Assembly: GCA_964487475.1 (NCBI GenBank)
Contig: CAZAPM010000005.1
Location: forward strand, 62,001-124,135
Source of the DNA: an uncultured Planctomycetales bacterium
GTDB lineage: Bacteria; Omnitrophota; Gorgyraeia; Gygaellales; Profunditerraquicolaceae
Length of the DNA stretch: 62,135 nt
Direction of reading: 5' to 3'
The notes under the pieces were generated by a model. The model was not told the origin of the DNA. It searched no databases and was given only the letters and a program-made list of their open reading frames with translations. Positions 1 to 62,135 of this stretch are shown piece by piece. How positions within the stretch are numbered: the stretch's first letter is position 1; each line of letters opens with the position of its first letter. Made by a program: the position numbers and the translations under genes.

Positions 1-2
1 AT

Positions 3-278
3 TGCAATGACGATGATGATTGCGAGGATGCGCAGGATGATATTCGGGCATCCGGGAATACACTTTTGACAAATTCCACGGCTTTGCTTTCACAGGCGGA
101 GGAGAAGCTGGCGGCAGCGCAGGAATTGGAGTCGGAGATCGACACTGTTCGCGCCAGACTGAACGTTACGGCGTCGAATACCTCCTCAGGCGAAGAGGAA
201 GAACTGGTGTCAAGGATCGAAGATGCGCAGGAGTGGCGCAGACTTTTGGTCAACGGAACGGATATACTGGGGGATTGA
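3..278 (+). CDS. 3' part of a gene truncated by the window edge; acidic, helical/coiled-coil C-terminus; probably part of the Tad-like operon
   Basis: Frame is open from position 3 (CNDDDDCEDAQDDIRASG...LSQAEEKLAAAQELESEIDTVRARL...) to TGA at 276-278, 2 nt before the next ATG. Confidence 0.7.
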   Translation, partial: CNDDDDCEDAQDDIRASGNTLLTNSTALLSQAEEKLAAAQELESEIDTVRARLNVTASNTSSGEEEELVSRIEDAQEWRRLLVNGTDILGD

Positions 279-280
279 CG

Positions 281-1015
281 ATGAACGTGCGGACGGGGCG
301 ATATAGGGAGCGTGCCGAGAGAGGACAGGCATTCGCAGAGGTGGCGATCATGGCCAGCCTCATGCTGCTGGTATTCGGCGTCCTTATCGCCTACATCCAG
401 AGGTTCAATGACCAGCAATACGCGCAGATGACGGCGTTTCGCAATGCGCTCCGTCAAGCCTCCGTGTACGGGACGGATGAGGGATCGGGCGCAGGGGCAT
501 CGATCCAGTATACCCTTATCGAGAACCGCCGCCATGCGGATGTCTCCAGCGGTTTTCAAAAACGCAGCCCCCAGACCTTCAGCGCCAGCGCCAACGTGTT
601 CTGGGCGATCCCCGAGACGAATTCCAATGCCACCAGCCTTATCGGCTATAAGATAAACGAGGAAGAGTTCATCAAGGATTATGATACCCTTTCTTCCAAA
701 GCCGGAGAGGGAGAGAATTTCCAGACCGGTCAGATCATTACTTCTTCCGACGTGGAGTTCAACGAGACCATGGAGAAGACCGAAACCCCGCAGCAGATCC
801 GTACCGTGCAGAATTCCCGGCTGGAGGAGACGGTGACGACGGTAATTCCTTATGAGATCGTGACGAACGACACTGCGGAGGATGTGGTCAGTAGCGGGAC
901 TTTGATCAGCGTGACCCAGGGCTTATACCGGGACGCAGACGGCCAGTATAAATATCACAGTGATTCGGTGGGGACGGTAGTGGAAAGGGGGAGGTCATGG
1001 ACCACTTCCTTCTGA
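281..1015 (+). CDS. TadE/Flp-type prepilin-like (pseudopilin) protein
   Basis: ATG 281 follows a GGGGG SD-like run. N-terminus MNVRTGRYRERAERG|QAFAEVAIMASLMLLVFGVLIAY has a basic leader, G|Q cleavage site, Glu at +5 and a hydrophobic helix. Confidence 0.75.
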   Translation: MNVRTGRYRERAERGQAFAEVAIMASLMLLVFGVLIAYIQRFNDQQYAQMTAFRNALRQASVYGTDEGSGAGASIQYTLIENRRHADVSSGFQKRSPQTFSASANVFWAIPETNSNATSLIGYKINEEEFIKDYDTLSSKAGEGENFQTGQIITSSDVEFNETMEKTETPQQIRTVQNSRLEETVTTVIPYEIVTNDTAEDVVSSGTLISVTQGLYRDADGQYKYHSDSVGTVVERGRSWTTSF

Positions 1016-1290
1016 TGCCCTATCCACGCGCGCGCAAAGGGCAGAGCCTCCTGGAGTCTCTGATGGCATTGATCGTAGGGATCATCCTTTTGGGCGGGAT
1101 CGTGCAGATTTGGGTCTGGGGCAATACCCAGATCGTGAACCGGCAGCGGGAGTACGAGCGGACCAGGGTGACCGCGGGGGTGTCGGGCGATTATAATTCT
1201 TACAACAGCGCCTGGCCTCCGAATAGAGGGACTTTGGATAGTCTTACGGAAGAGGAAGTGCTGGTTGATTTTCCCGGAGGAGGCAAGTAA
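997..1290 (+). CDS. Small TadE/Flp-type prepilin-like protein (alternative start at 1015 via TGATG overlap)
   Basis: RARKG|QSLLESLMALIVGIILLGGIVQIWVWG: class III signal with G|QxxxE and one TM helix. Confidence 0.75.
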   Translation: MDHFLLMPYPRARKGQSLLESLMALIVGIILLGGIVQIWVWGNTQIVNRQREYERTRVTAGVSGDYNSYNSAWPPNRGTLDSLTEEEVLVDFPGGGK

Positions 1291-1292
1291 CC

Positions 1293-2978
1293 ATGTTCAC
1301 CTTCTTTCATCTTCGCAAGCTGCAGTATGAGAAGGGCCAGGTGCTGCCCTTTTTCATCATGTTCGTGGCGCTCCTGGTGATCATGGCTATGGTCAGCGTC
1401 AACTTAGGGAAGGTGGCGTTCATCAAGACTGACGCGTCCAACGGCGCGGATGCCGGCGCTATTGCCGCCGGCTCGATGATGGCGAATTATTTTAACTCTG
1501 CCGCCAAGGCCAACGAAGAGATGCAGGTGGCCTGGCAGGAATTCTACATTTCCCTGGCCATCGAGACCGGGATCGCTCTCGCTGCCGCGATCGCCGCATA
1601 TGCGATTGTGTCGCAGACGGTAATCACTTCGGCTGCATCCAAATCCGTTGCCCCGAACTCCCCCATTACTGCATACGTGATCGGAGTGAAGGATTGCGCG
1701 TTGACCGGTAAAGCACTGGTGCTTTTGGAGACCTTGGCGACCACCATATGGGGTATGATCATCGCCGTTACCGCGTTCCATGTGGCGCAACTCTATTACT
1801 ATAAGTCTATCCGTAAGATGTTGCGGGAAGGTCGGGAGGTTTCGATTAAAACCGGTCATCAGTTCGTGTTTTTGAACAGTGGGATCGGATCGAAGTTGAC
1901 GGAAGAACAAAGAGATACGCTCGATAGCTTTATGGATGGGCTGGAACATGAGGCGTCTTATACCTTTGACTGGCGGGATGGGCAGGACAGGGATCATGCG
2001 GTGACTTCTCGAATTAGTATTGGAGAGGTGGATGATTTTGAGTTAAAGGTATGCGTGTTGCCTTTGGCAGCTGAGTTGGGGGTGCTGGGTGCGGCCCTGG
2101 TGATCGCCTATATGGCGAAGACTTTCGTCAGCGAATCCCTCAAGGCATATTGCATCCAAAAGCTTCCTTACGCTCCGGATCAGGTGTGCAAGGAATGCTG
2201 TGAAAAAGGCGGTTGGGCAGCGATTGTCTGTTGCCCGTGTCATGTGGTATTGTTGGCGCTGGGCATCGCGGGAGATGTGCTCGGCAACATTTCCGACATG
2301 TATACCATTTCCGGGATGACCCCCGTATTTTACCTGCTTCCCACGGCTCTTGCTGGGGCCGCGCCGGCCTATACGGTGGATGACAGCTGGGCTTCGAATG
2401 GTTTTACTTTCATCATTTGCTGGATCGATGACGTCGATCACGACCGGCTCGCCCGGGCAGAGGCCTGGCAGTCCCATGGCGGGGCGGACCTGGGGTTATG
2501 GCAGACCGGATATCCGAACCGCGCTTCGCAGGGAGGCACGATATACAGCTATGGCGTGTCGAAGTTCGACGGCGGCTCCATCGGTGATTTCGAATTTACC
2601 TTTGATGCGCAGCTGGTGGAAACGGATAACAGGCCAGGGGAATACGATCCTTGTCCCTTTGCCGTAGCCAGAGTCAGGCAGCTAGAGCAGCAGATCCAGG
2701 AGCTCGGGGAAGCGGGGGGCGATTATTTGTCGAACCGTGCCGAAGGCTTAGGAGAGCAAGCGGATCATTTGAGCCAGGCCGTGGGTGGCAGTAACGTTAC
2801 CACCGTACCTGACTCCGTCAACAGCACTTCTGGCTCAAAGACCGGGCTGATCACGGACCTTAACGAAGGTTCGGATGATTTGAATACTACGGTGCAGTAT
2901 AATTCCGAAACCGCCGAGGCTAAACAGGAGAAGATCGACAATATCAAGAGCGCGTATCCCCATTGTGCTTATAATTAA
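1293..2978 (+). CDS. TadG-like pilus assembly protein (Tad N-terminal domain) with extra hydrophobic helices, a Cys cluster and a C-terminal coiled coil
   Basis: SD GGAGG upstream. KG|QVLPFFIMFVALLVIMAMVSVNLG...ASNGADAGAIAAG matches the Tad/TadG N-terminal pattern (GQ, TM, then NAADAAALAGA-like). Contains CKECCEKGGWAAIVCCPCH. Confidence 0.75.
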   Translation: MFTFFHLRKLQYEKGQVLPFFIMFVALLVIMAMVSVNLGKVAFIKTDASNGADAGAIAAGSMMANYFNSAAKANEEMQVAWQEFYISLAIETGIALAAAIAAYAIVSQTVITSAASKSVAPNSPITAYVIGVKDCALTGKALVLLETLATTIWGMIIAVTAFHVAQLYYYKSIRKMLREGREVSIKTGHQFVFLNSGIGSKLTEEQRDTLDSFMDGLEHEASYTFDWRDGQDRDHAVTSRISIGEVDDFELKVCVLPLAAELGVLGAALVIAYMAKTFVSESLKAYCIQKLPYAPDQVCKECCEKGGWAAIVCCPCHVVLLALGIAGDVLGNISDMYTISGMTPVFYLLPTALAGAAPAYTVDDSWASNGFTFIICWIDDVDHDRLARAEAWQSHGGADLGLWQTGYPNRASQGGTIYSYGVSKFDGGSIGDFEFTFDAQLVETDNRPGEYDPCPFAVARVRQLEQQIQELGEAGGDYLSNRAEGLGEQADHLSQAVGGSNVTTVPDSVNSTSGSKTGLITDLNEGSDDLNTTVQYNSETAEAKQEKIDNIKSAYPHCAYN

Positions 2979-2993
2979 CCATAAGGAGCGGAT

Positions 2994-3923
2994 ATGTTGG
3001 ATGTAATGGGACGAAAAGCGGTGATGTGTGTCGGGGCATTTCTGGTAAGCTCGAACCTGGTGGCGTATGCGTTCGCGCAGACCGTGCAGCCTCCTGCCGG
3101 CAGCGAGAGGATAAAGGAACAGGAGCGGATGATGGTTGGCGCGCCTATGCGCATGTTTTACTACAAGACGTCCCGGGATAAGAATTCGGTGTTGCAGTAT
3201 TACCGTTCGCAGCTGCAGAAACAGGGTTGGAAGGAATTCCGGCCGATGGATGTGCTCAAAGAGCTTCCGCTTCCTGAGAGCGTGGATTTGAAGATAGACG
3301 AATCAATGGTTACTTTCGCGGATCAGAACGTGATGTTCTCCAAGGGAGAGGAAATGGTAGTGCTTAATTTTCTGCCCGGGGAGTTTACCAAGGACAAAAA
3401 GACGTATTTCACGATCGCCGAGGGGGCGCCTTTGAGCGACGAAGCTCAGGCGAAGGTTGCTGCCGGCGGAGACGTGTACGTTCCCGAGTTGTTGGCGACG
3501 CCGAAGGAAATGCCGATCGCGGAGTATCCTTCAGCCAAGTTGATCTCGCTGCAGGAGAGTCCGTTGCTTTCTACCGCAGTGTATCATACGCAGGATGCTC
3601 CTCAAGGAGTGTTGGATTATTACCGGGAAAAAGCACAGGCGGAGGGGTGGACACTGTTGGAAGACGTTCCCATGCACGAGGTGTCCCAGGGTACGCTTCC
3701 CGAAGGGGTCGCAGGGGAAGATTGTCCTTCTTGCTCCCATGCGCAGACGCTTCAAGCGGTCGCGCAGTCAAAGATGCAGATGGAGCTCGGAGAGCTGGTA
3801 TATACGAATTCGCGCAAACAGCAGTTACGGATCGGGGTATCGGCTGTGGAATCTAATGCCCAGGGGCTTCCTTCTCCCCTGAAGTTTACAACCGTGGTGG
3901 TGGTTTATGGCCAGGAAAAATAA
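2994..3923 (+). CDS. Exported hypothetical protein with two internally related domains
   Basis: SD AAGGAG. Signal peptide ending AYAFA|Q. Duplicated motif VLQYYRSQLQKQGWKE / VLDYYREKAQAEGWTL. Contains CPSC. Confidence 0.7.
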   Translation: MLDVMGRKAVMCVGAFLVSSNLVAYAFAQTVQPPAGSERIKEQERMMVGAPMRMFYYKTSRDKNSVLQYYRSQLQKQGWKEFRPMDVLKELPLPESVDLKIDESMVTFADQNVMFSKGEEMVVLNFLPGEFTKDKKTYFTIAEGAPLSDEAQAKVAAGGDVYVPELLATPKEMPIAEYPSAKLISLQESPLLSTAVYHTQDAPQGVLDYYREKAQAEGWTLLEDVPMHEVSQGTLPEGVAGEDCPSCSHAQTLQAVAQSKMQMELGELVYTNSRKQQLRIGVSAVESNAQGLPSPLKFTTVVVVYGQEK

Positions 3924-4542
3924 GGCTCAGACTTTTGTCGAGTATGCGATGCTCATCGGCGTGCTCGTCGCAGTGATGGTGGGCATGCGGGTGTATTTCA
4001 CCCGTTCCGTGCAGGCGAAGTATCGCGTGGCCGGGGATTCGTTCGCTGCAGGCGAGCAGTTCGAGCCGGGGGTGACGGTGGTCGAGAACCTGGATGTGGC
4101 CAATCCTCTTCCTGGAGCGGTAACGGTGGAAAGGGGCGATCCCGCGAAGATCCTGGCCGAGAAGATCGCGGACCTGAGATACGAACTGTACGAAAAACCT
4201 TATGAGGATTTAAATATCTATGAGCTTACCGAAGCAGAACGCACTATGATCGGGCTTTCTGCGGATTCAGGCAGCGAGGATGTGTTTGGGTTGGTCGGCT
4301 ACCGTGATGTGTTGCGTGTGAGGGCTTCCGAGGTTGATACGTTGGCGGAGTATCTGAAGACCAGCCTGGAGGCGGCAACGCCGGAAGGCCGGTCGGGAAC
4401 CTTGACGGAGAACATCGAGCAGTTGAGGAAGTCGGCCGATAATCTTCGGCTTCAGGCGACGGATACGCACGCAGAGATCGTGAGGAAAGAAGCGGAACTC
4501 GCGGAACTCGAGCGGCAGTTGAGCGCGTTGGCCGGTCAATAG
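3907..4542 (+). CDS. Flp-like prepilin with a long coiled-coil C-terminal extension
   Basis: MARKNKA|QTFVEYAMLIGVLVAVMVGMRVYF carries the Flp-type EY motif at +5/+6. Overlaps the previous gene by 17 nt. Confidence 0.75.
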   Translation: MARKNKAQTFVEYAMLIGVLVAVMVGMRVYFTRSVQAKYRVAGDSFAAGEQFEPGVTVVENLDVANPLPGAVTVERGDPAKILAEKIADLRYELYEKPYEDLNIYELTEAERTMIGLSADSGSEDVFGLVGYRDVLRVRASEVDTLAEYLKTSLEAATPEGRSGTLTENIEQLRKSADNLRLQATDTHAEIVRKEAELAELERQLSALAGQ

Positions 4543-4570
4543 GACGGTATCAGCGGATAGAGAGGTAACT

Positions 4571-7500
4571 ATGCGTTACACAGGGACAGACAGGTTGAGG
4601 GGAAAGCTCCTGAGGACGGGTCTGTCTTTTGTGTTTTTGGGCAGCATGCTTTTTGCCGATGTTCCCGATGCCTTGGCGTATCGCAGTAGCGCCGGGGGGG
4701 GCGACCATGCGGAAGTGGACTGGGGAGAGATCGGCATGAGCGCAGGTATCAGCATCGGCGGCGCGGTGCTCGGCGCCGTAGCCGGGAGTGCTTGGTCGTC
4801 TGCAAAGGGCGCGACGGATGCCACCACCAAGATTGGCAGGACCGCGCAGACCGTGGGGAACCTGTTTACGAGCACGGATCATATCTCGAAGGGTTTTACT
4901 TCGATGCTGAAGTACGAAAAGATATTCAGTACCGTGGCCAAGGGCTATACCGCTTATATGGCGACTACACAGGTCAGCCGGGCACTGGGAGCTGCGGGAG
5001 CGTATTACGGCTGGGAAGCCGATGATACCTACCTTTTTACCTCTATTGCCAATGCCGGTGTAACGGGTTTTCTTAATCCTTCTGCGTCTTTGGGGGATGC
5101 CGGATCAGTGGCTTCGACGGATTTCACCAATCGGATGGCTGGGATGCTGGTAGGCGGCGCCAGCGGTGCGGCTTCCGGAGCTACCATTATAGGTATTGAT
5201 GGGGATAAGATCAGAAAAGGAGAAAACCCTGGTATTGGCGCGCAGATCGCGGGGACTGCATCGGGAATTGCCGCTACGGAGATTGGTAGGGCAATCGTAG
5301 ATCCCAGCACCTATAAGATCACCGAGCAAAAATACGAGATTAAGACCAAGCCTGTGCTTCAGCCGGACGGCACCTTCCGTGATGTGGAGTATGTGTATCG
5401 CGCCGGGGAATCCACTCCTCTGATGGATCGCGCCCATTACGCGGACCAGACCGGGGTTACCGCCACCAATAAAAATCTGGATTATATGGGCGCCAGTTTA
5501 GGAGCGGGTGTTTTGGACGAAGGGGCAACTGCCCGCGTGGTGACCAGCGACGGTTCTGCCGGCGCGGTGCTACGGACCGGTTTAAGCGACACACAGCTTC
5601 TCATTCAGGATCATACTTTCCCGGGAGATTCCGCGAAGACTTTTTATGGGCCTAACATGGAGCTTTCCTATGGCGGGGATGTTTCTTTGGTCAAGCCCAC
5701 GTTCGGGCAGGTGCTGGGTCGTATCACAGTCGGGGCGTTGAAGAATACTCTTGACCAGTGGCCGACCGTCGCCGGAACCGCCGCCGCATTATACGCCACC
5801 GAAGATATGGATCCTAATTGGAAACCCCTGGTCTATACGGTTGTGTCATCGACCACCTCGCCGATACTCGACAGCGCGGCTACCGTTTGGAGGCTTAAGC
5901 CTTCCTTGTGGGGCACCAAGGACAGCAATCTTGATACCATGCTGGGTAAGAGGCCTGCGCTTATGGAGCAGCGGCAAATGATGGCTGACCGGGCACTTCG
6001 CGTCAAGATCAGCCGGGAACTGAAAGACCTCGATCTTTCCGATACGGTTAACGTGGGGGACCTGAAAAAGAAGCTGTCTGATCTTGAACCGACGAGCCGG
6101 GATAAAATACAGAAAATGTCCGATTCCGAGATCCTCGCGCTTGCAGCCTCAAAGCACCTTTTTAGCGCCGATGCCTTGATCCCGCAGACATTCAAGGGAA
6201 TGTTCTCCGCCTCTGAGAAAAACGAGATATTGAGTAATTTTATCGGGAGGATGGGGAGCGCGGCAACTGTGGGCGATGCCTTCAACGACAAGGTGGCGAA
6301 AGAGAACATATATGATTCCCTTACGGGGGTTTTCTCTCGCCGAAAGGCGGATGGCGGCGTACAGAGCTGGGATCTCTATAAAGAGGCTGGAGGAACACGT
6401 CTGGGAGTTTTTGGTATCGCCGGTGAGAATATCCTGAGATACGATCTGCCCGTGGCCACCCTGTCCGGGTTGATCAATGTCGGATTTAACCATGCGTTGA
6501 TCGCGGCGGGAGCGGATAAGGACGTGATGGATACGCAGGTAGGTACCTTGATGGGGCTTACCGCTGCGAGCATTGCCAGGGGCACGGTCGGATGGGCGTA
6601 TAAGAATTACCTTGATAAAAGGGAGCTGAAATCGATTCAGGGCGGCCAGTATGATCAGATGGTTACCTCTACGCTGAATTACCGGGATCCCGCGGAAATC
6701 GTCATCGCCCGTTTCGAGGGCGACCTGCCCATGCCTCAAAAAACAATTCTCACCAGCTCGGTGTATAAAGATGATAAGGGCGTTGAGCTTGGAGAAAAGG
6801 ACATCCAGGAGCGCTTTAACAGGGCACAACAGGAGCTGAAGGGATACGGTATCAATATTCCCAATGAAGAGATCGATCTGAGCAAGACGGATGTGGAAAG
6901 CGCGCGCCTTAAGGTCGTTTCATATGTTAACGCGTATAACCGTAATCTAGAGCTTCTTAAAAAAGCGCCTGGCACGGGAGAGAGCGGTGACAGCATGCTG
7001 GTTCCTTTGAAGAACGAGTTTGTGGAAGGCGCCAATGTAAAGCCTTTGGATATGGCTACGGCGAGCGCTCTCCTGGCCCCGCTGCAGAATGTCATAGAGC
7101 TCAATACCATCAGGCCGGCAGCGGAGGGGGAGGCAGGGCCCATTCATATATATGCACAGAATTCGGCCTTTGCGAATGTTGATTATGTCGTGAGCCATAT
7201 GGACCAGGACGGTAAAGTGATCAGCACGCGGCGGGTGGATAATCTCGGGGAGCGTGGGCTTTCAATGTCCGATACGCTTTTTACGGTAAAGGACGGAAAA
7301 CTTGCCGAGCAAAAATATTTCATGCTTAATGGTGTGCCGGTGGATCAACAGAATGTCCGTGTGGATGTGGTATCTGAGAGGGTTCCTCTTTCTGCGGCGA
7401 TCTTCGGAAATTTACAACAGGGTATCTTTGAGATGGGTTGGCAGACCCTGGCAATGGGGCTTCCTGCAACAAAGGGCGGGAAAATGAGCTCATATGCCTG

Positions 7501-7936
7501 GAATTCCTATCGTTCCTATCTTAATAGTGTGGCTATTAGCGCATCACGGCAGGGATTCTTCAAGACCATGAGGGAGCAGAATATTGATGTGATGAAGGGG
7601 TCGGAGACCTCCAGCAGCGGTATTATCGAAAATTTTGGAGTATCCATTATCGGCAACACTCCATTCGTGAACAAGGCGGTGGCTATAGCGCCGTATGTAC
7701 CTGTAGCGGGATACAAGGGGATGCCATATTCGGAGTTGGTGATCGTAGAGACTGGTATGAACCGGGCTAGAGAAACATTCTATCCGAATTGGCCGTATAA
7801 TGCAATACGGGCAATTCCCAGCGATCAATTTGCCAGATATTTGAGATTCAATTTAAGAGCCTCGCAAATTAATCCTGCCGAGACAGCATATCAGACCGAT
7901 GATCGCGATTTAGTTACAAGGCCGCCTTCAAGATAA
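4571..7936 (+). CDS. Large exported/membrane-associated hypothetical protein (1121 aa) with Gly/Ala-rich hydrophobic helices
   Basis: SD GAGGT. Signal-like N-terminus (LSFVFLGSMLFADVPDALA). Several GxxxG-rich helices (GMSAGISIGGAVLGAVAG; AGMLVGGASGAASGA). No family recognised. Confidence 0.75.
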   Translation: MRYTGTDRLRGKLLRTGLSFVFLGSMLFADVPDALAYRSSAGGGDHAEVDWGEIGMSAGISIGGAVLGAVAGSAWSSAKGATDATTKIGRTAQTVGNLFTSTDHISKGFTSMLKYEKIFSTVAKGYTAYMATTQVSRALGAAGAYYGWEADDTYLFTSIANAGVTGFLNPSASLGDAGSVASTDFTNRMAGMLVGGASGAASGATIIGIDGDKIRKGENPGIGAQIAGTASGIAATEIGRAIVDPSTYKITEQKYEIKTKPVLQPDGTFRDVEYVYRAGESTPLMDRAHYADQTGVTATNKNLDYMGASLGAGVLDEGATARVVTSDGSAGAVLRTGLSDTQLLIQDHTFPGDSAKTFYGPNMELSYGGDVSLVKPTFGQVLGRITVGALKNTLDQWPTVAGTAAALYATEDMDPNWKPLVYTVVSSTTSPILDSAATVWRLKPSLWGTKDSNLDTMLGKRPALMEQRQMMADRALRVKISRELKDLDLSDTVNVGDLKKKLSDLEPTSRDKIQKMSDSEILALAASKHLFSADALIPQTFKGMFSASEKNEILSNFIGRMGSAATVGDAFNDKVAKENIYDSLTGVFSRRKADGGVQSWDLYKEAGGTRLGVFGIAGENILRYDLPVATLSGLINVGFNHALIAAGADKDVMDTQVGTLMGLTAASIARGTVGWAYKNYLDKRELKSIQGGQYDQMVTSTLNYRDPAEIVIARFEGDLPMPQKTILTSSVYKDDKGVELGEKDIQERFNRAQQELKGYGINIPNEEIDLSKTDVESARLKVVSYVNAYNRNLELLKKAPGTGESGDSMLVPLKNEFVEGANVKPLDMATASALLAPLQNVIELNTIRPAAEGEAGPIHIYAQNSAFANVDYVVSHMDQDGKVISTRRVDNLGERGLSMSDTLFTVKDGKLAEQKYFMLNGVPVDQQNVRVDVVSERVPLSAAIFGNLQQGIFEMGWQTLAMGLPATKGGKMSSYAWNSYRSYLNSVAISASRQGFFKTMREQNIDVMKGSETSSSGIIENFGVSIIGNTPFVNKAVAIAPYVPVAGYKGMPYSELVIVETGMNRARETFYPNWPYNAIRAIPSDQFARYLRFNLRASQINPAETAYQTDDRDLVTRPPSR

Positions 7937-7964
7937 GTCCAATCTGCATTATTTGTCCAATCTG
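7937..7964. repeat. Direct repeat GTCCAATCTG x2 (18-bp period) immediately after the stop codon
   Basis: gtccaatctg at 7937 and 7955; a related pair lies at 10349/10369. Confidence 0.7.
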
Positions 7965-7996
7965 AGCGTTTTTGTTCTGAAAGCGCTCTCTTTTTC
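7964..7996 (+). terminator. Intrinsic terminator of the Tad-like operon
   Basis: Stem GAGCGTTTT / AAAGCGCTC with a 7-nt loop, followed by TCTTTTT. Confidence 0.6.
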
Positions 7997-8009
7997 ATTC
8001 TTTTATCTC

Positions 8010-8038
8010 TTGAAACGATATGATAAATCGGTCATAGT
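8010..8038 (+). promoter_or_regulatory. Putative sigma70 promoter upstream of riboswitch 1
   Basis: TTGAAA-N17-CATAGT ending just before the aptamer. Confidence 0.4.
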
Positions 8039-8042
8039 TTAA

Positions 8043-8138
8043 GTACGAAAGGTAAACTCATCGAAAGGTGGGGGCACAAAGCCACGGGTCCTCACGAAAT
8101 GGTTTTTTGTGTTTTGGGGATAGCCGGGTTGCCACTAT
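8043..8138 (+). ncRNA. Cyclic di-GMP-I (GEMM) riboswitch aptamer
   Basis: GAAAGGTAAACTCATC-GAAA-GGTGGGGGCACAAAGCCACGGGTCC...GGATAGCCGGGTTGCC matches the GEMM-I consensus (GGYAAAC, GNRA loop, RCAAAGCC, AGCCGGGTTGCC). The position-20 equivalent is G (c-di-GMP type rather than cGAMP type). Confidence 0.9.
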
Positions 8139-8180
8139 ATGCTTCTAAGGGCAGAGTAGTGATGACCGGCTCTTTTTTTT
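8122..8180 (+). terminator. Riboswitch expression platform: terminator overlapping the aptamer 3' end
   Basis: AGCCGGGTTGCCACTA can pair with TAGTGATGACCGGCT, followed by a run of 8 T. Confidence 0.75.
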
Positions 8181-8190
8181 GAGGTGCCCC

Positions 8191-10347
8191 ATGAAAATTA
8201 TGAAAAAAGAAATGTTTCTGATCGCAGTTATCTGTATGGCGGCCGTATTGTTTGCAACCACGGCGATTGCTTTTGACGCCATTACTTCAGGAGAGTTTGG
8301 CAAGGTGGACGGGGATATGGGGATAAGCGGAGGAACGACCTTCATTAATAAAGGGTTTGTTAGCTCCGCGGATTTTGGAGCGACGGCCGCAAACAGTATC
8401 AAACCGGTTTGGTACAATTCGAGGCCGATGGTCATGACTTCAACCAGCCTGTATGATGCGCACAAGGGCGGATATATCCCTACTACGGATATGGTGATGT
8501 TCACTCCTATGTCCGCAAGTTGGCAGAAGTCCACCGGGCACGAGGTTGCCACGACCCAGGTAAAGATGAGTTATAACCTGGTGGGAGAAAGTGTATTTGT
8601 CGGAGGTGGTCCGCAGATCACTCTTCCCAACGGCAATGTAATCCAGACCGGGGTATATGTCGACGGAAAGACGAATATCCCAATTAATAACATCGCCGTG
8701 CAGAGGGTGGATTACATCAATCAGGAGTTGGCAAGCGCTGCAAAGGGGCATGGCCAGCCTGTTCCCGGATGGTATGCTGCGGGGGAGAAGCCTGCTCAGG
8801 CGGTATACGGCGTTACCAGGATGGGTGCCGATATGGGGACTGCGGTGGCGTATATGTCCCAACCCGGAGAATACTTCTCCGTGAACTTCCCTTCGGGTAT
8901 GTTTATTCGGCCCGGGGATCTAATTTATGGTAATGAAAATGATTTTATCTACGGAGTGGGAGCGAAAAAAAGCTATCAGAATCACATGATACTTCCGGAC
9001 AAGAGGCAGGGCGCGTATATGGTCAGGGTGACGCGAAAAGGTGACCTTGATCCGGAATTAGGAAGGAAGGTTTCGATCACGTCCCGTGCAGCCAAAGAGG
9101 TGCTCTCACGCAGGTTTGACGGAGGGATAAGCCTGTTACAGTATGAAAAGATCAAGAATAAGAGGGATGAGGTCAATTCCGAACTCTCGAAGATCAACGC
9201 TTCGAAAAGCAGCGGTTTCTTAGGGTTCCTTAAGGGAGCTCAGGCGTTGCTCCTGGGACGAACAGGAAGTTCGAACGCCAGGAAGTCCAGGGAGCTGCAG
9301 AGAGAGCTCGCAGACCTGGATTCTATCCTGAAGGACCATTATGATCCTGATATGGCGCAGGCAAAGGTAGCCCAGATCGCCTCCCAATTCGCCCAGTCGT
9401 ATTCAAACAATAACCAGGTTTCGGCAGCGGAGAAAGCCATTGCAGAGACAGTGGTTACAGCGGCGCAGGAGGGAAAGTGGCAGCAGGTGAGTGATTCGCT
9501 GGGGGCGCTTCAGGATGCCCGGTATGAAAGGATAGAGAAGGGTTTGAGCGAAATCGAAAAGGCCCTGGATAATATCGAAGCCGGAGTAGCTGCGTCGAAG
9601 CGCAGTCAATCACCCGAGACCGCACGCATGCTTGATGAGATAATGAAGCGGGCCGAAGGCAAAGAGATCAAGCCCGTTGACCCGACTACCGCCATCATTC
9701 CGGTCGTAAAAACAGAAGAACCCGTGGCTGAAGTCAAGCCGGTTGATCTGGTCTTGAGCGCTAAGCCGCCAGCCGCGGTGAATATTCAAGAGTCGGAGTT
9801 TGACACGCTGCAGAAGGATATAATGAAGGCGATCGCGGCAGAGGATGTAGATACTGCGACCGAGCTTACGAATAAACTAGAGAACCTTCTTATGAATAAA
9901 ATGAATAAAATAGAAGGGGATATGGGCAATGTGAATAAGAAGATGAAGGATATTGCTGCTCCGGTAGCTCCTAAGCCTGCAGCTGCGTCCCTTGTGGCGA
10001 ATCCATTGGTGCCGCTGGCAGATCCCAAGGGCGTCAATTCTGGCAAGACGATCGATGGGGTGAAGATAGGAAGCACGGTCATATCGAATGAGGTGGCAAA
10101 GGAGATAGGTCTGGATAAGCTAGAAGAACAGCCAAAGATTGATTTCCAGAACGAAGTCGAGGTGAGGAAGGTTATATTGAGCGAGGTTACTCAGATTGGA
10201 CAAAATTACGCAGAGTTTAAGCCTATGGCTGATAATATAATTGTTAAGATCAATAATAATGCGCCTATGTCAGAGGTGCTCCCAATGTTTGACAAGCTTG
10301 GAGAAGCGTTTACTAAGAGCGTAGAGAGTAAATTGTTCAAGAAATAA
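8191..10347 (+). CDS. Sec-exported 718-aa protein; short paralog of the giant protein's post-C39 N-terminal domain
   Basis: SD GAGGTG at 8181, ATG at 8191. Signal peptide MKIMKKEMFLIAVICMAAVLFATTAIA|FDAITSGEFG. The next ~235 aa align closely with giant residues ~312-550, including the identical DNA stretch ttctccgtgaacttcccttcgggtatgtt. The C-terminal part is helical. Confidence 0.85.
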   Translation: MKIMKKEMFLIAVICMAAVLFATTAIAFDAITSGEFGKVDGDMGISGGTTFINKGFVSSADFGATAANSIKPVWYNSRPMVMTSTSLYDAHKGGYIPTTDMVMFTPMSASWQKSTGHEVATTQVKMSYNLVGESVFVGGGPQITLPNGNVIQTGVYVDGKTNIPINNIAVQRVDYINQELASAAKGHGQPVPGWYAAGEKPAQAVYGVTRMGADMGTAVAYMSQPGEYFSVNFPSGMFIRPGDLIYGNENDFIYGVGAKKSYQNHMILPDKRQGAYMVRVTRKGDLDPELGRKVSITSRAAKEVLSRRFDGGISLLQYEKIKNKRDEVNSELSKINASKSSGFLGFLKGAQALLLGRTGSSNARKSRELQRELADLDSILKDHYDPDMAQAKVAQIASQFAQSYSNNNQVSAAEKAIAETVVTAAQEGKWQQVSDSLGALQDARYERIEKGLSEIEKALDNIEAGVAASKRSQSPETARMLDEIMKRAEGKEIKPVDPTTAIIPVVKTEEPVAEVKPVDLVLSAKPPAAVNIQESEFDTLQKDIMKAIAAEDVDTATELTNKLENLLMNKMNKIEGDMGNVNKKMKDIAAPVAPKPAAASLVANPLVPLADPKGVNSGKTIDGVKIGSTVISNEVAKEIGLDKLEEQPKIDFQNEVEVRKVILSEVTQIGQNYAEFKPMADNIIVKINNNAPMSEVLPMFDKLGEAFTKSVESKLFKK

Positions 10348-10348
10348 T

Positions 10349-10374
10349 GTCCAATCTACATTTGTAAAGTCCAA
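10349..10374. repeat. Second GTCCAA(TCT) direct-repeat pair after a stop codon
   Basis: gtccaatctacatt at 10349 and gtccaa at 10369; compare gtccaatctgcatt at 7937. Confidence 0.6.
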
Positions 10375-10658
10375 ATTTAAGTGGGTATATCTGATTTAAG
10401 GGGAAAATTTTCTGAGCCAAGGCTGGGGTAAATAATTGATTTAGAAAGGCAATAATTCGGTAGGGCGGGATAACAATTTGACCCCTTGGTGATGATTAAA
10501 TGGAGTATATGGGCTATTTCTTTTCCGGTAAAAAGATTAATTCAAAATCTTCCTTTCAAACCATTTCCTTTGGGCCTGCTATTTTTCAGCTGGATCAAAA
10601 GCCTTTTTGTTGCAGCGGTTACATTAGAAACCGTTTTCAAAATGACAAAAATCATGTC

Positions 10659-10686
10659 TTGACACTATATTATAATATGTTATATT
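10659..10686 (+). promoter_or_regulatory. Sigma70 promoter for the giant gene
   Basis: TTGACA (10659-10664), 16-nt spacer, TGn-TATATT extended -10, directly before riboswitch 2. Confidence 0.65.
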
Positions 10687-10692
10687 ATTAAT

Positions 10693-10790
10693 GCAACGAA
10701 AGGGCAAACCTCAAGTGATTGAGGGGCGCAAAGCCACGGAACTTAGATCCAATAATCGTGATATTTTAAGTTGGCCGGGCTGCCGAATAC
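10693..10790 (+). ncRNA. Cyclic di-GMP-I (GEMM) riboswitch aptamer upstream of the giant gene
   Basis: GAAAGGGCAAACCTCAA-GTGA-TTGAGGGGCGCAAAGCCACGGAACTTA...TAAGTTGGCCGGGCTGCCGA has the GEMM-I consensus, a GNRA tetraloop and G20. Confidence 0.9.
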
Positions 10791-10818
10791 GAGTAGTATT
10801 TGACAACTCGGTTTTTTT
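10775..10818 (+). terminator. Riboswitch 2 expression platform: terminator overlapping the aptamer 3' end
   Basis: CCGGGCTGCCGAATAC-GAGTA-GTATTTGACAACTCGG followed by 7 T. Confidence 0.75.
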
Positions 10819-10874
10819 ATTGGAAGTTCTTAACGAGTTTAAGAAATTTTTAACAAATAGTTTCAAAACTCGAA

Positions 10875-13800
10875 ATGAAAAACCTTAGGGAGTTGATAGA
10901 AAACTGGGGGTTAGGGGGAAAACTTTCTATCGGCTCCTTTTTGCATATAGGAAAAAAGATAGATTCGGTAGTTGTGGAAGAGCCGATCCAGGGTCCCTTT
11001 GCCGAGGGGGTTGCACCGGCTGAGCCGCAATTCAAATCCAGCTTTAAAGCCTGGATCAGAGTTGTGGCTTTTATCGTTTTGGGGGTCTTTGTTCCGGAGC
11101 AGTTCGCGCAGGCTGCCGGATTCGATTATAGCGTTATCTGGAACCGACCCGGAGTTAATTCCTTTGCTCCGCAGTTAACGCCGACGCTTTCCCAGGCGAA
11201 CATTGCATTGGCAGTCAAGAACATCCTGCAGGACGTCGCGAACAAGCCGGTCAGCGAGATCAGCATCTCCGATTCTCTCACCCTCACTTTTGAGAAGCCT
11301 TTGAATATTACTTCCCGCCGTGTCGAAGAATTGTACAACTGGATGAAGGGAAAACCGTGCGGGACCAAGGCGCTGTATGATTTTCTGGCGCTGCGCGGCA
11401 AGAAAGTCTCCGAGGATGACATCGCGGTCCTGGCACTGTCCGTGGATATCCTCAACGATGTGGTCAAGCCCGTAGGAAACCCCAAGGTCATCAAGAACTC
11501 ACTTTTCGCCCTTTCAAAAGCAGCGGAATTCTTCGGGGATAAGGTGGCTGCTGTCAGGATCCCGCAGACCGATGAGGCGAACCTGCGTTCCCTGGTGCCT
11601 TTTATCGCGCACCTTGACGGGGACCACTACGTGCTGGTCACCAAAGTCGGCAGCGGAAGCGTCTATTTCACCGACTTGCACAAGGAAGTATTCCTCGCAA
11701 AGGAGAAATTCCTTGAGCGTTTCAGCGGTTTTGCGCTGGTCCCTGCGGAGAAAAAGGCGGAGTTCGAGACCATTGGTGATGCGGCCGCAAAAACCGTCTT
11801 GGGCGCCTTCGATGAGATCTCTTCCGGAGAATTCGGCCAGGTGGATGGCGATTTCGGAGTAACCGGAGGAACCACTTTCATCGGGCGCGGGTTCGTCAAC
11901 TCAGCCGACCTTGCCATTACTTCTGCGAGCAGCATACGTCCGATGTGGTATAATCCGCGGCCGATGATCATGACCTCAACCTCGCTGTATGACGCCCAAA
12001 AAGGCAGCTATATTCCCACTACAAATATGGTGATGATGACCCCTATGTCCTCGACTTGGCAGGAAAAAACCGGACATAAGGTTGCGGCGACCCAGGTAAA
12101 GATGAGCCACAATATGGTGGGGGAGAGCGTATTTGTTGGCAACGGACCGAAATCTGAGATTACGCTGGTCAACGGCGCCAGGATCCAGACGGGCACGTTT
12201 GATACAGGCACGGATCTCATTCCGATCAACAATATTGCGGTGCAAAATATCGCTTATATCAATCAAGAATTAAGGAATGCTGTGGCTGGCAAGGGGCAGC
12301 CGAATCCTGCCTGGTATGAGGAAGAGGGAAGGACTCCTCCTCCGGCAAGATATGGGTTCACCCTTCAGGGTGCAGATCCGGGCACGGCGGTTGCCTATAT
12401 GTCCGCACCCGGTGAATTCTTCTCCGTGAACTTCCCTTCGGGTATGTTCGTGAGGCCGGGAGATACGGTGTACGGGCAGAATGGCGATTATTTTGTCGGT
12501 GTCGGCGCTACTCCGGAATACCAGATGCGGCGTGTCGAGACTACTATCAAGGACTCCAGGGGCTATCAGTCAACCATGTCCAGGAACGGCGATTTCACGC
12601 TCAACTACGGAAAGATCACCGGATTTGTCCAGGATATGCCCGCGGCCAATAATTATGGCGGGGTAGCTAAGGTGTGGGGTGGCGGTTTTGAGACCGTGAA
12701 CCAGCAGAATATGGCTGTTTCGGTGGGGAATACCAATGTGGCTTTTGATGTGCAGGCACCTGAGATGACCGGCACTTTGGACAATCTTAAGCTCACCACG
12801 AGCGCGATGAAGGGAAGCGTTCATTTTGAGGGGATGGATGGAAAGGCGTTCAAGCTTAGCAGCAGCAAGATCGACGCGGGCACTTACAAGGTCGCGTACG
12901 ATACTGCCGGGAATACGGTCGATGCTTCGAAAATAGGGACCTTTAAGGCCGAGGATAATTCGATCCTTGGATCGGGCAAACTTGTGGGGCTCACCGCGCC
13001 GAATGGCTTGACCACGGATGCCATCAATAGAGGTATGCCGATCGGAATGGGATATGTTGCCCAGGGTGAGGCGATCTTCCCTGCATCCAAGATCGATCCT
13101 AACGCCCAAGGTACGGCATTTAATCCCGATTCCAATCCTACGGAGCTTTCTCTGGTCAAGGGCCTGGTGTTCCGTAATGCGGCGCAGATGCCGGAAGCGG
13201 GCATCAATCTGGCAACCGGCACTTTTCCGATCATGCTGGGGATGGATCAGAAGGGGGAGAAGCTCGCCATTGATATGCAGGGTACGACCGCCATGGCCTA
13301 CGCACCCGGCGCCAAGTGGAATAACGTCGGAGAGATCAGGAAAAACGGGAATGTGGTCGATACCAACATGGAGTATAAGTCGGGTGTCGGGTATACCGAC
13401 CTTCTGGTATATCAGATAGGAGATAGCAAGGCCGGCCATAAGGAACTGAACCTGTTGGGCAACACTCAGCCGAATGCGCTTTTATCATTCGGGGATAAGG
13501 GAAAGATCTCCAGCATTGCCGGGTCTTCAGTCCAGAGCGCAGGGATGCTTTCCCTGACCTATCTGAATAAGCCCTTTGTGCAGGAATTCAAGATGGCGGA
13601 CCTTTCCCGTCCGGAGGTGGTCAAATCTCTGGAAGCCATGGAAGCGCAGCTCCAGGGGCTCCAGCCGGGGAGTAAGGAAGCGGCCGTCCTCAAGGATAAG
13701 ATATATCTTTTCCACAAATTCCTGAATAACAACGTGCTCCTGGATTCCCTGGAAGGCGGAGAGCTTAAGCTTGAATTCGATAAGGTCGCCCTTTACCGCG

Positions 13801-16800
13801 AACAGGATGCCGCCAATCAGTGGGTGACTGCGCAGGGAACCTATCGTTTCGGCCAGTCCCTCCAGGACCAGGATAAGGTGGGCATCACTTCCTACGTGAA
13901 TGGCAAGCTTAACGATTTCCATAAGACCACGTTCCAGAGCACGGAAGCGGAGATGGTTCGGACGTTCAAGGTCCAGAAGGACCAGATCGGCGCAGATGGA
14001 ATGGTGACCATTGAAAAGGTCAAGGGCAAGCCGTATATGGGCAAGGATGCGGAAGGTAAGGATGCGCTCCTGGTGGATATCCGCAGCGAGTATTTCCATT
14101 ACGGGGTTAAAGATATGCCGATCATGCCCGAAGGGATCGTGTCCCAGAACTCTGCGAAGGACCCGAACCTGGTCGCCTCCGAAATTCGCCTTAAAAACGA
14201 GCATACCTATAATTTTGCCGGCCAGCAGAAGGGCGTGGCCCTGTTCAAGGACTCGGATACTCTGGTCAGCTACGGAGTTGGGGAGACAGGCGCCGCGTTC
14301 ATTTCTCCCGTGACCCAGGCTACCGGCCTTACCTGGCAGGGCGCCAGGATCGAGAACGAGAAGACCGTGGATATCAAGGATGCGGTGTTCTGGGGGATCA
14401 ACCGGGATAAGAACGGGTTGACCCTTTCCTTCCTCGGCGCGAAGGGCGGCGCGGACGCGTTTACCTTCCTTCCCGGAGGACAGATCAAGAACGGCGGGAT
14501 GCTTTCTTTGACTTTCCTTTCCAATCCTCATGTGGAGAAGCGCGGAGTGAAGGCATTCGACCTGCCGAGCATCACCGCTATCACCGGCCTGGATTCCCTG
14601 TTGCAGGCCGATATTGACGCGCTCAAGGTCATTAAAGAAGGATCGGTATTGTACGGGTTTGACCGGGTCGCGACCTATATGGAGCAGTCGAAGGTCGGCG
14701 ATAAGTGGCAGTGGGGTATGGCCAAAGGGACGTACAATTTCGGGGTTGACCTGCAGAACAAGGCGATGGTCGGGATTTACGCCGCGGTAAATGGCGGCCA
14801 GGCGGATTATTATCCGACGTCCTTCCAGAGCACCGAAGCGATGATCAAGCAGAGCTATAAGGTGGAGAACGGCAAGGTCAGGATCGGGGACCAGGATTTT
14901 GCCGTGGTCGGAGGCAAGATCGTCAAGGACGGAAAGGAATTCTCCGTAAGGGAGATCAAGGACCAGGCGACACAGAAATCGATGCAGGTGGTGGATATCA
15001 CCGCGGAGTATCCTTTCTACGGAGTACGCAATCTGCCGATCCTTCCCGAAGGCCTGCTGGCGCAGGATGCTGCGGCCACGGGAACGACCGGTGCGCCGGT
15101 CGCGACCGAGGTGCTCCTGAACCAGGAGCACGCATATGCATTCGATCAGCAGCGGAAGGGCGTGATCCATTTCGCGGGATCCGATACCCTGGTCGCTTAC
15201 GGGGTGAACGAAGGGAAATCCTTCTTCTCTCCCATGGCCCAGGCGGCGAATCTGATCTGGGATAACACGCAGATAGAGAATAACGGAGTTGTCGGTAAGA
15301 GCGAGGCGATACTTTGGGGGATCACCCAGGAAAAGGATCAGCTTACCTTAACGTATATCGGCGCCAGGGATACCACCCGCAGGTTCGCGTTCCGCGAAGG
15401 CGGGGTGGTGGAAAATGGCGGCATGCTTATCGAGTCCTTTTTTAAGGCGCCTATGGTCAAGACCGAGAAACTCAATAACGGCCGCACCTTATCCACTGCC
15501 GTGAACAAGCTGATGTCCTATCGGGTCAACAGCAACGGTGAATGGACGGTACCGGAAGGGGAGATCAAGTTCGCGGAGGACACGAACTTCAAGATCTTCC
15601 AGCAGAAGGATGCCGGGGCGTGGAATGCGAAGGTCGTCGAGGCGCAGGATACGAGGCTTTCTCTGGTTGAAGATAAAGGCAAGGTGATCGCCGGCACTGA
15701 CGGCAAACCNNNNNNNNNNNNNNNNNNNNNNNNNNNNNNNNNNNNNNNNNNNNNNNNNNNNNNNNNNNNNNNNNNNNNNNNNNNNNNNNNNNNNNNNNNN
15801 NNNNNNNNNCTGGAGAAGATGTTCCATTATAAGGTCCGGGGATTGGATTTTATCGAACCCGGTAAGGGAGAAAAAGGAGAGCCTTCTTCTAGTTCCTATG
15901 TGCTCGGGTATACGCTGAACCATAAAAAGACGGATTTTGTAAACGATGCGGGTATTCTCTCCGCCGGTGATGCGGTCATGCCGGTGTTGATGGGGCTTAA
16001 TGAAAAGGGCGGCCTGGATTACAGCGCTTTGACCTTGGCGAAGGGGCTTTCCTATGCATATACGGCGCAGGACGGGGTGTATATCGGCACCCTGCGTCTG
16101 GAAGCGGACGGGCAGAAGATTAACGTCAATGACGGGAAGGTGATCGTTCCTTCGGGTTCCTATAAGGGGAGCGAGAAGCGCGGGGATCTGGTACTCAAGG
16201 CGGATTATGTGGTCGATGAGCAGGGCGGGATGAAAGCTTCCTCCGAACTGGCCGTGACCGATGCCGAAGGAAAAGCGATACGGTTCATCTCCATCAGCCC
16301 GGACAGCAAGATCGCGATCGATTCCAAGGGACGTATCTGGGACCTGGAAACCGGCAAGATCATGGATAAAAGGAATACCCAGACCGATTCCCTGGAGGCG
16401 GCATTCAATAAATACCTCGCAGAGCGCAAGAAGATCACCGAGCAGTTCGGGTATACCGGGGAGATCAAGGATGGGGTTACTTTTGCGCAGGGACCGTATG
16501 TCTATCAGATCAGCGATAAGGACGGGAACTTAAGCATTGCCGCGGTCAAATTCAGCATGAAACAGGGCCAGACCTTCAAGCTCAAGAACGGCCTGACGGT
16601 CAAGGCGGAGAAGGACGTGGAGTTGGCGATCTCTGCCGGCGCGGACGTGGATCTGAATAAGCTTCTCGGAGAAGGGGTGCTTTCCCTGCAGGGTACGCTC
16701 CGGGTGAAAGATAATGTCGTGATCAACGGGAACATCACCCTGACCCCGCTTTCCGAATATGACCTCACCTTTGCCAACGGCAAGCAGAATATCGCGGCCG

Positions 16801-19800
16801 GGACCCGTTTCAAGGGGAATAACGGCCTCATGTACGAAGCGGCGGCAGACGGTACCTTTAAGGTGGTGGGAGGAGCGCTTTCCAGCAAGAATGCGCTCTC
16901 CCTGGAAGGCGGCGCTTCCCTTGAGCCGGTGGGCGAATATCAGGTCACCTATAACGAGAACGGCGAAGCGGTCATTGCGGCCGGCACCCGTTTCCGGGAT
17001 AAGAAGGGGAATACGTTCGTCACGGATAAGGACGGGAAATTCCAGATGCATAGCGGGGTGACCACCTCCACGAATTCCATCACCCTTGATAACGGGGTCG
17101 AGCTTGTTCCGGTTCGTAATGCCAAGACCGCGGATGGCGGATATACCCTGTTTTGGAAGGACGGCAAGCCTACTATCGAGCGGGGCACCAAGTTCAAGGG
17201 GTCGAACGGCCTGGATTATATGGTTGGGGACACCGGAGAGTTCAAGGTGGTCGGCGGCACCCTGAAGACCAAGGATGCGGTCAAGGTCTCTGACGGAAAG
17301 GTGACCCTGACCCCGGTAAGCGAATACCTGGTGACCTTCAGCGAGGACGGGGATTCCCATATCGCGGCCGGCACCCGCTTCAACGGTTCTGACGGGCTGG
17401 TGTATCAGGTCGGCGCAAAGGAAATGTTCGAGGTAGTGGGCGGATCGAAGAAGGTACAGGAACCTATTAAGGTAAGCGACGGAAAGGTAACGCTCACTCC
17501 CGAGCAGGCGTACGTGATCACCTTCGACGAGAAGGGCCAGTCCCATATCGCCGCCGGGACCCAGTTCAAGGGGTCGGACGGTTTGGTGTACCGCGTGGGC
17601 GCCAACGAGATGTTCGAGGTGGTGGGCGGATCGAAAACGGTGCGCGATGTCATCACCGTGACCGGCGGGAAGGTGACCCTTTCCCCGGAAAAAGAGTATT
17701 CGGTTTCCTTCGACGAAAAGGGCCAGTCCCATATCGCGGTAGGCACCCGTTTTAAGGGATCGGACGGTTTGATCTACCGGGTGGGCGCCAACGAGATGTT
17801 CGAGGTGGTGGGCGGATCGACCCTTTCCAACAAACCGCTTGAGCCCAACGGCGAGAAACTGACCCCGGTGGCACCTTATCGGGTAAGCTTCAACGAGAAG
17901 GGTGAGGCGACGATCGAGGCGGGCGCGCAGTTCCAGACCAAGCAGGGGACTATCCTGGAAGTGGGTGTGGATGGTTCCCTTAAGCCGGTGACCAAGGGGA
18001 TCAAATTCGAGCTGGGTATCCCCCTGAAGGATGGCGTGATCAAACCGCAGGATATCAAGATCGAGCCGGAAAAGGAGAATAAGCCTTCCGCTGCCATCCC
18101 TGTTGAGAGCGAGTTCGAGACTGCCGCCTGGAGCGCGTGGGATAACGTGGCGGCTGAAGCGCAGGCAACGGTCATGGCGAATGGGTTCACCTATGAGGTC
18201 ATGACCGATCCGTTGCTTGTCCTGGCTGCGGTAAGCGAGGATATCGCGGCGCAGGAAGCGAAAGATAAGACGCAGAAGAGGACGGACCTGAATGCGAAGA
18301 TATCGATCCTTGAGAACAGGCTTTCGGAGTTGAACCAGAAGCATTATAAGGCGCTTGAGGCTGAAGGGGATCTTCCTCATCAGGGAACATGGGCTTGGAT
18401 AAAAGGAGCGATGCCGTGGAATCAATTTGATGATTCGGCAAAGATCGAAAGGGATAAAGTGATCGCCGATCTGCGCAGCCTCTATGCCGACCGCTATGCG
18501 CTCGATCCCGGCGCCATGCTGCAGGAAAAGAAGCAGCTGGAAGGCATCAGGGAATTCGCCCTGCCCGCATCGATCTCCGCGACCTGGATCAAACAGCAGG
18601 CGATCGAGGACCTTCTGAAGAAGTCGCCTATCGGCCGGGCCATGGTCGCGAGCGAAAAAGCCACCAAGCTTGCCGCGAACATGGAGTATGCCAAGGAGAT
18701 GCAGACCGAAGGCTGGTTCCGCGAGCAGTACAGCCTGACCAGATCTGAGGCGGTTAAAGTATTGGATCAGACTAACGAGAACATTAACCGTGAGAAAGCC
18801 GAACTGGCCAAGGAATTGTCCGAGATCGGAACCGTGTCTGACCTCCAGCTCAATACCCAGTTGCAGGCGACACAGATGGCGCTGCAGAATTTTGTGTCGG
18901 GCCAGGCTGATCTTCCCTCCTACGGCATTTGGTCCAAGCCGGAGCATCTTAAATCCGATGTGCGCCGTGTAGGCAGCAGTATGCTGGATTTTGGCGGAAG
19001 CGTAGTTTCTTATGCTGCGAACGATATGGTGTGGGATACCAGTTTAATGGTGCTGCATGGTGCGGTAGGAGGAGGCGAGGATTTGATCGGTTGGGCTTTT
19101 GGTAGCGAGAGCTGGTCTAAAGAGGCGAAGGATCATTACCGGATTTCTTTGCTTTATGGGATGAATGGCTTGACCGGTGATCTGACCGATGTTTTCCATG
19201 GAGAAGGCACCGTGCAGGATACCATGGAATGGGCGTTCCGCGGATCCGAAAAGTCGGATAATCTCAGGCTTGTCGATACTGAAGGGTCGGATTGGCAGGA
19301 ATGGACTTTTGAGGTGAAAGAATCCGGAAGGACTTTTGCGGTCAAGGGTGATGCGTTCACCATGGGTATCGGCCTGAATCTGATGAAAGAGGCAGGGATC
19401 CAGGATTGGAAGGAAGGCAGCAGCGCTTCGGGCGCGTTCAAGTATACGGTTGGACAGCTGGGCATGCTGAGCAAGACCGGAGTTGAGCTTGCGGCAACCG
19501 GAAAAGCTGCCGGATTAAATATAGGTAAAGGCACTTTCGCGGTTGCCGGTGGCACGCAGGTTATCGGGGACTCGGTCAAATACGCAACGACCGGGGAGTT
19601 CCTTGGCGGCAGAGACACTACGCCGATGGCGGTTTCTTTTGCGTTGCCGGCTGCCGGCGTCAAGATCGCCAGTGAGCTGGGAACGGCTTTGAAGGCGGTC
19701 AACGTCGCGGCGACAGTAGCTCCTTCTGCGGGCAAGCTGAACGCGGTATTTGCTCCTATAGCCGTAAAAGCGGTACAGGGAGCGCAGTGGGCTGCGAATG

Positions 19801-22800
19801 CTCAGCTTTCGAGAGCAGCTTTTGCCTGGGAAAATTTTTCAGTATCCGTGAACCAGATAAGTTCGATCGGTACCACCGGCAAGCCGATGTCTTTAAGCCA
19901 ATCAGTGGGCACGGTAGCCACTTCATACGCGTTCCAGCTGGCCGGCTTAAGCGTGGTCAATGTTGCAGGGAAAGCGATTAATCTTGCCGGCACGGCGATC
20001 TCTCCGAGCTCGGTGAGTACCTTGCAGGCAATTGGAAGGGCGGTCGGGCCTACCAGCAAGTTTGCCTGGGCCAGCTATCCTTCGGCGGGTGCGGTCGCAG
20101 GATTGGCGTATAACCGCGTGAGCACCGGGGAGTGGATCAATGAGAGCACTTTGAAAAACGTAGGTATAGGCGCGGCGGTCGGGTTGGGAGTGAAAGGGGT
20201 GTTTTCCGTAGGTAATACAGTTGCCGCGGTCAACCAGGCTTCTTCCGGAACGGTTTCTTCTTCCTCCCTGGCGGCGAAAGTCATTCGTCCCGTAGTTTCC
20301 TTCGTCAAAGAGGATATCGGCTTGGCGCATCCCGTGCAGTTCCTTTCCGGATCTACGGCCGCGGCATTCATGGAAAAAGACGCGCCGTTGGTATCTTCGG
20401 TAGGCGGGTGGCAGGAGAATATGGTCGCTTCGTTGATGCTTGCTCCCGGCCGCGGAGTCTTGAGCGCAGTGGGAGACCTCGGGAATACTCTCGGGATCTC
20501 GAATTCGCTTTCTGCCCGGATGAGCGAGATAAACCTGGTCGAGATGGAGCTTAGCAACAACGACCTCCAGCATCACTGGTGGGGAGTTCCCGTGGCGTTC
20601 ACTTCTTCCGCGCTGCGCGTAGGAAGCCAGATGTACTCCGGATCTTACGCCTTGCAACTCGGGGCCAGGCCGAGCTTGGTCGTGACCGGCATCACCGATA
20701 CGCTCGGTTTCGCCAAAGAGGTGATGGATAATGTCAAGGGCACTCCTAGCGCAAGGCCTCTGCGTGCGGTGGATGTCGCCTCGACCCTGGGCGGCTTGAC
20801 TGGTATGTTCGTTGGAGCAAGAGGTGTTCCCGGGACCAGGATCAGCGGGTTATCTTCGCGCATTAATAACTCTTTTCTGAAGGGGGTCGTGGCGAATACT
20901 CCCGTCTATGCGGCGGTGGGTACCGGGGTCGGCGCCCTGGCAAGCAAATGGCAGAGCGATTCCTTAGGGGAATATTTCTATCAGAGCGGCAGGAACGTTG
21001 ACCAGAATGCTATCAGCTCCATGGGAGCTGCGGTGGCGTTCAACGGACTTGGCCGTGCGGTCAAAGCGATCAGCACGTCCGGCGCGGGCGGGGCAAAGAT
21101 CGTAGGGCTTTCCGTAGGAAGCGCGCTGGTGACCGGTACGGCGGATTACGCGAACGCCTTGATCAACAAACAGGAGTATACCTTTACCCGCGGCGCGGTC
21201 GCCGCCGGCACCGGATTTGCGCTGGCTTCGGGAGCATTGATGCTCGGTGGAAGGATCCGCTCCTTAGGCGCGGTTTCCCAGTATATCAAGTATCCGGTCA
21301 GCATGGGCCTGATCTCCGGCGCCAGCACGATCGCCGCAGCAGGAGTTTCTGGACAGAATTATAGCAAGCTTTCCCTGGCAGCGACCTCCCTGGGGACGAC
21401 CGTGGTCACTGGTCTGGCGCTGAAAAATCCCGGAACGAACCCCGTGGGAAGCAAGCTCGAGGCGGTCAGGTTCTTCAAGAACGTCGGGGAATCTTTCGGT
21501 ATCAATACCGCCAGAAGCGGGCTGCGTATCGGCAGTACCCGGTTAGGGGTCAATCCTTTCACCTTGAAAGCCGCTCCTTTCTATCTGGGCGTTGTTCCCG
21601 GATCTGCCATGGCTTTAGGTTTTGTGCCGGAGTCAGTGGTGTCCGCGCCTAAGCAGAGGATATTCTCCGCCATTGCCATCGCCGCAGGTACTACCATGAT
21701 GTTCTGGAATATGCGCCAGGTTAACACCGGCGGCAATACCGGCATGCGGGCTTTGTTCAGCGCTAAGGATGGCGTATGGAATTATCGTCCGGCATGGGTA
21801 GGCGCGAATGTTGCCGGTGCCTACATCCTTAATTCCGATAAGATCGGATTGAATAAGAAGCTGGGAGATAATCTCGGGCTGGTTAATATTGGCCTGGGAA
21901 TAAGCATGGCTGCGGCGGCTGCGGGGTACGGCAATGTGCTGAAGAATATGGCCAAGCCTCAGTGGATGGGAGAGAATTTCTGGAGCGCGAGGGCCTTGGC
22001 TGCCGATGCATCAAAGTGGGCAAAAGTGAATAGGTTTGCAGCCCAGGCTATAACGTCCAGGGCCGCGTTCTGGGGAGGAACGAGTGCCTGGGTTTTCGGT
22101 GCGCCGGCAGCGTACGAGCTTGTCACGGGTAATGATTACGAAAAGAGCGATTTTAAGAGCGTGCATCAGTGGGGATCCGCGGGCCTGCTTGCCGCGGGTA
22201 TCTTTGTCCCCGGTTTAAAGCCCGGATTGCAGAATCTGCGTCAGAAGTTCTATCTGCTCCAGAACGGGGAGAACATGATCTTTGCCCACCAGATGGCAAA
22301 GACCGCGCTTCCGATGATCCCTGCCTTGACCACGGGTATGGCGTTCTTCCCGGATCTCCAGAATTATTTGTTCAGGCAGGAGGGGAGTTGGGCCAGCGCA
22401 GCAAAATCGGCTTTCAATTACGAAGAGTTTGTTACCGGTTACAACAAGATGTTCCCCAACGAGCCTTACAATTCTGAGCTTGGCTATTTTGAAGCCCAGA
22501 AAAAAATGATGATCGCGCAGATGGCAGGTGAGTTGCAGAAGATGAACCCCGCCTCTCAGCAGTACAAGAATCTTTCCAAGCAGCTCGATTATTATAGGAA
22601 TGCAGACGTCAATAAGAGCTCCAAGTTCCTGGGCATCCCTGTTGGCAACGAGTTCCGCTGGCTCTTGCGTTCCCAGCAGGCGTATGAAGGGTTGAAGGTG
22701 GCGTTTTACTTCGGGCCTCTTATGGAATTTGCCAGACCTTTCCTTACCGAAGGTTTGACCAGGATCCCCGTATTAGGCGATCTGCAGGCGGTCATGGGCG

Positions 22801-25800
22801 AAGGGGCGGGAAGCAGGGGAGTATCCATGGGCGATACCCTCGTTCCGTTAGGGGATCTGCAGTCCGCATTGTATGCCCGCGGCGGCGCTGCCAGAGTGGT
22901 GAGCCATGCCGTGAAAGCCGCGGATCTGTTCCAGGGCTTGATGATGGAGGAGCAGGTAAGGGAGCATATCGCGACCATAGCACTCGGCAGTACGTTCAAA
23001 AAAGCGGGGGTCACGATCTTTAGCCCTGATTCCAGCGATCCTAATTACTCTGCGCTTAGCTTAGGGGCAGAAACCTTCCAGGAAAGCTTTGAAGGTACGG
23101 GTAGATTCAGCACTTCCCGCTTGAACAGGGCTACAATAAACGGCCTTACTTCCGGAGACTTTAGGCTTTGGCGTATTGATCTTCCGATCGGATATCGTCC
23201 TGCTTCTGGCAGCGCTGCTCCGGCAGATGCAGCTTCAATTAATTCCCGCTTAAGCGCTCCGGCTTCCCAGGGAAGCGCCTTGCGCGATATTGCAAATCTT
23301 CCGCAAGGAACAAGGGTTTTTGTTGAGGTATTGAACAATAACAATGTCCATTTTGCACAGGGAAGATATGAATTTGAGGTTGAGGAAGCAAAGGTATGGT
23401 CTTTACCAATAAATACTTATGTTAATTACTTGGACTTCAATGCTAATGTCCAATCTGGGAGCATTTCTCCTGTAGATGTTGTCAATACCGCATTGACCGG
23501 TGGCGTGGATTCAGATGATCCTCAGATCCAGGGAGCACGGTTATTTGTTGCCGAGCACCTTGATCCGGTTACTGCTGCCAAGGTTGAACACCCCAGCGCA
23601 TTAGGTTATCTTACCGTGAATGCCGGTAGCGCTTCAGCGGTTATCCCTGCAAAACTGATCGCGCCTCATTTGTATGACAGAATGGTCACTGATCCGGTAT
23701 TCAAGCAGGATGTGCTCAGGGCCTTCCCTGGTATTACGGCTGCTCCTGCTGCTACCAATGTGAATTTAGGTGCATTACCCTTTATGATCACCGCTTCTTC
23801 TGCAGGGTATGATCCTTCTGCTCAATTCGAAGGTCAGTATGTGCAGTGGGTGCATTCGAGCGCACCGCATTTGCTCAAAGCGCAGAAGTTCTATGTTCAG
23901 GATGGCGGTAAGGCCGTAGAGGTGATCCTGCAGGACGGGGCGTATTTAGGTGTGAACGGAGTGACGTATGCGCCTGAGCGTGTTACCGAAGTACAGCAGA
24001 TCAGCGGCATGTACGAATGGGTAAGTGCTAAGCGTAAGGATGCAAAAGCAGGTTTGGGAGCCGGAGCGATCGGTGCGGATGGCAGAGCGATCGTGTTTAT
24101 CGACGCTTCTCAGCAGTTTGATGCAAATAATCCTTTTGATTCTGTGCTGGTGCGCCACGAGAGAAATGAGGTTTCCCGTCAGGCCAAGATGGGTCAGCGT
24201 TTGCCTGGTTCCGCGTCGGCAGCATCCAGATTCGAAGGGATCGCTTCTTTGTCAGGATATACGGCGAGGCAGTCGGGTGCCCGCAGCCGTCAGATCTGGC
24301 AGCTTACCGATGCCAATGCTCCGGTTCTTCCGGAAGCATCCTTTGCCGCTGCCCAAGTGAAGACTGTCGCACCGGTTTTGCCTGCGCAGGGCAATATGCT
24401 TTCCGCTGCGGCGCCGGTATTCGTAACGGCCTTTTCTGCCGGCCACGATGCTGTTTCTGAAGAGGCGACTGCCGAAGATAAGCAGATCGCGGCACTTGCG
24501 CTGCAGTTGCTGGAGGCCAAGTTGGATATGCCTTTTGAGCCTTCCAGGGTTAGGGATGCTCAGACACTGGCAGTTCAGCTCCAGGAGGCAAAGGCAAAAC
24601 AGAAATATGACAGTGCGTTGGCTGGTTTCGGCGTCGACCGCAGCACCTGGTGGAGCCGCGTGAAGTTCGACGTGTTCGGCGTAGGCAAGAAGGCGGTGCA
24701 GGAGCAGATCGGGCAGCAGGAGAAGGCGAAGGCTGAAGCCCGCCTGCAGGAGCTCAACGAGCAGCGCAAGATGCTGCAGCTTAATTTCAGCGATGACGAA
24801 GTGCGGGGCATGATCGCGCAGGAGAAGAAGCTTGCGGACCCGGCTACGGTCACCGCGGAAGATATCGCCGCCAAGAGGGAGGAATTCGCGCAGGCGCAGT
24901 CCTTCATCTTCGGCCTGGAGATCGCCCGCGAAGAGGGAGTGCCTTTCGATAAGGTCAACCCGCGCAGGCTGGAAGCCAAGAAGAACGAGAAGCTGAGCGG
25001 TATCAATCAGGAAGCCGCGTTCTGGGCTAAGGTGCTGCTTAAAGAAGTTCCTCTCAAACAGTATTTCGAAATGAATGAAGCGGTGCAGAGCCGGCAGGTA
25101 GCGGCGTTCATGCCCAGGGCTTTGACCGCAGGTCTGGAGCCTTCGACGCTTGGCCTGGCTTCCTGGAATGAGCTCAAGGGTAATGTCCAGGAGGATGCGC
25201 AGCCGGGCGTCTTTACGGTCAAGGGTAGAAAGGTCGAGCTGGTCAATGTGCCGCAGTTCATCTCTTCCGCGCTGAAAGTTCCCGAGCCGATCAACTTCGA
25301 TCTGGCTTTGGTCAAGACGAACGAGCAGGGTGAGAAGCTCATTCCGTTGAATGTGGGCACCCTGGTGCAGAAGCAGGACGGCACCTGGGTGGTCCGTACG
25401 AGCATGCCTAAGGAAACTCCCGCTCCCGCGGCCGATGCGCTGAAGACCGCGGAGGCAGAACAGAAGGCGCCGGAGCTGGTCACCACGGAAACTCCTGTGG
25501 TGCTGGGCCAGGCAGTAGAGCTGGCAAGGACCGAGGCGGAAGGCAAAGGCACCAGATTCTTCGTAGAGGAGCTTACTCCCGGCACGCTGACCGTGACCCC
25601 GATGCAGAGCTTCGCGCAGAGACAGGCGCTGGCGCAGATGCATACGGAGTTCCTCAGGAGCATGCCCGGATACACCGCGGGCAACAACAATTGGTTCGCG
25701 TATACGGGCGATGCCGCGACCTTCCAGCCGTTGAGGGCAAGATTGATGGGTATGGCCCAGGAAGCGGATGCGGCGGCTGAATCTCAGGCTGCCGGTGCAA

Positions 25801-28800
25801 TCGATCTGGCGGCGCTGGAAAGCCAGCTCGCCAATGAGATACGCGCGGCAGTGAGGGAGAGCAGGCCTGCAGCCAACCGTTTCGATATGATCCTTCCCCA
25901 GTTGCCCGCAGGCAGCCCGCTTCGCCTGGCAGCTGAGGCGTTGAGGGCAGAAGTTGAAGGCAAGGCGGAGTTCGATCTGGATCTGACCAAGCTGCCTCAT
26001 TTCGCCGCGCTGCAGGATGCGGAACGTCAGTTCCTGGCGATCCTGGCACAGCCTTCGCAGGGTGCGGGTGTTGCCGAGGTTCCTGCTGCGGGTGCGGAAA
26101 CTCCGGAAAAAGCGCAGTTAAGACAGCTTATCGCTACCATTGCCAATAGCAAAGAGACCGAAGAGAATCGCCAGAAGGCGTTGGAGGCGACCAAGGACCT
26201 GTATTATGAAATGTTCGACCGTACCACCAGGAACAAGAGGTTCATGGATCTGATGGCGCAGTTGAACAAAGAGAACCCGAACGTGGATTACCGTTTCATC
26301 ATCCAGGGAGACGGGCAGAGATTCGCGGATTATCGCGATAAGATCATCGGTATCGAGCAGTATTACCGGGCCCGGTTCGGAGCTCAGAACACCTCTGCCG
26401 CGTTCGGCAGGGCTATGTCGGTCATCAATGAGCTCTGGAGCAACGTCTATAAATACGGCGACTGGGGTTTGATGATCGTAGAGAAGGCCGAAGACAGGAT
26501 GATCGTCAGGGTCAAGGATAAAGGACCCGGGTTCATCCTGGGTATGCCGAAGAGCTTGACCGCAGGGGTGACTACCGGCGGTACTCCGGGTATGGGGTAT
26601 CCTACCCAGACCATCGATAAGGCGGACAGGATCGTCGTCAGCTCCGGGCCTGCGCGGCATGTTTCCGGCCAGCTCGGGCTTGACCGGCATGCGGCCTTCA
26701 CCCAGCTGGTGAACAACGATCATCCGGTGACGGGTGTGGAAACCGTGGCCGAGGTCTGGCTTGCTCCTCAGAAGCCCGTTCCTCCTGCCAATGACAGGCT
26801 GGATATGATGGGGATATCCCAGTCTGCCCGCCAGTTGCTTTATTTAGGTAAATTAGCCGTCTACGGGGCCCGCAGAGCATGGGCAAGGATGAACAATCAG
26901 GCCGCGGATACCGGAACTTCGCTTCCGCAGCCTATGTCCGCCACTCCTGCGGTCCCTGCGACGAATGTCCCGGCGCCTGCGGCTACCGGATCTACCGGTA
27001 ACGGCACCGGCAATGGTTCGAATTCGGGTGGTACCCGGATCGTGGGCTCCCTGGTCAGCGGGTCCATGACCGCAAACCACCTTAACTGGGCTAATAACCC
27101 TGGTTTGCCTGCACAATTCAATGCCACGGATGCACACCTGGGCGGACAGTTAGCCCCCACCAGCACTCAGACCGGCGGTCCTTCTCAGGCCGGTCCGGGC
27201 GGCCGTAGTATCGCGGCTGGCCTTGCCCAAGGCCAGGTCGTGGTTCCATACAGTGGGGCAAAGGCCCAGAATGGGTCTGCATATCTTGGTGTAGTGTTTG
27301 GAGTTACAACAGTAGTTGCAGGTGTTGTAGTAGGAGTCACCAGTGGTATCGTAGCAGCAGGCGCGGTCGTAGCGCTTGGTGTAATTGCGATAGGTGCCCT
27401 TTCTGCGTCCTCGAGAACCACGAACGCAGCCGAAAGCAGGGCTGATAATAGAGGAAGCGAAGCTCCGATCGCAGGTGAAACAAGCCCGGTTGCCAGCAAT
27501 GGCAATGCAGGCAATGGTTCCAAGAGTATCGCCGCATATACCGCGGATGCCCCTGTTACGGGGGTTGGCGCCTTGATGCGCGCCAATGGTTCTGAAGTAC
27601 TGATGCCGAGCAATCCGGCGTTGGGAGAACCCAAAAACCACGGTCCTCCGGCAGGTTCCCTTTCTACGCTTTCCAGTCTGGACAATTCAACGGTTGGTGC
27701 TCTCGCAAGAGGCGTTTCCACCACTGAATCTGCTGTTTCCCCCGAAGTAGCCGATCACAGGTTTACCGCGAATTCCGTCAATAATCCTATAAATGTGAAC
27801 GAGCCGCACACTGCTCTTCCTTCCGTGGCAGGAATTAGAGCTTTTGTTGCGGCTTATGTTGTAAATGGGCGCTCCGCAGAAGTCCCCACCTCCGGGGAAC
27901 TGACCACTTCTGCCGGGGCGCCCTTTACAACGAAAGGAGCATTAAAATGTGCACAATCAAATTCGAAGAACTGGAATTCGATCATATGGTCGAATTTATC
28001 AAGGATTCAACAGTATTTCTCTCAGGCCGTGAATCAGGCAGCGGCAAGGTTCGCCTCTTCCTTATTCATGAGGATACCGGCAACGTTTATACGCGCAATG
28101 GCCGGGTTGATTCCTGGGAAGAGCTCGAAGGCAACTTCCGCGATGCCGTTGTCTCCCGCCTCTACGCTTTCCGCGACCGGATCCCGGTCTACCGCGTTAA
28201 CGGTACTCACGAAGTACACGCCTAAAGCGTTGATGTGTGCGGCCGCACTACTGCCTTTCGCGATGGCGGCTGCGGCTCAGGCGCAGGGAGTGGACGCGCC
28301 GGTCTTGACCGAAAGAGAGTTCGTGGACGGGTTCTGGCTGAAGGTCCTGGCGGTTGCCGGTGCCTTCAGCGTGATGGGCGTAGGCGTGTTCCTGGCGGCG
28401 CTTAAATTCACCCGCTGGTCTGCGCAGAGGGCTTTGAAGGTCGCCGGCATGACCGTCGGTATCGTGGCGGTGCTTGGCGTCGGCGCCGGATATACCTATG
28501 ATAAGAGCGATGCCGCGATCGCCACCCTTAAACTTGATCCGCGCAGCGTGGGTATCGCTCCCGCTCAGGATAGCGTCAAGGTCGCGCCGCTTTCCTATTA
28601 TCTGGTCAATGATGACGGTTCGATCGAGCCTGCCGGCTGGCTGGTAATTGACGGCAAGGAATATCATGATTTCAATCCGCTCGGCATCATCAAGGGCAAC
28701 GGTCTTTTCGTGCAGCTTTCCAACGGCGCCTGCCGCGTGCTTTCCCTCGAGAGGATGGGAGACAGTGTTAATCTTGAAGAAACCTTGCGCAAGGCGGGGA

Positions 28801-31800
28801 TTGCCAAGGCGGTGATCTTGAATGCGGCGCAGATGGGCCCGATGGCCATCGTCAACGGCAAGATCGTCCTGAAAAAAGGCTGGGATGCCGGTGCGCTTAA
28901 TTTCCTCGGCATTACCCGCGAGGGATATGTGGTATTGATCAAGACGGAAGGCGTGTTGCTCGGCCAGGTCGGCCAGAACGGTATGGATATCGCCAAGAAG
29001 GCTCTGGCCCTGGGCGTTGTCGAAGGCGCGTTCATTGATGGCGGCGCGACCGATGAAGTGTACAAATCCGTGAACGGACTTTTCATAAGCAAGGCGCGGT
29101 TGAATGGTTTCGTGGCCCAGCAGCTTAAGCAGCAGGAACAGCAGAAGAAGCAGGCTCCTGCTGCGCCTAAGGCTCCCGCGCCCGCTCCGAAGGCTTCCGG
29201 CAAGCGCAATGCCCGTCCGCGCAAGGCAGGGGAGAAGAAGGTGGGCGCGCTGGTTGGCGCCAAGGCGACAGAGACCGCGGCGAAGACCATGTCGCCTGCG
29301 GTGCATGACCGCAGAGGATTCCTGAAGACCCTGGCCATGCTGGCTGCGGCGGCATTCGCCTCCGTGTCGGTAAAAGCGGCGCAGAAGGCTGCGGCGGCAG
29401 TGGCTCCGGATATGGATTCCGCCATGCAGGCGGTGTATTGCTGTCTTTCCACCACGACGCAGACCTATAAGATCGCGGAAGGCGACACCCTGGGTAAGAT
29501 CGCCCGTAAATTCAACACCACCATCGAGTTGATCAAAGTGCTTAACGGCCTTAAGAACGACACGATCATAGCAGGCCGTACCCTGGAAATTCCGCAGTAC
29601 AGCGCGTTCCTGGCGGTGAATCCTCAGACCGGGGCGCTGCGCATCGGTATCTATGACAAGGATTCCCGCCTGATCGGTGATTTCGAGTTCATGGTCGGCA
29701 CTGGCGAGAAAGAATCCCCGACCCCGGCCGGCGATTTTACCGTGATCAATCGTCTTTCGAGACCCGAATGGTGGATGAGCAAGAACAATCCCGATACGGT
29801 CATCCGCTACGGGCAGGCGCATTATCCTTACGGGCCGCTCGCGCTGCTGCTTAAGACCAACAGGAATTTCGATTTCCACACCGTTCCTTCCGATTGGCGC
29901 AAGGAAGGCCCGGTTTCCCATGGCTGCATCCGTATGTCCGATGAGCTGGCGAAGATGCTGTGGGCGGTGGTCAGGGAAGGCACCCGCGGCATCGTGACCA
30001 GCGCCGCGTATCAGTTCCCGCAGACGATGGCCCCTAAGGCTGTGAGCAGGAACGAAGCCGGATTCGCCGATCCCCGCGTCATGGCGGGTGTGGTGGGAGT
30101 GTTCGGTATCGCGGCGTTCGCGTTCGGGTATTTCGCGCTCGGTATGGCCGCTCTGGCGATCAGCGCCGGCAGCATAGCGGTGATGAAAGCCGCCTCCAAG
30201 AGCGAGGCCCGTTTTGACGCCGGCCGCCGCGAGGCGCTGCGTACCATGGGTTTTGTCGCCGCAGGGCTGGCGCTCGGCGGAGCGGATGCGCTGGCGAATG
30301 TGCGCACCACTGCCGCGACGATGCCTCTGACCGATCTTACCCGCGTGGTCGATGGGGTGCTGCGCCACACCGATCCGCACCTCTTCGCAGGCAATACAGT
30401 GGCTCCGGGCCAGGAGAAGAAGTATTCGCACCTGATGTATATGCTGATGGCGACCGCGATCCAGGAATCCGATCTGCGCACGAGTGGGCTGGAGAACGGG
30501 ATGTGGCAGGTGCTTCTGCCCGATGCGCTGGTCTTTGTGCGCACCACCATCGCGCTTCTCGATCAGGCGCAGGCGGCCCGCTCCGAAGTGCTGCTCCATA
30601 CGATCAAGAAGGGTGATTCCCTTGAGTCGGTCACCAGAGAGTATGCGCGCGCGAAGGGTCTGGTCTGGGGCGCGGAGATGGTCAAGGCTGCGGCGGCCAA
30701 TAACAACTTTAAGAAGAACGGTAACGGGCATTATATCCTTACCCCCGGTGCGAAGATGAAAGTGGTGCTGCCGGTGGTGGAGCGTGCGACCTGGCAGAAC
30801 GCTTTGAAGGGGATCACCGGCAAGGCTCGCGCGGACCTCATGAACAACTCCGCGGAAGTAAGCAGGCTTTTGAAGACCAGCCCGGCGTTCGGCTGCTTCC
30901 TGGCGCGCGTGCTGTACCGTTCCCGCGCGGAAAACGAGATCAACGCGCTTCCTTCCCGCGACCAGATGGCAGCGGCTCTGGCGAGATCTTTAGGCCGCGC
31001 CCCCAGCGCCGATGAGCTGAACAAGGATTTTGCGCGCCGCGCTTCGAACATCTGGTACGAGAATTACAACGCGAGCAAGGACAGGGTCGCGGAGAAGAAG
31101 TCGAGATTCGTGTCCCGTATGGCGGCGGTGGCGACCGGCCTGGCGAAGTATGTTGCGCTGATCGTGCTCTTCCTGGCCGCGACCGCGAAGGCGGCGGCGG
31201 GCCCGTTGGTTGGTGCGGCGGCGCCTGCGGCGAAGACCGCGGGCCTGACCTTGTCTGCGGCGATGCCGGTCATCATCGGGCTGGTGGCGTTTGTCGGCTT
31301 GCTCGGGTTGATCTACTTGATCAGCAAATCGCACGAAGCGCAGCAGAATAAGGCTCCGGAGCTGATCGATGANNNNNNNNNNNNNNNNNNNNNNNNNNNN
31401 NNNNNNNNNNNNNNNNNNNNNNNNNNNNNNNNNNNNNNNNNNNNNNNNNNNNNNNNNNNNNNNNNNNNNNNNAAGCATTGGCTGGAGGAGAATCCGAAGG
31501 CGACCTTTGAGCAGAGACTGGATAAGGTCTTCGACCTGATGAAGGGTTCGATCTACGCGCGCATCGGCCGCGCCCTGGAGATCGATAAGGTTGATGCGCA
31601 GTTCATCTCCGGCCTGGTGGCTTTTGTCGAGAAGACCATGGTCGTGACAGAAGGCGGGGAAGGCTCTTCCGATCCTCTCGCCCTGCGCGCCAGGATCATC
31701 GCCAAGATCGGCCAGATGGTAAAAGACATCCGTACTCCGGCCAAGATGGCAGAGCTTAGCGATGCGCTGAAGGATTTCGAGCTTAAGTCCATTGCCAACG

Positions 31801-34800
31801 CCACCGTGCTGGAAGGTGTCGCGACCGCGGATACGGATTCCTACCTGGCGCGTAAGGGTGCGGTGTACCGGGCCGCGGTGCTGGAAGCGGCGATCTCCAA
31901 GATCGAACTGGCGTGGCAGCAGTTCCAGGGCACCAAGGCTGACGCAGCTGCGGCAAAGCAGGCGTATGATGCGGCAGTAGCGGCAGTGGAGAAGGAAGAA
32001 GCTGAGATCGCCGCGGAACTGGTGAAGCTGCTGCCTGACCTGGCCGGAAAGAATCCTACCGCCGGCCTGAAAAAAGGACTTTCCACCGGCACCAAGGTGG
32101 CCCTCGTGGCTGCCGCGGCGATGCTGGTTTCTGCCGCAGCGCTGGCCGGGACCCCGGCGGATGATCAGAACGCCGGTTCCGATGATGTGTTCCAGAGGGC
32201 TTTCGACAAGCATGACGAGGCGGCTCTGGACGGCTCCAAATATTATGAAACCGGCCGCGAAGCGTCCGTAGGCACGAAGGGCGCGGTTGCGCTGGGAGCG
32301 ATCGGCCTGGCTTCCTTGCTTTCCCTCGGTGTCGGGATCAGGAATAAGAAAGCAGTATATAAGGTTGCCGGTATCGCCGGCCTGATGGCCTTAAGCGTGG
32401 TCGGCATTGGCCTGGCCAATGGTTACGGATATTCCGATTTCGAAGAGGATGCGGGCGTCCTCTATTGCAAGATGTTCGATCAGGCGCGTTTGGACCAGGC
32501 CACCCTGGGAGATTTCCAGCTGGGCAAGGATGTGTGCGAAGCGTTGAAGGATGCCAAGCCGGAACTTAAGCACATGCCTTGGCATGAGATCGCCTCCGAT
32601 TCGCAGCTTAGCCGCGAAGCCGCCCAGCATTACCTGTTCAACTGCGTGAACGATCTTAGGAACGAAGCACGCAGCATCCGCGTATCCCCGATGGATATGA
32701 CCGAAGAGCAGCTGTGGGTCAACGTGCTTTCCAGCTTCCCGAGCTCGGCCATGCTCAAGGGCCAGTCGATCATCGCCTGGCACGTGCAGAACCGCTCCGC
32801 GGCATACGGATTGAATCCCCAGTTCAAGGGGATCCCGACCGCGAAGCAGCTTGAAGGGGCGCTGTATGAGCTGGGCAAGAAGTACGGCTTCGACGATGCC
32901 AAAGCCCGCCGCGAAGCGTTCCTGGCGGCGCACGGCCGTCACTTCCCGCTCAAGGCTAACGGTACCTACCAGATCTCGGCGCAGTATAACGGCAAGGCGG
33001 TTTCCCTGACGGTGACCAATCCCGGCCAGGCGACCTTGACGGACGTGCTTTCCAGCCACCTGAAAGTGGCGGCATCCCAGCTGCCGGCAGAGGTTCAGAT
33101 CCGGAACGGTTCTTCCACGAACAGCATTACGGTGTACCTGGTGGGCGAAGATTACAAGATGTCCGGTGTCACGCTGGCGACTTTCTTCAGGACCGAGATC
33201 GGCAAGAAGATCTTCGATGAAGTGGGCGCCGCCAATATCTATCCTTCCGCTGACGACGTGATCAAGCGCGACCCGAGCGGCCAGCTCAGGGCGTTCAACC
33301 GCGGGGCGAATATCGTCAAGACCCAGATGCAGGGCATCGATCTCGCGGGCGGTCTGTACACCGATGCGGAAAAAGCGATGGTGCAGAATGCGCCGGTCAA
33401 AGTTCCTTTTGCCCTTACCACCCGCGATATGTTCGGCGCGCGCCGCGGTAACGGGGAGAGGACCCATCAGGGCGTAGATTACCGCGTGGCTGCCGGCACC
33501 CCGGTGTATGCGGTGGATGCGGGCAAGGTCCGTTTCGCCGGTGAATATGACACCAACTATTACGGCAATGTGGTGATGATCGAGCACGCCAACGGAACGG
33601 TAAGCTTCTATGCGCATAACGAGAAGAATGTAGTAAAGGCAGGGGAAAGCGTTGCGCGCGGCCAGCAGGTAGCTACTGTCGGCCGCAGCGGCAACGCCAG
33701 CGAAGTCGGCGACATGCTGCATTTCGAGATCCGCCAGGGTGAAAANNNNNNNNNNNNNNNNNNNNNNNNNNNNNNNNNNNNNNNNNNNNNNNNNNNNNNN
33801 NNNNNNNNNNNNNNNNNNNNNNNNNNNNNNNNNNNNNNNNNNNNNCCGCGCCTGCGGTTGCTCCCGCTCCTGTGGTGGCTGCCGCGCCGGCAGTTGCGGC
33901 GCCCAAGTTTGACAATGACCTTTATAACGCGGAAAATGCCCTTGCCCGCGCGATGGATGAGCAGGAAGAAGAGCTGATGTGGCAGCTGGATCATCAGAGG
34001 ATCCTGGCGCAGAAGATGCAGCAGCGTAAGGATCTCGATGCGCAGATCGCAGGGATCCAGAAGACCATTACCGATTCTCAGCGCCGCCATGCAGATCGCG
34101 CCAAGGCCATTGAAGCGCTTCGCGGCCAGGTCACGTCCCTGCAGGCCAAGGCAGCTGAAGCTGCTCCGGCCGCTCCTGCGGTACCTGCAGCGCCTGCCGT
34201 TGCAGCGGCCTCCAAGCCTGTGTCCGGCCAGCAGCCGGCAGTGGCGGCGGCTTCTGCGGTCCGTCCGGGAGTTCCCGCGGCAGCCGGCACTGTGGCATCC
34301 GCGACCGAGATCTCCAAGAAGCCTGTAGCGCTTACCCCGACCACCGGACTGGCTCCTCCGGCCGTGTTCTCGACCAAAGGCTTCCAGGTACTCGTCAACG
34401 GCAAGCCTTTCTACGGCCTTACCATCGATGCCGAAACCTTCACCCACTCCGATGTCAATGCCCTTATCGGTAACGCAGTCCGCACGTACTATCCTATCGA
34501 CCTCAATCTCCTCAAGACCATCATCGATTCCGGAAAAGCCGATACGGTCTTCATCGGCATGGTCCTCAATGACTATGCGTATGACAACCTGACCCAGTTC
34601 TGGGGCAATACCGTTCCTGTCAGAAGCGACCGTATCACCATCGAAAAGGGCAATTACCTTGAATATATGCGTCAGGCCCTGGCGATCGCCCGCGGCAAGG
34701 CCACCTTAGTCTTCGAGCTCGGCAACGAATACAATTTCGCGCACAATTATCCCAAGTGGACCGGAAAGCCGGTGCAGGCCTGGTTCGATACCGTGGACGA

Positions 34801-37800
34801 GGAAGCCAGGAAGATGCATCAGCGTTTCGGCAGGGAAGCCAAGGTCTCCGTGGTCATCGGCGACGTACCGGATCATTTCGAAGCGGTGGCCCGTACTTCC
34901 GTGGATATGGTCGGCATCAACAGCTACCGCGGTGTGGGCGAGCTGGTCGCGGCCTGGCAGAGAGAATCCGCCAAGTCGGGAAAGACCATGCCCATGTACT
35001 TCGCGGAGCACGGCGCGCAGTCGACCACCGGCGAAGAGACCCAGCTTACCCGGGTACGCCGCGTGTATGAAGAGGCCCGTCAGCTGGGCATGTCCGCGCT
35101 GTTCATGAGCTTCGAGGATAACTCCCGCAAGGGCAATGACGACGGATGGGGCTGGTACGGCAAGAAGGTCTATGCCGCGATGCAGGAGCAGTGGAAGGGT
35201 ATCGCTCCCGCGCCCAAGTACGGCATCTCCGTGCCGGCAGGCCAGATCGCCGCCGCGTCCGATGCCGCGACCATCGCCCAGAGAGAAGCCAAGCTTTCCT
35301 ATATCGACCGTGAGCTCTCGAGAGCCACGCTGGCCCTGGAGAAAAAGCAGGCCCAGCTCGATGCGCGCAAGCAGGCATTGGCGCGTATGAACCAGGGTAT
35401 TGCCGCGGATTCCTTTGCCGGTATCTCCCTGGATGCCGCGCTCGTGACCGCGCTCGACCGTACCTATTTCGCCGGAGAGCATGAGGTCACCGGCCTTTTC
35501 GCCGCGTACCTGAAGGACGAGAGCCGCCGCCTGGAAGGCCTGCGCAACTATATGCAGGATATGGGCAATACCCGGGCCAAATCCGCGGCCGATATTACGG
35601 CTGCCTTCGCGGCGCTTCGTACCGACCTGATCAGCCAGGCGAAGCAGCTGCAGGATAAGGTCACCCTGGCGATGCAGAAGAAGGGCGCCGATAAGGAGGC
35701 CCTGGGCGTCATCGCCGCGTTCCTGGATAAGGACCTGCAGAGCCTGGAAGCCGCCACTGCCCCGAACGTGGCCGCGGTGGAAGCGTATACCAGAAATCAC
35801 ATGCTCAATCAGCAGGGCCAGATCTACCTCGACCTGACCTATTCCCAGGCTGCCTTCAGCGAGCTTTATTCGAATTTCATCAACCTGCGCAACACCTTCT
35901 TCGAGCTGGTCAAGGATACCAAGTCCAAGAACAAGAGCGAGCTGGCGGCGTTGTACATGGGCTTTGAGAAGGGCTTTGCCAACACCCTGGTCTCCTTCGG
36001 CAAGGTCAACGATATCAACTTCGGGGTGCAGATCGGCGGAGACCTGGCGCCTCTGACGGACGCCATCCAGATCATCTACGGGTTCGTGACCGAAGAGATG
36101 AGCATGACCAATATGGTGCTGGCTTCCCTGGCGCTCTATGACGACTTCACCACCCTCTGGCAGCTCCCGCAGGCCCGCCACCTGAAGGACGTGGGCGGCA
36201 TCATCATCCCGCTGCCCAAGGATGAGCAGCTGCGCCGCATCGGTATCACCCTCTTCGGCCACAACATCGGTGTCGGCGAGGGCGGGTTCATCGCCAAGGA
36301 TAAAGGCTCCTTCTTCGGTCTTAATGCCCTGATCGCCGAGCTGAAGCTGGGCAACAAGATGAAGGTGGGAGTCGATGTGTGGCTGGTCGAAGTGGAGGCA
36401 GGCGTCGATTTCGAGCACAGACTCAAGCATATCCTGCCCAACGTGATCCTGAACGCGTCCCTCTTCGGGGATAAGGTATACCTGCTCCAGACCAAATACG
36501 GCACCTATGCGTACTTCCCGACCATCGCTGCTAAGGACGGGGTCAACGCCTTTACCCAGAAGAGAGAATCCGATTTCTATGACATGAGGCTCTTCGGCGA
36601 ATGCCTCAACAGCTTCCTCGAGCATGCCTTCCAGGGCAAACTGCCGAAGGAGTACACCGCGGTGTACGTGCCTTCCCGCGTGCAGATGGAAGCGTACCGC
36701 CGCGCCGTGACCGGGGAAGAGCCGAACGCCAAGTACGACGGCAAGATCGAAGACCTGGATATGAAGATCGGCAAGATTGACCGCGAGCTTAAGAAGCTTG
36801 GCGAGAAGAAGTCTTCCGCCCGCGTGCAGAAGCAGGTCGCGCAGCTGCAGCAGGAGCGCCAGCCGCTGGATGCGCAGAGAGCGGAACTGCGCCGCCAGAA
36901 GCTCGCGGAGCAGAAGGGCGACTATTCTTACTGGATCAAGATGGATCTCAATACGCATCTGCAGACCATCTTCCGTTACAACCTGAAGAACGGGGCTTCC
37001 GAGGTCATCTCCCGGGTCAATATGTTCTACCGTGACGAGACCAAGGCCTCCAACGCGGTCAGGACCGCCAATAATTTCGAGACCGAGAAGTATCTGAAGG
37101 CGTTGAACCTCTGGCCCTGGAAGTCCGCCGCAGACGAGGAGGCCAATCCGGTCAAGTTGATGAAGGTGGCCAGCGTCAAGGATTTCGGCAAGATGGATGC
37201 CATCTTCCGCGGCGCGATCGAAGGGTTCGGCGCGCAGACGGATATCCTGGGCAACGCCGTGAAGGTGTCGGAGACCATGGAAGAGGTTCCGGCCATGTTC
37301 TATGGCATGGTGCCGCAGAGACAGAACAGCGCCTTTGTGTTCGACGCCCAGGGCAACCCCAAGATGACCATGGCGCCCATCAATCCGGACAGCGGCGCGG
37401 TGGGTACCTTCAGCCTTAAGATGCCTCTGATCCGTCAGTTCATGCAGGAGAACAAGACCGGTATCCAGCACGTCTCCTTCGCGAACACCGGCAAGGCGTT
37501 CATGAGACTGCAGCAGCCGGTCGCAGTGGAGAAGGCGAAGGCCGGGGAGAAGTATACCGCCGAATACGTAGTGACCGGGTTGAACGGCGAAGAGCGCAAG
37601 ATCAAGCTCGACCTTACCTTTGCCGAAGGCGAAATGATCACCTTTGACGCCGCGACCGCGCGCAACAGCGCGTTTGAGACCAAGGCGGGGGATAGGCCGT
37701 TCGCGTTCGTCCGCCAGATCACCGTGAACGTTCCGCAGGCCATTGCCTGGACCTTCCGTCAGGGCGAAGGCGCTAAGGCGGTCGATGCGGCCGAACTGGC

Positions 37801-40800
37801 CCGGATCAGCGCGGCTACGACCGTAGGCGACAGGGTCAGCGTCAATCTCGGTGACACGTATGAGACCGTGGTACTCGGGCCGAAGGTCAACAAGGTGTGG
37901 GATGCGGCGTATACCCGGACCGCCAAAGACGGCAAGGTGACCCCGGCGTTCCTGGAATATGCGAGCGGGGTCGAAGAGGTGGTGTCCAATCCCAATAATC
38001 TCAAGGAAGAGGATATCTTCGGCTATGTGGTCAAGGACGGCAAGCGTATCGCGGTCGCCGCTCCTCCGGTCGGCGGGATCATGGAAGGGGAGCAGGTCAT
38101 CGACCTGAGCAAGATCGTTCCCGCTCCGGCGCGCGCGGCAGCGGCTGCGGCGTCCCACGATGAGCTTAACGCAGGATTGCGCGAATATTTCCGCCAGATG
38201 AGCACGCTGGCCAACAAGGTCAAGGAACTGCGCGCGCTCAAGGCCAAGCTGGCAGACGGGTATTACCGCGATATCCCGACCGCGCAGGAAAAGGTCCGTA
38301 TCGACGCGCAGAACAAGATCGCGCTTGAGACCAACGCCGCCCAGCAGAAGCAGTGGAGCGAGGATAACAAGGCGAGCGTCGACCAGAACCTGGCGGCTGC
38401 CCAGCAGAACCTGACCCGCGCCGAAGGACGTATCGCGGAGGAGATCGCCAAGGAGAAGGAAGGCCTTACCTATAATAACGGGCTGCTGACCCAGGCGAAT
38501 GCCAAGGTCACCGACTTAAGCGCCAAGCTGGCCCAGGCCCGCCAGAGCAACAACGAGCTTCTGATCAAGTATTACTCCGAGCAGCTTTATGGCGTCAACG
38601 GCACCCCGGCGCACGTGACCGGCGGCGCGCTGCGCGACGTCTTCGATCTGCGTTATGAAGTCGGCAAGATCAATTACCGCATCACGCAGCTCGAAGCGGG
38701 CAACACCGCGGTGAGCCCCGACCTGAACCTCGACGTGACCGATGCGCGCAACGGGCTTAAGAACTGGCAGGATCGCCAGGCGGCGGTTTCCACCGTGGGT
38801 GATTGGCATAAAGATCCGTATGCGGCGAATGCGCAGTGGGGTAAAGCGCAGCTGCAGGCTGCCGGATGGCAGGTAACGGATGCCGCCAACGGCGTAACCT
38901 ATGCCCGCGCCAAGCTTTCTTCCGCGCAGCAGGGCGTTGCTTCCGCCCAGGCGAATGTCACCAGCGCGACCCGCGGCCTGAACAACCTTACCGGAGAGCG
39001 TGACACCCTGACCGCAGGCGCCTCCACCAAGTACAGCATCGAATGGAACCGCGCCCAGTCCGTGACCACCCGTAACGAGCTGACCAAGGTGACCACGGAT
39101 ACCGAGTGGGGTATCCCGGGCCTGCAGACGAGGCTCCAGAACGCCCAGAACGCCGGAGACGCCAATGGGGTCGCGTATTGGACGGGCAAGCTCAACGAAG
39201 CCTATGCCTACCGCGATCAGCTGCAGCAGGCAGTGCCTTACTGGGATGCCAGGATCACCGATTCCACCGCGCGCCTGACGCAGCTCAACGGCACCGGCAC
39301 CGATTCCATTTCCAACGCCCAGACGTATGTTGCCACGACCCAGTCCACCCTGACCACCGCGCAGGAGTATGAGGCGCTGCGCCAGAAGCTCCTGCAGGGC
39401 GGCGCAGTGGTCGACGGCAAGGAGATGATGGGAGCCATAGATTACTATAACAAGGTGGTGGCGGAGAACGGCGCGAACCTCGAGAAAGCCACCGAATATC
39501 TTAATAACCGCACCACGAGCATCAATGAGCAGATCGATAACCTTTACCGTTTCATGGATGCCCGCGATAACGCCTTTGATTCCACCAGCGCCGTGGCCGA
39601 CCGCTCCATGGACGCCCAGCGCATGAGAACGGCCCTCTACGAACAGGCGAAGATGATCCGCGAATCCGGCCAGGCGCTGCAGGCGCGTTATCCGCAGCTG
39701 CCGCTCTTCACCGAGAAGGAGTTCAAGGAGCTTATCGAATCCGAGAATCCGCAGGGATATCTCGGCAGCTACCTTAACGACAATTACCTCGGCAACAGCG
39801 CCAAGGCGACTTCCGTGTTCGAGGCGCTCGGCTCCAAGATCGACCTTTACAGCATCTCCCTGCAGTATACCGGCACCCCGGCGACCCATCAGCGCGGCGT
39901 GGGTATCCGCACTCCTCTGGGCGAGAATGCCATGAACGCCTTTGTGGTCGGGTACGCCGACCGCGTGCAGTACCGCGACAACGGGGACGGGACCACCACC
40001 AAGTGGAACGACCGCCGGTTCATCATCTTCGATAACGTGGCCTATGCCAAGGGCGACCTGTCCATGGGGTATGTCGGCTATATGGACGCCTCCGTTGACG
40101 GCAACGGCGTCATCCACATGCATGACCTGCACATCCGCGACGAACTGGCCAACAAGTTCTTCGTCCAGCTCTCCGGCGGCGCGCAGTTCACCAGCACCGA
40201 AGAGAACGTGAAGCTCGTCTCTTACAAGGACGGGCAGGAAGTGCTCCTGCCGAGGGATATCTTCGTCAAGGAACGCCTGATCTACACCAGCTTTGCCTTC
40301 GGCCGCGAGGATAAGGAAGCCGGATGGAAGTGGGATGTGTTCGTCCGGCCGGAATATGATACCTCGGTCTGGGCGCCGAAGGAGTTCTATCCTTACGTGG
40401 GAGCCGAAGGCCAGGTCAAGGTCGGGTTCCTCTCCGGCAGGGACGTGACCACCTCCGTGGGCGCCCGCGCCATGTACGCCGGGGATCAGTCCTTCAAGGG
40501 GTCCTCCTTCGTGAAGGTCGAGCTGCCCAGCGATATCTACGTGAAGGCGGAAGGCGCCAACAACCAGAAGTATGACCTCAGCTCCCTGATCTTCACTCTC
40601 GGGCTGCCCGTGCCGTGCGTGGACGATACCGGGGTCGAGGTGCATTACGGCATGAATTGGATCCGCACCGGCAAGATGTTCGACGGCTACGGTATGACCT
40701 TCGGCCCGGTGGCTTCCTTCGGCAAGTCCAAGCGTCCTGCCCTGCCGGGGATCGCCGATACGACCCTGCCGGCGATGTTCGATCAGCTGCGTCCGAAGAC

Positions 40801-43800
40801 CTCTCAGGGTCCTCCGGAAGTTACCGTTGACGGCACGCTTACCACGCATTCCACCCGCACGTTGACCGGCGACCGCTTCATCTGGGGCCCGGCCGCCGCC
40901 AAGCTCATCGAACTCTACGAGAAGCACGCCGGTGTCGCCATCTTCATCGATGCGAAGCTTCCCGCAGGGCTTACCTATAAAGAATTCACCGCCGCCCGCC
41001 AGCTGGATTCCATGACCCCCGCCGAATTGAAGGCGGAGGGGATCACCAAGACCAAGGACGGCTATTTCGTCTTCATCGCCGAGGCCAATAAGCAGATCAA
41101 GATCTCTGATGCCGACGGCCAGGCGCTGGTGCTGCCGCGCGCTGCCGCCCTGAAGAAGTTCGGCGCGCTCAAATACCCGGTGGTCGTCGAGCCGGGCATC
41201 GAGGCGTACAAGCAGACCATCGCCGGTTTGAAGGGCGCGGGCCTGGTGAACGGCCGTGCGATCTCCATGGACGAGCTCAATGCGTATGTGGAAGGCGCCA
41301 AGGGCCTGCGTATCCGGGGCGAGGCTATGGGCCAGAAGGACGAAGCCGGTAAGGACCTGCTGCGCATGGTGATCGTGGATCAGAACGGCAAGGTCAAGGG
41401 CAACCTTACCCTCGGCAAGAAGGGTATCGCCAGGATGGAAGAGATCCAGAAGGCGCGCTTTACGGTCGCCACTCCTGCGGGTAACCTGTTCCTCGATGAA
41501 GCCGGATTCGTGGATTTCATCGTCAGAAATCAGGGCAGGGTGCAGGCGAAGGCGGAAGGCACGCAGACGATCATCACCGTGGACGGTACTCCGGTGACCT
41601 TCCCGAAGGATTACGCCAGCCAGATGGCCGGCCTGGGCCGTATCAACGCCCTGGATGCCGCCCACAAGAAGCTGAGCATCACCCTGGCCGAGGATATCCT
41701 CAAGGCCCTGTATTCGAAGGAAGGCTGGGGCGCGGGCAAGCTGCATCTTTCCATCGAGAAGAACGCCGAAGGCAAGAACGTCTTCAAGGTCAAGGGCCTC
41801 AAGGACCTGACCGGCAATGACGCGGTGGTCGAATTCACCGATGCCGGCCGCGCGGCGCTGGCGGCCCTGCGGACCAACAACTACTTCGTGGTGGTGGCGG
41901 ACAAGGGATACGGGTATTACATGCCGCACAAGTCCATCGTGACCGACAGGGAGGCCCTGGTTAAGGAGGGCAACTCGATCGTGACCATCGATGAGAACGG
42001 CAATGAGATCGAGCGCGTGTACTTTGGCGATGTGGCGGCGGATGACCGGATCGAAGCGGTCCGCGGCACCGTGCCTGCCGGATTGACCGATATCCGCGCC
42101 GCCTACACCGGCAAGCCGTACTCTGAGGTCTTTGCCGTCAATCCCGCGACCGGCACCAAGGGCGCGCTTACCGGATGGGTGGTCAAGGCTTTTGACAAGC
42201 CGGTGGCGGATGCCGAAGGCCGCACGTATGACATCATGATCGAGCTGGATAAGGCTTCCAACTCCGTTACCCGCGCCTTCATGCTGATCATCGACAAGGA
42301 CGGCACCCAGACCACCTTTGATATCAAGACCGCGGATGCCAACGGCAAGAAGGTCTACGAGTTCGCCTGGTTCTCCGCCCCGGCCGCTCCCGGCGCGCCT
42401 GTCCAGGGCAAGATCTACCAGGCTGATTCCCTGGAAGCGATCACCAAGGCTGTGGCGGCCAAGAATTTCGCCGGATTGCGCGATACCGGCATGAGCATCA
42501 CGGTCGAAGATGCAGTGCAGGGCGCCGAGCGCAACAAGCTGGTGACCATCAGCAACGGCCAGGAGACCAATGTGCAGCTTATCGGCAAGAAGAGCAAGGT
42601 CCTGGCGAGCACCACGTTCGCGGCGAACGAGGCCCCGAGCTTCGAGAACAAGGACGGGTTCGTGGTACGCTTCAAGTCCCTGGAGGACCTGAAGCAGGCG
42701 CTGAAGACAGGAGACTTCTCCAAGGGCACCAACACCGGGATCAAGCTTTCGACCTTTGACGCGACTTTCGGCGGTGCGAAGGTCAAGGCAGTGGTAATGG
42801 AGCAGGGGGTCAACGCCAAGGTGGACCTGATCTCCACCAAGGCCGGGGAAAAGGAAGAGAATTCCGCGTTCAAGGGCAAGGTCGTCGCCTCCATCAGGGT
42901 CAACCCGGTCAAGGCCGTGCTGGATAGCGAGGTCAAGGATTATACCAAGGCCAGGATCAACGATATCCTCTCCCGCGGGTACTACGTGACCACGGTCAAG
43001 GCCGGCAAGGCAGTGCAGGCGACCAATCTCGCCGAGGTTGTGGAAGGATTGAGGAACGGCACCCTGGCCAGGGGAGACGAGGAGTCATTTGCGGTGTACC
43101 GCGGATTGCTTATCACTAAGGACGCTCCGGCGCGCAAGCTCCCCGTGCTCGCCATCTTCGGCGACAACAAGGGCAACCCGGCCAACGACGTGAACTACGT
43201 CAAGAAGTACGATGACGGCAAGATGACCACCTTCTCCCGCGCGGTCAAGCCGAGCGCACTGATCGTGGCGGATACCGGGCTGGCAGGCGAGTACGGCCAG
43301 ATCCACGGAAGCATCCTGATGGGTGTAGCCGCCTACGACATCGGCGCCCAGGCAGGTATCCCGGCCGACAGACAGCTGCGCGGCAGCCGTTCCTACAAGC
43401 TTTACACCGAATTTGATCCCGCGACCGGCGCGCATAATTACTACATGGACGGTACGCAGGGCTTCTCCCTGAACGGGCGCGATGCGTATCGCACCAATGT
43501 GAACGGCTCCGTGGACGCGATGGAAGTGTACACGGTCTATCCGGCTGAATACGAGCGCGACCCGGCGTTCTTCACCAACCGTCATGATCCGAAGTACTCC
43601 GCGCGGTCCATCTTCATCAACAAGAAGACCGGTCAGCGCGAGTTCGCCACCCCCGAATACGGATACCTGGAGCATCATCCGGCGGCAAAGAGCGAGGTTC
43701 CGGAGCCGAAGGGGACCAAGGCGGCGGTGATGAAGGCGGTGCTAAGAAGCGCGTTTGCGTTAACCATGTTGATCCCGTTCGCATTATTGGTCTTGAGCTT

Positions 43801-46800
43801 CTTCAACCGTAATAAAAAGGGCAGAGATGTGACGGAAGTTACCAGCGATCCTGATTGGGCCCTTGAACCGGAGCATGCTGAGATCAAAAGCCTCTTCAGC
43901 GATATAAGCGCCGAGTTGAATTCCGGCCGCGGGAAAGAGTTCTTTAACTATGTGCGGGGAGAAAAGATAGGGACTGTTGATGAGTGGTTGAAGGATAGGA
44001 AGGCATCTTCCCGTCTCTTGAGTGTGGTCCCGTTCAATATATTCTTCGCTGATATTGCGGCGATAATGAATAAGATCCAGGTTTTCTTGTATGCGCATCC
44101 GATCATTGCGTGCTTGCTGCTTATTCCGTGGGCGGTGCTTTGTCTCTCGCTTAAGGCGATCAACGATACCAGCCTGGCGGAATTCAGGAAGGAGCTCGGA
44201 AGATTCGGGGTCAAGGGGTTGATGTGGTTCTCAATCGGGACCATATTCGCCTATATGCCTTTTGGCACGTTACGGGCGTGGGGATACAGGATATTTGCAT
44301 CGCTTAATACGACCCTTGCCGTTCCTGATCTGATGAGAAAATACTGGAAAGAGTCGGATGACAGGATTAGAGATGATATCTTGGACGCATTATGGATGAT
44401 CAAGCGCGGATCGGTAAGCGCATTTCTCGTATCGGCTGCTTTGCAATCCGGGGATATCTTCAATCGTTGGAAGGCGCTACTCATTCTCGAGATGCAGACG
44501 GAGAAGTCTTGGCTGGTCTCCATATTCAATGCGGTCATCGCTGATCCCGACCATGGCGAATTGATCCGCCAGCGCGCAAAGGATGCGTTAGCTTTCTTGG
44601 AGAGCCCGAAAAATCGCCCGTCGATTGAGCGCGGCAAAAAGAATGCTGGAGCGATTGTTGTGACGGCAGCTGGGGCAGAGGGGGAGCTTTTGTCGGTGGA
44701 GATATGCGGAGATTGGAAAGAGGCGATTTCCAATTCAGCTTTGACTGACGCCGAAAAGGACATCTTAAAGAGTGAGATCGAAAGAGTGCTGGGTGCTCTC
44801 GCGAAACGTTATTCGGCAACACCGTTTAGATTTGCCCTGCGGATCGTAGAGAATGCCTTGAGGCTGGCGGAAGTCAGGGAAGCGGCGGCTAAGGGTGATG
44901 CCATGGCAGAGATTACGCTCGACAGGAGGCTGCTCGCGTGCGTGCCGTTGCTTGGCCTTGAGTTGACCCACGAAATTAATCACATCGTATTGGGGCAGAG
45001 AGAGTCAAGGGCTGTATCGGCAATTGAGGAGGTTGCGATCATCCTGGCTGAGGTGAGGAGCTTCTTGAATCTTGGTGATGCTTCCCGTGCGGAGGTTATG
45101 GCTTTTCTTTCGAGCAGTGCCTCATCGATGGACACCGCACACTTCAAAGATATCCTCGTGAAAGCCGAGAGAAAAGAATCTGTTCTTGAGGAAGTCATAA
45201 ATTATGTAAAAACCGCGTATGGGGCAGAAGCTTCTTCGGCCTTGGGCGGTCTTTCGATTGTCGAGATTGAGGCCCAAGTCCTTCAGGTTATTGCACCGTA
45301 CGTTCCCCGCTCGGAAAAAGATCGCATAGATCTTATTAAGGAAGCGAACGATCCTTACAAGACTTTGGAGGTCCTGAGAAGAACGGCGCAGACTATTCTC
45401 GGCAAGAGCTGGAGGATCGAGGACCTTAGCATCGTGACCGACGCACAGGTCGAGCTTTTTGCCGCTGCGGATATGATCGATCCGAAGGTGGTCGAGGAAT
45501 TCAAGAAGGCACGCCAGGAGCTGCGCGATAACTTCAGCAATTCCGAGGAGATCCTCAAGAAATTTAGCCTGGGTACCTTCGGCCCGTTGAAGTGGAAGTG
45601 GTTACGCAACGCCGCCCGCCGCTGGTCTCTGGTGCGCCGCGTGCTTTCCCTGACCAAGATCCTGGAGTTCATGGTCAAGGTTAATGTGGCGGAAGTCAAG
45701 GGCGAGTATTATAAGGAATGTAATAATGACCGCCGTGATCCTTCTCCCAAGGATTTCGTGGAGAATTACTTCGTGAAGTTCGTCGATGCCAAGTATACCT
45801 CTCCGATGGTGGTAGCGCCCATCCTGCTGGTGATCCTGGTGGTGCTGGGCGTGCTTAACGCCGTGGTGCTTATCTCCAGCGCGTACTTCGGAGCGCTGAC
45901 CACCTCTGCCTGGATGACCTTCTGGATCCCGGCGGCCCTCAACAATATCGCGGCCATCACCTATAATAACCTTAACCTGCCGTTTGCGCTTTACCAGTCG
46001 GTAGGCCTCTGGACCGGCGGATTGCTCCTTTCCGCGACCGTGATCGGCCTGATCTATATCTTCAAGGGCGAAAAGGCCGTGGCGAAAGCCGCGCATGACC
46101 CGGCGATCTATCACGCGGCGATGCAGGTCAAGCGCGAGCGTGCGTTCATGAACAAGGTGGTGTGGACGGCTGCGGGTATCGGCGCGGCGCTGCTCTTCGT
46201 TCCCGGCTTCTCCCATATCGGGTCCGCGCTTATCCTGGCTTCTTCCCACTTGTGGATGTTCAATTTCATCAAGGCGCCCGGCTTCAAGACCTACTTCCGC
46301 CAGTTCTGGTCATGGGGTAATGACAATCCGCAGCAGTATTTCAGCAATATCTTCCACATCGCGCTGCTCTCCTTGTTCATCATGTACTCCTTCATCGCCT
46401 ATGCGCACGTGGTGCCGTGGGCCGCTTCCTTGTTCGGAGCGGAAGGGGTGGTTGCTCCTCTGACCGGTATCTACGGTATCATGCGCGCCGGTCTGTACAT
46501 CTCTATCTCGTACATGGTCGTCTGGTACGGCGGCCTGACCGCCCTCTGGTATGGCCTGCGCAACTACGTGTCCGGTGTCTTCTATGCGGAGAGCAAGCAT
46601 AAGGATGCGAATGGAAATTATTTCACCGATGAGCGTACCTATTCCCGCGCCAAAGTGGCCGGATTCTTCTATGGTTCGGTGCGTTTTATTGCCGCAGGTG
46701 TCATTGCCTACTTTGCGTATATCTTCCTGCAGCCTGTCATGGCGGCGGGTGCAGCCTGGGTGATCAACACGGTCTTCGTCAACGGCGTGCATCCTTTCTT

Positions 46801-49800
46801 TGCCTATACCTTCGGCCTGGTGGCGAACCTGATGACGTTCATGGTGGCCATGGATGCGGCGGATAAGTCGTTGCATTTGGTAGCCAAGGCGACCGGATTG
46901 AAGTTCCTGATGGTGGGTGATGAGTATGCCCTGTTGGATGTGGATCCGGTGACCGGCCTGCCGAGAGACCTGCCGTATAACCCGTATGACCTGGCTCCTT
47001 ATTTCGACCGCGCCTTTAGCGCAAGCGAACGGGGAGAATACGGCTGGAATGATTTCGTCATCCCTGCCCAGGGCGCTACCGAAGGCCTGACCACTGCCGC
47101 CAAGCTGCGCCTGGATTTCGCGCCGGAGTATAAGTACCTGCGCGAGTTCATCGAGCATGTGAACAACGGGGATTTCGTCTGGATGCGGACGCATGCTCCG
47201 GCGACCTCCAAGCTCATGGACGTGATCTTCATGTTCGTGGAGTATTCGGAGGAGAATCAGCGCTTCGGGCCGGACGGCCTGCGCAAGCCGTACGCCAAGA
47301 TCGTCGGCGGCCAGGTCACCTACCGCGATTATTACACCTGGGAGCAGTTTGTAGAGGACCTGCACGATTCCCGCTCCCCGGCGTACCGCGTGTTCCGTAA
47401 CCCGGCCAAGCCTTTCGATGAGCAGGCGCTGGAGACCTTCTGGATGAACCATCGCTGCCAGACGGTATATAAGACCATCCGCGAAGGCCTGCTCAACCGT
47501 AAGATCCGCAAGTGGTATTTCATCAGCCAGCTGCTCAAGATGTTCAAGGCTGACGGTGTCCCCGGGATGGATATCCGTATCCTTCCCGCGAGGACGCAGC
47601 AGGCTATCGCGCAGGAGGGCCTGGTGCTTAAGGCCAAGGGTAAGACCTTTGACGAGCTCGATTACGATACCAAGCTGGCGATCGACCGCATCGCAGAAGA
47701 GTATTATGTGAAGTATTTCTACCGTTTCATCTGGATGAGCAATTTCGGCCAGCTGGCCGATCTGGTGGGGCTGCTGCCGGCTGCGTACCGCGCCGGATTG
47801 GATTCTCCCAGGAAGCTGGCGATGTTCCTCGAGACCCATCCGCACCTGAACGATTACATGGTCGGCAGGCTCAACACCATGACCGGCATCCAGGTCGAGA
47901 ACGGACGCCTGGCCTTGAACCATGACATCGTGATGTCCCGTCTGCACAATGATATCTCCAAGGGCAAGGCGCCTCGCGCAGTGTGCGCCAGCGCCCTGGT
48001 CTTCGACCTCATGAACCAGATGAACGTGTACCGCCGTGAGTTCGGATTGCGTGAGCTGAACCTGAAAGAATTCGTCATGGGCTCCTATGACGCGGACACG
48101 GAAGTGGAGAGCGTGGAGGCCAAGCGCCTGCTTTACGCCGCCTATATGTTCCAGAAGTACCCGAGACTGGGCATGCTCTTCATCTATACCTATGTATTCA
48201 TGAAGGATTATACCCTGGGTACCAAGCTCTTCAGCATCGGCGAGGATGTGTTTTGGACCAAGGTGGAGTGGCTCTTAGGGTTCCTGGGCAAGTCTGTCGG
48301 CGCCGGACACAACTACCTGTGCCGTCCGTACCTGATCGCCCAGACCGACACCTTCGATACTTCCGAAGACGAAGTGCAGGCTTCCTCCGTCACCGAGCTC
48401 GGGTTCCACGTCATGAACTTCTCCGGAGCCAAGCTTGGGCACGGCGCAGAGCATACTTTGGAAACCGCCTATAATCCGCTGCCGAAGTGGGCAGCCGGTT
48501 TCATGGATATGATGCGTTTCAAGTGGCGCAATATCTTCTCCAGCCCGAATGTCGGCTTCGGCGTGAAGCTGAACATGTTCCTCTTAGGGTTCTTCTACAT
48601 CGGCCTGGCGATCGGCGCGATCTCCCTGATCGAGAACGCGTTTGCCATGGTTGCCAACATCAGCTCCTTCGAAGGCCTTGCCGGGTTGCTGCCGTGGATG
48701 ATCTTTGTGCCGGTGCTCTACTATGCCGTGTGCGCCCCGCTCTTTGCCAAGCGCGTGGATGAAGTAGGCTGGGTCAGGACCACCCTGGAGATGCCGGTGA
48801 TCATCGTTTCCGCTGCCCGCTGGTTCGCGATCACCATGTTCCTGCAGGGTATCTCGGGTGTTGTGTTCGTAGGCTTGAGGTTAGGGTCCGTGTTCAACCT
48901 TTCTTCCAAGATGAACAAGCTGGTGACCATCCCCGCGATCACCAACCTTACCGGTGTGGATGCCAAGCAGTTCTTCGGCAAGATGGGAGAGTTCCGCCGG
49001 GGTAAGTTTGACGGAGACGGCAAGGTGTTCGATGACGGCAAGTACGGCGAGGCGCTGCTGCCCTTCCAGACCCGCTTGCTCGTGCTGCTTGCAGGTAGCA
49101 CCGGATTGCTGATCACCGGTTTCGTTATGTTCATGCATTCCATCGACCTGATCGGTATGGCGGTCGCGCTCGGCGCGCAGACCCTGACCAACTTCGCGAT
49201 CTGGTTCGGCATCATCCAGCTTAACGTGCTTCCGGGTGAGCCTAAGTCAGAGAGAAGCCTGTTTGCGGTCGCTACCGCCGCATTCTTCTCCAGCGTTGCG
49301 CTGGTGCTGGGTGTGATGGCGTTCTTCGGATGGATCCCGAATATCGTGGTGCTGCTGCCGTTCCTGGCGACCTATGGCTTAGCGCTGGCCATCGCCGTAT
49401 TCGTAGCCGGCGCGCTCATAGCCTTTTCGGCGGTGGTCAAGCCCAACGCGTATGCGTCTCATTATACGAGACTCTTCTGGCTCTTCATCCTGCCGATGGC
49501 AATGACGATGTACCTTTTAAGCCGCACGCTCTTCTGGTTCATGCACACCGGCTTGAACGTCCATATGGCGGGCGCGGCAGCTGCCAAGGCTACCGTTGCA
49601 ACCAAAGCTTCGGTGGGCCTGGTCGGCTTTATTTCCGGCAACCTCGCATTGGCGCTGGGTATCGCGGCGGTGGTGATCGTGCTGGCGGTGGCGGCGAAGT
49701 ATGCGTTCGCTTCCAAGGCGAATGCGGTGAATATGGGTCAGGTGAAGGTGTCCGGCAGCCGCGAGCCTCCTACTGATAACGCCGAGCCTAAGTTTAAGAT

Positions 49801-52800
49801 CACTCCCGCCAAGACTTATGTGACTGTGGACGATGTTGCGCTTGATCAGGAAAAACAGGAGTCCGTAGTTGTGGTACTCGCGACCGAAGACGGAGACGGC
49901 AATTACGTAAAACCGAGCAAGGAACAGGCTGAAGCGTTTAAGGATGCGCATGAAGTAGTCGTGATATTGAAAGACGGCACTGAGAAGACCGTTGCTCCTT
50001 CTTCGGTCAACCCAGGAAGCTTCAGGGTTACGGTCGAACTTTCCGGATCTGACCGTAAGAACATTAAACAGGTGCGCATCGTCAGGAAAGCGACCGCTGA
50101 TTCGGCTGCTTCCGATGTGGCTTCGGTTGCGGTTTCTGCCGTCGAACCCCGCCTGCGCGCGGTCCGCGACCTGGCGCATACCCCTGTTGCAGGGCGCGCG
50201 AACATCTTAGAGAAGGTCATGGAGCTGATGAAAGGGGAGAATGATCCGGAAGTGTTCGAAGCGCTCGTGACCGTGTTCGATAAGTTTGGGGTTCCTTCCG
50301 TGGTGATGTTTCAGCCTCTTTGCAATATCATCAACCGTGCTAAAGGCAATAAGAAGATCTATGAGCGTGCGTATGAGCTGCTGGGTAAGATCAAGGAAGC
50401 GTTCACGGATGATATCGTTAAGTTGGAGCATGCGCTGGTGACCAATGTTGATCCGGTGATCCGTGCCAAGGCGGCCGAGCTGTTGGGCGTGGCAGGCGAA
50501 GGCAAAAAGCGCCATGTGACCGACGTGCTCAAGGCCCATCTGCAGACCGAGACCAATATCCGCGTGGCCGATCAGATCACCCTGGCTCTGCAGAAGCTTA
50601 CCTATAAGAATGCGGATGAGACGAAGAAGGTACTGGCTGAAGCAGAAACTCTGAAGAAGACTTCGGTTTCGGCCGCCATGCAGGAGAAGATCGCAGCCTT
50701 CAAGGCGGTGATGGCCGCCGAGTATCACAACCTCGGCGTTACCGGTAATGACGAGTTACTGCCTTTCGGCGGCACCTTGCGTGACTGGGTGTTGACCGGA
50801 GCGCTGAACGAGCATGGCGATATCGACGTGTTGGTCAAGGTGTACCAGTCGGATATTGTCAGAACCGACACGAAAGTGGATTTCCTCGCCTCCATTGATA
50901 AGGCTGTTGATTCCGTGGCAGGAGCACTCGCGCCGAAGCTTGGGCAGGATAAGGAAACGGTCAAGGCCAAGCTTCTGGCGAGCGTGCTTTATATCAACGG
51001 CAAGCGCATCAATATCATCGGTATGATCGAAAAGACCGGAATGAAGGAGAAATCCGGCAAGCTGTATCCTCACCCCGATTACGCCAACTTCTTCAAGAAC
51101 AGCCAGCTTTATCCCAGTATAAGCCGGATGGGCGTGTCGCTGGTCAAGGACCAGGTGTATTGTGCCGAAGGCACGAAAGAGGACCTGGAAAACAAGGTGC
51201 TGGCGGTAAGGAATCCGCTGCACGGGCCGTGGAGCGAGATCACGATGGAGCAGATGTCCCTGCTCTTGAGGATGAAGTTCGAGCATCCCTTCCTGACGGT
51301 CGATCCGGTGGCTGCGGAGGCTATGGACCTCTTCTTTAAGGATCCGGCGTATTTCAAGGCAGGCATCAAGACCTTGACGGGTGGGGCGGCAGCAGGTCCG
51401 GCAGCCGCTCCTCAGGCCGCAGGTACGGGTGCTGCCAAGCAGGCTGCTCCCGCTGGTACGGGCGCGGCTGCGCAGGGCCCGGCCAAAGCCGGTACGGGTG
51501 CCGCTCCGCAGGCGGCGAAAGCCGGCACTGGCGCTGCTCCTCAGGCAGCCAAGGCAGGTACGGGTGCCGCTCCGCAGGCGGCGAAAGCCGGCACCGGTGC
51601 CGCTCCTGCTCCGGCAGCAGCAGCTGCTCCTGCCGCAGGCAAGGGTAAGGGTAAGGATCGCCTGGAGAAGCTTCTGGAGATCCTCTTCCGCTATGCCGCA
51701 GACGTCAATGAAGTGAAGGCGTTCTTTACCGATGCCGATCGTCAGTCCCTGGTGGAAGCGCTGGGTATCGATCTGGATGCGGTGGCTGAGCGCGCCCTGG
51801 CTATGGATGATGAGGAACAGATCAATTTCGAGCGCAAGGCGCTCGATCTCGAGACTCTCATGTATTTCGTGCATGCGGCGGGTATCGATATCAAGGGCAA
51901 GACCCGCGGGGCACAGAAGGAAGCGCTGCTGGAGTTCCTTATCGGAAGCAAGGCGCATGAAGCTGCGGCGACCGTAATGCATAAGGGCGAGCGTGCGATC
52001 GACGATGCGGCGATCATGCAGGCGGTTGCCCTGGCGCTGCAGGCAGTTCCTGCGGAGATGATCGCTGATGCGCAGGTCCGCGGCAGGGCGGAAGGGTTGG
52101 CGATCGAAAAACTGCAGAAGGCGGCTAAGCTCTTCGGCTGGAATACTTCCAATAACAGATTGACCTTCGAAGGCCTGAAGCTGGCGGCCCTTAACGTGCT
52201 GAATGCGGTGCTGGCGTTCGAGTTCAATGCCTACGCCGGAACGGATAAGAAGGCAGAGGAATTGAAGGAGAAGCTTGAGGAGCAGGCGTGCGTTACCTGC
52301 GCCCCGGTCGGCAATGCGGCAAACGTCAATCTCGTGGGACGCAATCCCCGCCAGGTGCCGACTGCCAAGGGCAAAGAGATCATCGGCGGGCTTCTGGCCG
52401 AGGGCAAGCCTTTCTACCTGGCCTTCGCCGATATCGATGATATGACCCTTTACCACGAAGCGTTCGGCAAGCACCTGAAGCTCGCGGGTAAGGTGAGGCT
52501 GGTGATCGAAGAGGTGATCGAGGATATCAATGCCCGCGAAGCCGGCAACGGTATCGTGATCAGCCAGGTGAAGTGGATGGAAGACGAGTCCTTCATCCTG
52601 ATCGAGGGGGTAACGCATGAGGCAGCCGCGCAGGAATTGATGATCGAGATCCGCGAGCGCGTGGCGATCCAGAGCGCGGTGCGCCTGGGTGTGGCAGTCC
52701 TCGAGGGGGTGCAGGAATCCCACAGCAATTATTTCAACGCGATCCAGCACGTGACCGGGTACGAATTGATCAGGACCGCAGACGCGTACACCGTTCTCTT

Positions 52801-55800
52801 CGATATTCTGCCGGGCAAGACCGCGGCTGAATCCCTGGAGATCGCGGTCCGCGCATGGAACAGCCGGCTGCTTAAGACCAGCGGTATCGTCGTGCATGCC
52901 AGGCTGTTGGCGCCGGTGCCGGCGTTCAGCATCAGCGTTGCCGGCGTACTGGTCCAGGAGAAGGTCGAATTCCCGGCCGTAGCTGCCGAGCGTAGTGCCA
53001 AGATCGATGTTAAGGTCGAAGAGATCATGACCAAGATCGACCCGGCGTTGGCTGAGGCGAAGAAGCAGGGCGCCCAGAAGGTAGCCAATGCCGACAGGGA
53101 TTTTGAGATCATCGTGGCTGAGAAAGAAGCGGCTTCCCCGGCTCCCGCGCTGCCTGCGGTGTGCGCAGATTTCAATACCGGCGCGTTCACCAACGATACT
53201 GCCGTGGTCGTGCTCAAGAACGGCGAGTTCGGCGGGTTGGATTTCAATGTGCGCACCATGGTGCTGGATCAGCTGGCGCTGGATTATAAGATCGCGATCG
53301 GTTCCAGAAGGGCTTTAACCCCCGCGGAAGTGCTGCGCATCTGGGGACATACCGGTATCAGGATGAGGCTGGTCAGGCTTCTGGCGGAGATCGAGCAGAA
53401 CGCCGAGCTTAAGGCGGAAGTTGAGAAGGCTCTGGCGCTGGCGGCGGATGAGAAGGGCGTTGAATTCGGCCAGTGGATCGATGCGCAGGCGAAGATCACC
53501 AAGGATAAGGCGCATCCTTTTGTCTTGAGCGAGAGCAGCCATTTCAGGGCCCTGGTCTTCCTGTGGGATCTGAGCTCCAAAGAGGTTCAGGTCGTGCTGT
53601 TGCAGAGGGTAAGCAGCAGGCAGCAGGTGGCGGCCCGTTACGGCCTGCCGGCGGCTGCGGTTGCGGGGTCCGAGCAGAACCTGGTGGACCTGATCGTGGG
53701 CGAAGCGGATAATCCGGCGGCCGGAACCCTGCGCGCCATGGTCAAAGAGGAGCTCGCTGCCGGATCCCTGCAGTACGTGATGAAGGTGGCGGATAACCAG
53801 GGCGTGCCGCAGAGAGCTGCCTATGCCGCGGCTAACGCCATCCACTCGCCTACGTTTGAAGAGCTTGCTTCCCGCGAATGGGATATCTGGAAGGCGGAGA
53901 TTTCCGTGCTGCTGGGCCAGTTTACCCGGCCGTATACGCCTCTGGCGCCTCCGGCAAGAACTGTCGAGACCCGTTCCCTCAATGATGCCTACCGTATGTT
54001 CGTTCCCGTGACCTACAGAACGCCTCAGCAGATCGCCGATGAATTGACCCAGGCTGCGGGTACCATGTCCGCAAACGCTTCTCTCCAGGAAAGATTCGCG
54101 CTTGAAAGAAGGTTAGCCTGTTTCGTCGCTTCCATGAATGAGGCGTATGCCGCCACCGGCGCCTATACCTATTATCATGCGCTGGTTGCGATCAGTCACT
54201 ATCAGGCAGTGGTCTCCCAGTGGATCCCGCAGGATGGGGTCAACCTTTACATCGCCCGTGACGCTGCCAACTTCTGGATGGCCGGCCAGATGATGGCGCA
54301 GGATAAGGCGGCGTTCGAAGCTAATAATGTGGTGTTCCATCTCTCCCGCGAGCGCATGGGCAATGCGCACAAAGCCATGGAGATCATCCTGGATACGGTC
54401 AGGGCGGAATCGGTGTCTACTCCTGTCGAGTTCTGGACCGCGCTGCTGAAGCATTTCACCGCCAGGATGAATGAGGATGCGGAGTTTGCGGCGAAGGTTG
54501 CCGAGACGTATGCCAGGGTCAAGCCGTATCTGACAGGCGGAAAGCTGCGTATCGTGGAGAGCATGGCGGAAGGTATGATCACTACTTTCATCAAGGCGGC
54601 TGTGCTGGTCAATGAGCCTGCTGCGGCGGTTGAAGAGTGTATTGCCGCTCCTAAGTCGGTTCGCGAGTCGAAGCTGCGCGGTGCAAGGATCTTCGATTGG
54701 CTCGGAGCGACCAGGGAAGAGATCGCGAGGTTCCTCGAAGATGCCTTCCAGAAGAATGGTTTGAAGGCGCCGGCGAAGATCGATACCACTCCGGCGGAAG
54801 AGGCGGAGGAGAGAGAGGTAAAGCAAGCTTTCGATCGTAACCAGCTTAAGGTATGGGCACTTGAAGCGCAGGCGTATGAACTCCAGTATCCTTTCTCTGA
54901 AGTCAACCTTGGTCATCCGGTGGAGTTCTCGGAGGGCAAGGTGTTGGTATCTTCTCCTGCCAAGCAGCTTGGTTTTGCGCTGCGCCAGATGCTGTTAGCG
55001 AATGCAATCGCGGATAGGGCTGGAGAAATTGGCGCTGTGGCGCTGGCAGCGGCTGTTCCTGTGGTGACTGTGGATGAGTATTTCGCGGGAACCAATATCC
55101 ATATGACTGATGCGCAGAAGGCCGCATTCGAGGATCTCCTGGCACGTCATAACGAAGTTTTGATGACGATCGGCGATGCCAAGCATGCCGAGGCATTTGC
55201 CAGGATCTTGGAGTGGATGCAAATGATGGGCGATGCAGCAATGGCACAGGTGTTAGCGGTAGATAAGGCCGAGCCGCGTTTCGCTTTTTACCTGGAAAGA
55301 ATGTTTTTTGTTCTTCGTGATATGTCTTCCCATGATGATTTCATACGCAGGATTACTTGGTTGATGAATAGAGAAGGGGCGTTGTCGGCTGAATTCGCGA
55401 AGCTTAATAAGGGTAAGTTTGGGATTGAGGACCCCGTTCAGATATTACATCTGCTTGGGACAAAGATTGCAGTTGAAAAGCGAAAGCTTGCCCAAGAACG
55501 TCGAGGCATGGGATACGTTCGCAGTTCCTCAAAATCATATGGCGCCGACCTCCTGGGTGCGACTGCTCCGGGCGCGAAGAAAGAGCTGTTGGATTCGAGA
55601 GATTTCCTGAGCCTGATCCTGAAGGAAGCAGGGAAGCTTAATGGCAAATGTTTCTCCTTTGTGCCGATGTTCGGATTGGTTAAGCTTCATCCTTTGGTTG
55701 CGCTGATCGCCCTGCTTGTGGTTATCGCTGGGGTGGGGTATTACATTTGGAAAAAGACGAGCAATTTGAGAAAAACCTCAACGAAAAAAGTTCCGGTTGT

Positions 55801-58800
55801 TCTTCCTGTAGCTTCAACTGTTGAGGGATCAAGCCCGGCGGGACCTGTCAAAGAAAGGTTGAGCGATCATTTGGTCAGAGAGATATCTGAAAGATTGAGT
55901 CAGCCTTGTAGTGCTGAATTATTTAAGTGGTTGTTTGGTTTGCTTTCGTATTCTGAAGTGGTCCACGAGACAAAGACAGAAGAGCAGGATGACTATTTGT
56001 CTATGCCCGAAGGGATATATCCTTTTACTGTCAAAGAAAATGTAGATGTGACCATAGATTATGGCAGTATGGTTAGGGACGCCGCTTGGATTGCGTTGGC
56101 TAAGCTGACCGAGAACAAAGAGCACATTGGGGAGCTTCCTCCTAACTTTGGCAGTCTGATTCCGTCCGTCCATTCATTTAACACTCCCGCAGCGTTTACG
56201 TTCCTAAAGAATATCGGGGAGTTAGCCCGGCCGATGCTTAGAGTTATCATATCTGGAAATGTCGATACCTCTTGGAAGTATACAGCTTATGATTTGCTCA
56301 TTAAGTTGGGGAACGTTGATGAGGATTCGATAGCCGCTATTCTTTCGCTGAAGGTTGCTGTTCAGGCAGAATGGGGAGTAGGCTCTGAATCGTTACAGAA
56401 TGAGTTGGTTGCTTTTGGGGCAAGGTGTGTTCCCATCGTTGAGCCCCTTCTGAAGTCCAATGGTGGGGCAAGAAAAGCAGCGTTTGATGTGCTTAGCAGG
56501 GTTGGTGGGTTAACAGGGGAGCATAGGGTTGCGAAATATACTGCTGACATTGAAGATGTAATAAACGGTATCTCTGGGGCGGCCGAGGTTTTGAGCGCGG
56601 AATTTGCCGCTCCCGAAATAAGAGGTCTCTTGAATGAGAGGGCTGAAAGAATATGGATTGCCGCAAAGGCTGGTAATTCCGGTGCAAGGAATTTGTTAGT
56701 TCATGTATCCGATGCGGTCGTTCCTTTGATTGAGAAAGAGCTTGAATCTGAAGATGGGCAAAAAAGACAGGTGGCACTTGATGCATTAACGATGTTAGGC
56801 GATTTGACTCCGGAAAGAGCGCGCAAAGCGCATGTCGCCGGCCTCAAAGTTCAGATACGTGGAGTTGATGCACAGCAACGAATTGCGGCACTAAATGAGC
56901 TGAATAGTTTGGGTGAAATTTCACCTGCGCTTATTGCGGCAAAGCAGGCACGCGATATAGCAGAGGCTGCTCATTCAGACGTTGCTCTGGATCAGGTGCT
57001 TGCGGTGCAGCCGATGGGTGATGCGCAGTTAAAGAGGCTTACCGAGTTGCTCTTAGATGATTCGCAGGAGAGACAAAGAAGGATTAGGATATTTGAGCAC
57101 CTGATGCAGCATAAAGCAATCGTTAATTATACCATAAAATGCTTATCGATTAGATATGCAGAAGGCGATCTTTTGTCCGCATATTTTATTCATAAATCTG
57201 GAACGCAATTTATCAATACTGTATTATTTGATTATCAGCAAGGCCGGTTTTCTCGTTCGACGTATCTGAATCGGAGGAGTTTTAGGTGGGAACCAATCTC
57301 TGATTCGCAGGTTCTTGAGATGTTGGTGATGATGGGTCTGATGGCTTCAGATGTGGAATCAGCAATAAGGGTATTGTTAGGAAGAAGAGAGCTTGATAAG
57401 GCAATAGCACTTTCTAGGGCGGTTAATGTAGATATCCGTAGAGAATTGATCGAAATATATTTATCGTTGAACCGCTTTGACGAAGCGATAGCGCTTTCAA
57501 AGGAGATTAATGTTGACTTGCGCCCCGAGCTATCTAGGATTTTGATTCAGATAATTGTAAATAGCTGGAAAAACGTTGGCTTAAATGTTGATATCCAAAC
57601 AGTAACACATACGCCTTCGTTTGATACCACGGCATTTCATTATCCGGGGGTCTGTATATCAATTGAAGAAGAGGAGGAGTTGTGTAAGCCCTGGGATACT
57701 ACTTCAGATGTAAATGATGGATTGAGAAAAGAGGCAAGAAAGAATATATTGGATGCCATTGAATTATATAAAAAATATGGCCTGGATTTGGCTCCGGTAA
57801 TAACAATGATGAGGAATTCGTTAGCTTCAGAGAATAAATTCCATGCTGAATTTGGGCAGCAAGTGTTGAGTCTGATCGATAAAGATGAAAAACAAGGTCC
57901 TATCGTAAAGCAGGTTGTAAAGGGGAGCCTTTATTATGAAGATGAGCTTAAGAACACAAAGGGTGAGCCTGTTAAGCTTGAGGATAAGCAAACACTGATT
58001 GTTGAGTTGAGGGGAGGCAAGGATAACTCGTTCTCGGTTTTCACTATGCCTAAGAATGATGGGGATAAAAAGAAGGCACGTTTTGCCGCTATCCAGGCTG
58101 CGCTGAAGGCGGTTATGGATAAGCTTACCGATGAATCTACCCCGAATCCGCTTTCTAAGGGGGTTGCAGCCGGTGTTAAGGTCAGGGTTGTAACGAACGC
58201 CAAGCGTACGGCTTTTGTCGAGCAGGGAGTGATCGTGCTTGACGAAATACTTTTTCAGAATCAGGCGTTGCTGCTTATGGAGTTTGAGCATGAGCTTCGT
58301 CATATTATCCAGGGTACGGTCGTATATCGCGCACCTCCGACCCTCGAAGAGCTCTCCGTTATCGCTAAGGAAGTTGAAAGATTTGTTTCTCTCCCTGATG
58401 CAGAACAGGAAAGTGTTCTGACCTTCCTCAAAAATACCTCCGGACTTGATTCAAAGCATTTTTCTGCGATTCTCGAAGCCGCCCAGGCGATCAAGAAAGC
58501 GGATGAAGATAATAAGCCGTCCCTGAAAGAACAGTTCTTTGCGGAGCTTATCGCTTATGTGAGATCCGCTTATCCGAACCACTCCGTTTTCTTTGCGGGC
58601 AAGTCGGCCACGGAAATTAAGGTTGAGCTGGCTTCTTGGGAGAATCCCATCCTGATGTACGTCACGGCAAGGTTTGCGACCAGGGATATTCAGTCTCCCA
58701 TCGGACACGTCGCTACCAAGACCTGGTTTGAGGCCTGGCAGGCGATGGTAGACGCTAAAGTCGAGGCTACCGGATTGATCCGCCGCGTTCCTTCGGGCAC

Positions 58801-61800
58801 CGGTTCGATGTCGGTAAAAGGATCGAGAAACTTCGCGCTTACCTATTTAATGGAGGGTATGCCGGTCGAGGTTTTGGAAGCCAAGATGAAGGATATCCTG
58901 ACCGACGTCAAGAAGGCTTTCGAGGATGCCAATCCCGAAGTCACTCTGGAAATGAACCTCGTGCATCTGCCGCTTCCGCAGACCGAAGCGGAAGTAAGGC
59001 AGGTCTATGAGTCCCTGCCGTTCGCCCAATTGAAGCCTGCGATGTACGTAGGATCTGTGGTGCCTGGGGTAGCGATCGACAAGTGTGAGTACCCAGTGGT
59101 TTTTGACGAGAAAGACTGCCCTATTGATCGAAGAGCAATTCCCGATGCAAAGAAAAAGAATATCGTGGCTTATCTTGATCTTGCTTCTGCGAAATTTGGT
59201 ATTCCGTATGTGCTAGTCGAGCGTAAAGGCGCAATCGCATTCATGAATAGGGGCACCGGAGTGGTTGAGATCGATATAGGGCTTGCAGCAAATGCGCCTG
59301 CGTTTAAGTCTAGATCAAAATCAAAGACTCTTAGTGCATCGTACGCATTCCGGGTTTTAGTTGAAGATATTTTCCGACATGCTAGGGCATATGAGCGTGG
59401 TGATGATGAGCATTCAATCTGGGAACAGAGCGCAGAACACTATAAGAACAATGTCGATGAGTTCTTCGCTATCACTGAGGCTTTGACCGGCGGGGCATAT
59501 GGTCTTATTAAGGACGCGAAATTCGGGTTTACGGCCATAAATACTGGGAAAAAAGATCCGAATGTTGTGGCTGATGGCGCTGCAGCAACGTATCTTACTC
59601 TCTTGAGAATAACTGTTTCATTGCGTCGTTTTCAAGAGGTTCAGAATAAGATTATCGAGAAATATAAAGGTAACCCTCGGAAGCAGCAGAAAAAGATACA
59701 TAAGTATATGCGGAGGTTCAATTGGCTGAGAGGTCGTGATCCTAAGAAATCACCTGAATCCCAAAAAGCTTTCAATCCTCAGTGGCCAGATGCATTCAAA
59801 TATCCCGTCCAGTCTCAGTGGCTGATGACAGTGGATGAGTTTAAGAGGGTTGTCGAGTATTATGTCGGCGCACGCGGTAATATGCTCGAGCTCGCCAATA
59901 GGCTGTCCGTTACAAGAGCACATAATGCTGTAGTGTATGCCAAGGTTAGGAGCATGTTTGCGAAGGTCATACTGTTGCATAAGAAGCTTCTTGCTGTACA
60001 CAAGCGAAGTGACCTTATCGCGAAGATTTCCAAGAAGATCAATGCGGTTAAAAGAGGCAACCTTAGCGCTTCTATTAATGCAGTTCATGAGTCAGTGATA
60101 TTTGACCTGCGTGCGTTGAGGGATGCAGTGGGAGACGAGGGTGCAGTTGAAGCAGAGCTTTATACCCTTATTGGCGGTAAGAGAAGCAATGATCCTGCCA
60201 AGAAGGAATTTGATCCGAATTGTCTGATTCATGTAATAAAAGAAGAAATGAAGCATTTCAAGTTCGCCGTGATCGTGGGTATGCGTTCGGAAAAGGGCCG
60301 CATATGCCCCATGTCTTCGGAAGATCCGTTCGGCGAGGACTCCTTGTATGCGAAGGTCCGTCAGCACGAAGAGCTTTGTGAGGGTACCGGTATTACCTGG
60401 GAGTTGATCTTGGATACCCAGAACTCCCCGGATAAGAGCGACGAGATCGTTAAAACGCTGTGCAAGGAAGATCGTATGAAGGAGTACTACGAGAACAAAC
60501 AGATCGTGGTGCTTACCATTTCCGAACCCGGGCCTACCATGGGTAAGGGCGGCAAGGTGACTTATGGTATGAATTATGCGGTTTCTTCAAGCGATGAGCA
60601 TCCGGTGCCTGCCGAGATCGTATTCTACACCGATGCCGACACCGCAGTCGATATGAGACACTCGGGCCTGCTCATGGGTGCTATGGCGCGCGCTTCGATC
60701 GTGAGGGCGCTTGTTGCCCACTTGCTTCCTAAGAAAGACAATGTGTTGCTTCCCGGCCCTATAAATGATTTCGTTGATAATCTCACTTTTGATGATTTGG
60801 AGGCTGATTTAGAGGCGATTTGTAATGAGTATCATATTGCGCAGCCTTGGTTCCGCATTGTCTTTTTTGACCCCAAAGGCAATCTTTACAAGAGTTTCTC
60901 TGATGCAAAGGTAAAACAGAAATTTGAAGGAGCTAAACAGGCGTTTGAAAGAATCAAGCAAGAGCCTGGGCAAACTGAGCAGGCGATCGAAAAAGCCAAA
61001 AGGGAGTTTGAAAAAGCTAAGCAGGAATTTGAAAATGCCAAAGCCGGTCTAAAGAACGCTATCGCAAATCATATTAACATGATTTCTATGTACTATGAAA
61101 GTTGCGAAAAGCTCATCGATGATTTCGTTAAGGATAATGCAGTAAAAATTTCGCTTTCGGCTTTACTGAAGACCGAGCCTGATATGAGTAATATCGTTAC
61201 TTTTGGTTCACGTTTCCCTGCATCCCTCGGCATCAACGGTTTCGCTATGCCCGGGCTTGATACATCGCCCGTTGCTGAAGAGAACGTGGTCAACCAGGCC
61301 GGCAAGGCGGTTAATCAGCAGTATCTTTTCCGTGAGGTCAGCTTCGAGGCTAGGGTCAAGGAGACCCAGTGTGGGTTCAAGGCGTATCCTCGCAAGATTG
61401 CTGCCGCGATCATGCCTATGATGCAGGATACCACCTTTTCCTTCGACACCGAGATGTTCAATCTGGCGTACCATGCGGGTGCGCAGTTCCGCGAGGTCGG
61501 AATCTTCTGGTCGGATTCCGCGGCTGATGCGTCCGGTACCAGCACCACCGAGCGCTGGAACATGTTCAAGGCGTGGATCGGACAGTATAAGAGATTCGCC
61601 AAGGTGCGCGGGTTCAAGACCATGCATGATGAGGATCTGGCGAAGCTCGAGCTGGCAGTGGATAAGGGCCTGGCCATGGCGCGCGCAAAAGAGAATACTC
61701 TGGACGTTGCCCGCGATATCGTGGAGTGGGGCAAGGGCCTGCCGAGCGCCGAGGTTACCTATAAGAATAGCTTCCTGGGCATCGATCCCCGCAAGGGAAC

Positions 61801-62135
61801 GAGCAAGGTGAATATCGACACCAAGGTTTCGGTGTGCCGTACCACCGCGGGTGAAGTGATCTTAAGCGCTGCGGAGCACCTGAAGTCCCGCCGCGAAGCG
61901 GCATTGGCGTCCCTGCAGGACCGTGAATCCTTCATGCTCGGGACCGATGCGCCGGTGGCTGCTCCTAAGGCGGCTAAGGTAAGCGTTGAGGCCCGCCAGC
62001 AGAACGTTGCATTGGTCTCCAGGGTCACCGGCCGCACCGTTTCGACAGCCGAAGAAGCAGCCGCGGCATATATCGCGTATCTGCGTTGGGCAGCGGGCGC
62101 GAACGCTGGTGCGCTGACCTTCACCCCCGAAGAGG
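10875..62135 (+). CDS. Giant multidomain protein (about 17,000 aa or more, 3'-truncated, interrupted by three assembly gaps)
   Basis: No stop from 10875 to the gap at 33746. After that gap, protein-like sequence resumes at 33848 (APAVAPAP...KFDNDLYNAENAL) and is still in the same frame at 62102-62134. The ORF track lists no terminated long + ORF there, consistent with an open frame. The track's stop at 33977 results from the arbitrary 100-N gap length. Continuity across the gaps is inferred. Confidence 0.75.
11340..11807 (+). other. C39-family cysteine peptidase domain ending in a double-glycine-like motif
   Basis: PCGTKAL (Cys162), FIAHLDGDHYVLVTKV (His251), VYFTD (Asp267), FLERFSGFAL, then ETIGDAAAKTVLGA|F. 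Confidence 0.75.
13542..15709 (+). repeat. Long internal protein repeats of about 310-320 aa (2 full + 1 partial)
   Basis: Units start GMLSLTYLNKPFV (13542), GMLSLTFLSNPHV (14496) and GMLIESFFKAPMV (15420). Shared motifs FD(K/R)VAxY, TxFQSTEA, PI(M/L)PEG, DSDTLVSYGV/GSDTLVAYGV. Confidence 0.8.
15710..15809. other. Assembly gap (100 N)
   Basis: Run of exactly 100 N. Confidence 0.99.
16720..17990 (+). repeat. About 7 tandem beta-rich repeats of ~62 aa (186-bp period in the core)
   Basis: Consensus GKVTLTPxxEYxVTFDExGxSHIAAGTRFKGSDGLVYxVGAxEMFEVVGGS; copies at 17292, 17478 and 17664. Confidence 0.9.
19440..23090 (+). other. About 1,200-aa Gly/Ala-rich region with many hydrophobic helices (membrane-inserting-like)
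   Basis: Repeated small-residue helices such as VGIGAAVGLGVKG, AVGTGVGALA, AVAAGTGFALASGALMLG. Confidence 0.55.
26390..26760 (+). other. GHKL/HATPase_c domain resembling RsbT/RsbW anti-sigma kinases
   Basis: N box VINELWSNVYKYG, G1 box VRVKDKGPGF, G2 box GTPGMGY. Confidence 0.7.
27801..27931 (+). promoter_or_regulatory. Two long RNA hairpins forming a structured leader inside the giant ORF
   Basis: Hairpin 1: GAGCCGCA..GCTCTTCCT / AGGAA..AGAGC..TGCGGCTT (27801-27855). Hairpin 2: GTTGTAAA-T-GGGCGCTCC-GCAGAAGT / ACTTCTGC-C-GGGGCGCCC-TTTACAAC (27858-27931). The SD follows immediately. Confidence 0.65.
27947..28225 (+). CDS. Nested 92-aa hypothetical protein in an alternative frame within the giant ORF
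   Basis: SD AAAGGAG 7 nt before ATG. Host-like codons (ttc, atc, ggc, ctg, cgc). Globular-looking product MCTIKFEELEFDHMVEFIKDSTVFLSGRE..., while the giant frame here reads as Ser/Ala-rich linker. Confidence 0.65.
   Translation: MCTIKFEELEFDHMVEFIKDSTVFLSGRESGSGKVRLFLIHEDTGNVYTRNGRVDSWEELEGNFRDAVVSRLYAFRDRIPVYRVNGTHEVHA
28770..29090 (+). other. Phosphodiester glycosidase (NAGPA-like) domain, divergent
   Basis: GPMAIVNGK...NFLGITREGYVVLIKTEG...GMDIAKKALALGVVEGAFIDGGAT, compared with the family pattern GP.L..G / AIGI..DG / LGA..A.NLDGGGS. Confidence 0.6.
29463..30000 (+). other. LysM + L,D-transpeptidase (YkuD) domains
   Basis: YKIAEGDTLGKIARKFNTT...N...IIAGRTLEIP; VGTG...TPAGDF; catalytic FH-x12-SHGCIRM (His 29877, Cys 29925). 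Confidence 0.9.
30430..31110 (+). other. Lysozyme/lytic-transglycosylase-like domain with an inserted LysM-like domain
   Basis: LMATAIQESDL...GMWQV (ES and GxxQ motifs); HTIKKGDSLESVTREY...ILTPGAKMKV; ends ...WYENYN. Confidence 0.55.
31373..31472. other. Assembly gap (100 N)
   Basis: Run of exactly 100 N. Confidence 0.99.
33420..33742 (+). other. M23 (LytM-like) metallopeptidase domain
   Basis: FGAR...HQGVD (HxxxD), GTPVYAV, YGNVVMIEH, YAH, VARGQ, GRSGN, MLHFEIR. Confidence 0.9.
33746..33845. other. Assembly gap (100 N) causing an apparent frameshift in the giant ORF
   Basis: Run of exactly 100 N; the coding frame differs on either side. Confidence 0.99.
33848..62134 (+). CDS. Gap-free distal segment of the giant ORF (9,429 codons, absent from the ORF track)
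   Basis: Frame checked at many points (34721, 35006, 44969, 47459, 48362, 50768, 58289, 60632, 62102), all congruent mod 3. Strong GC3 bias in this frame produces the long antisense shadow ORFs. Confidence 0.9.
34367..35170 (+). other. Clan-A glycoside hydrolase TIM barrel (GH2/GH5-like)
   Basis: VLVNGKPFY, NAVRTY, FELGNEYN (acid/base Glu 34727), VDMVGINSY, PMYFAEHGA (nucleophile Glu 35006), FMSFED...WG. Confidence 0.75.
38150..39700 (+). other. Long coiled-coil stalk
   Basis: Heptad-rich segments such as NLAAAQQNLTRAEGRIAEEIAKE and AKLSSAQQGVASAQANVTSATRGLNNL. Confidence 0.6.
39840..40730 (+). other. Outer-membrane beta-barrel-like region
   Basis: Consecutive amphipathic strands with aromatic ends: FFVQLSGGAQF, YTSFAFG, WKWDVFVRPEY, YPYVGAEGQVKV, TSVGARAMY, VEVHYGMNW, YGMTFGPVASF. 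Confidence 0.45.
44900..45240 (+). other. HExxH zinc-metalloprotease-like module, copy 1
   Basis: ITLDRRLL..LLGLELTHEINH...EEVAIILAEVRSFLNL (His 44969). Confidence 0.55.
45790..49715 (+). other. Polytopic FKS1/callose-synthase (GT48)-like glucan synthase domain
   Basis: TM bundle, cytosolic domain, TM bundle. Collinear motifs: VEYSE, WEQFVED, FWMNHRCQTVYKTI, GK, YDAD, YVFMKD, GEDVF, GH, SED, LGHGAE, KWAAG. Confidence 0.7.
50750..51370 (+). other. CCA-adding/poly(A) polymerase-like nucleotidyltransferase head domain, preceded by HEAT-like repeats
   Basis: PFGGTLRDWVL...GDIDVLV (GGxxRD...DxD); EGTKEDLENKVL. Confidence 0.65.
51400..51610 (+). repeat. 33-bp tandem repeat encoding the linker (AKAGTGAAPQA)n
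   Basis: About 4 near-perfect plus 2 degenerate copies, e.g. gccggtacgggtgccgctccgcaggcggcgaaa. Confidence 0.85.
52400..52950 (+). other. Degenerate GGDEF-like domain
   Basis: FYLAFADIDDMTLYHEAFGKH (compare LLxxDIDxFKxINDxxGH); KWMEDESFILI in place of RxGGDEFxI; later FSISVAGV. Confidence 0.55.
58200..58600 (+). other. HExxH zinc-metalloprotease-like module, copy 2
   Basis: IVLDEILF..LLLMEFEHELRH...EELSVIAKEVERFVSL (His 58289); aligns with copy 1. Confidence 0.55.
60251..61600 (+). other. GT2 glycosyltransferase of the dolichyl-phosphate glucosyltransferase type, split by an insertion
   Basis: WELIL..NSPDKS, GKGG, FYTDAD, FGSR, ETQCGFK, FSFDTE, REVGIFW. Confidence 0.8.

Follow-up and report, generated by a model that had tools for sequence, protein, structure and literature searches.

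A Tad-pilus and giant-gene locus of Omnitrophota with class-I c-di-GMP riboswitches, predicted ON switches and a single predicted self-cleavage site

The DNA analyzed here, a stretch of 62,135 nt from an uncultured bacterium that ends at the end of its contig, C5 (hereafter the window), carries the front half of an Omnitrophota locus in which a Tad pilus is combined with a giant gene. In the reading that we favor with modest confidence, class-I c-di-GMP riboswitches stand before three units, namely the flp pilin genes, the gene of a secreted 718-aa protein and the giant gene, and those of the latter two are predicted ON switches. The same reading would have the giant's own N-terminal C39 peptidase make a single cut, at a built-in double-glycine-type site following residue 311. 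The giant proteins of Omnitrophota are among the largest predicted proteins, and their regulation and maturation are the gap addressed here. The preliminary description of this DNA had reported a prepilin operon, a riboswitch-led short paralog and a riboswitch-led giant ORF, and had interpreted the giant as a polyprotein cut into modules. Taken as a whole, its observation was partly confirmed and its interpretation partly supported.

Results

Tad pilus genes and the conservation of their linkage

The prepilin operon is present as described, with Flp/TadE-like N-termini in the 260-, 97-, 211- and 391-aa proteins and PF13400 in the 561-aa protein (Table 1). Homologs of the 391-aa pilin are found upstream of giant heads in relatives. 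Pfam yielded no match for the 260-, 309- and 1121-aa proteins, the last two of which belong to no known family. Ahead of the window, and in the same orientation, come a T2SSE-CbiA/ParA fusion, a pair of T2SSF proteins, RcpC and a TonB_C-containing secretin, which supply the TadA ATPase, TadB/TadC platform, RcpC/CpaB, secretin and TadZ-like ParA domain of a Tad system. Flp pilins with the G/xxxxEY motif are represented by a 63-aa protein carrying KKGQSTLEYIIIF and by further copies in the locus. A dedicated prepilin peptidase (TadV/CpaA) is absent from the locus, Peptidase_A24 matches being confined to two other contigs of the same genome (C14 and C1) with none on C5. An RR-GGDEF protein, a histidine kinase and a FIST protein adjoin the Tad genes.

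The association of Tad genes, riboswitch and giant ORF, for which a synteny check had been suggested earlier, extends to relatives whose records are almost all from Omnitrophota. Of 80 relatives, 67 have a c-di-GMP-I riboswitch immediately ahead of the giant's head. Where a locus extends >9 kb upstream of the head (45 loci), co-oriented Tad genes precede it in 41; among the relatives from the genome set, Rfam detects the riboswitch in 17 of 29 loci. Judging from these sequences, the gene order of Tad genes, riboswitch and giant head is conserved in Omnitrophota. The 13 of 80 loci missing a riboswitch close to the head would count against our preferred explanation.

Table 1. Features of the window, in window coordinates
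Feature	Position	Strand	Details
3' end of 391-aa Flp-like pilin gene	3..278	+	starts upstream of window at C5:61103; internal G-FSFAEY motif, then hydrophobic helix
260-aa TadE/Flp-like pseudopilin	233..1015	+	motif GQAFAEV, then hydrophobic helix; homologs in relatives' loci
97-aa pseudopilin-like protein	997..1290	+	N-terminus KGQSLLESLMALIVG; homologs in many relatives' loci
561-aa TadG-like protein	1293..2978	+	PF13400 (Tad), E 5.2e-5, 23.9 bits, cut-off 22.3
309-aa protein with N-terminal signal-like segment	2994..3923	+	weak homologs in relatives' loci
211-aa Flp-like pilin	3907..4542	+	N-terminus KAQTFVEYAMLIGVLVAV; homolog in most relatives' loci
1121-aa secreted protein	4571..7936	+	homolog upstream of head in 9 of 45 loci with >9 kb upstream DNA
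Terminator-like hairpin and T-run	7964..7988	+	after the 1121-aa gene
Sigma-70-like promoter match	8010..8038	+	9/12, consensus match only; ends 4 nt before RS1
RS1, c-di-GMP-I-clan riboswitch aptamer	8042..8137	+	RF03167, 59.7 bits (gathering cut-off 59); model R1, 74.7 bits
RS1 expression platform	8122..8183	+	hairpin 8122-8171, -22.3 kcal/mol; 5' arm is aptamer 3' strand; then 8 U
718-aa secreted protein	8191..10347	+	ATG at 8191 behind GAGG; ORF start 8179/8191
Sigma-70-like promoter	10659..10688	+	TTGACA, 16 nt, TG-TATATT; 11/12; ends ~5 nt before RS2
RS2, c-di-GMP-I riboswitch aptamer	10693..10787	+	RF01051, 66.4 bits (gathering cut-off 35); model R1, 88.7 bits
RS2 expression platform	10773..10819	+	hairpin 10773-10812, -17.5 kcal/mol; 5' arm is aptamer 3' strand; then 7 U
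Giant gene, 5' part	10875..62135	+	16,984 codons read, 0 stops; runs off contig end
N-terminal signal-anchor or extended signal peptide	11037..11093	+	ends in conserved A-x-A
C39-fold cysteine peptidase domain	11199..11771	+	PF03412; Cys162, His251
Double-glycine-leader-like motif	11772..11807	+	residues 300-311, ending G-A; predicted cut after 11807
First body module, beta-rich	11808..12614	+	common to 718-aa protein; AF2 pLDDT 78.9, pTM 0.78
Scaffold gap 1	15710..15809	.	true size 1 nt (52 nt in one run), in frame; flanks colinear in three relatives
Internal Sec-signal-peptide-like segment	28209..28283	+	ends A-Q-A; upstream of NAGPA
NAGPA (phosphodiester glycosidase) domain	28650..29066	+	PF09992, E 3.1e-8
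Internal Tat-like signal segment	29310..29378	+	RRGFLK, then hydrophobic stretch; just upstream of LysM
LysM and YkuD (L,D-transpeptidase) domains	29466..29996	+	E 1.4e-15 and 1.1e-14
Scaffold gap 2	31373..31472	.	unbridged
Peptidase_M23 domain	33462..33737	+	E 4.9e-28
Scaffold gap 3	33746..33845	.	true size 158 nt, frame restored
Cluster of 12 strongly hydrophobic 19-mers	43748..49696	+	candidate membrane helices

Three riboswitches and their predicted ON design

Both the short paralog and the giant are riboswitch-led, as had been proposed, with RS1 and RS2 each exceeding its Rfam gathering score. New here is a third riboswitch, which precedes the flp pilin genes at C5:57811-57910 (44.8 bits), 54 nt before the 63-aa Flp pilin. 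Such a position is rare: besides this genome, only 1 to 2 of the loci that encode a homolog of that pilin show it, and this rarity would weigh against the preferred explanation. Across 81 aptamers, 98.1% of cells were paired and 12 of 20 pairs had changes on both sides, a covariation matched by 0 of 500 shuffles, in an alignment that had been fitted to the model. All 22 aligned aptamers have a G before the GC/GU-AAAC element, an invariant CAAAG and a GCC at the 3' end, and all 22 keep G, A and C at what we take to be the ligand-contact nucleotides (G20, A47 and C92 of Vc2).

A terminator of the RS2 type, overlapping the aptamer, is found in 63 of the 67 relatives carrying a riboswitch. In these relatives, as in RS1 and RS2, the arrangement is that of an ON switch because the 5' arm of the terminator is the aptamer's own 3' strand. 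The switches before the 718-aa gene and the giant are thus predicted to allow transcription only with c-di-GMP bound, and the Tad pilin genes, the small secreted protein and the giant are likely to be turned on together by c-di-GMP-type switches. If the riboswitches were instead OFF switches, or sensed another cyclic dinucleotide, the locus would be silenced at high c-di-GMP, a scenario that we regard as very improbable. Class-I c-di-GMP OFF switches do exist, namely Cd1 and that of zmpI in C. difficile (PMC6366702), but the strand shared between terminator and aptamer, in the window as well as in those 63 relatives, argues against this function. Regarding the ligand, the best-scoring model for most relatives is the Rfam variant RF03167, for which no ligand was found in the literature searched, whereas all 22 aligned aptamers keep an A where the consensus of the variant model has a G. 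The ON design with c-di-GMP as the ligand is the one carried forward here.

The giant reading frame and its domains

From base composition, ~676 stops would be expected in the giant frame and none is observed; the size of the gene is put at >17,000 codons. Three runs of 100 N mark scaffold gaps in the window, and the earlier concern that the scaffold might be chimeric across them was dispelled for gaps 1 and 3, with gap 2 unbridged. Public contigs close gap 1 in three runs from two studies with 1 letter (52 in one run), keeping the frame, and close gap 3 in two runs from two studies with 158 letters; the frame change across the latter is restored, since 2+158+2 nt make 54 codons. At gap 2, the public contigs searched have loose ends on either side and none joins both. 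Four other stop-free contigs of this genome (C15, C22, C23 and C16) are probably part of the same giant gene, the stop-free pieces summing to 52,240 aa with one head and one tail and the join between them being inferred. Both this join and the open gap 2 count against the preferred explanation. Two PilZ domains on C16 lie directly behind the presumed 3' end of the giant.

Pfam (74 overlapping 450-aa pieces, E<=0.01) and NCBIfam were used to scan the giant within the window. The protease and cell-wall enzymes of the preliminary description were recovered by Pfam as Peptidase_C39 (E 4.9e-8), NAGPA, LysM, YkuD and Peptidase_M23. Of its HATPase, nucleotidyltransferase, GGDEF, glycosyltransferase and glycoside-hydrolase domains, neither Pfam nor NCBIfam found any in the window; none of the 7 GGDEF matches in the genome (six-frame PF00990 search) falls there, and the giant has no GG[DE]EF motif in the window. 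HATPase_c, GT2, GNAT, racemase, kinase, helicase and other cytosolic-type domains are instead carried by the four further stop-free contigs, one of which, C15, also has a Peptidase_M50 domain. The supposed mixture of cytosolic domains with membrane and signal segments held in the window for the segments and failed there for the cytosolic domains: 23 hydrophobic 19-mers (Kyte-Doolittle >=1.8) are present in the giant, and signal-like segments precede NAGPA and LysM. By a crude hydrophobicity count at a strict threshold, an odd number of segments separates the C39 and NAGPA domains, which counts against the preferred explanation.

The C39 head, the predicted cut and the paralog

The head of the giant is a C39-fold peptidase. 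PF03412 matches at 33.3 bits (cut-off 22; model positions 46-132), a PDB profile search retrieves 6mpz with the His regions aligned, and the AF2 model of the head (pLDDT 75.4) resembles 6mpz with E 4e-6 and TM 0.71 over 137/141 residues, the top Foldseek matches being double-glycine-motif proteases. C162 and H251 are invariant in 22/22 heads. Among the aligned heads, the third catalytic position (His+16) varies between D, N and E, and an invariant Trp stands six residues ahead of the Cys; C39 peptidases presumably have Asp/Asn at the former and the oxyanion Gln at the latter. The varying third residue and the Trp in place of Gln both count against the preferred explanation. C39 domains are usually N-terminal in an ABC exporter, on the cytoplasmic side; here the domain stands after a signal-anchor, and Pfam found no ABC domain in the giant.

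Directly behind the domain lies a motif that we take to fit the double-glycine leader pattern at positions -12, -8, -4, -2 and -1, which is present in 73 of 80 relatives. At 19.1 bits it is the sole site of >=12 bits in 52,240 aa (shuffle maximum, 11.0). The score is below the training median of 29.5 bits, and position -8 is A in the window's giant versus E, D or Q in 72 relatives, which may likewise count against the preferred explanation. In the AF2 model, order gives way to disorder directly after the motif.

A natural counterpart is provided by the 718-aa protein. The claim that it is a short paralog of the giant was borne out, as its sequence past the signal peptide is paralogous to the giant's first module (61% identity over 272 aa with giant residues 311-580). 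Among 5.8 billion proteins, its only homolog 393-1252 aa long is itself, and the first body module has only 7 matches among 1.84 billion representatives. The similarity begins exactly at the paralog's own predicted signal-peptidase site, between A-I-A and F, which corresponds to the junction between G-A and F in the giant. It is new here that the start of the similarity coincides both with a predicted signal-peptidase site and with the giant's predicted cut; a plain signal peptide stands in for the giant's head and motif at exactly that point. Arguing to the contrary, the junction is also a module boundary, at which whole-domain duplication would give the same pattern.

The giant might alternatively undergo no self-cleavage at all, its C39 head acting on other proteins or serving for docking, the motif forming a structural tail, and the giant constituting one membrane-anchored coat protein. 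We consider this unlikely, albeit worth serious attention. Protease-inactive C39-like domains are known, and 3zua and HlyB are among the fold matches; the motif packs against the domain in the AF2 model (pLDDT ~93); the Trp six residues before the Cys would fit such a role as well; and "other protein substrates" are the alternative raised by West-Roberts et al. (10.1101/2023.11.21.568195). Against it stand the invariant Cys and His, the agreement of the tail with the leader pattern in 73 of 80 relatives, and the exact exchange of head and motif for a signal peptide in the paralog.

The opposite alternative, a true polyprotein from which the giant's own protease cuts many modules sent to different compartments, seems to us improbable. 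In addition to the active-looking C39 domain, it could draw on the Peptidase_M50 of C15, on the coexistence of cytosolic-type and extracytoplasmic domains in one presumed gene, on signal peptidase as a possible cutter at the Sec-like and Tat-like segments before NAGPA and LysM, and on the possibility of cleavage raised by West-Roberts et al. (10.1101/2023.11.21.568195). However, the C39-type motif occurs only once, and repeated motifs, as processing at many sites by its own protease would have it, were not found; a C39 head alone is therefore insufficient for a many-piece polyprotein. Moreover, M23 and YkuD target peptidoglycan rather than the giant itself, the Tat-like pattern falls short of significance once the search is relaxed, shuffles giving as many as the 2 observed, and the cytosolic domains lie outside the window on contigs only presumed to join the giant. 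From the earlier polyprotein, then, one cut survives, through the C39 domain and its conserved motif, and the many cuts do not: the giant likely cuts itself once behind a built-in protease.

Discussion

The genes and their order, the three aptamers with their covariation, the strand-sharing terminators, the C39 fold with its invariant Cys/His, the single conserved motif and the start of the paralog come from sequence and comparison, and they could be joined into the following mechanism. GGDEF enzymes, of which the genome has 7, one beside the Tad locus (together with 20 PilZ matches), would raise c-di-GMP; its binding would hold the aptamer's 3' strand, so that the terminator could not form, and pilins, 718-aa protein and giant would be co-produced. 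Sec would insert the giant's N-terminus such that the C39 domain ends up outside the cytoplasm, where it would cut after G310-A311 and free a body beginning F-D-E-I-S-S, much as the 718-aa paralog would begin after signal-peptidase cleavage. The Tad/T2SS-like machine is a candidate exporter of the body. This body, presumably ~5,400 aa devoid of a hydrophobic segment followed by membrane-bounded cassettes with the peptidoglycan-active NAGPA, LysM-YkuD and M23, may act on the cell envelope, either the cell's own or that of prey. Induction upon attachment, as suggested in the preliminary description, is an inference that fits the predicted ON design and the attached-cell peptides reported in PMC10066038.

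A bolder and, as a whole, doubtful extension would make the locus a second-messenger-switched bacterial counterpart of a viral polyprotein. In this scenario, c-di-GMP would open three riboswitches and so start joint production of pilus, scout protein and giant; the head peptidase would cleave its built-in double-glycine leader in cis, freeing a body of >50,000 aa whose first module the cell also secretes as a separate protein; and internal Sec- and Tat-like signal peptides, as relics of captured genes, would let signal peptidase excise the envelope-active cassettes.

The conserved riboswitch ties the giants and the neighboring pilus to c-di-GMP, the attach-or-swim signal, and is a direct and cheap handle on when giants are made. 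In turn, a single sharply defined cut site, with the paralog as a natural control, sharpens the published suggestion that the giant is perhaps cleaved.

Giant genes beside Tad/T2SS-like loci, as well as the idea of C39 cleavage, have already been published (West-Roberts et al. 2023, bioRxiv 10.1101/2023.11.21.568195). The Omnitrophota giants described there, in Seymour et al. 2023 (PMC10066038) and in 10.64898/2026.06.07.730766 resemble the present one in having a giant stop-free gene in which few domains are recognized and hydrophobic segments abound, an N-terminal signal sequence with a C39 domain close by, a preceding locus with secretin, ATPase, platform protein, RcpC, PPIase and small class-III-signal genes, PilZ genes behind, cell-wall-active domains and a proposed cleavage. 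The window's giant likewise has a T2SS/Tad-like locus with PPIase before it and PilZ after it. In attached V. archaeovorus cells, giant-ORF peptides are up 3-fold, according to PMC10066038. A West-Roberts-type giant is a single gene of >30,000 aa (10.1101/2023.11.21.568195), compared with the 16,984 codons in the window, and most have a divergent SecA DEAD domain (PF07517), which is absent from the pieces scanned here of a gene that is incomplete. Unlike in those descriptions, the gene here, like that of 67 of 80 relatives, is led by a c-di-GMP-I riboswitch that a terminator overlaps, and the predicted cut is narrowed to one conserved site; a riboswitch goes unmentioned in 10.1101/2023.11.21.568195, 10.64898/2026.06.07.730766 and PMC10066038.

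In C. difficile, too, riboswitches rather than protein receptors link c-di-GMP to a pilin operon, surface proteins and a releasing protease, namely the pilA1 type IV pili, the adhesins CD2831/CD3246 and the protease ZmpI, with pilA1 governed by a terminator-based ON switch (PMC6366702). There, however, the ON switches are class II and a separate protease gene is under an OFF switch (PMC6366702), whereas in the present locus every switch belongs to class I, the pilus is of the Tad/Flp type and the protease resides inside the giant protein itself.

The C39 domains of AMS/PCAT ABC transporters (LahT 6mpz, PCAT1, ComA) share the fold and the Cys/His pair with that of the giant, whose substrate-like motif ends in G-A, is hydrophobic at -4/-12 and has an acidic residue at -8 (A in the window's own). 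Hydrophobic -4 and -12 and an acidic -8 constitute the double-glycine leader consensus. Unlike those transporters, the giant's C39 domain has no attached ABC transporter, and its predicted location, after a signal-anchor, is outside the cytoplasm; its "leader" is fused to the protease's own C-terminus, and cleavage would therefore be in cis, releasing a >16,000-aa cargo. The LapA/LapG/LapD system of Pseudomonas fluorescens likewise pairs a huge surface protein with c-di-GMP and a periplasmic cysteine protease, which cuts near the N-terminus and so sets retention or release. LapG belongs to another family and is not part of the surface protein, the effect of c-di-GMP there runs via the LapD receptor and not via RNA, and export is of type I; in the locus described here, the protease would instead lie inside the giant, with an RNA aptamer in place of the LapD receptor.

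Results

The genome analysed spans 1.87 Mb in 36 contigs and is 94.6% complete; the window is the terminal 62,135 bases of its contig C5, and every long gene within the window lies on the + strand, with the pilin genes at the 5' end. The preliminary description of this stretch is partly confirmed: the pilin genes, two c-di-GMP-I-clan aptamers (RS1 and RS2; Rfam, both above the gathering score), the 718-aa ORF that follows the first and the giant frame that follows the second are all present, as are the C39, NAGPA, LysM, YkuD and M23 domains of the giant, whereas the HATPase, nucleotidyltransferase, GGDEF, GT and GH domains also ascribed to it were found nowhere in the window using Pfam and NCBIfam. 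A six-frame search of the whole genome yielded 7 GGDEF matches, none of them in the window, and the GG[DE]EF motif is absent from the window part of the giant.

Principal features of the locus and related sites in the same genome (window coordinates unless prefixed by a contig, C, or by L001, the C5 locus upstream of the window)
Feature	Position	Strand	Remark
Flp-like protein, 391 aa	3' end to 278	+	first of the pilin series
TadE/Flp-like protein, 260 aa	233-1015	+	
Pseudopilin-like protein, 97 aa	997-1290	+	
Protein with Tad domain, 561 aa	1293-2978	+	Pfam, E 5.2e-5
309-aa protein	2994-3923	+	signal-like N-terminus
Flp-like pilin, 211 aa	3907-4542	+	
Secreted protein, 1121 aa	4571-7936	+	no known family
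RS1 aptamer	8042-8137		precedes 718-aa ORF
718-aa protein	8191-10347	+	short paralog of the giant
RS2 aptamer	10693-10787		precedes giant
Giant frame	10875 to last base	+	
Peptidase_C39	giant residues 209-294	+	Pfam
Sec-like signal segment	28209-28283		ends A-Q-A; upstream of NAGPA
NAGPA	28650-29066	+	Pfam
Tat-like signal	29310-29378		RRGFLK, then hydrophobic stretch; just upstream of LysM-YkuD
LysM	29466-29594	+	Pfam
YkuD	29649-29996	+	Pfam
Peptidase_M23	33462-33737	+	Pfam
Antisense ORF, 1150 aa	34706-38158	-	within giant
Antisense ORF, 1137 aa	38516-41929	-	within giant
FIST protein, histidine kinase, response regulator	L001:2563-6267 (C5:44563-48267)	-	divergent, adjoining Tad locus
Tad secretin	L001:9992-11626 (C5:51992-53626)	+	C-terminal TonB_C, E 1.3e-15
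Third c-di-GMP-I riboswitch	C5:57811-57910		44.8 bits; 54 nt 5' of 63-aa Flp pilin
c-di-GMP-I riboswitch	C10:28347-28428	+	upstream of small ORF, no known family
c-di-GMP-I riboswitch	C2:21485-21562	-	upstream of small ORF, no known family
c-di-GMP-I riboswitch	C19:12544-12623	+	upstream of small ORF, no known family
c-di-GMP-I riboswitch	C6:21240-21372	-	upstream of GH1 glycosidase (E 1e-85)
Stop-free end of C16	C16:26954-50365		L120-L126 together with C15, C22, C23

The pilin series is preceded by a Tad locus. Within the 20 kb 5' of the window, the + strand encodes a PPIase, RcpC/CpaB, a secretin, a TadZ-like/TadA fusion, DUF192 and a 518-aa protein, and the 63-aa Flp pilin upstream of the window is followed by two further Flp-like genes, TadB and TadC. 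The TonB_C domain of the secretin is an unusual fusion; TonB C-terminal domains near giants are also mentioned in a 2026 preprint (10.64898/2026.06.07.730766). The divergent FIST, histidine kinase and response regulator group, in which the GGDEF of the regulator is partial (profile positions 5-89 of 161), may produce or sense c-di-GMP locally. Genome totals are 7 c-di-GMP-I riboswitches and 20 PilZ matches, with no EAL domain.

From its start to the last base of the window, the giant extends over 16,984 codons (1611 + 5187 + 757 + 9429) with 0 stops, where about 676 would be expected from base composition. Three gaps of 100 N each divide it into four stretches, and its reading frame is unchanged over gaps 1 and 2 and shifted at gap 3. 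To address an assembly artefact or a chimera, the latter a worry voiced in the preliminary description, public contigs from sequencing runs were aligned to the gap flanks. The organism occurs in biogas or wastewater samples (runs X1-X5), and no RNA run was listed among those containing the sequence. For gap 1, three runs belonging to two studies supply a bridge of 1 letter, which together with two leftover bases keeps it in frame, and three relatives show its flanks side by side and colinear. For gap 3, two runs, again of two studies, supply 158 letters, and the apparent frame shift is explained, as 2+158+2 amounts to 54 codons. Artefact or chimera is thus rejected at gaps 1 and 3. Gap 2 is spanned by none of the public contigs, which stop with loose ends on either side of it, and in the relatives compared across this gap the LysM-YkuD and M23 parts match mostly small housekeeping genes. 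Strain-level length variation within the giant gene is seen at 15842-15905: the bridging contig from run X1, which departs from the window sequence at 16 places, has 12 nt inserted in frame shortly behind gap 1, and in run X3 this gap contains 52 letters instead of 1.

Elsewhere in the genome, a single open frame takes up all or most of four further contig sequences, namely C15 (16,838 aa), C22 (5,655), C23 (4,959) and the end of C16 (7,804). The genome has one giant head, by which we mean the N-terminal part with the C39 domain, and one tail, at the C16 end, directly followed by a two-PilZ gene, and PilZ genes after giants have been described by West-Roberts et al. (10.1101/2023.11.21.568195). 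Given this single head and single tail, we infer that the stop-free pieces probably join into one gene encoding some 52,240 aa or more.

The Pfam searches covered the four stretches of the giant and, in a second round, 74 overlapping 450-aa pieces; they also gave a weak HEAT_2 match, and NCBIfam added only a weak EnvC-like coiled coil. The frames of C15, C22, C23 and C16 are rich in cytosolic-type enzyme domains, including HATPase_c, GT2, GNAT, Asp/Glu racemase, AlaDh, SF1 helicase, M50, NUDIX and HAD as well as PALP, VTC, GH65, alpha-amylase, ROK, PfkB, glucosamine isomerase and more. By a crude hydrophobicity count, the N-terminal segment of the giant is followed by ~5,400 aa without a strongly hydrophobic 19-mer, then by nine hydrophobic segments flanking NAGPA, LysM-YkuD and M23, and then by ~3,300 aa devoid of such segments, a cluster of 12 segments and a single additional one. 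Candidate internal cut sites are A-Q-A and V-K-A. The Tat-like pattern was not significant under a relaxed search. The giant seems to have taken up entire genes for secreted enzymes together with their signal peptides, which fits the resemblance of the LysM-YkuD part to small stand-alone genes found in nearly all relatives. The giant has almost no self-similarity, and a repeat adhesin is therefore rejected. The two long antisense ORFs have no Pfam match, sit in the most GC-rich, A-skewed part of the giant and are probably by-products of composition.

An alignment of 22 heads shows a hydrophobic segment, closed by a conserved A-x-A, and behind it a domain in which Cys162 and His251 are invariant. 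The head profile matches the double-glycine-motif protease 6mpz, and the AF2 model of the head (pLDDT 75.4 overall, 77-95 in the core) finds its best structural matches in 6mpz (TM 0.71 over 137/141 residues), PCAT1, ComA and C39-like domains. Directly C-terminal to the C39 domain, 73 of 80 relatives carry the motif [LIV][ST]xxE[AS][KMQ]xx[LMK]G[AS], and order in the model ends just past it. This motif follows the double-glycine leader pattern. When a weight matrix built from the motifs of 72 relatives was run over the 52,240 aa of stop-free pieces, a single site of at least 12 bits was found, at residues 300-311 (19.1 bits; maximum of 20 shuffles, 11.0).

The 718-aa protein shares 61% identity with the giant over 272 aa, a similarity which sets in at residue 28 of the 718-aa protein (counted from ATG 8191), directly behind the signal-peptidase site predicted there (A-I-A|F-D), and at residue 312 of the giant, directly behind the G-A of the motif (G-A|F-D). 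The short paralog is thus, judged from sequence, a natural control marking the predicted cut site. AF2 models the shared module as a confident beta-rich fold (pLDDT 78.9, pTM 0.78) with its first 20 residues disordered. A protein database search returned no homolog of 393-1252 aa other than the 718-aa protein itself, the ESM Atlas gave no usable match, and 7 matches to the module were found among 1.84 billion representatives. None of the relatives has a separate short paralog; module homologs occur only within giants, just behind the head.

Both aptamers of the window appear to head separately transcribed units, since RS2 has a strong promoter match (11/12, with TG) ending ~5 nt before it, RS1 a weaker one (9/12) ending 4 nt before it, and a terminator follows the 1121-aa gene. 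A hairpin with a U-run lies 3' of each aptamer (-22.3 kcal/mol and 8 U for RS1, -17.5 kcal/mol and 7 U at 10812-10818 for RS2), and in both cases its 5' arm is the 3' strand of the aptamer itself, such that a ligand-bound aptamer would exclude the terminator. RS1 and RS2 are therefore likely, as predicted from these overlaps, to be ON switches. As for the ligand, all 22 aligned aptamers have an A in the CAAAG element, versus G in the consensus of the Rfam variant model RF03167, and a G before the first helix (positions A47 and G20, respectively), which suggests that the ligand is c-di-GMP and not cGAMP. No description of the RF03167 variant was found in the literature searched.

Queried with the first 600 residues of the giant, 29 of 60 relatives' genomes contained heads (20/36 within the same family), each at the start of an open frame, the longest being 68,606 aa; at 17 of these 29 loci Rfam placed a riboswitch of the clan 5' of the head and in the same orientation. 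A scan of species-representative genomes confirmed 173 relatives, 80 of which were kept for counts; nearly all of these bear the title Candidatus Omnitrophota or Omnitrophica, with some automated records labeled Planctomycetales. Using a covariance model derived from 22 aptamers, and measuring from aptamer end to head match, a riboswitch was located within 600 nt of the head in 67/80 loci (mostly 200-270 nt) and at 626-7356 nt in 7/80; none was found in 4/80 loci with at least 691 nt of upstream DNA, and 2/80 had too little upstream DNA. Across 81 aligned aptamers 98.1% of cells are paired, with compensatory changes in 12/20 pairs, and the overlap of aptamer and terminator is also present in 63/67 relatives. 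Of the 45 loci with >9 kb of upstream DNA, 41 have Tad homologs 5' of the head in the same orientation (TadB/C in 37, pilin-like genes in 34). The linkage of Tad genes, riboswitch and giant, a test of which the preliminary description had called for, is therefore conserved among Omnitrophota. A riboswitch before flp is rare in relatives, being clear at one locus (L057) and perhaps present at another (L061).

Discussion

This kind of locus is already known. West-Roberts et al. (10.1101/2023.11.21.568195) describe Omnitrophota giants with an N-terminal C39 near signal peptides and many membrane segments, preceded by a secretion/pilus locus with a PPIase and followed by PilZ genes, and raise possible cleavage; Tad loci and giant ORFs are reported by Seymour et al. 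(PMC10066038), who also cite a 3-fold increase of giant-ORF peptides in attached cells, and the 2026 preprint includes a PF03412 cluster of giants with pilus flanks. The earlier interpretation, that of a c-di-GMP-switched polyprotein induced upon attachment and cut into modules, is partly supported.

Neither the riboswitch gate, as a conserved feature, nor the single predicted cut site seems to have been reported. The word riboswitch is absent from the portions of the three sources covered here, and literature searches combining Omnitrophota with riboswitch or c-di-GMP returned only unrelated papers, plus one listing GGDEF domains in a giant. To the known picture the window adds that the pilin genes too have a riboswitch, the third at this locus, that a separately encoded secreted paralog marks the predicted cut site, and that the C39 motif, by direct count, is not repeated. 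The closest regulatory parallel in the literature covered is the regulon of C. difficile, in which pilA1, adhesins and the protease ZmpI are all under c-di-GMP riboswitches (PMC6366702).

Follow-up and report, generated by a model that had tools for sequence, protein, structure and literature searches.

The giant gene and its neighbours

The window, meaning the whole stretch of DNA analysed here (62,135 nucleotides), carries a giant gene that is still open where the contig ends and, upstream of it, a far shorter paralog. These are the features needed at the outset:

1293-2978: Pfam match to Tad, upstream of the giant gene
8042..8137, + strand: c-di-GMP-I-GGC riboswitch aptamer, 5' of the paralog (Rfam RF03167, 59.7 bits against a gathering score of 59, E 1e-11)
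8191..10347, + strand: paralog, 718 aa; likely start ATG 8191, predicted Sec signal 8191-8271, mature start F at 8272
10659-10686: sigma-70-like promoter match before the giant gene (11/12 positions)
10693..10787, + strand: c-di-GMP-I riboswitch aptamer, 5' of the giant gene (Rfam RF01051, 66.4 bits, E 8e-11)
10875..62135, + strand: giant gene; its four N-free segments contain about 17,000 codons, the last being still open where the contig stops; true length and continuity across the gaps uncertain
15710-15809, 31373-31472 and 33746-33845: scaffold gaps of 100 N each, inside the giant gene

Riboswitches of the c-di-GMP-I type precede both the giant and its paralog, and the two may therefore be co-regulated. 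The length of 7,700 aa for the giant is an assembly figure, because that ORF reads across three 100-N gaps. The N-free segments stay open and sum to about 16,984 codons, the last of them in another frame: past the third gap (33848-62135) there are 9,429 giant codons, up to the contig end, in which no Pfam match was found at E 1e-4. Mid-giant Pfam domains are LysM and YkuD at about 29460-30000 and an M23 peptidase at 33460-33740, which point to peptidoglycan binding and remodelling. The archaeovorin subtype is recognized by glycosyl transferase, methyltransferase, NUDIX, and SecA-like domains; the Pfam scan of this gene, which runs off the contig, found LysM, YkuD, and M23 alone past the head. 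No ABC domain of Pfam lies in the giant segments scanned, so the transporter architecture of PCAT/AMS proteins is not present there. The named homologs of the giant are mostly from Omnitrophota, and the gene has the marks of the N-terminal-C39 type known from that group: a very long ORF, a C39 domain near the signal, and a Tad match upstream.

The gene at 4571-7936 encodes a signal-peptide protein of 1,121 aa (ALA/YRSSAGGG; here and below a slash within residues marks a cut) whose family turns up immediately upstream of many giants; the beginning of this protein has a weak similarity (E 0.002) to one of the Gly-rich cargo families described below.

A peptidase head

The first 311 residues of the giant, which I call the head, and the domain behind them are laid out as follows:

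11040..11114, + strand: signal-like segment, residues 56-80, ending AQA/A; predicted signal peptidase I site or uncleaved anchor
11196..11342, + strand: alpha/beta sub-domain before the C39 core, residues about 108-156; conserved, with invariant Trp156 and AF2 pLDDT of 75-84
11343..11750, + strand: C39 papain-like peptidase core, residues 157-292 (Pfam PF03412; Cys162/His251/Asp267)
11772..11807, + strand: double-glycine-type leader fused behind the core, from I300(-12) to G310-A311(-1); the predicted cut falls between nt 11807 and 11808
11808..12617, + strand: first cargo domain, residues 312-581; beta-rich, 61% identical to the paralog, AF2 mean pLDDT 86.9

A preliminary description of this DNA had named the residues on which all else turns, and C162 (nt 11358), H251 (11625), D267 (11673), G310, A311, and F312 (11808) are each where it put them. 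It had also treated residues 1-311 as a single pro-domain. There is indeed such a head, in two parts: the signal-like segment at 56-80, which has an h-region and the top rule-based cut site and whose pattern recurs in 120/127 related heads, and a pro-domain proper at 81-311.

Pfam Peptidase_C39 matches giant residues 209-294 with 32.7 bits (cut-off 22), and in a genome-wide search the PF03412 match in the head, scoring 35.6 bits, is the sole one in a genome 94.6% complete, which makes a PCAT acting in trans unlikely. A scan of genome contigs with the head gave one weak unrelated match. The AF2 model of the head (mean pLDDT 82.9) has LahT, PCAT1, and ComA as its top matches in both Foldseek and VIA-align, the closest solved structure being LahT (6MPZ; VIA-align Z 13.7, rmsd 2.5, 120 residues), and a profile of 112 heads retrieves only LahT and ComA from the PDB. 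These PCAT structures match only positions 75-215 of the model, and the sub-domain at about 108-156 has no counterpart among them.

Within the 112 aligned heads, the catalytic Cys and His are each present without exception (112/112). The third member of the triad is Asp in 76, Glu in 19, and another residue in 17, the giant having Asp267. Six residues before the Cys, at the position of the oxyanion Gln, every head has Trp (Trp156 in the giant); the role of that Gln in PCATs has been called into question (PMC6363468). Mutual information between leader and core over the 112 rows comes mostly from gap-rich loops and is uninformative.

A leader behind the peptidase

The peptidase domains of PCATs such as LahT and ComA recognize Leu(-12), Glu(-8), Leu(-7), and Val(-4) in a leader that is helical from -11 to -4 and extended from P3 to P1 (PMC6363468). 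The giant carries a stretch of this kind just after its C39 core (...ETIGDAAAKTVLGA/FDEISSGEFG), with hydrophobic residues at -4 and -12 (V308, I300) and a G-(G, A or S) end in G310-A311. It is a weaker copy, with Gly(-11) and Ala(-8) at positions occupied in most relatives by Ser/Thr and Glu; Ala-Ala stands at -8 and -7 in place of the canonical Glu(-8)-Leu(-7), and the giant's is one of eight heads that fall outside the strict pattern given below. The leader is internal, fused behind the peptidase, rather than at the N-terminus of a separate PCAT-exported precursor. In the AF2 model its residues 301-310 have a mean pLDDT of 96 and form a short helix (302-306) followed by an extended stretch; for the next ten residues the mean is 59.

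How special is this site? A leader weight matrix was built from 126 relatives, the window's own copy left out. It gives A311 19.4 bits, and the runner-up in the 7,700-residue ORF 3.0 bits; nothing exceeds 12 bits in the remainder of the giant, and A311 is the best Gly-ending leader match across all six frames of the genome. A type IV prepilin site also has the form G/F. That reading was rejected: Glu+5 and the hydrophobic run are missing, and Phe at +1 is rare.

Conservation stops at the predicted cut

The order to which the window belongs has the head in 122/234 genomes. From these, 129 head regions were taken, seven short or contig-end matches being left out, and a core-only profile (without the leader) run on the 129 regions plus the window gave 132 matches, from which four truncated ones and one duplicate were dropped. 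The final set is 127 heads from 117 genomes, 67 genera, and 6 families, relatives that are not independent samples.

The claim that G(G/A) is kept after the C39 domain in homologs, borne out at first in 31/32 proteins, extends to this larger set. Gly-[Ala/Gly/Ser/Lys] follows the core in 127/127 heads, a loose pattern. The strict one (hydrophobic at -12, Glu/Gln at -8, small at -7, Ile/Val at -4, then G-X) follows it in 119/127, or in 112 when the site is set at the first loose match, and is found in 7/2,350 control windows farther down the same proteins. Gly(-2) is universal (127/127); position -1 is Ala, Gly, Ser, or Lys in 101, 12, 11, and 3 heads, Ile/Val(-4) occurs in 122, Glu(-8) in 98, and Leu/Ile/Val(-12) in 116. 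At -7, where PCAT leaders have Leu, 114/127 heads have Ala or Ser. The tether from the last strand to -12 is 7 to 32 residues long (mode 10) and never less than 7 in the 125 heads where it can be measured.

Past the site, conservation drops sharply. Information content is 3-4 bits at -4, -2, and -1 and at most 1 bit beyond; identity to the giant is 48% before the site and 6% after it; and the 150 residues that follow sort into 50 cargo clusters. The preliminary description took FDxIxSGEFG to be the shared mature start. What is general is the register: the sequence is specific to the lineage, Phe(+1) occurring in 1/127 heads and at least 17 different residues being seen at that position. The head appears to work as an exchangeable cassette ahead of variable cargo.

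When the relatives were scanned with the leader matrix, 2/111,263 downstream windows reached the members' 5th percentile, most relatives being covered for their first 1-2 thousand residues. Two giants (L035 in G188 and L036 in G111) have a second leader-like stretch ending ALGA, about 400-500 residues past the first site, where it stands before an incomplete copy of the cargo domain found in the window; it is possibly a second cut.

Many cargos of clusters A5, A7, and A8 (e.g. L081, L092, L154) have a short basic start and long Gly/Ala-rich hydrophobic helices. They may resemble the glycine-zipper peptides that come after double-glycine leaders in bacteriocins.

Sister proteins with a signal peptide in place of the head

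The paralog provides a natural control. It joins a predicted Sec signal straight onto the giant's cargo domain (MKIMKKEMFLIAVICMAAVLFATTAIA/FDAITSGEFG). The BLASTP alignment of the two proteins begins at the paralog's Ala and at A311 of the giant and runs for 272 columns at 61% identity (E 3e-102), and no significant similarity in protein or DNA was found upstream of the shared Ala. This confirms that homology starts at A-F, as had been claimed from the two sequences, and is the ground for rejecting the view that the paralog's signal peptide is a drifted copy of the leader. The proposed signal cut at AIA/F likewise holds up: it ranks first of 5 candidates under a simple (-3,-1) rule of our own, the rule by which all signal cuts here were predicted. 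The cargo domain itself is modelled with low confidence over its first 19 residues, which may reflect a shallow alignment, and confidently from about +20; the junction thus had room to lie elsewhere than at +1. Fold searches with it gave a best Z of 2.6 and no Foldseek match at E 0.001, results that do not imply a new fold.

Is the coincidence of signal cut and leader end peculiar to the window? For five cargo families, versions lacking C39 were sought across the 204 genomes of the family; the search with the window's cargo family was extended to 401 class genomes and to a 50% representative library. Six genome-derived signal-peptide proteins with an intact start were found, and 6/6 are in exact register with the GA site. 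They come from five genomes and three cargo families, so the coincidence recurs:

G000, the window: paralog AIA/FDAITSGE, giant LGA/FDEISSGE
G221: ALA/GKYSTSASW, upstream of its own giant KGA/GKYSTGASW
G121, two genes: SCA/KSRKSTG, own giant LGA/KSRKDTG
G044 and G071: VFA/RSYKGEYPDLS and LWA/KSYRNDYADIS, giants of other genomes LGA/RSYKGEYADLS

In G071 the rule-based cut ties with a site two residues downstream. The two Gly-rich cargo families among these match each other weakly (E 0.002-0.05), perhaps through distant kinship; the family of the window's cargo stands apart. What the sister proteins have in common is register, not sequence. With three independent junctions, about 20 positions at each, and two candidate signal sites, I roughly reckon that agreement by chance would arise about once in a thousand. 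In cargo families A6 and A7, no signal-peptide version was found among the 204 genomes of the family. The G099 paralog was left out as a case since a contig end cuts its start, and same-locus matches in G094 (a repeat or frameshifted piece), G089 (a repeat protein), and G231 (a second C39 giant) were not counted.

Five more distant library proteins also align, one off by 0-1 residues (P0039) and four by more. P0036 exceeds its best partner by five residues and falls one short of two other C39 versions, the signal cuts of P0046 and P0052 differ from the partner's GA register, and P0041 is without the first 35 or so cargo residues. The exact N-terminus is therefore not always needed. P0045 gave no alignment, and scans of metagenome contigs for the context of P0039 and P0036 found no locus.

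Three giants in the library (P0037, P0042, and P0051) have the same signal type and cargo without C39. The head cassette is therefore modular, not universal. Before the cargo they have a linker of about 35 residues ending VYA, LYA, or AYS, which may point to a third way of reaching a similar N-terminus.

Small signal-peptide proteins (P0044, P0046, P0047, P0050, P0052) carry one or the other half of the cargo domain alone. In a tree, the window paralog is the sister of the window giant's cargo (support 100/99) and the G221 paralog lies outside that group; since the grouping differs, the two are likely separate events. The G221 paralog (L028:7130-8824) is close to its own giant over the first 60 or so residues and over the whole domain closer to the giant of G109, so it is possibly a mosaic.

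A head that probably removes itself

I propose that the head, residues 1-311, removes itself by one cis cut after A311, following export. That A311/F312 is the cut site I consider very probable, from the leader and the register; that the head makes the cut itself, once and in cis, is likely on the same sequence evidence. I infer a series of steps: Sec export first, leader docking, the cut, its cis mode, and self-silencing. The predicted export signal at 56-80 would take the chain out via Sec, and the peptidase would act, like FapD, in the periplasm. There the head would fold, and the leader helix, on a tether of at least 7 residues, would dock in the groove. Cys162 would make a single cis cut at the A311-F312 bond, giving the cargo a free N-terminus. 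The leader would then stay in the cleft and silence the enzyme, as in HC-Pro, the leader protease of potyviruses.

The exact register of the sister proteins supports a free N-terminus at F312, and hence a cut there. It had been offered as support for cis autocleavage as well; it gives the site, not the mode, which must be argued on other grounds. PCAT C39 domains do cut leaders in trans (PMC6363468), and the cut at A311/F312 could be made by the C39 of a second copy of the giant, or after a trigger. I regard this as improbable: the tether is short and conserved, with its floor of 7 residues, the leader is modelled confidently on the monomer, there is one site per enzyme, and the self-cleavage of StbD is obligately intramolecular (10.64898/2026.05.07.723447). 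The topology could be different while the site stays the same. Residues 56-80 are far more conserved than ordinary signal peptides, follow a 55-residue N-region, and contain Glu-Gln, and PCAT C39 domains are cytosolic; the segment might be an uncleaved membrane anchor, or not exported, and the C39 cut, made on a tethered and possibly cytoplasmic chain, might serve anchor release. The conserved AQA or SWA end is typical of signal peptidase I sites and the cargo's sister proteins carry predicted export signal peptides, which makes this rather unlikely.

Perhaps there is no cut at all. The leader might be an uncleaved plug, a pseudo-substrate or a structural element, with GA marking the edge at which modules are swapped and the real targets being other proteins, e.g. 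prey surface proteins. Sharp drops in conservation do arise at module edges, Trp in place of Gln, the variable Asp, and Ala/Ser at -7 are not canonical, and West-Roberts et al. leave other substrates open (10.1101/2023.11.21.568195). A plug would have no need of a cleavable G-A, G-G, or G-S dipeptide, nor would its end have to coincide exactly with the signal cuts seen in three cargo families when the cargo fold begins 19 residues later, and Cys and His are invariant beside a complete substrate; I think it a poor bet. It is very improbable that GA311 is merely the first of many internal sites at which C39 processes the giant as a polyprotein. That idea has been suggested (10.1101/2023.11.21.568195), and two relatives do have the second leader-like stretch 400-500 residues downstream. 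Against it, no second site surpasses 3 bits in the 7,700-residue ORF, the giant's remaining segments have none beyond 12 bits, and the relatives, mostly over their first 1-2 thousand residues, show the same dearth (2/111,263 windows).

Self-removal in cis, the preferred reading, has its own difficulties. The oxyanion Gln is replaced by Trp in 112/112 heads, the triad Asp is absent in 36/112, Ala or Ser stands at -7, the giant's copy has no Glu(-8), and four distant homologs are off register. The C39 of StbD needs reducing conditions, by analogy a possible problem for a C39 head in the periplasm.

What is the head good for? That short proteins can do with a plain signal peptide in its place suggests a role in exporting, folding, or timing chains of great length. 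A broader picture, which I hold tentatively, is of a portable cassette of signal, C39, and own leader, a PCAT peptidase fused to its substrate and the bacterial counterpart of viral leader proteases, placed ahead of dozens of interchangeable cargos. It would escort the long chain in export and be removed by one cut, perhaps triggered by redox state or contact, exposing a defined N-terminus that short sisters reach by way of a signal peptide.

Whether and where the giants of Omnitrophota are cut has been stated as an open question (10.1101/2023.11.21.568195). A single predicted site, present in more than 100 genomes, offers a small testable construct (about 500 residues) and a specific peptide to be sought in existing proteomes. 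A single site also speaks for a C39 head that takes off nothing but itself, and against a giant cut into many pieces. If true, such a compact, one-shot autoprotease, with at least 17 residues seen at +1, could serve as a self-cleaving tag.

Relation to known systems

An ESM Atlas search returned generic C39 clusters only, and a literature search covering few subscription papers found no paper that names a cut site of the A311 type; bioRxiv supplements might annotate one. Close to the present case are the giants described by West-Roberts et al. in 2023 (10.1101/2023.11.21.568195), where a C39 domain near the N-terminus of Omnitrophota giants is suggested as possibly cleaving them, at points given there as unknown. 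They share with the window the giant gene, the C39 domain near a predicted signal peptide, and the Tad-like genes upstream. In contrast to that account, there is here one predicted site, backed by signal-peptide sisters, which argues for removal of the head rather than for many pieces. A 2026 preprint has a 24-protein PF03412 architecture cluster (10.64898/2026.06.07.730766); the string 'cleav' is absent from the accessible part of its text.

Other C39 proteins resemble the head in part. C39-like domains have been listed as toxin domains (PMC3482391), and the C39 toxin StbD-CT cuts its own chain in cis after Gly-Gly, under reducing conditions (10.64898/2026.05.07.723447). StbD-CT and Cpe1 share the C39 fold with the head (match Z 11.7), but in these cytosolic proteins the site is N-terminal to the peptidase, which is itself the released toxin, whereas the giant has its predicted site C-terminal to the peptidase, which as part of the head would be discarded. 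FapD of Pseudomonas is a Sec-exported C39 protein, active in the periplasm and Cys-dependent (PMC5557850); unlike the head, it stands alone and acts in trans, on an unidentified target. In working mode the head would be like viral papain-like leader proteases such as potyviral HC-Pro, which by one cut at its own C-terminal Gly-Gly frees the downstream polyprotein, its tail probably staying in the cleft (PMC11085613). The likeness is one of function; HC-Pro belongs to another peptidase family, with the motif YxVG/G.

It is from the PCAT/AMS exporters that the parts seem to be drawn. The C39 domains of LahT (6MPZ), ComA, and PCAT1 have the fold of the head (Z 13.7, 13.4, and 13.1) and its Cys-His pair, and PCAT leaders resemble those of the family in their hydrophobic -12 and -4, Glu at -8, ending in G-G, G-A, or G-S, and helix giving way to an extended P3-P1. 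Unlike those systems, the head has no ABC transporter, and enzyme and leader form one chain with the leader C-terminal; it also differs in the signal-like segment in front, the extra N-terminal sub-domain, Trp for the oxyanion Gln, and Ala or Ser at -7. The feature is well supported, and its arrangement is new though its parts are known: a PCAT peptidase and its own substrate joined in a head that would come off, with the sister proteins as a natural control pointing to the exact predicted cut.

Follow-up and report, generated by a model that had tools for sequence, protein, structure and literature searches.

Results

A small gene lies out of frame in a giant open reading frame

The window, i.e. 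the whole stretch of 62,135 nucleotides that was analysed, carries on its plus strand a giant open reading frame (ORF) of 7,700 codons (10875..33977) with three scaffold gaps of 100 N each (15710-15809, 31373-31472 and 33746-33845), and a probable continuation on the same strand (33872..62134; at least 9,421 codons) that is open up to the contig end. Because the gap at 33746-33845 shifts the frame and the second ORF runs open to the contig end, we infer that the two ORFs are probably one gene. A C39 peptidase domain (11499..11756, plus strand) marks the N-terminal start of the giant, LysM, L,D-transpeptidase and M23 peptidase domains follow later in the first part, and hydrophobic segments are numerous. 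The host thus combines an ORF of more than 20 kb, an N-terminal C39 domain and multiple hydrophobic segments, the characters of a C39-type giant; SecA-like and other Archaeovorin-type domains were not found in a domain scan of the window's part of the giant. Giant proteins with an N-terminal C39 peptidase have been described from Omnitrophota (10.1101/2023.11.21.568195; 10.64898/2026.06.07.730766; PMC10066038), and, judged by the accessible parts of these reports, the present giant resembles them in its giant ORF, N-terminal C39 domain, hydrophobic segments, peptidoglycan-active domains and a Tad-type gene upstream.

Several side observations concern the giant itself. The gene preceding it (window 8179-10347) contains a 272-aa region 61% identical to giant residues 311-580, and a 28%-identical counterpart of the LysM/L,D-transpeptidase region (giant residues 6191-6363) is located elsewhere on the same contig (C5 7130-7615). 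Ahead of modules we repeatedly noted a short RFD/RLD-like motif (giant residues 5001, 5307 and 6445), in one case ahead of a twin-arginine-like segment, which may mark sites of processing. Other contigs of this genome (C15, C16, C22 and C23) hold open frames of 16,838, 7,804, 5,655 and 4,959 codons, respectively, C15 and C22 having a 55-nt end overlap in common; these frames may be further pieces of one giant. In the second giant frame, a low-GC stretch (window 55676-59540) shows atypical codon use.

Inside the N-free stretch 15810-31372, 16.4 kb downstream of the C39 domain, lies a small gene of 92 amino acids, here called gene B (27947..28225, plus strand), with its ATG at 27947, a TAA stop at 28223-28225 and, separated from the ATG by a 7-nt spacer, the Shine-Dalgarno (SD) site AAAGGAG (27933..27939, plus strand). 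The sequence-only reading had recognised this 92-codon ORF behind AAAGGAG-N7-ATG inside the giant ORF, and it was confirmed at 27933-28225, the giant frame 10875-33977 being open over it. The same bases, read with a shift of one (27948..28226, plus strand), supply giant residues 5692-5784; this frame is open throughout and encodes a Ser/Ala/Thr-rich linker with zero Asp or Glu, constrained only to avoid stops. In a codon model trained on 795 ordinary ORFs of the genome, the giant frame over gene B does look like the off-frame text it had been taken for (0.5th percentile of in-frame and 77th percentile of off-frame windows), while the supposedly host-like codons of the small frame proved host-like only weakly (9th percentile of in-frame windows). 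Off-frame scores of the giant frame extend over window 27159-28260 and so also cover about 0.8 kb upstream of the nested gene. A match of 29-53 nt at 27211-27262 is common to the window and three other loci (L007, L019 and L098); considered as a protein motif, it did not generalise.

The length of gene B alone is not special, since the giant frames of this genome contain 55 alternative-frame ATG ORFs of at least 90 codons (in 180 kb); what goes beyond chance is its homology and its conserved nesting. Misassembly, against which the first reading had cautioned, is excluded: contigs of two studies, one of which may be the source sample, each cover the nested gene singly with zero differences in the gene (X1 27571-29957, X3 27414-29000), and gap-free giants, the longest of 82,151 aa, show the same nested layout.

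Directly after the nested stop the giant frame encodes a hydrophobic, signal-like segment (28227..28283, plus strand) whose sequence is not conserved. This segment, which had been noticed early on, is present in the window as described but is only partly general among the copies, a hydrophobic 15-mer being present behind the nested stop in 42 of 79 copies, compared with 301 of 1863 downstream windows. A giant-frame ATG is rarer there than in the background (2 of 79 copies; 171 of 1863), so the segment does not mark where a separate or coupled gene begins, and re-initiation in the giant frame past the nested stop was rejected.

Nesting is conserved and selection acts on the small frame

We examined 102 copies of gene B, one weak match (E 2e-3) having been dropped. 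A copy was regarded as nested when the shifted frame was open for at least 500 codons, nine copies being judged on loci of at most 3.3 kb. By this definition 82 of the 102 copies are nested, in one phase throughout; the copies are related, so that this and the following counts are not independent trials and overstate independence. Across the 82 nested genes the giant frame contains no stop and the third frame 653, whereas the 20 free copies show 73 stops in the giant-equivalent frame, spread over 19 of the 20 genes; synonymous shuffles of 29 nested copies gave an expectation of 34.9 giant-frame stops against 0 observed. ATG is the start codon of all 82 nested copies, an SD match of at least 5 nt is present in 77, and the distance from GGAG to ATG is 7 nt in 69 of 75. 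The single phase argues for a single old origin of the nesting.

Gene B lies 13-48 kb after the C39 domain in the 28 genomes with both on one contig, and within the first 8-30% of nine giants of at least 30,000 aa. The giant flanks of the cassette are not homologous between the window and the other loci, which leaves the cassette as the only conserved island. Within the window's family, a C39 domain was detected in 23 of the 28 genomes with gene B and in 8 of the 20 checked genomes among the 31 that lack the gene (frames of 422-4,939 aa), a co-occurrence that is confounded by incomplete assemblies; giants may therefore exist without gene B, or the assemblies are incomplete.

Identity of the small frame exceeded that of the giant frame in 404 of 406 pairs (29 copies), and variation was highest at third codon positions of the small frame, which correspond to second positions in the giant frame (0.60 vs 0.41 and 0.32). 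The per-frame comparison of dN/dS, suggested at the outset as a check, came out clearly in 13 hand-picked close pairs: the small frame gave 0.05-0.19 in 12 of them (one was saturated), the giant frame 1.06-3.61 over the same bases. These values above 1 reflect the constraint on the small frame and not positive selection. With dN/dS of 0.15-0.66 in the giant's flanks (eight pairs with sufficient alignment), conservation is stronger in the nested gene than in the parts of the giant on either side of it. Across copies, Asp and Glu are scarce and small residues abundant in the giant frame over gene B, and the giant thus requires an open frame here but not those residues. The absence of amino-acid constraint together with complete stop avoidance indicates that read-through itself is selected. 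Gene B thus lies wholly inside an open frame, has its own SD, start and stop, and is under purifying selection while the host frame is maintained, as is characteristic of a same-strand nested gene.

A structured RNA leader precedes the nested gene

The region ahead of the SD (27801-27931), whose structure was predicted on the plus strand, folds into two hairpins (-73.4 kcal/mol, z -6.07). Hairpin 1 (27801..27855, plus strand) exposes a conserved GUGGCA loop (27825-27830) and also has a terminator-like score, and hairpin 2 (27858..27931, plus strand) consists of a long covarying stem with a conserved CCUCC loop and a CUGAC bulge. Because the minus strand folds equally well (z -6.29), position and G-U pairs had to decide which strand carries the RNA. 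In an alignment of 19 copies, picked for carrying the motif, 24 of 30 pairs showed two-sided change, a value reached in 0 of 500 shuffles and above all slid controls. The SD is largely open in the predicted fold. An AT-rich tract precedes the leader (27770..27800, plus strand; 74% AT vs 54% locally) and is seen in 20 loci, and no match to a sigma-70 promoter was found at the leader in the window. Searching 16 loci against Rfam 15 returned four matches, all with E of at least 0.23, far below the gathering score and off the leader.

Structured leaders accompany nesting: of 80 nested copies, 61 have an upstream fold with z of -2 or lower, compared with 5 of 19 free copies (1 of 13 copies in the dcw cluster, see below) and 2 of 78 controls. 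Distant nested copies outside the window's family have a different long hairpin as leader. A comparable fold after the stop (z of -2 or lower) occurs in 23 of 79 copies and is absent in the window. The leader model finds one copy in this genome; relatives carry tandem copies, often without SD. Loci with two to five tandem leader copies, many with no SD behind them, include L086:6048-7242, L076, L077, L078, L097 and L098, and isolated leader copies occur several kb off in such loci. An anti-SD role of the CCUCC loop is unsupported, many leader copies being SD-less and the SD being open in the predicted fold. A putative pairing of the CCUCC loop with the loop of hairpin 1 was also noticed.

The protein family and its predicted fold

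A protein search restricted to lengths of 50-161 aa returned 34 candidates, among them 31 homologs of 89-98 aa with 50-64% identity to the gene B protein. A profile search with no length limit yielded 179 representatives at 50% clustering, and the best 150 of these 179 are nearly all 76-124 aa long. In a census of 401 genomes of the phylum, 73 matched the single gene B protein and 83 the deeper profile, all 83 within the window's class. Relatives were also found in 27 titled records (18 Omnitrophota, six Planctomycetales and three other), some of which duplicate census genomes; in all 27 the gene is nested in the same phase.

The structure model of the gene B protein (pLDDT 83.9 with 32 sequences, 90.6 with 146) shows a five-strand beta-meander, a helix and a last, C-terminal strand. 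Arg, His and Trp residues are conserved in the family, whose median net charge of +1 is weak for an RNA binder. Pfam, NCBIfam, PHROGs, the sequences of solved structures and Atlas gave no match that would name the family. Foldseek returned no match in the PDB at E 0.001 or better, and neither the best match in a viral structure library (E 0.0036) nor the best VIA-align scores (Z 5.2 and 5.1, AcrIF13, 59 aligned) represents a clear fold match. SpoVG is a nucleic-acid-binding protein. The gene B model is similar to it in size and in the order of elements (beta-meander plus helix), but the structural score lies within background (Z 4.3, 76 residues aligned, rmsd 4.1), hhalign gave a probability of 0.5% with a shallow and partial SpoVG profile, and PF04026 (SpoVG) matched none of the 146 family members among the best 25 of 34 families. 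This genome carries SpoVG genes of its own. In L147 and its relatives, also Omnitrophota, SpoVG has a Cys-rich, zinc-ribbon-like insertion. Taken together, the product of gene B appears to be a folded, cytoplasmic protein of about 90 aa; its conservation is evident from the comparisons above, and its translation may be inferred from them.

Free copies and a second nested family

Stand-alone homologs of the 92-aa protein, which the sequence-only reading had proposed to look for, exist: 20 of the 102 copies are free. Fourteen of them lie between mraZ and rsmH in the dcw cluster (L033, L040, L042, L045-L047, L050, L054, L057-L059, L061, L123 and L125), the others ahead of dprA-topA, ahead of a pilin cluster or close to envelope genes; the neighbours were identified in part by NCBIfam names and for the rest by size, synteny or tblastn. 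Two conserved Cys characterise the dcw copies, which fall into a single clade and mostly have no structured leader. One genome contains three free copies (L038, upstream of 8156; L066; L124), and ahead of two of these (L038 and L066) there are repeated hairpins whose CCCCCAGGG motifs resemble hairpin 2. The genome under study has no gene between mraZ and rsmH and a single copy of gene B.

In a tree of 101 copies and 90 columns, one truncated copy being omitted, the dcw clade (support 0.96) is placed inside nested clades. Midpoint-rooted parsimony reconstructs nesting at the root and the free state as derived, with four changes, on a gene tree that has no outgroup, an uncertain root and weak deep supports. 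An ancient engulfment of a free gene is possible.

A second nested family was encountered 340-660 nt upstream of gene B, in the other alternative frame. Its members are 43-57 aa long, have a strong SD and probably encode a helical product; none of the 21 distinct sequences is crossed by a stop in the giant frame (L031, L071, L073-L075, L079-L084, L089, L094, L095, L100, L104, L111, L114, L026, L028 and L030). The family was not found in the window and has no Pfam match above cut-off. Of 138 alternative-frame starts that combine SD and ATG, in loci selected around the first family, that family accounts for 84 and the second for 29.

Discussion

Few nested same-strand genes of bacteria have been characterised, and gene callers drop such genes; two had been named before 2019, according to the part of PMC11230408 that was accessible. 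In that same part, comS is described as lying out of frame within the srfA operon of Bacillus subtilis, gndA in E. coli gnd as an ORF of 36 aa and young age that overprints a conserved enzyme, and rpmH as overlapping in Thermus. On this description, gene B is like comS in its layout: in both cases a very large coding sequence harbours a small gene that lies on the same strand, has its own start and is made from the same locus. It differs from comS in that it encodes about 90 aa with a predicted globular fold behind a covarying RNA leader, is spread over many families of one class, has free homologs and sometimes a second nested gene beside it, and sits in a host frame that is a drifting linker. 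With gndA and rpmH, again as described there, it shares the nature of a frameshifted internal ORF with conserved SD, start and stop; unlike in gndA, it is the nested gene that is conserved, the host residues being free of constraint. The accessible text of the three reports on giants (10.1101/2023.11.21.568195; 10.64898/2026.06.07.730766; PMC10066038) makes no mention of nested genes, internal SD sites or internal RNA leaders, and we found no report of nested genes in Omnitrophota giants in the literature searched, subscription journals and preprint supplements being outside its scope.

Two origins had been offered for the locus, true dual coding or a giant that had grown by reading through a formerly independent gene. 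The evolutionary evidence, namely homologs, selection on the small frame and a giant frame kept free of stops, supports the former, and gene B very probably represents true, maintained dual coding rather than a decaying fossil. One stretch of the giant mRNA would then serve two sets of ribosomes. Those making the giant would cross gene B as a disposable Ser/Thr/Ala linker whose sole need, to judge from its evolution, is the absence of stops, and others may load at the internal SD site and make the protein of about 90 aa. Since intergenic copies mostly lack the hairpins, we suspect that these are a device for initiation within a translated ORF, and we lean, with some reserve, towards a role in which they stall giant-frame ribosomes or provide a processed, stabilising or internal 5' end.

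As to function, the protein most probably acts as an accessory factor whose production keeps pace with long envelope-related transcripts and which serves them or their products. It could tentatively be viewed as an RNA- or transcription-linked expression factor, a reading suggested by its placement in giants and in the dcw cluster and by the conserved Arg, His and Trp residues, against which stands the near-neutral charge. A protein-binding chaperone or guard for the cell-wall-active domains of the giant, itself a doubtful proposal, fits the same contexts, and the two readings are nearly tied. A more speculative idea, which we consider rather unlikely, is that leader, 90-aa protein and, in some lineages, the helical partner of 43-57 aa in the third frame form a nested mini-operon that acts, a tenth to a third into the giants, as a checkpoint: the factor would be made only once transcription and translation arrive, would keep the remaining 100-200 kb expressed, and would later have been recruited to the long dcw operon.

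The alternative that survives best, although we hold it to be unlikely, is that gene B is an independent internal transcription unit or hitch-hiking cassette for which the giant is a safe site and whose function is unrelated. It does not conflict with dual coding, from which it departs only as regards transcript and purpose. The AT-rich tract ahead of hairpin 1 (20 loci), the status of the cassette as the only conserved island in the loci, and the occurrence of tandem leader copies and paralogous genes would fit such a unit. On the other side, a sigma-70 promoter match is absent at the window's leader, a fold after the stop is restricted to 23 of 79 copies and missing in the window, this genome has a single leader and a single gene copy, and the position is confined to the first 8-30% of the nine largest giants considered (at least 30,000 aa).

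Far less probable is the fossil of read-through, in which the giant lately extended across a free gene that is by now incidental or in decay. It could draw on the free-standing homologs (20 of 102), on the roughly 1.1 kb, from about 27159 to 28260, over which the giant frame looks off-frame, and on flanks that are not homologous between loci; indeed, the giant frame does behave like read-through text over gene B, and this part of the early suggestion stands. The idea of a fossil is not supported: the small frame is under strong purifying selection and outconserves the giant's flanks, the one phase in 82 of 82 nested copies points to a single old origin, nesting is the state at the midpoint root with the free copies, including the dcw clade within the nested clades, derived, and this genome has neither a gene between mraZ and rsmH nor a second copy of gene B.

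A programmed -1 frameshift, by which giant-frame ribosomes would slip into the small frame and yield a truncated giant ending in a gene B domain, is more improbable still and was rejected. The small frame is indeed -1 relative to the giant, and internal SD-like sites and structure are known frameshift stimulators, but an X-XXY-YYZ slippery heptamer occurs near the start in 0 of 82 copies, the universal ATG and the spacing (7 nt in 69 of 75) are typical of initiation, and the structure lies upstream and not downstream. That the small ORF is a mere shadow of a conserved giant-frame motif or RNA element, as the abundance of long alternative-frame ORFs in these giants (55 in 180 kb) might suggest, is refuted, with next to no probability left, by the peak of variation at the small frame's third position, by the dN/dS values of the two frames and by free copies that encode the same protein with no giant frame. 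An assembly artefact, at which the three scaffold gaps might hint, has a similarly negligible probability and is refuted by the agreement between the contigs of two studies and by gap-free giants with the same layout.

Gene B, maintained in dual coding as we propose, is old, widespread and more conserved than its host, and its free copies are a natural control. One protein and one RNA leader make a small and abundant-looking target for experiments. If the checkpoint reading were true, the giants would be single-frame polycistrons that encode their own expression factor. Through the selection for read-through, the locus also bears, by indirect evidence, on whether the Omnitrophota ORFs of 40,000-80,000 codons are read as one chain.

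Follow-up and report, generated by a model that had tools for sequence, protein, structure and literature searches.

A putative, highly divergent GT48-like synthase module within a giant membrane protein from uncultured Omnitrophota

Positions 45790-49715 of the window (the whole 62,135-nucleotide stretch of DNA analysed here) probably encode, as judged from sequence, an inverting glycosyltransferase that is processive, lies embedded in the membrane, has the cellulose-synthase/Fks1 fold and is a highly divergent bacterial GT48-like member. The GT48-like identity proposed in the initial annotation held in part: homology of the module to the GT48 lineage is very likely and is supported by bacterial profiles, but Pfam PF02364 does not match, residues invariant in GT48 are replaced, and the core lies nearer to the GT2 profile than to the eukaryotic GT48 profile.

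Architecture of the giant protein and its putative synthase module

The host is an uncultured Omnitrophota bacterium, and the synthase sits within a giant membrane protein. The host genome is 94.6% complete with 0.39% contamination, the contig measures 124 kb, and the window stretch is covered by contigs from independent runs, with 0-3 differences among the long pieces listed. No RNA holder was listed, which carries no information on expression. The frame carrying the module and its surroundings comprise the following features.

10875..33745, plus strand: upstream giant ORF with peptidase C39, LysM, YkuD and peptidase M23 domains and two internal N gaps
33746..33845: scaffold gap of 100 N separating the two giant ORFs
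33872..62134, plus strand: giant ORF carrying the synthase module, >9,421 aa, running off the contig end, with no N inside
34322..35221, plus strand: clan GH-A TIM-barrel hydrolase (NE acid/base at 34724-34729, nucleophile E at 35006)
50315..50590, plus strand: HEAT repeats directly after the synthase module (PF13646, E 9.3e-7)

The upstream giant ORF is probably the 5' portion of the gene at 33872..62134. A possible second GT2-type domain at approximately 60600-61400, proposed from its motifs, was unsupported in Pfam, NCBIfam and PDB. The synthase module itself is laid out as follows.

45809..46852, plus strand: N-terminal TM bundle, 6 segments by hydropathy
47129..47490, plus strand: GT48-type N-terminal lobe of the cytosolic domain, with WEQFV and WxNxRxQTxxxT (Fks1 ~830-975); VEYSE starts at 47237, VTYRDYY at 47315, WEQFVED at 47339 and WMNHRCQ at 47441
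47957..47974, plus strand: GK motif (SKGKAP from 47957), with K4699 equivalent to Fks1 K1082 (donor binding)
48086..48097, plus strand: DxD motif (YDAD from 48086), with D4740 equivalent to Fks1 D1102 and a GT2-type D replacing GT48 N1104
48191..48316, plus strand: YVF strand, GE and GH (YVFMKD from 48191, GEDVF from 48239, GH at 48302-48316), with E1155 replaced by T, E1173 kept, K1172 lost and H1195 kept
48362..48370, plus strand: SED motif, with D4833 as putative catalytic base (Fks1 D1222, BcsA D343)
48434..48499, plus strand: GHGAE and KW (LGHGAE from 48434, KWAAG from 48485), with K1246 and R1248 lost, an acidic residue retained, and a GT2-type acceptor-stacking Trp lacking the Q of QxxRW
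48893..48910, plus strand: FNLSSK, aligned with GT48 YxxTGRG and resembling the GT2 gating-loop FxVTxK
48575..49684, plus strand: C-terminal TM bundle, 7 segments by hydropathy, a predicted translocation channel

The Fks1-like motifs of the initial annotation were each found once and in the order given, in the plus-strand frame at 33872..62134, which exceeds 9,400 aa and has no gaps; this bears out both their collinearity and the embedding of the module in a giant protein. The TM bundles claimed on both sides were likewise recovered by Kyte-Doolittle hydropathy (window 19, threshold at least 1.6), with 6 candidate segments at 45809-46852, the last of which, from the alignment, probably correspond to Fks1 TM5-6, and 7 at 48575-49684. 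VEYSE is present, but the match of its second E to Fks1 E851 is doubtful because this residue is not conserved in P0164, a relative that is 60% identical.

Residue conservation, predicted activity and product

Comparison with Fks1/Fks2 (GT48, PF02364; PDB 7XE4, 9WZS) and the plant and algal callose synthases showed a shared collinear arrangement of TM segments, cytosolic GT-A domain and TM segments, a shared GT48-specific N-lobe, and retention of the equivalents of Fks1 K1082, D1102, E1173, H1195 and the ED pair (E1221-D1222), all of which except E1173 are also common to GT2. K1082 has a donor-binding role in Fks1 (PMC10499315). The module differs from these enzymes in its missing PF02364 match, in lacking NQD and RxTG, in KW for KI/KL/KV, and in being part of a bacterial giant. 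Five further Fks1 residues are replaced (N1104 by D, E1155 by T, K1172 by G, K1246 by H and R1248 by A), and D1080 and E851 are not conserved; Fks1 mutants at these seven positions lose function, and E1155, K1172, K1246 and R1248 are proposed to bind acceptor or product (PMC10499315). N1104, E1155, K1246 and R1248 are invariant in 33/33 eukaryotic-clade and 23/23 canonical bacterial rows. The DxN/NQD position of strict GT48 reads DAD in the module, and FNLSSK stands at the site of the RxTG(R) loop; since DxD, KW and FxxSxK of GT2 type thus occur instead of NQD, KGR and RxTG, the module is not a strict GT48. The ED motif highlighted in the initial annotation is present (SED) but is not diagnostic for GT48, because it is common to 15/15 GT2 controls.

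With BcsA (PDB 4P00) and the curdlan synthase CrdS, the module shares the GT-A core, K, DxD, ED, the acceptor or signature Trp and an FxVTxK-like loop. It differs from them in lacking the glutamine of QxxRW (PLPKW is found there) and any GT2 Pfam match, in its extra GT48-type N-lobe of ~120 aa, and in that profiles of its family favour Fks1.

The module is quite likely a catalytically active synthase, as far as its residues allow this to be judged. If the module works like Fks1 and BcsA, its cytosolic GT-A domain would bind a UDP-sugar, most likely UDP-glucose, via K4699 and D4740/D4742, D4833 would act as general base, and W4873 would stack the acceptor sugar; a Mg2+ dependence like that of BcsA is suggested by the restored DxD. 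The growing chain would be pushed via the TM channel to the outer face of the inner membrane. It might then be trimmed or remodelled, if it is a beta-1,3-glucan, by the GH158-like domain that shares its polypeptide with the synthase, and the outcome could be a surface or periplasmic glucan.

A beta-1,3-glucan product is a serious candidate, if a slightly doubtful one, and is hinted at by this GH158-like domain in the same frame. A family profile of the hydrolase domain gave GH158 as the best PDB match (E 1e-21), with GH2 beta-glucuronidases nearly equal (9e-19), and the window hydrolase sequence alone reached E 0.07 to 6PAL. Pfam matches among the family members were to GH2_C (12/25) and GH72 (7/25), the window domain itself having none. 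It shares with GH158 endo-beta-1,3-glucanases (PDB 9ORO, 6PAL) the clan GH-A barrel and the NE and E catalytic residues, but differs in being fused into a giant and in scoring almost equally with GH2. A synthase-profile match was found in 10 of the 22 long ORFs with this hydrolase domain, nine of them with clear GT48-like scores, counts that carry no null. GH16 was not found in the 94.6% complete host genome.

It is possible, though unlikely, that the module is GT48-derived and makes a different polymer, with another linkage or sugar, since residues lining the Fks1 acceptor/product site are changed: the four proposed acceptor or product binders are all replaced, and the module sits on a very long stem of 2.7 changes per site. 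The GH158-like domain, which elsewhere is also often in the same ORF, argues against this, as does CrdS, a GT2 enzyme described in a passage of PMC6821405 as producing beta-1,3-glucan without those GT48 residues. A dead or decaying module, retained as a membrane scaffold or pore within the giant protein, is improbable; seven Fks1-essential positions are altered and the branch is long, but the module has every residue of the universal GT-A set (K, D, H, ED, W), and a relative differing at 40% of positions has the identical set. The replacement residues correspond to active GT2 states and recur in other divergent family members. P0164 retains the core motifs, among them K, D, H and ED, and the core motifs persist in the frameshifted relative L050 as well.

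Profile and sequence searches

Direct searches returned little. The PF02364 test proposed in the initial annotation was negative, with no match above the cut-off for the window domain and protein or for P0164, and PF02364 had no match in the host genome. The single protein gave no Pfam match to the module, only designed-repeat noise in PDB and nothing in NCBIfam; a single-sequence search for homologs among longer proteins found none, and the window with P0164 was equally blank for PF02364, NCBIfam and PDB, the last searched with a two-sequence profile. The GT2 models PF13632, PF13641 and PF00535 likewise had no match in the module.

The link between the window and Fks1 is a transitive one, traced by sequence comparison via bacterial intermediates. 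A profile of 30 bacterial loci, selected by PF02364 and with the window sequence excluded, picked the window frame as the sole significant match among 7,871 host ORFs (E 1.2e-6; next ORF 0.33; best reversed ORF 0.65), and a further window-free bacterial GT48 profile also had the window as its sole significant match in the host genome (E 5e-19). On the bacterial GT48 profile A1, ordinary GT2s score 62-69 bits and the window 63.7, so that the core score on A1 alone is non-discriminating; it was complemented by reciprocal, N-lobe and tree tests. In hhalign, the window with P0164 aligned to A1 with a probability of 99.0 (E 5e-18), to the GT2 profile with 58.9 (E 9e-5) and to eukaryotic GT48 with 28. 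The window core alone scored 6 bits on the eukaryotic GT48 profile vs 25.5 bits on the GT2 profile. On four bacterial sub-profiles, for which selection bias applies, the window scored 75, 64, 49 and 28 bits (GT2, 25.5) and P0164 80, 59, 51 and 37 bits (GT2, 7); many divergent rows were selected for likeness to the window. In the pairwise ranking for the window, the best GT2 comes 16th. Profile A4, made of the window and five divergent relatives, matched Fks1 in PDB with E 5.6e-12 over two stretches, including Fks1 872-994, and BcsA with 3e-5.

An unusual GT2 processive synthase (BcsA/CrdS/NdvB-like), its likeness to GT48 due to the shared GT-A fold and chance motifs, is quite improbable. Such a reading would accommodate the GT2-type DxD, KW and FxxSxK, an AU test that does not reject a tree with the window and GT2 sharing a side (p 0.42), and an ESM Atlas feature search that returned GT2 clusters (0.93-0.94) with just 150-169 of 256 features shared. 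Against it stand the missing GT2 Pfam match, the GT2 profile scores (12.8 for the window and -0.9 for P0164, vs 244 for an independent GT2), the missing Q of QxxRW, and an acidic residue where 15/15 GT2 controls carry P. A further point against it is the N-lobe, missing from the GT2 controls, which gave a weak signal among 1,185 search windows (window E 0.005, P0164 0.001, next unrelated 2.2, GT2 controls at least 3.4) and was not significant with a canonical-only profile. A best profile match to ordinary GT2 with no GT48-specific similarity, the outcome that the initial annotation had set against its own reading, did not arise with profiles.

Distribution and evolutionary origin of the family

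The GT48-like family is borne by Omnitrophota as a module of giant proteins. PF02364 is above cut-off in 37 of 401 Omnitrophota genomes, always in long ORFs, and 8 of the 13 other genomes matched by the single window protein also pass PF02364 at the same place; one match of that search, L010, proved to be an ordinary GT2 without family match and was dropped. Relatives were found across Omnitrophota and in Elusimicrobiota. 'Planctomycetales' labels were rejected as an additional phylum, 6/11 loci being identical to loci of Omnitrophota genomes. No paper was found that describes this bacterial family or names a bacterial GT48 branch. The Omnitrophota 'Archaeovorins', as presented in passages of West-Roberts et al. 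(bioRxiv 10.1101/2023.11.21.568195), are likewise multi-domain membrane giants with HEAT, glycosyltransferase, glycoside hydrolase and peptidase domains, but the glycosyltransferases named there are GT5 and GT1, and none of the terms GT48, callose and cellulose synthase turned up when the main text was searched.

A careful tree was built from 64 of 109 rows, omitting L112 and L141 (the two longest end branches) and near-duplicates; neither the alignments nor the trees include L048, whose frame spans 158 aa, or L050, which is frameshifted. All 8 GT2 rows fall together on one side (100/100), the window not among them, and the best tree puts the window inside the family (90/90), with AU values of p 0.42 for its placement outside all GT48-like rows and p 0.089 for its joining the canonical and eukaryote group. 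Eukaryotic GT48s nest among the bacterial ones, and bacterial monophyly is rejected (p 2e-5). The module may, as the initial annotation proposed, bear on the origin of the family; the AU tests are compatible with more than one placement of the window itself. Contamination with eukaryotic DNA, chimerism or recent acquisition of the gene from a eukaryote, which might be suspected of a family usually described from eukaryotes (in passages of PMC10499315 and PMC6821405), is largely refuted and exceedingly improbable given an intron-free frame of 9,421 aa, the 124-kb contig and 0.39% contamination, coverage by independent runs, relatives across the phylum and in Elusimicrobiota, and the position of the window as the least eukaryote-like family member.

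GT48 is described in a passage of PMC6821405 as convergent to GT2 glucan synthases. A tentative scenario, somewhat unlikely as a whole, is that eukaryotic GT48s (Fks1, callose synthases and algal storage-glucan synthases) came from a GT2-derived bacterial radiation in Omnitrophota/Elusimicrobiota giants, the window module being an early type with GT2 motifs on a GT48 scaffold and forming, with the GH158-like glucanase, a one-polypeptide beta-1,3-glucan assembly line, the bacterium being ultra-small and either predatory or dependent on a host.

Both the echinocandin antifungal target and the callose synthases of plants belong to GT48. The bacterial copies grade from near-Fks1 forms to forms with GT2 motifs such as the present module; this series makes the GT2-to-GT48 transition testable and offers compact bacterial enzymes for probing which residues determine the beta-1,3 linkage and the dependence on metal. 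The module would also give a concrete biosynthetic role to Omnitrophota giants, so far read mainly as adhesion or wall-degrading devices, and, as a very distant Fks1/callose relative with cellulose-synthase-type motifs, it may help to show the origin of a supposedly eukaryotic family.

Giant frames and the synthase module

The source genome is 1.87 Mb in size and 94.6% complete, with a contamination of 0.39%, and the window covers the 3' half of its contig C5. The following features frame the synthase module:

10875-33977, + strand, first giant frame (ORF call)
15710-15809 and 31373-31472, further N gaps inside the first giant ORF
33746-33845, 100-N gap between both giant frames
33872->62134, + strand, second giant frame (ORF call), carrying the synthase module
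34322-35221, + strand, clan GH-A barrel with both catalytic glutamates, in the same gap-free frame as the synthase
45790-49715, + strand, synthase module

The two further N gaps make 7,700 aa a nominal length for the first ORF. An M23 peptidase closes the first frame at the gap between the frames and the second opens in an Ala/Pro linker, so both are probably one gene of >17,000 aa, split by the N gap; the domains of this presumed joint gene are C39, LysM, YkuD, M23, GH-A, GT48-like and HEAT. The giant frame also contains a tandem Ala/Gly/Pro-rich peptide repeat (51380-51650, ~5 copies of an 11-residue unit). At ~60600-61400, YTDAD, ETQCG and FSFDTE resemble motifs of a dolichol-phosphate-type GT2 interrupted by an insertion; Pfam, NCBIfam and PDB give no support for a GT2-type domain there. 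Upstream of the giants lies a Tad/Flp pilus-assembly TadE/G-like gene (1293-2978; PF13400, E 5e-5), and contigs C1, C2, C15, C16, C22 and C23 of the same genome carry six further open frames of 2,694-16,838 aa, several of which are cut short by the end of a contig.

The feature is real. Two runs of a study distinct from the possible source supply contigs that cover 30 of 30 bins across 33850-50500, with no single piece spanning all, and the core motifs are kept both in P0164, a relative with 60% identity over 557 aa, and in L050, a frameshifted metagenome relative. The motifs named in the initial annotation each occur once and in the claimed order in the window frame, flanked by TM bundles, as described, with six hydrophobic segments on one side and seven on the other. 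VEYSE is likewise in place, but its equivalence to PHYxE is doubtful because P0164 does not keep the second E.

Relationship of the module to GT48 and GT2

Taken singly, the window protein gave no match in Pfam, PDB or NCBIfam, nor among longer homologs; the suggested check with PF02364 (Pfam Glucan_synthase) was blank, its own genome having been searched, and an Atlas feature search with the domain returned GT2 clusters at 0.93-0.94, with few features shared. Among 401 genomes, the single protein matched 13 besides its own (E from 1e-9 to 7e-4), eight of which pass PF02364 at the same place, and its tie to GT48 runs via a bacterial family. With a profile of 30 PF02364-selected loci, the window frame was the sole significant match in 7,871 own ORFs (E 1.2e-6), and hhalign against A1, the bacterial GT48-like family profile, gave a probability of 97 across core and TMs. 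Since ordinary GT2s reach 62-69 bits on A1, where the window domain scores 63.7, this score is insufficient, and reciprocal, N-lobe and group tests were therefore used.

A 15-sequence GT2 profile scored the window at 12.8, P0164 at -0.9 and an independent GT2 at 244, and hhalign scores for the window with P0164 were 146 for A1, 88 for the canonical set, 45 for GT2 and 40 for eukaryotic GT48. A 64-row profile of the GT48-specific N-lobe, built without window sequences, ranked the correct site first, at E 0.005 (P0164, E 0.001), in a comparison of 1,185 sliding windows, the next unrelated window being at 2.2 and GT2 controls at 3.4 or more; a 39-row profile gave E 0.04 and 0.007 for the window and P0164, respectively, and 0 of 200 shuffles reached the N-lobe hhalign score. 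The window domain was not significant with a canonical-only N-lobe profile. A4, a profile of the window domain and five divergent relatives (all below the PF02364 cut-off), ranked Fks1 top (5.6e-12, including Fks1 872-994) and BcsA at 3e-5, with signal mostly from the relatives, and the window core scored 75, 64, 49 and 28 on bacterial sub-group profiles, 25.5 on GT2 and 6 on eukaryotic GT48; this ranking and these core scores are biased in that many of the divergent rows, and the GT2 rows as well, were chosen for window likeness.

Among the Fks1 residues listed in PMC10499315, the window domain retains K1082, D1102, E1173, H1195, E1221 and D1222 and is altered at D1080, N1104 (to D), E1155, K1172, K1246 and R1248. 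All 33 eukaryotic-clade rows and all 23 canonical bacterial rows have N1104, E1155, K1246 and R1248; 16 intermediate rows keep them almost without exception, and 11 of these rows gained the GT2 Trp; 20 divergent rows have lost them, with DxD and Trp each found in 11; the altered-residue states form a gradient from canonical through intermediate to divergent rows. In the alignment, FNLSSK of the window domain falls at the position of the GT48 RxTG loop and of FxVTxK in GT2. On these residue states the module probably works in the manner of a processive GT-A synthase; it is part of the GT48 lineage in a wide sense and falls outside GT48 taken strictly. The proposal of a GT48-like glucan synthase was right as to lineage and too strong as to strict family and product.

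The bacterial GT48-like family and the eukaryotic enzymes

PF02364 matches 39 of 401 Omnitrophota genomes (37 above cut-off, in frames of 1,542-74,522 aa) and none of 14 control genomes. One positive locus matches Fks1/Fks2 at E 2e-55, and A1 matches Fks1 at 2e-104 as against 6e-9 for BcsA. A pattern scan in which a single genome stood for each species, and which reaches close family members only, yielded 44 loci, titled as Omnitrophota or Omnitrophota species (28), Elusimicrobiota (3), Planctomycetales/Planctomycetia (11, six of them identical to loci of the window's phylum) or unclassified (2). A4 matches 98 of 401 genomes, some of these matches being ordinary GT2; given the many Pfam-invisible modules that it finds, PF02364 understates the size of the family. 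Such GT48-like modules in giants include loci L099, L108, L112, L113, L117, L119, L121, L122, L139-L142, L169, L170 and L172, and synthase-profile matches also lie in frames of 74,522, 82,151 and 68,606 aa (genome contigs G357:C1, G242:C1 and G222:C1).

No description of a bacterial GT48 branch was found in a search of openly accessible papers, including PMC10499315, PMC7965971, PMC3797821, PMC7157763, PMC6299283, PMC6821405 and a 2026 callose synthase preprint; four metagenome papers mention GT48. In the main texts of West-Roberts 2023, the 2026 Omnitrophota genome preprint and Seymour 2023, GT48 and callose occur 0 times, and searches for an Omnitrophota giant with glucan synthase, or for Elusimicrobiota with glucan synthase, returned no papers. 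Domain tables in the supplements of two Omnitrophota preprints may list PF02364.

FastTree was run on the core of 109 rows, and a careful tree (LG+C20+F+G4) on 64 of them over 320 columns. In the latter, eight GT2 rows form one side (100/100), and an 18-row clade (100/99) containing every eukaryote-named row (nine named or MMETSP eukaryotes, one "glucan synthase" only and eight placed by motif and position) is nested among bacterial rows, the unnamed P0064, P0073, P0079 and P0110 being taken as bacterial; monophyly of all bacterial GT48-like rows was rejected (p-AU 2e-5). Glaucophyte (Cyanophora) and Apiculatamorpha GT48s (P0074, P0084, P0087, P0123) are the deepest eukaryotic-clade branches in this tree. 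The window and P0164, whose shared stem measures 2.7 changes per site, fall outside the intermediate, canonical and eukaryote group in the best tree (99/94); AU tests rejected neither a place of the pair beyond all GT48-like rows (p 0.42) nor its union with canonical rows and eukaryotes (p 0.089). The outgroup was narrow (GT2s from the window's phylum, without BcsA, CrdS and CesA), and the basal order could be a product of long-branch attraction. Given this loose placement, the outgroup and the possible attraction, a window module standing between GT2 and GT48 is a reading that the tree allows.

The GH158-like domain and a proposed mechanism

Pfam misses the hydrolase domain at 34322-35221. 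A profile with 24 homologs found GH158 best (9ORO, 1e-21; 6PAL, 7e-16) and GH2 a close second (9e-19); BuGH158 is a strict endo-beta-1,3-glucanase according to PMC7157763. Homologs occur in 50 of the phylum's 401 genomes, often in giants, and 10 of 22 other frames of at least 5,000 aa with the hydrolase domain have a synthase-profile match (three above the PF02364 cut-off, six with GT48-like profile scores and one weak), a count made without a null. Apart from ancestry, the GH158-like context is the only pointer to a beta-1,3 product. Elsewhere in the genome, locus L174 (its positions 8320-17987; contig C16) holds two more GH158-like genes, which adjoin the binding protein and pair of permeases of an apparent sugar ABC transporter as well as apparent regulators of the ROK and LacI types, the transporter and regulators being assigned from N-terminal sequences; this region is possibly a beta-glucan uptake locus.

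From the motifs and homology, which are observed, we infer the donor, linkage, topology and biological role of the module. UDP-glucose would most likely be bound by the cytosolic GT-A domain via K4699 and D4740-x-D4742, probably with Mg2+; the acceptor would be stacked on W4873 and deprotonated by D4833, the chain would exit via the TM channel, and the GH158-like domain may trim it.
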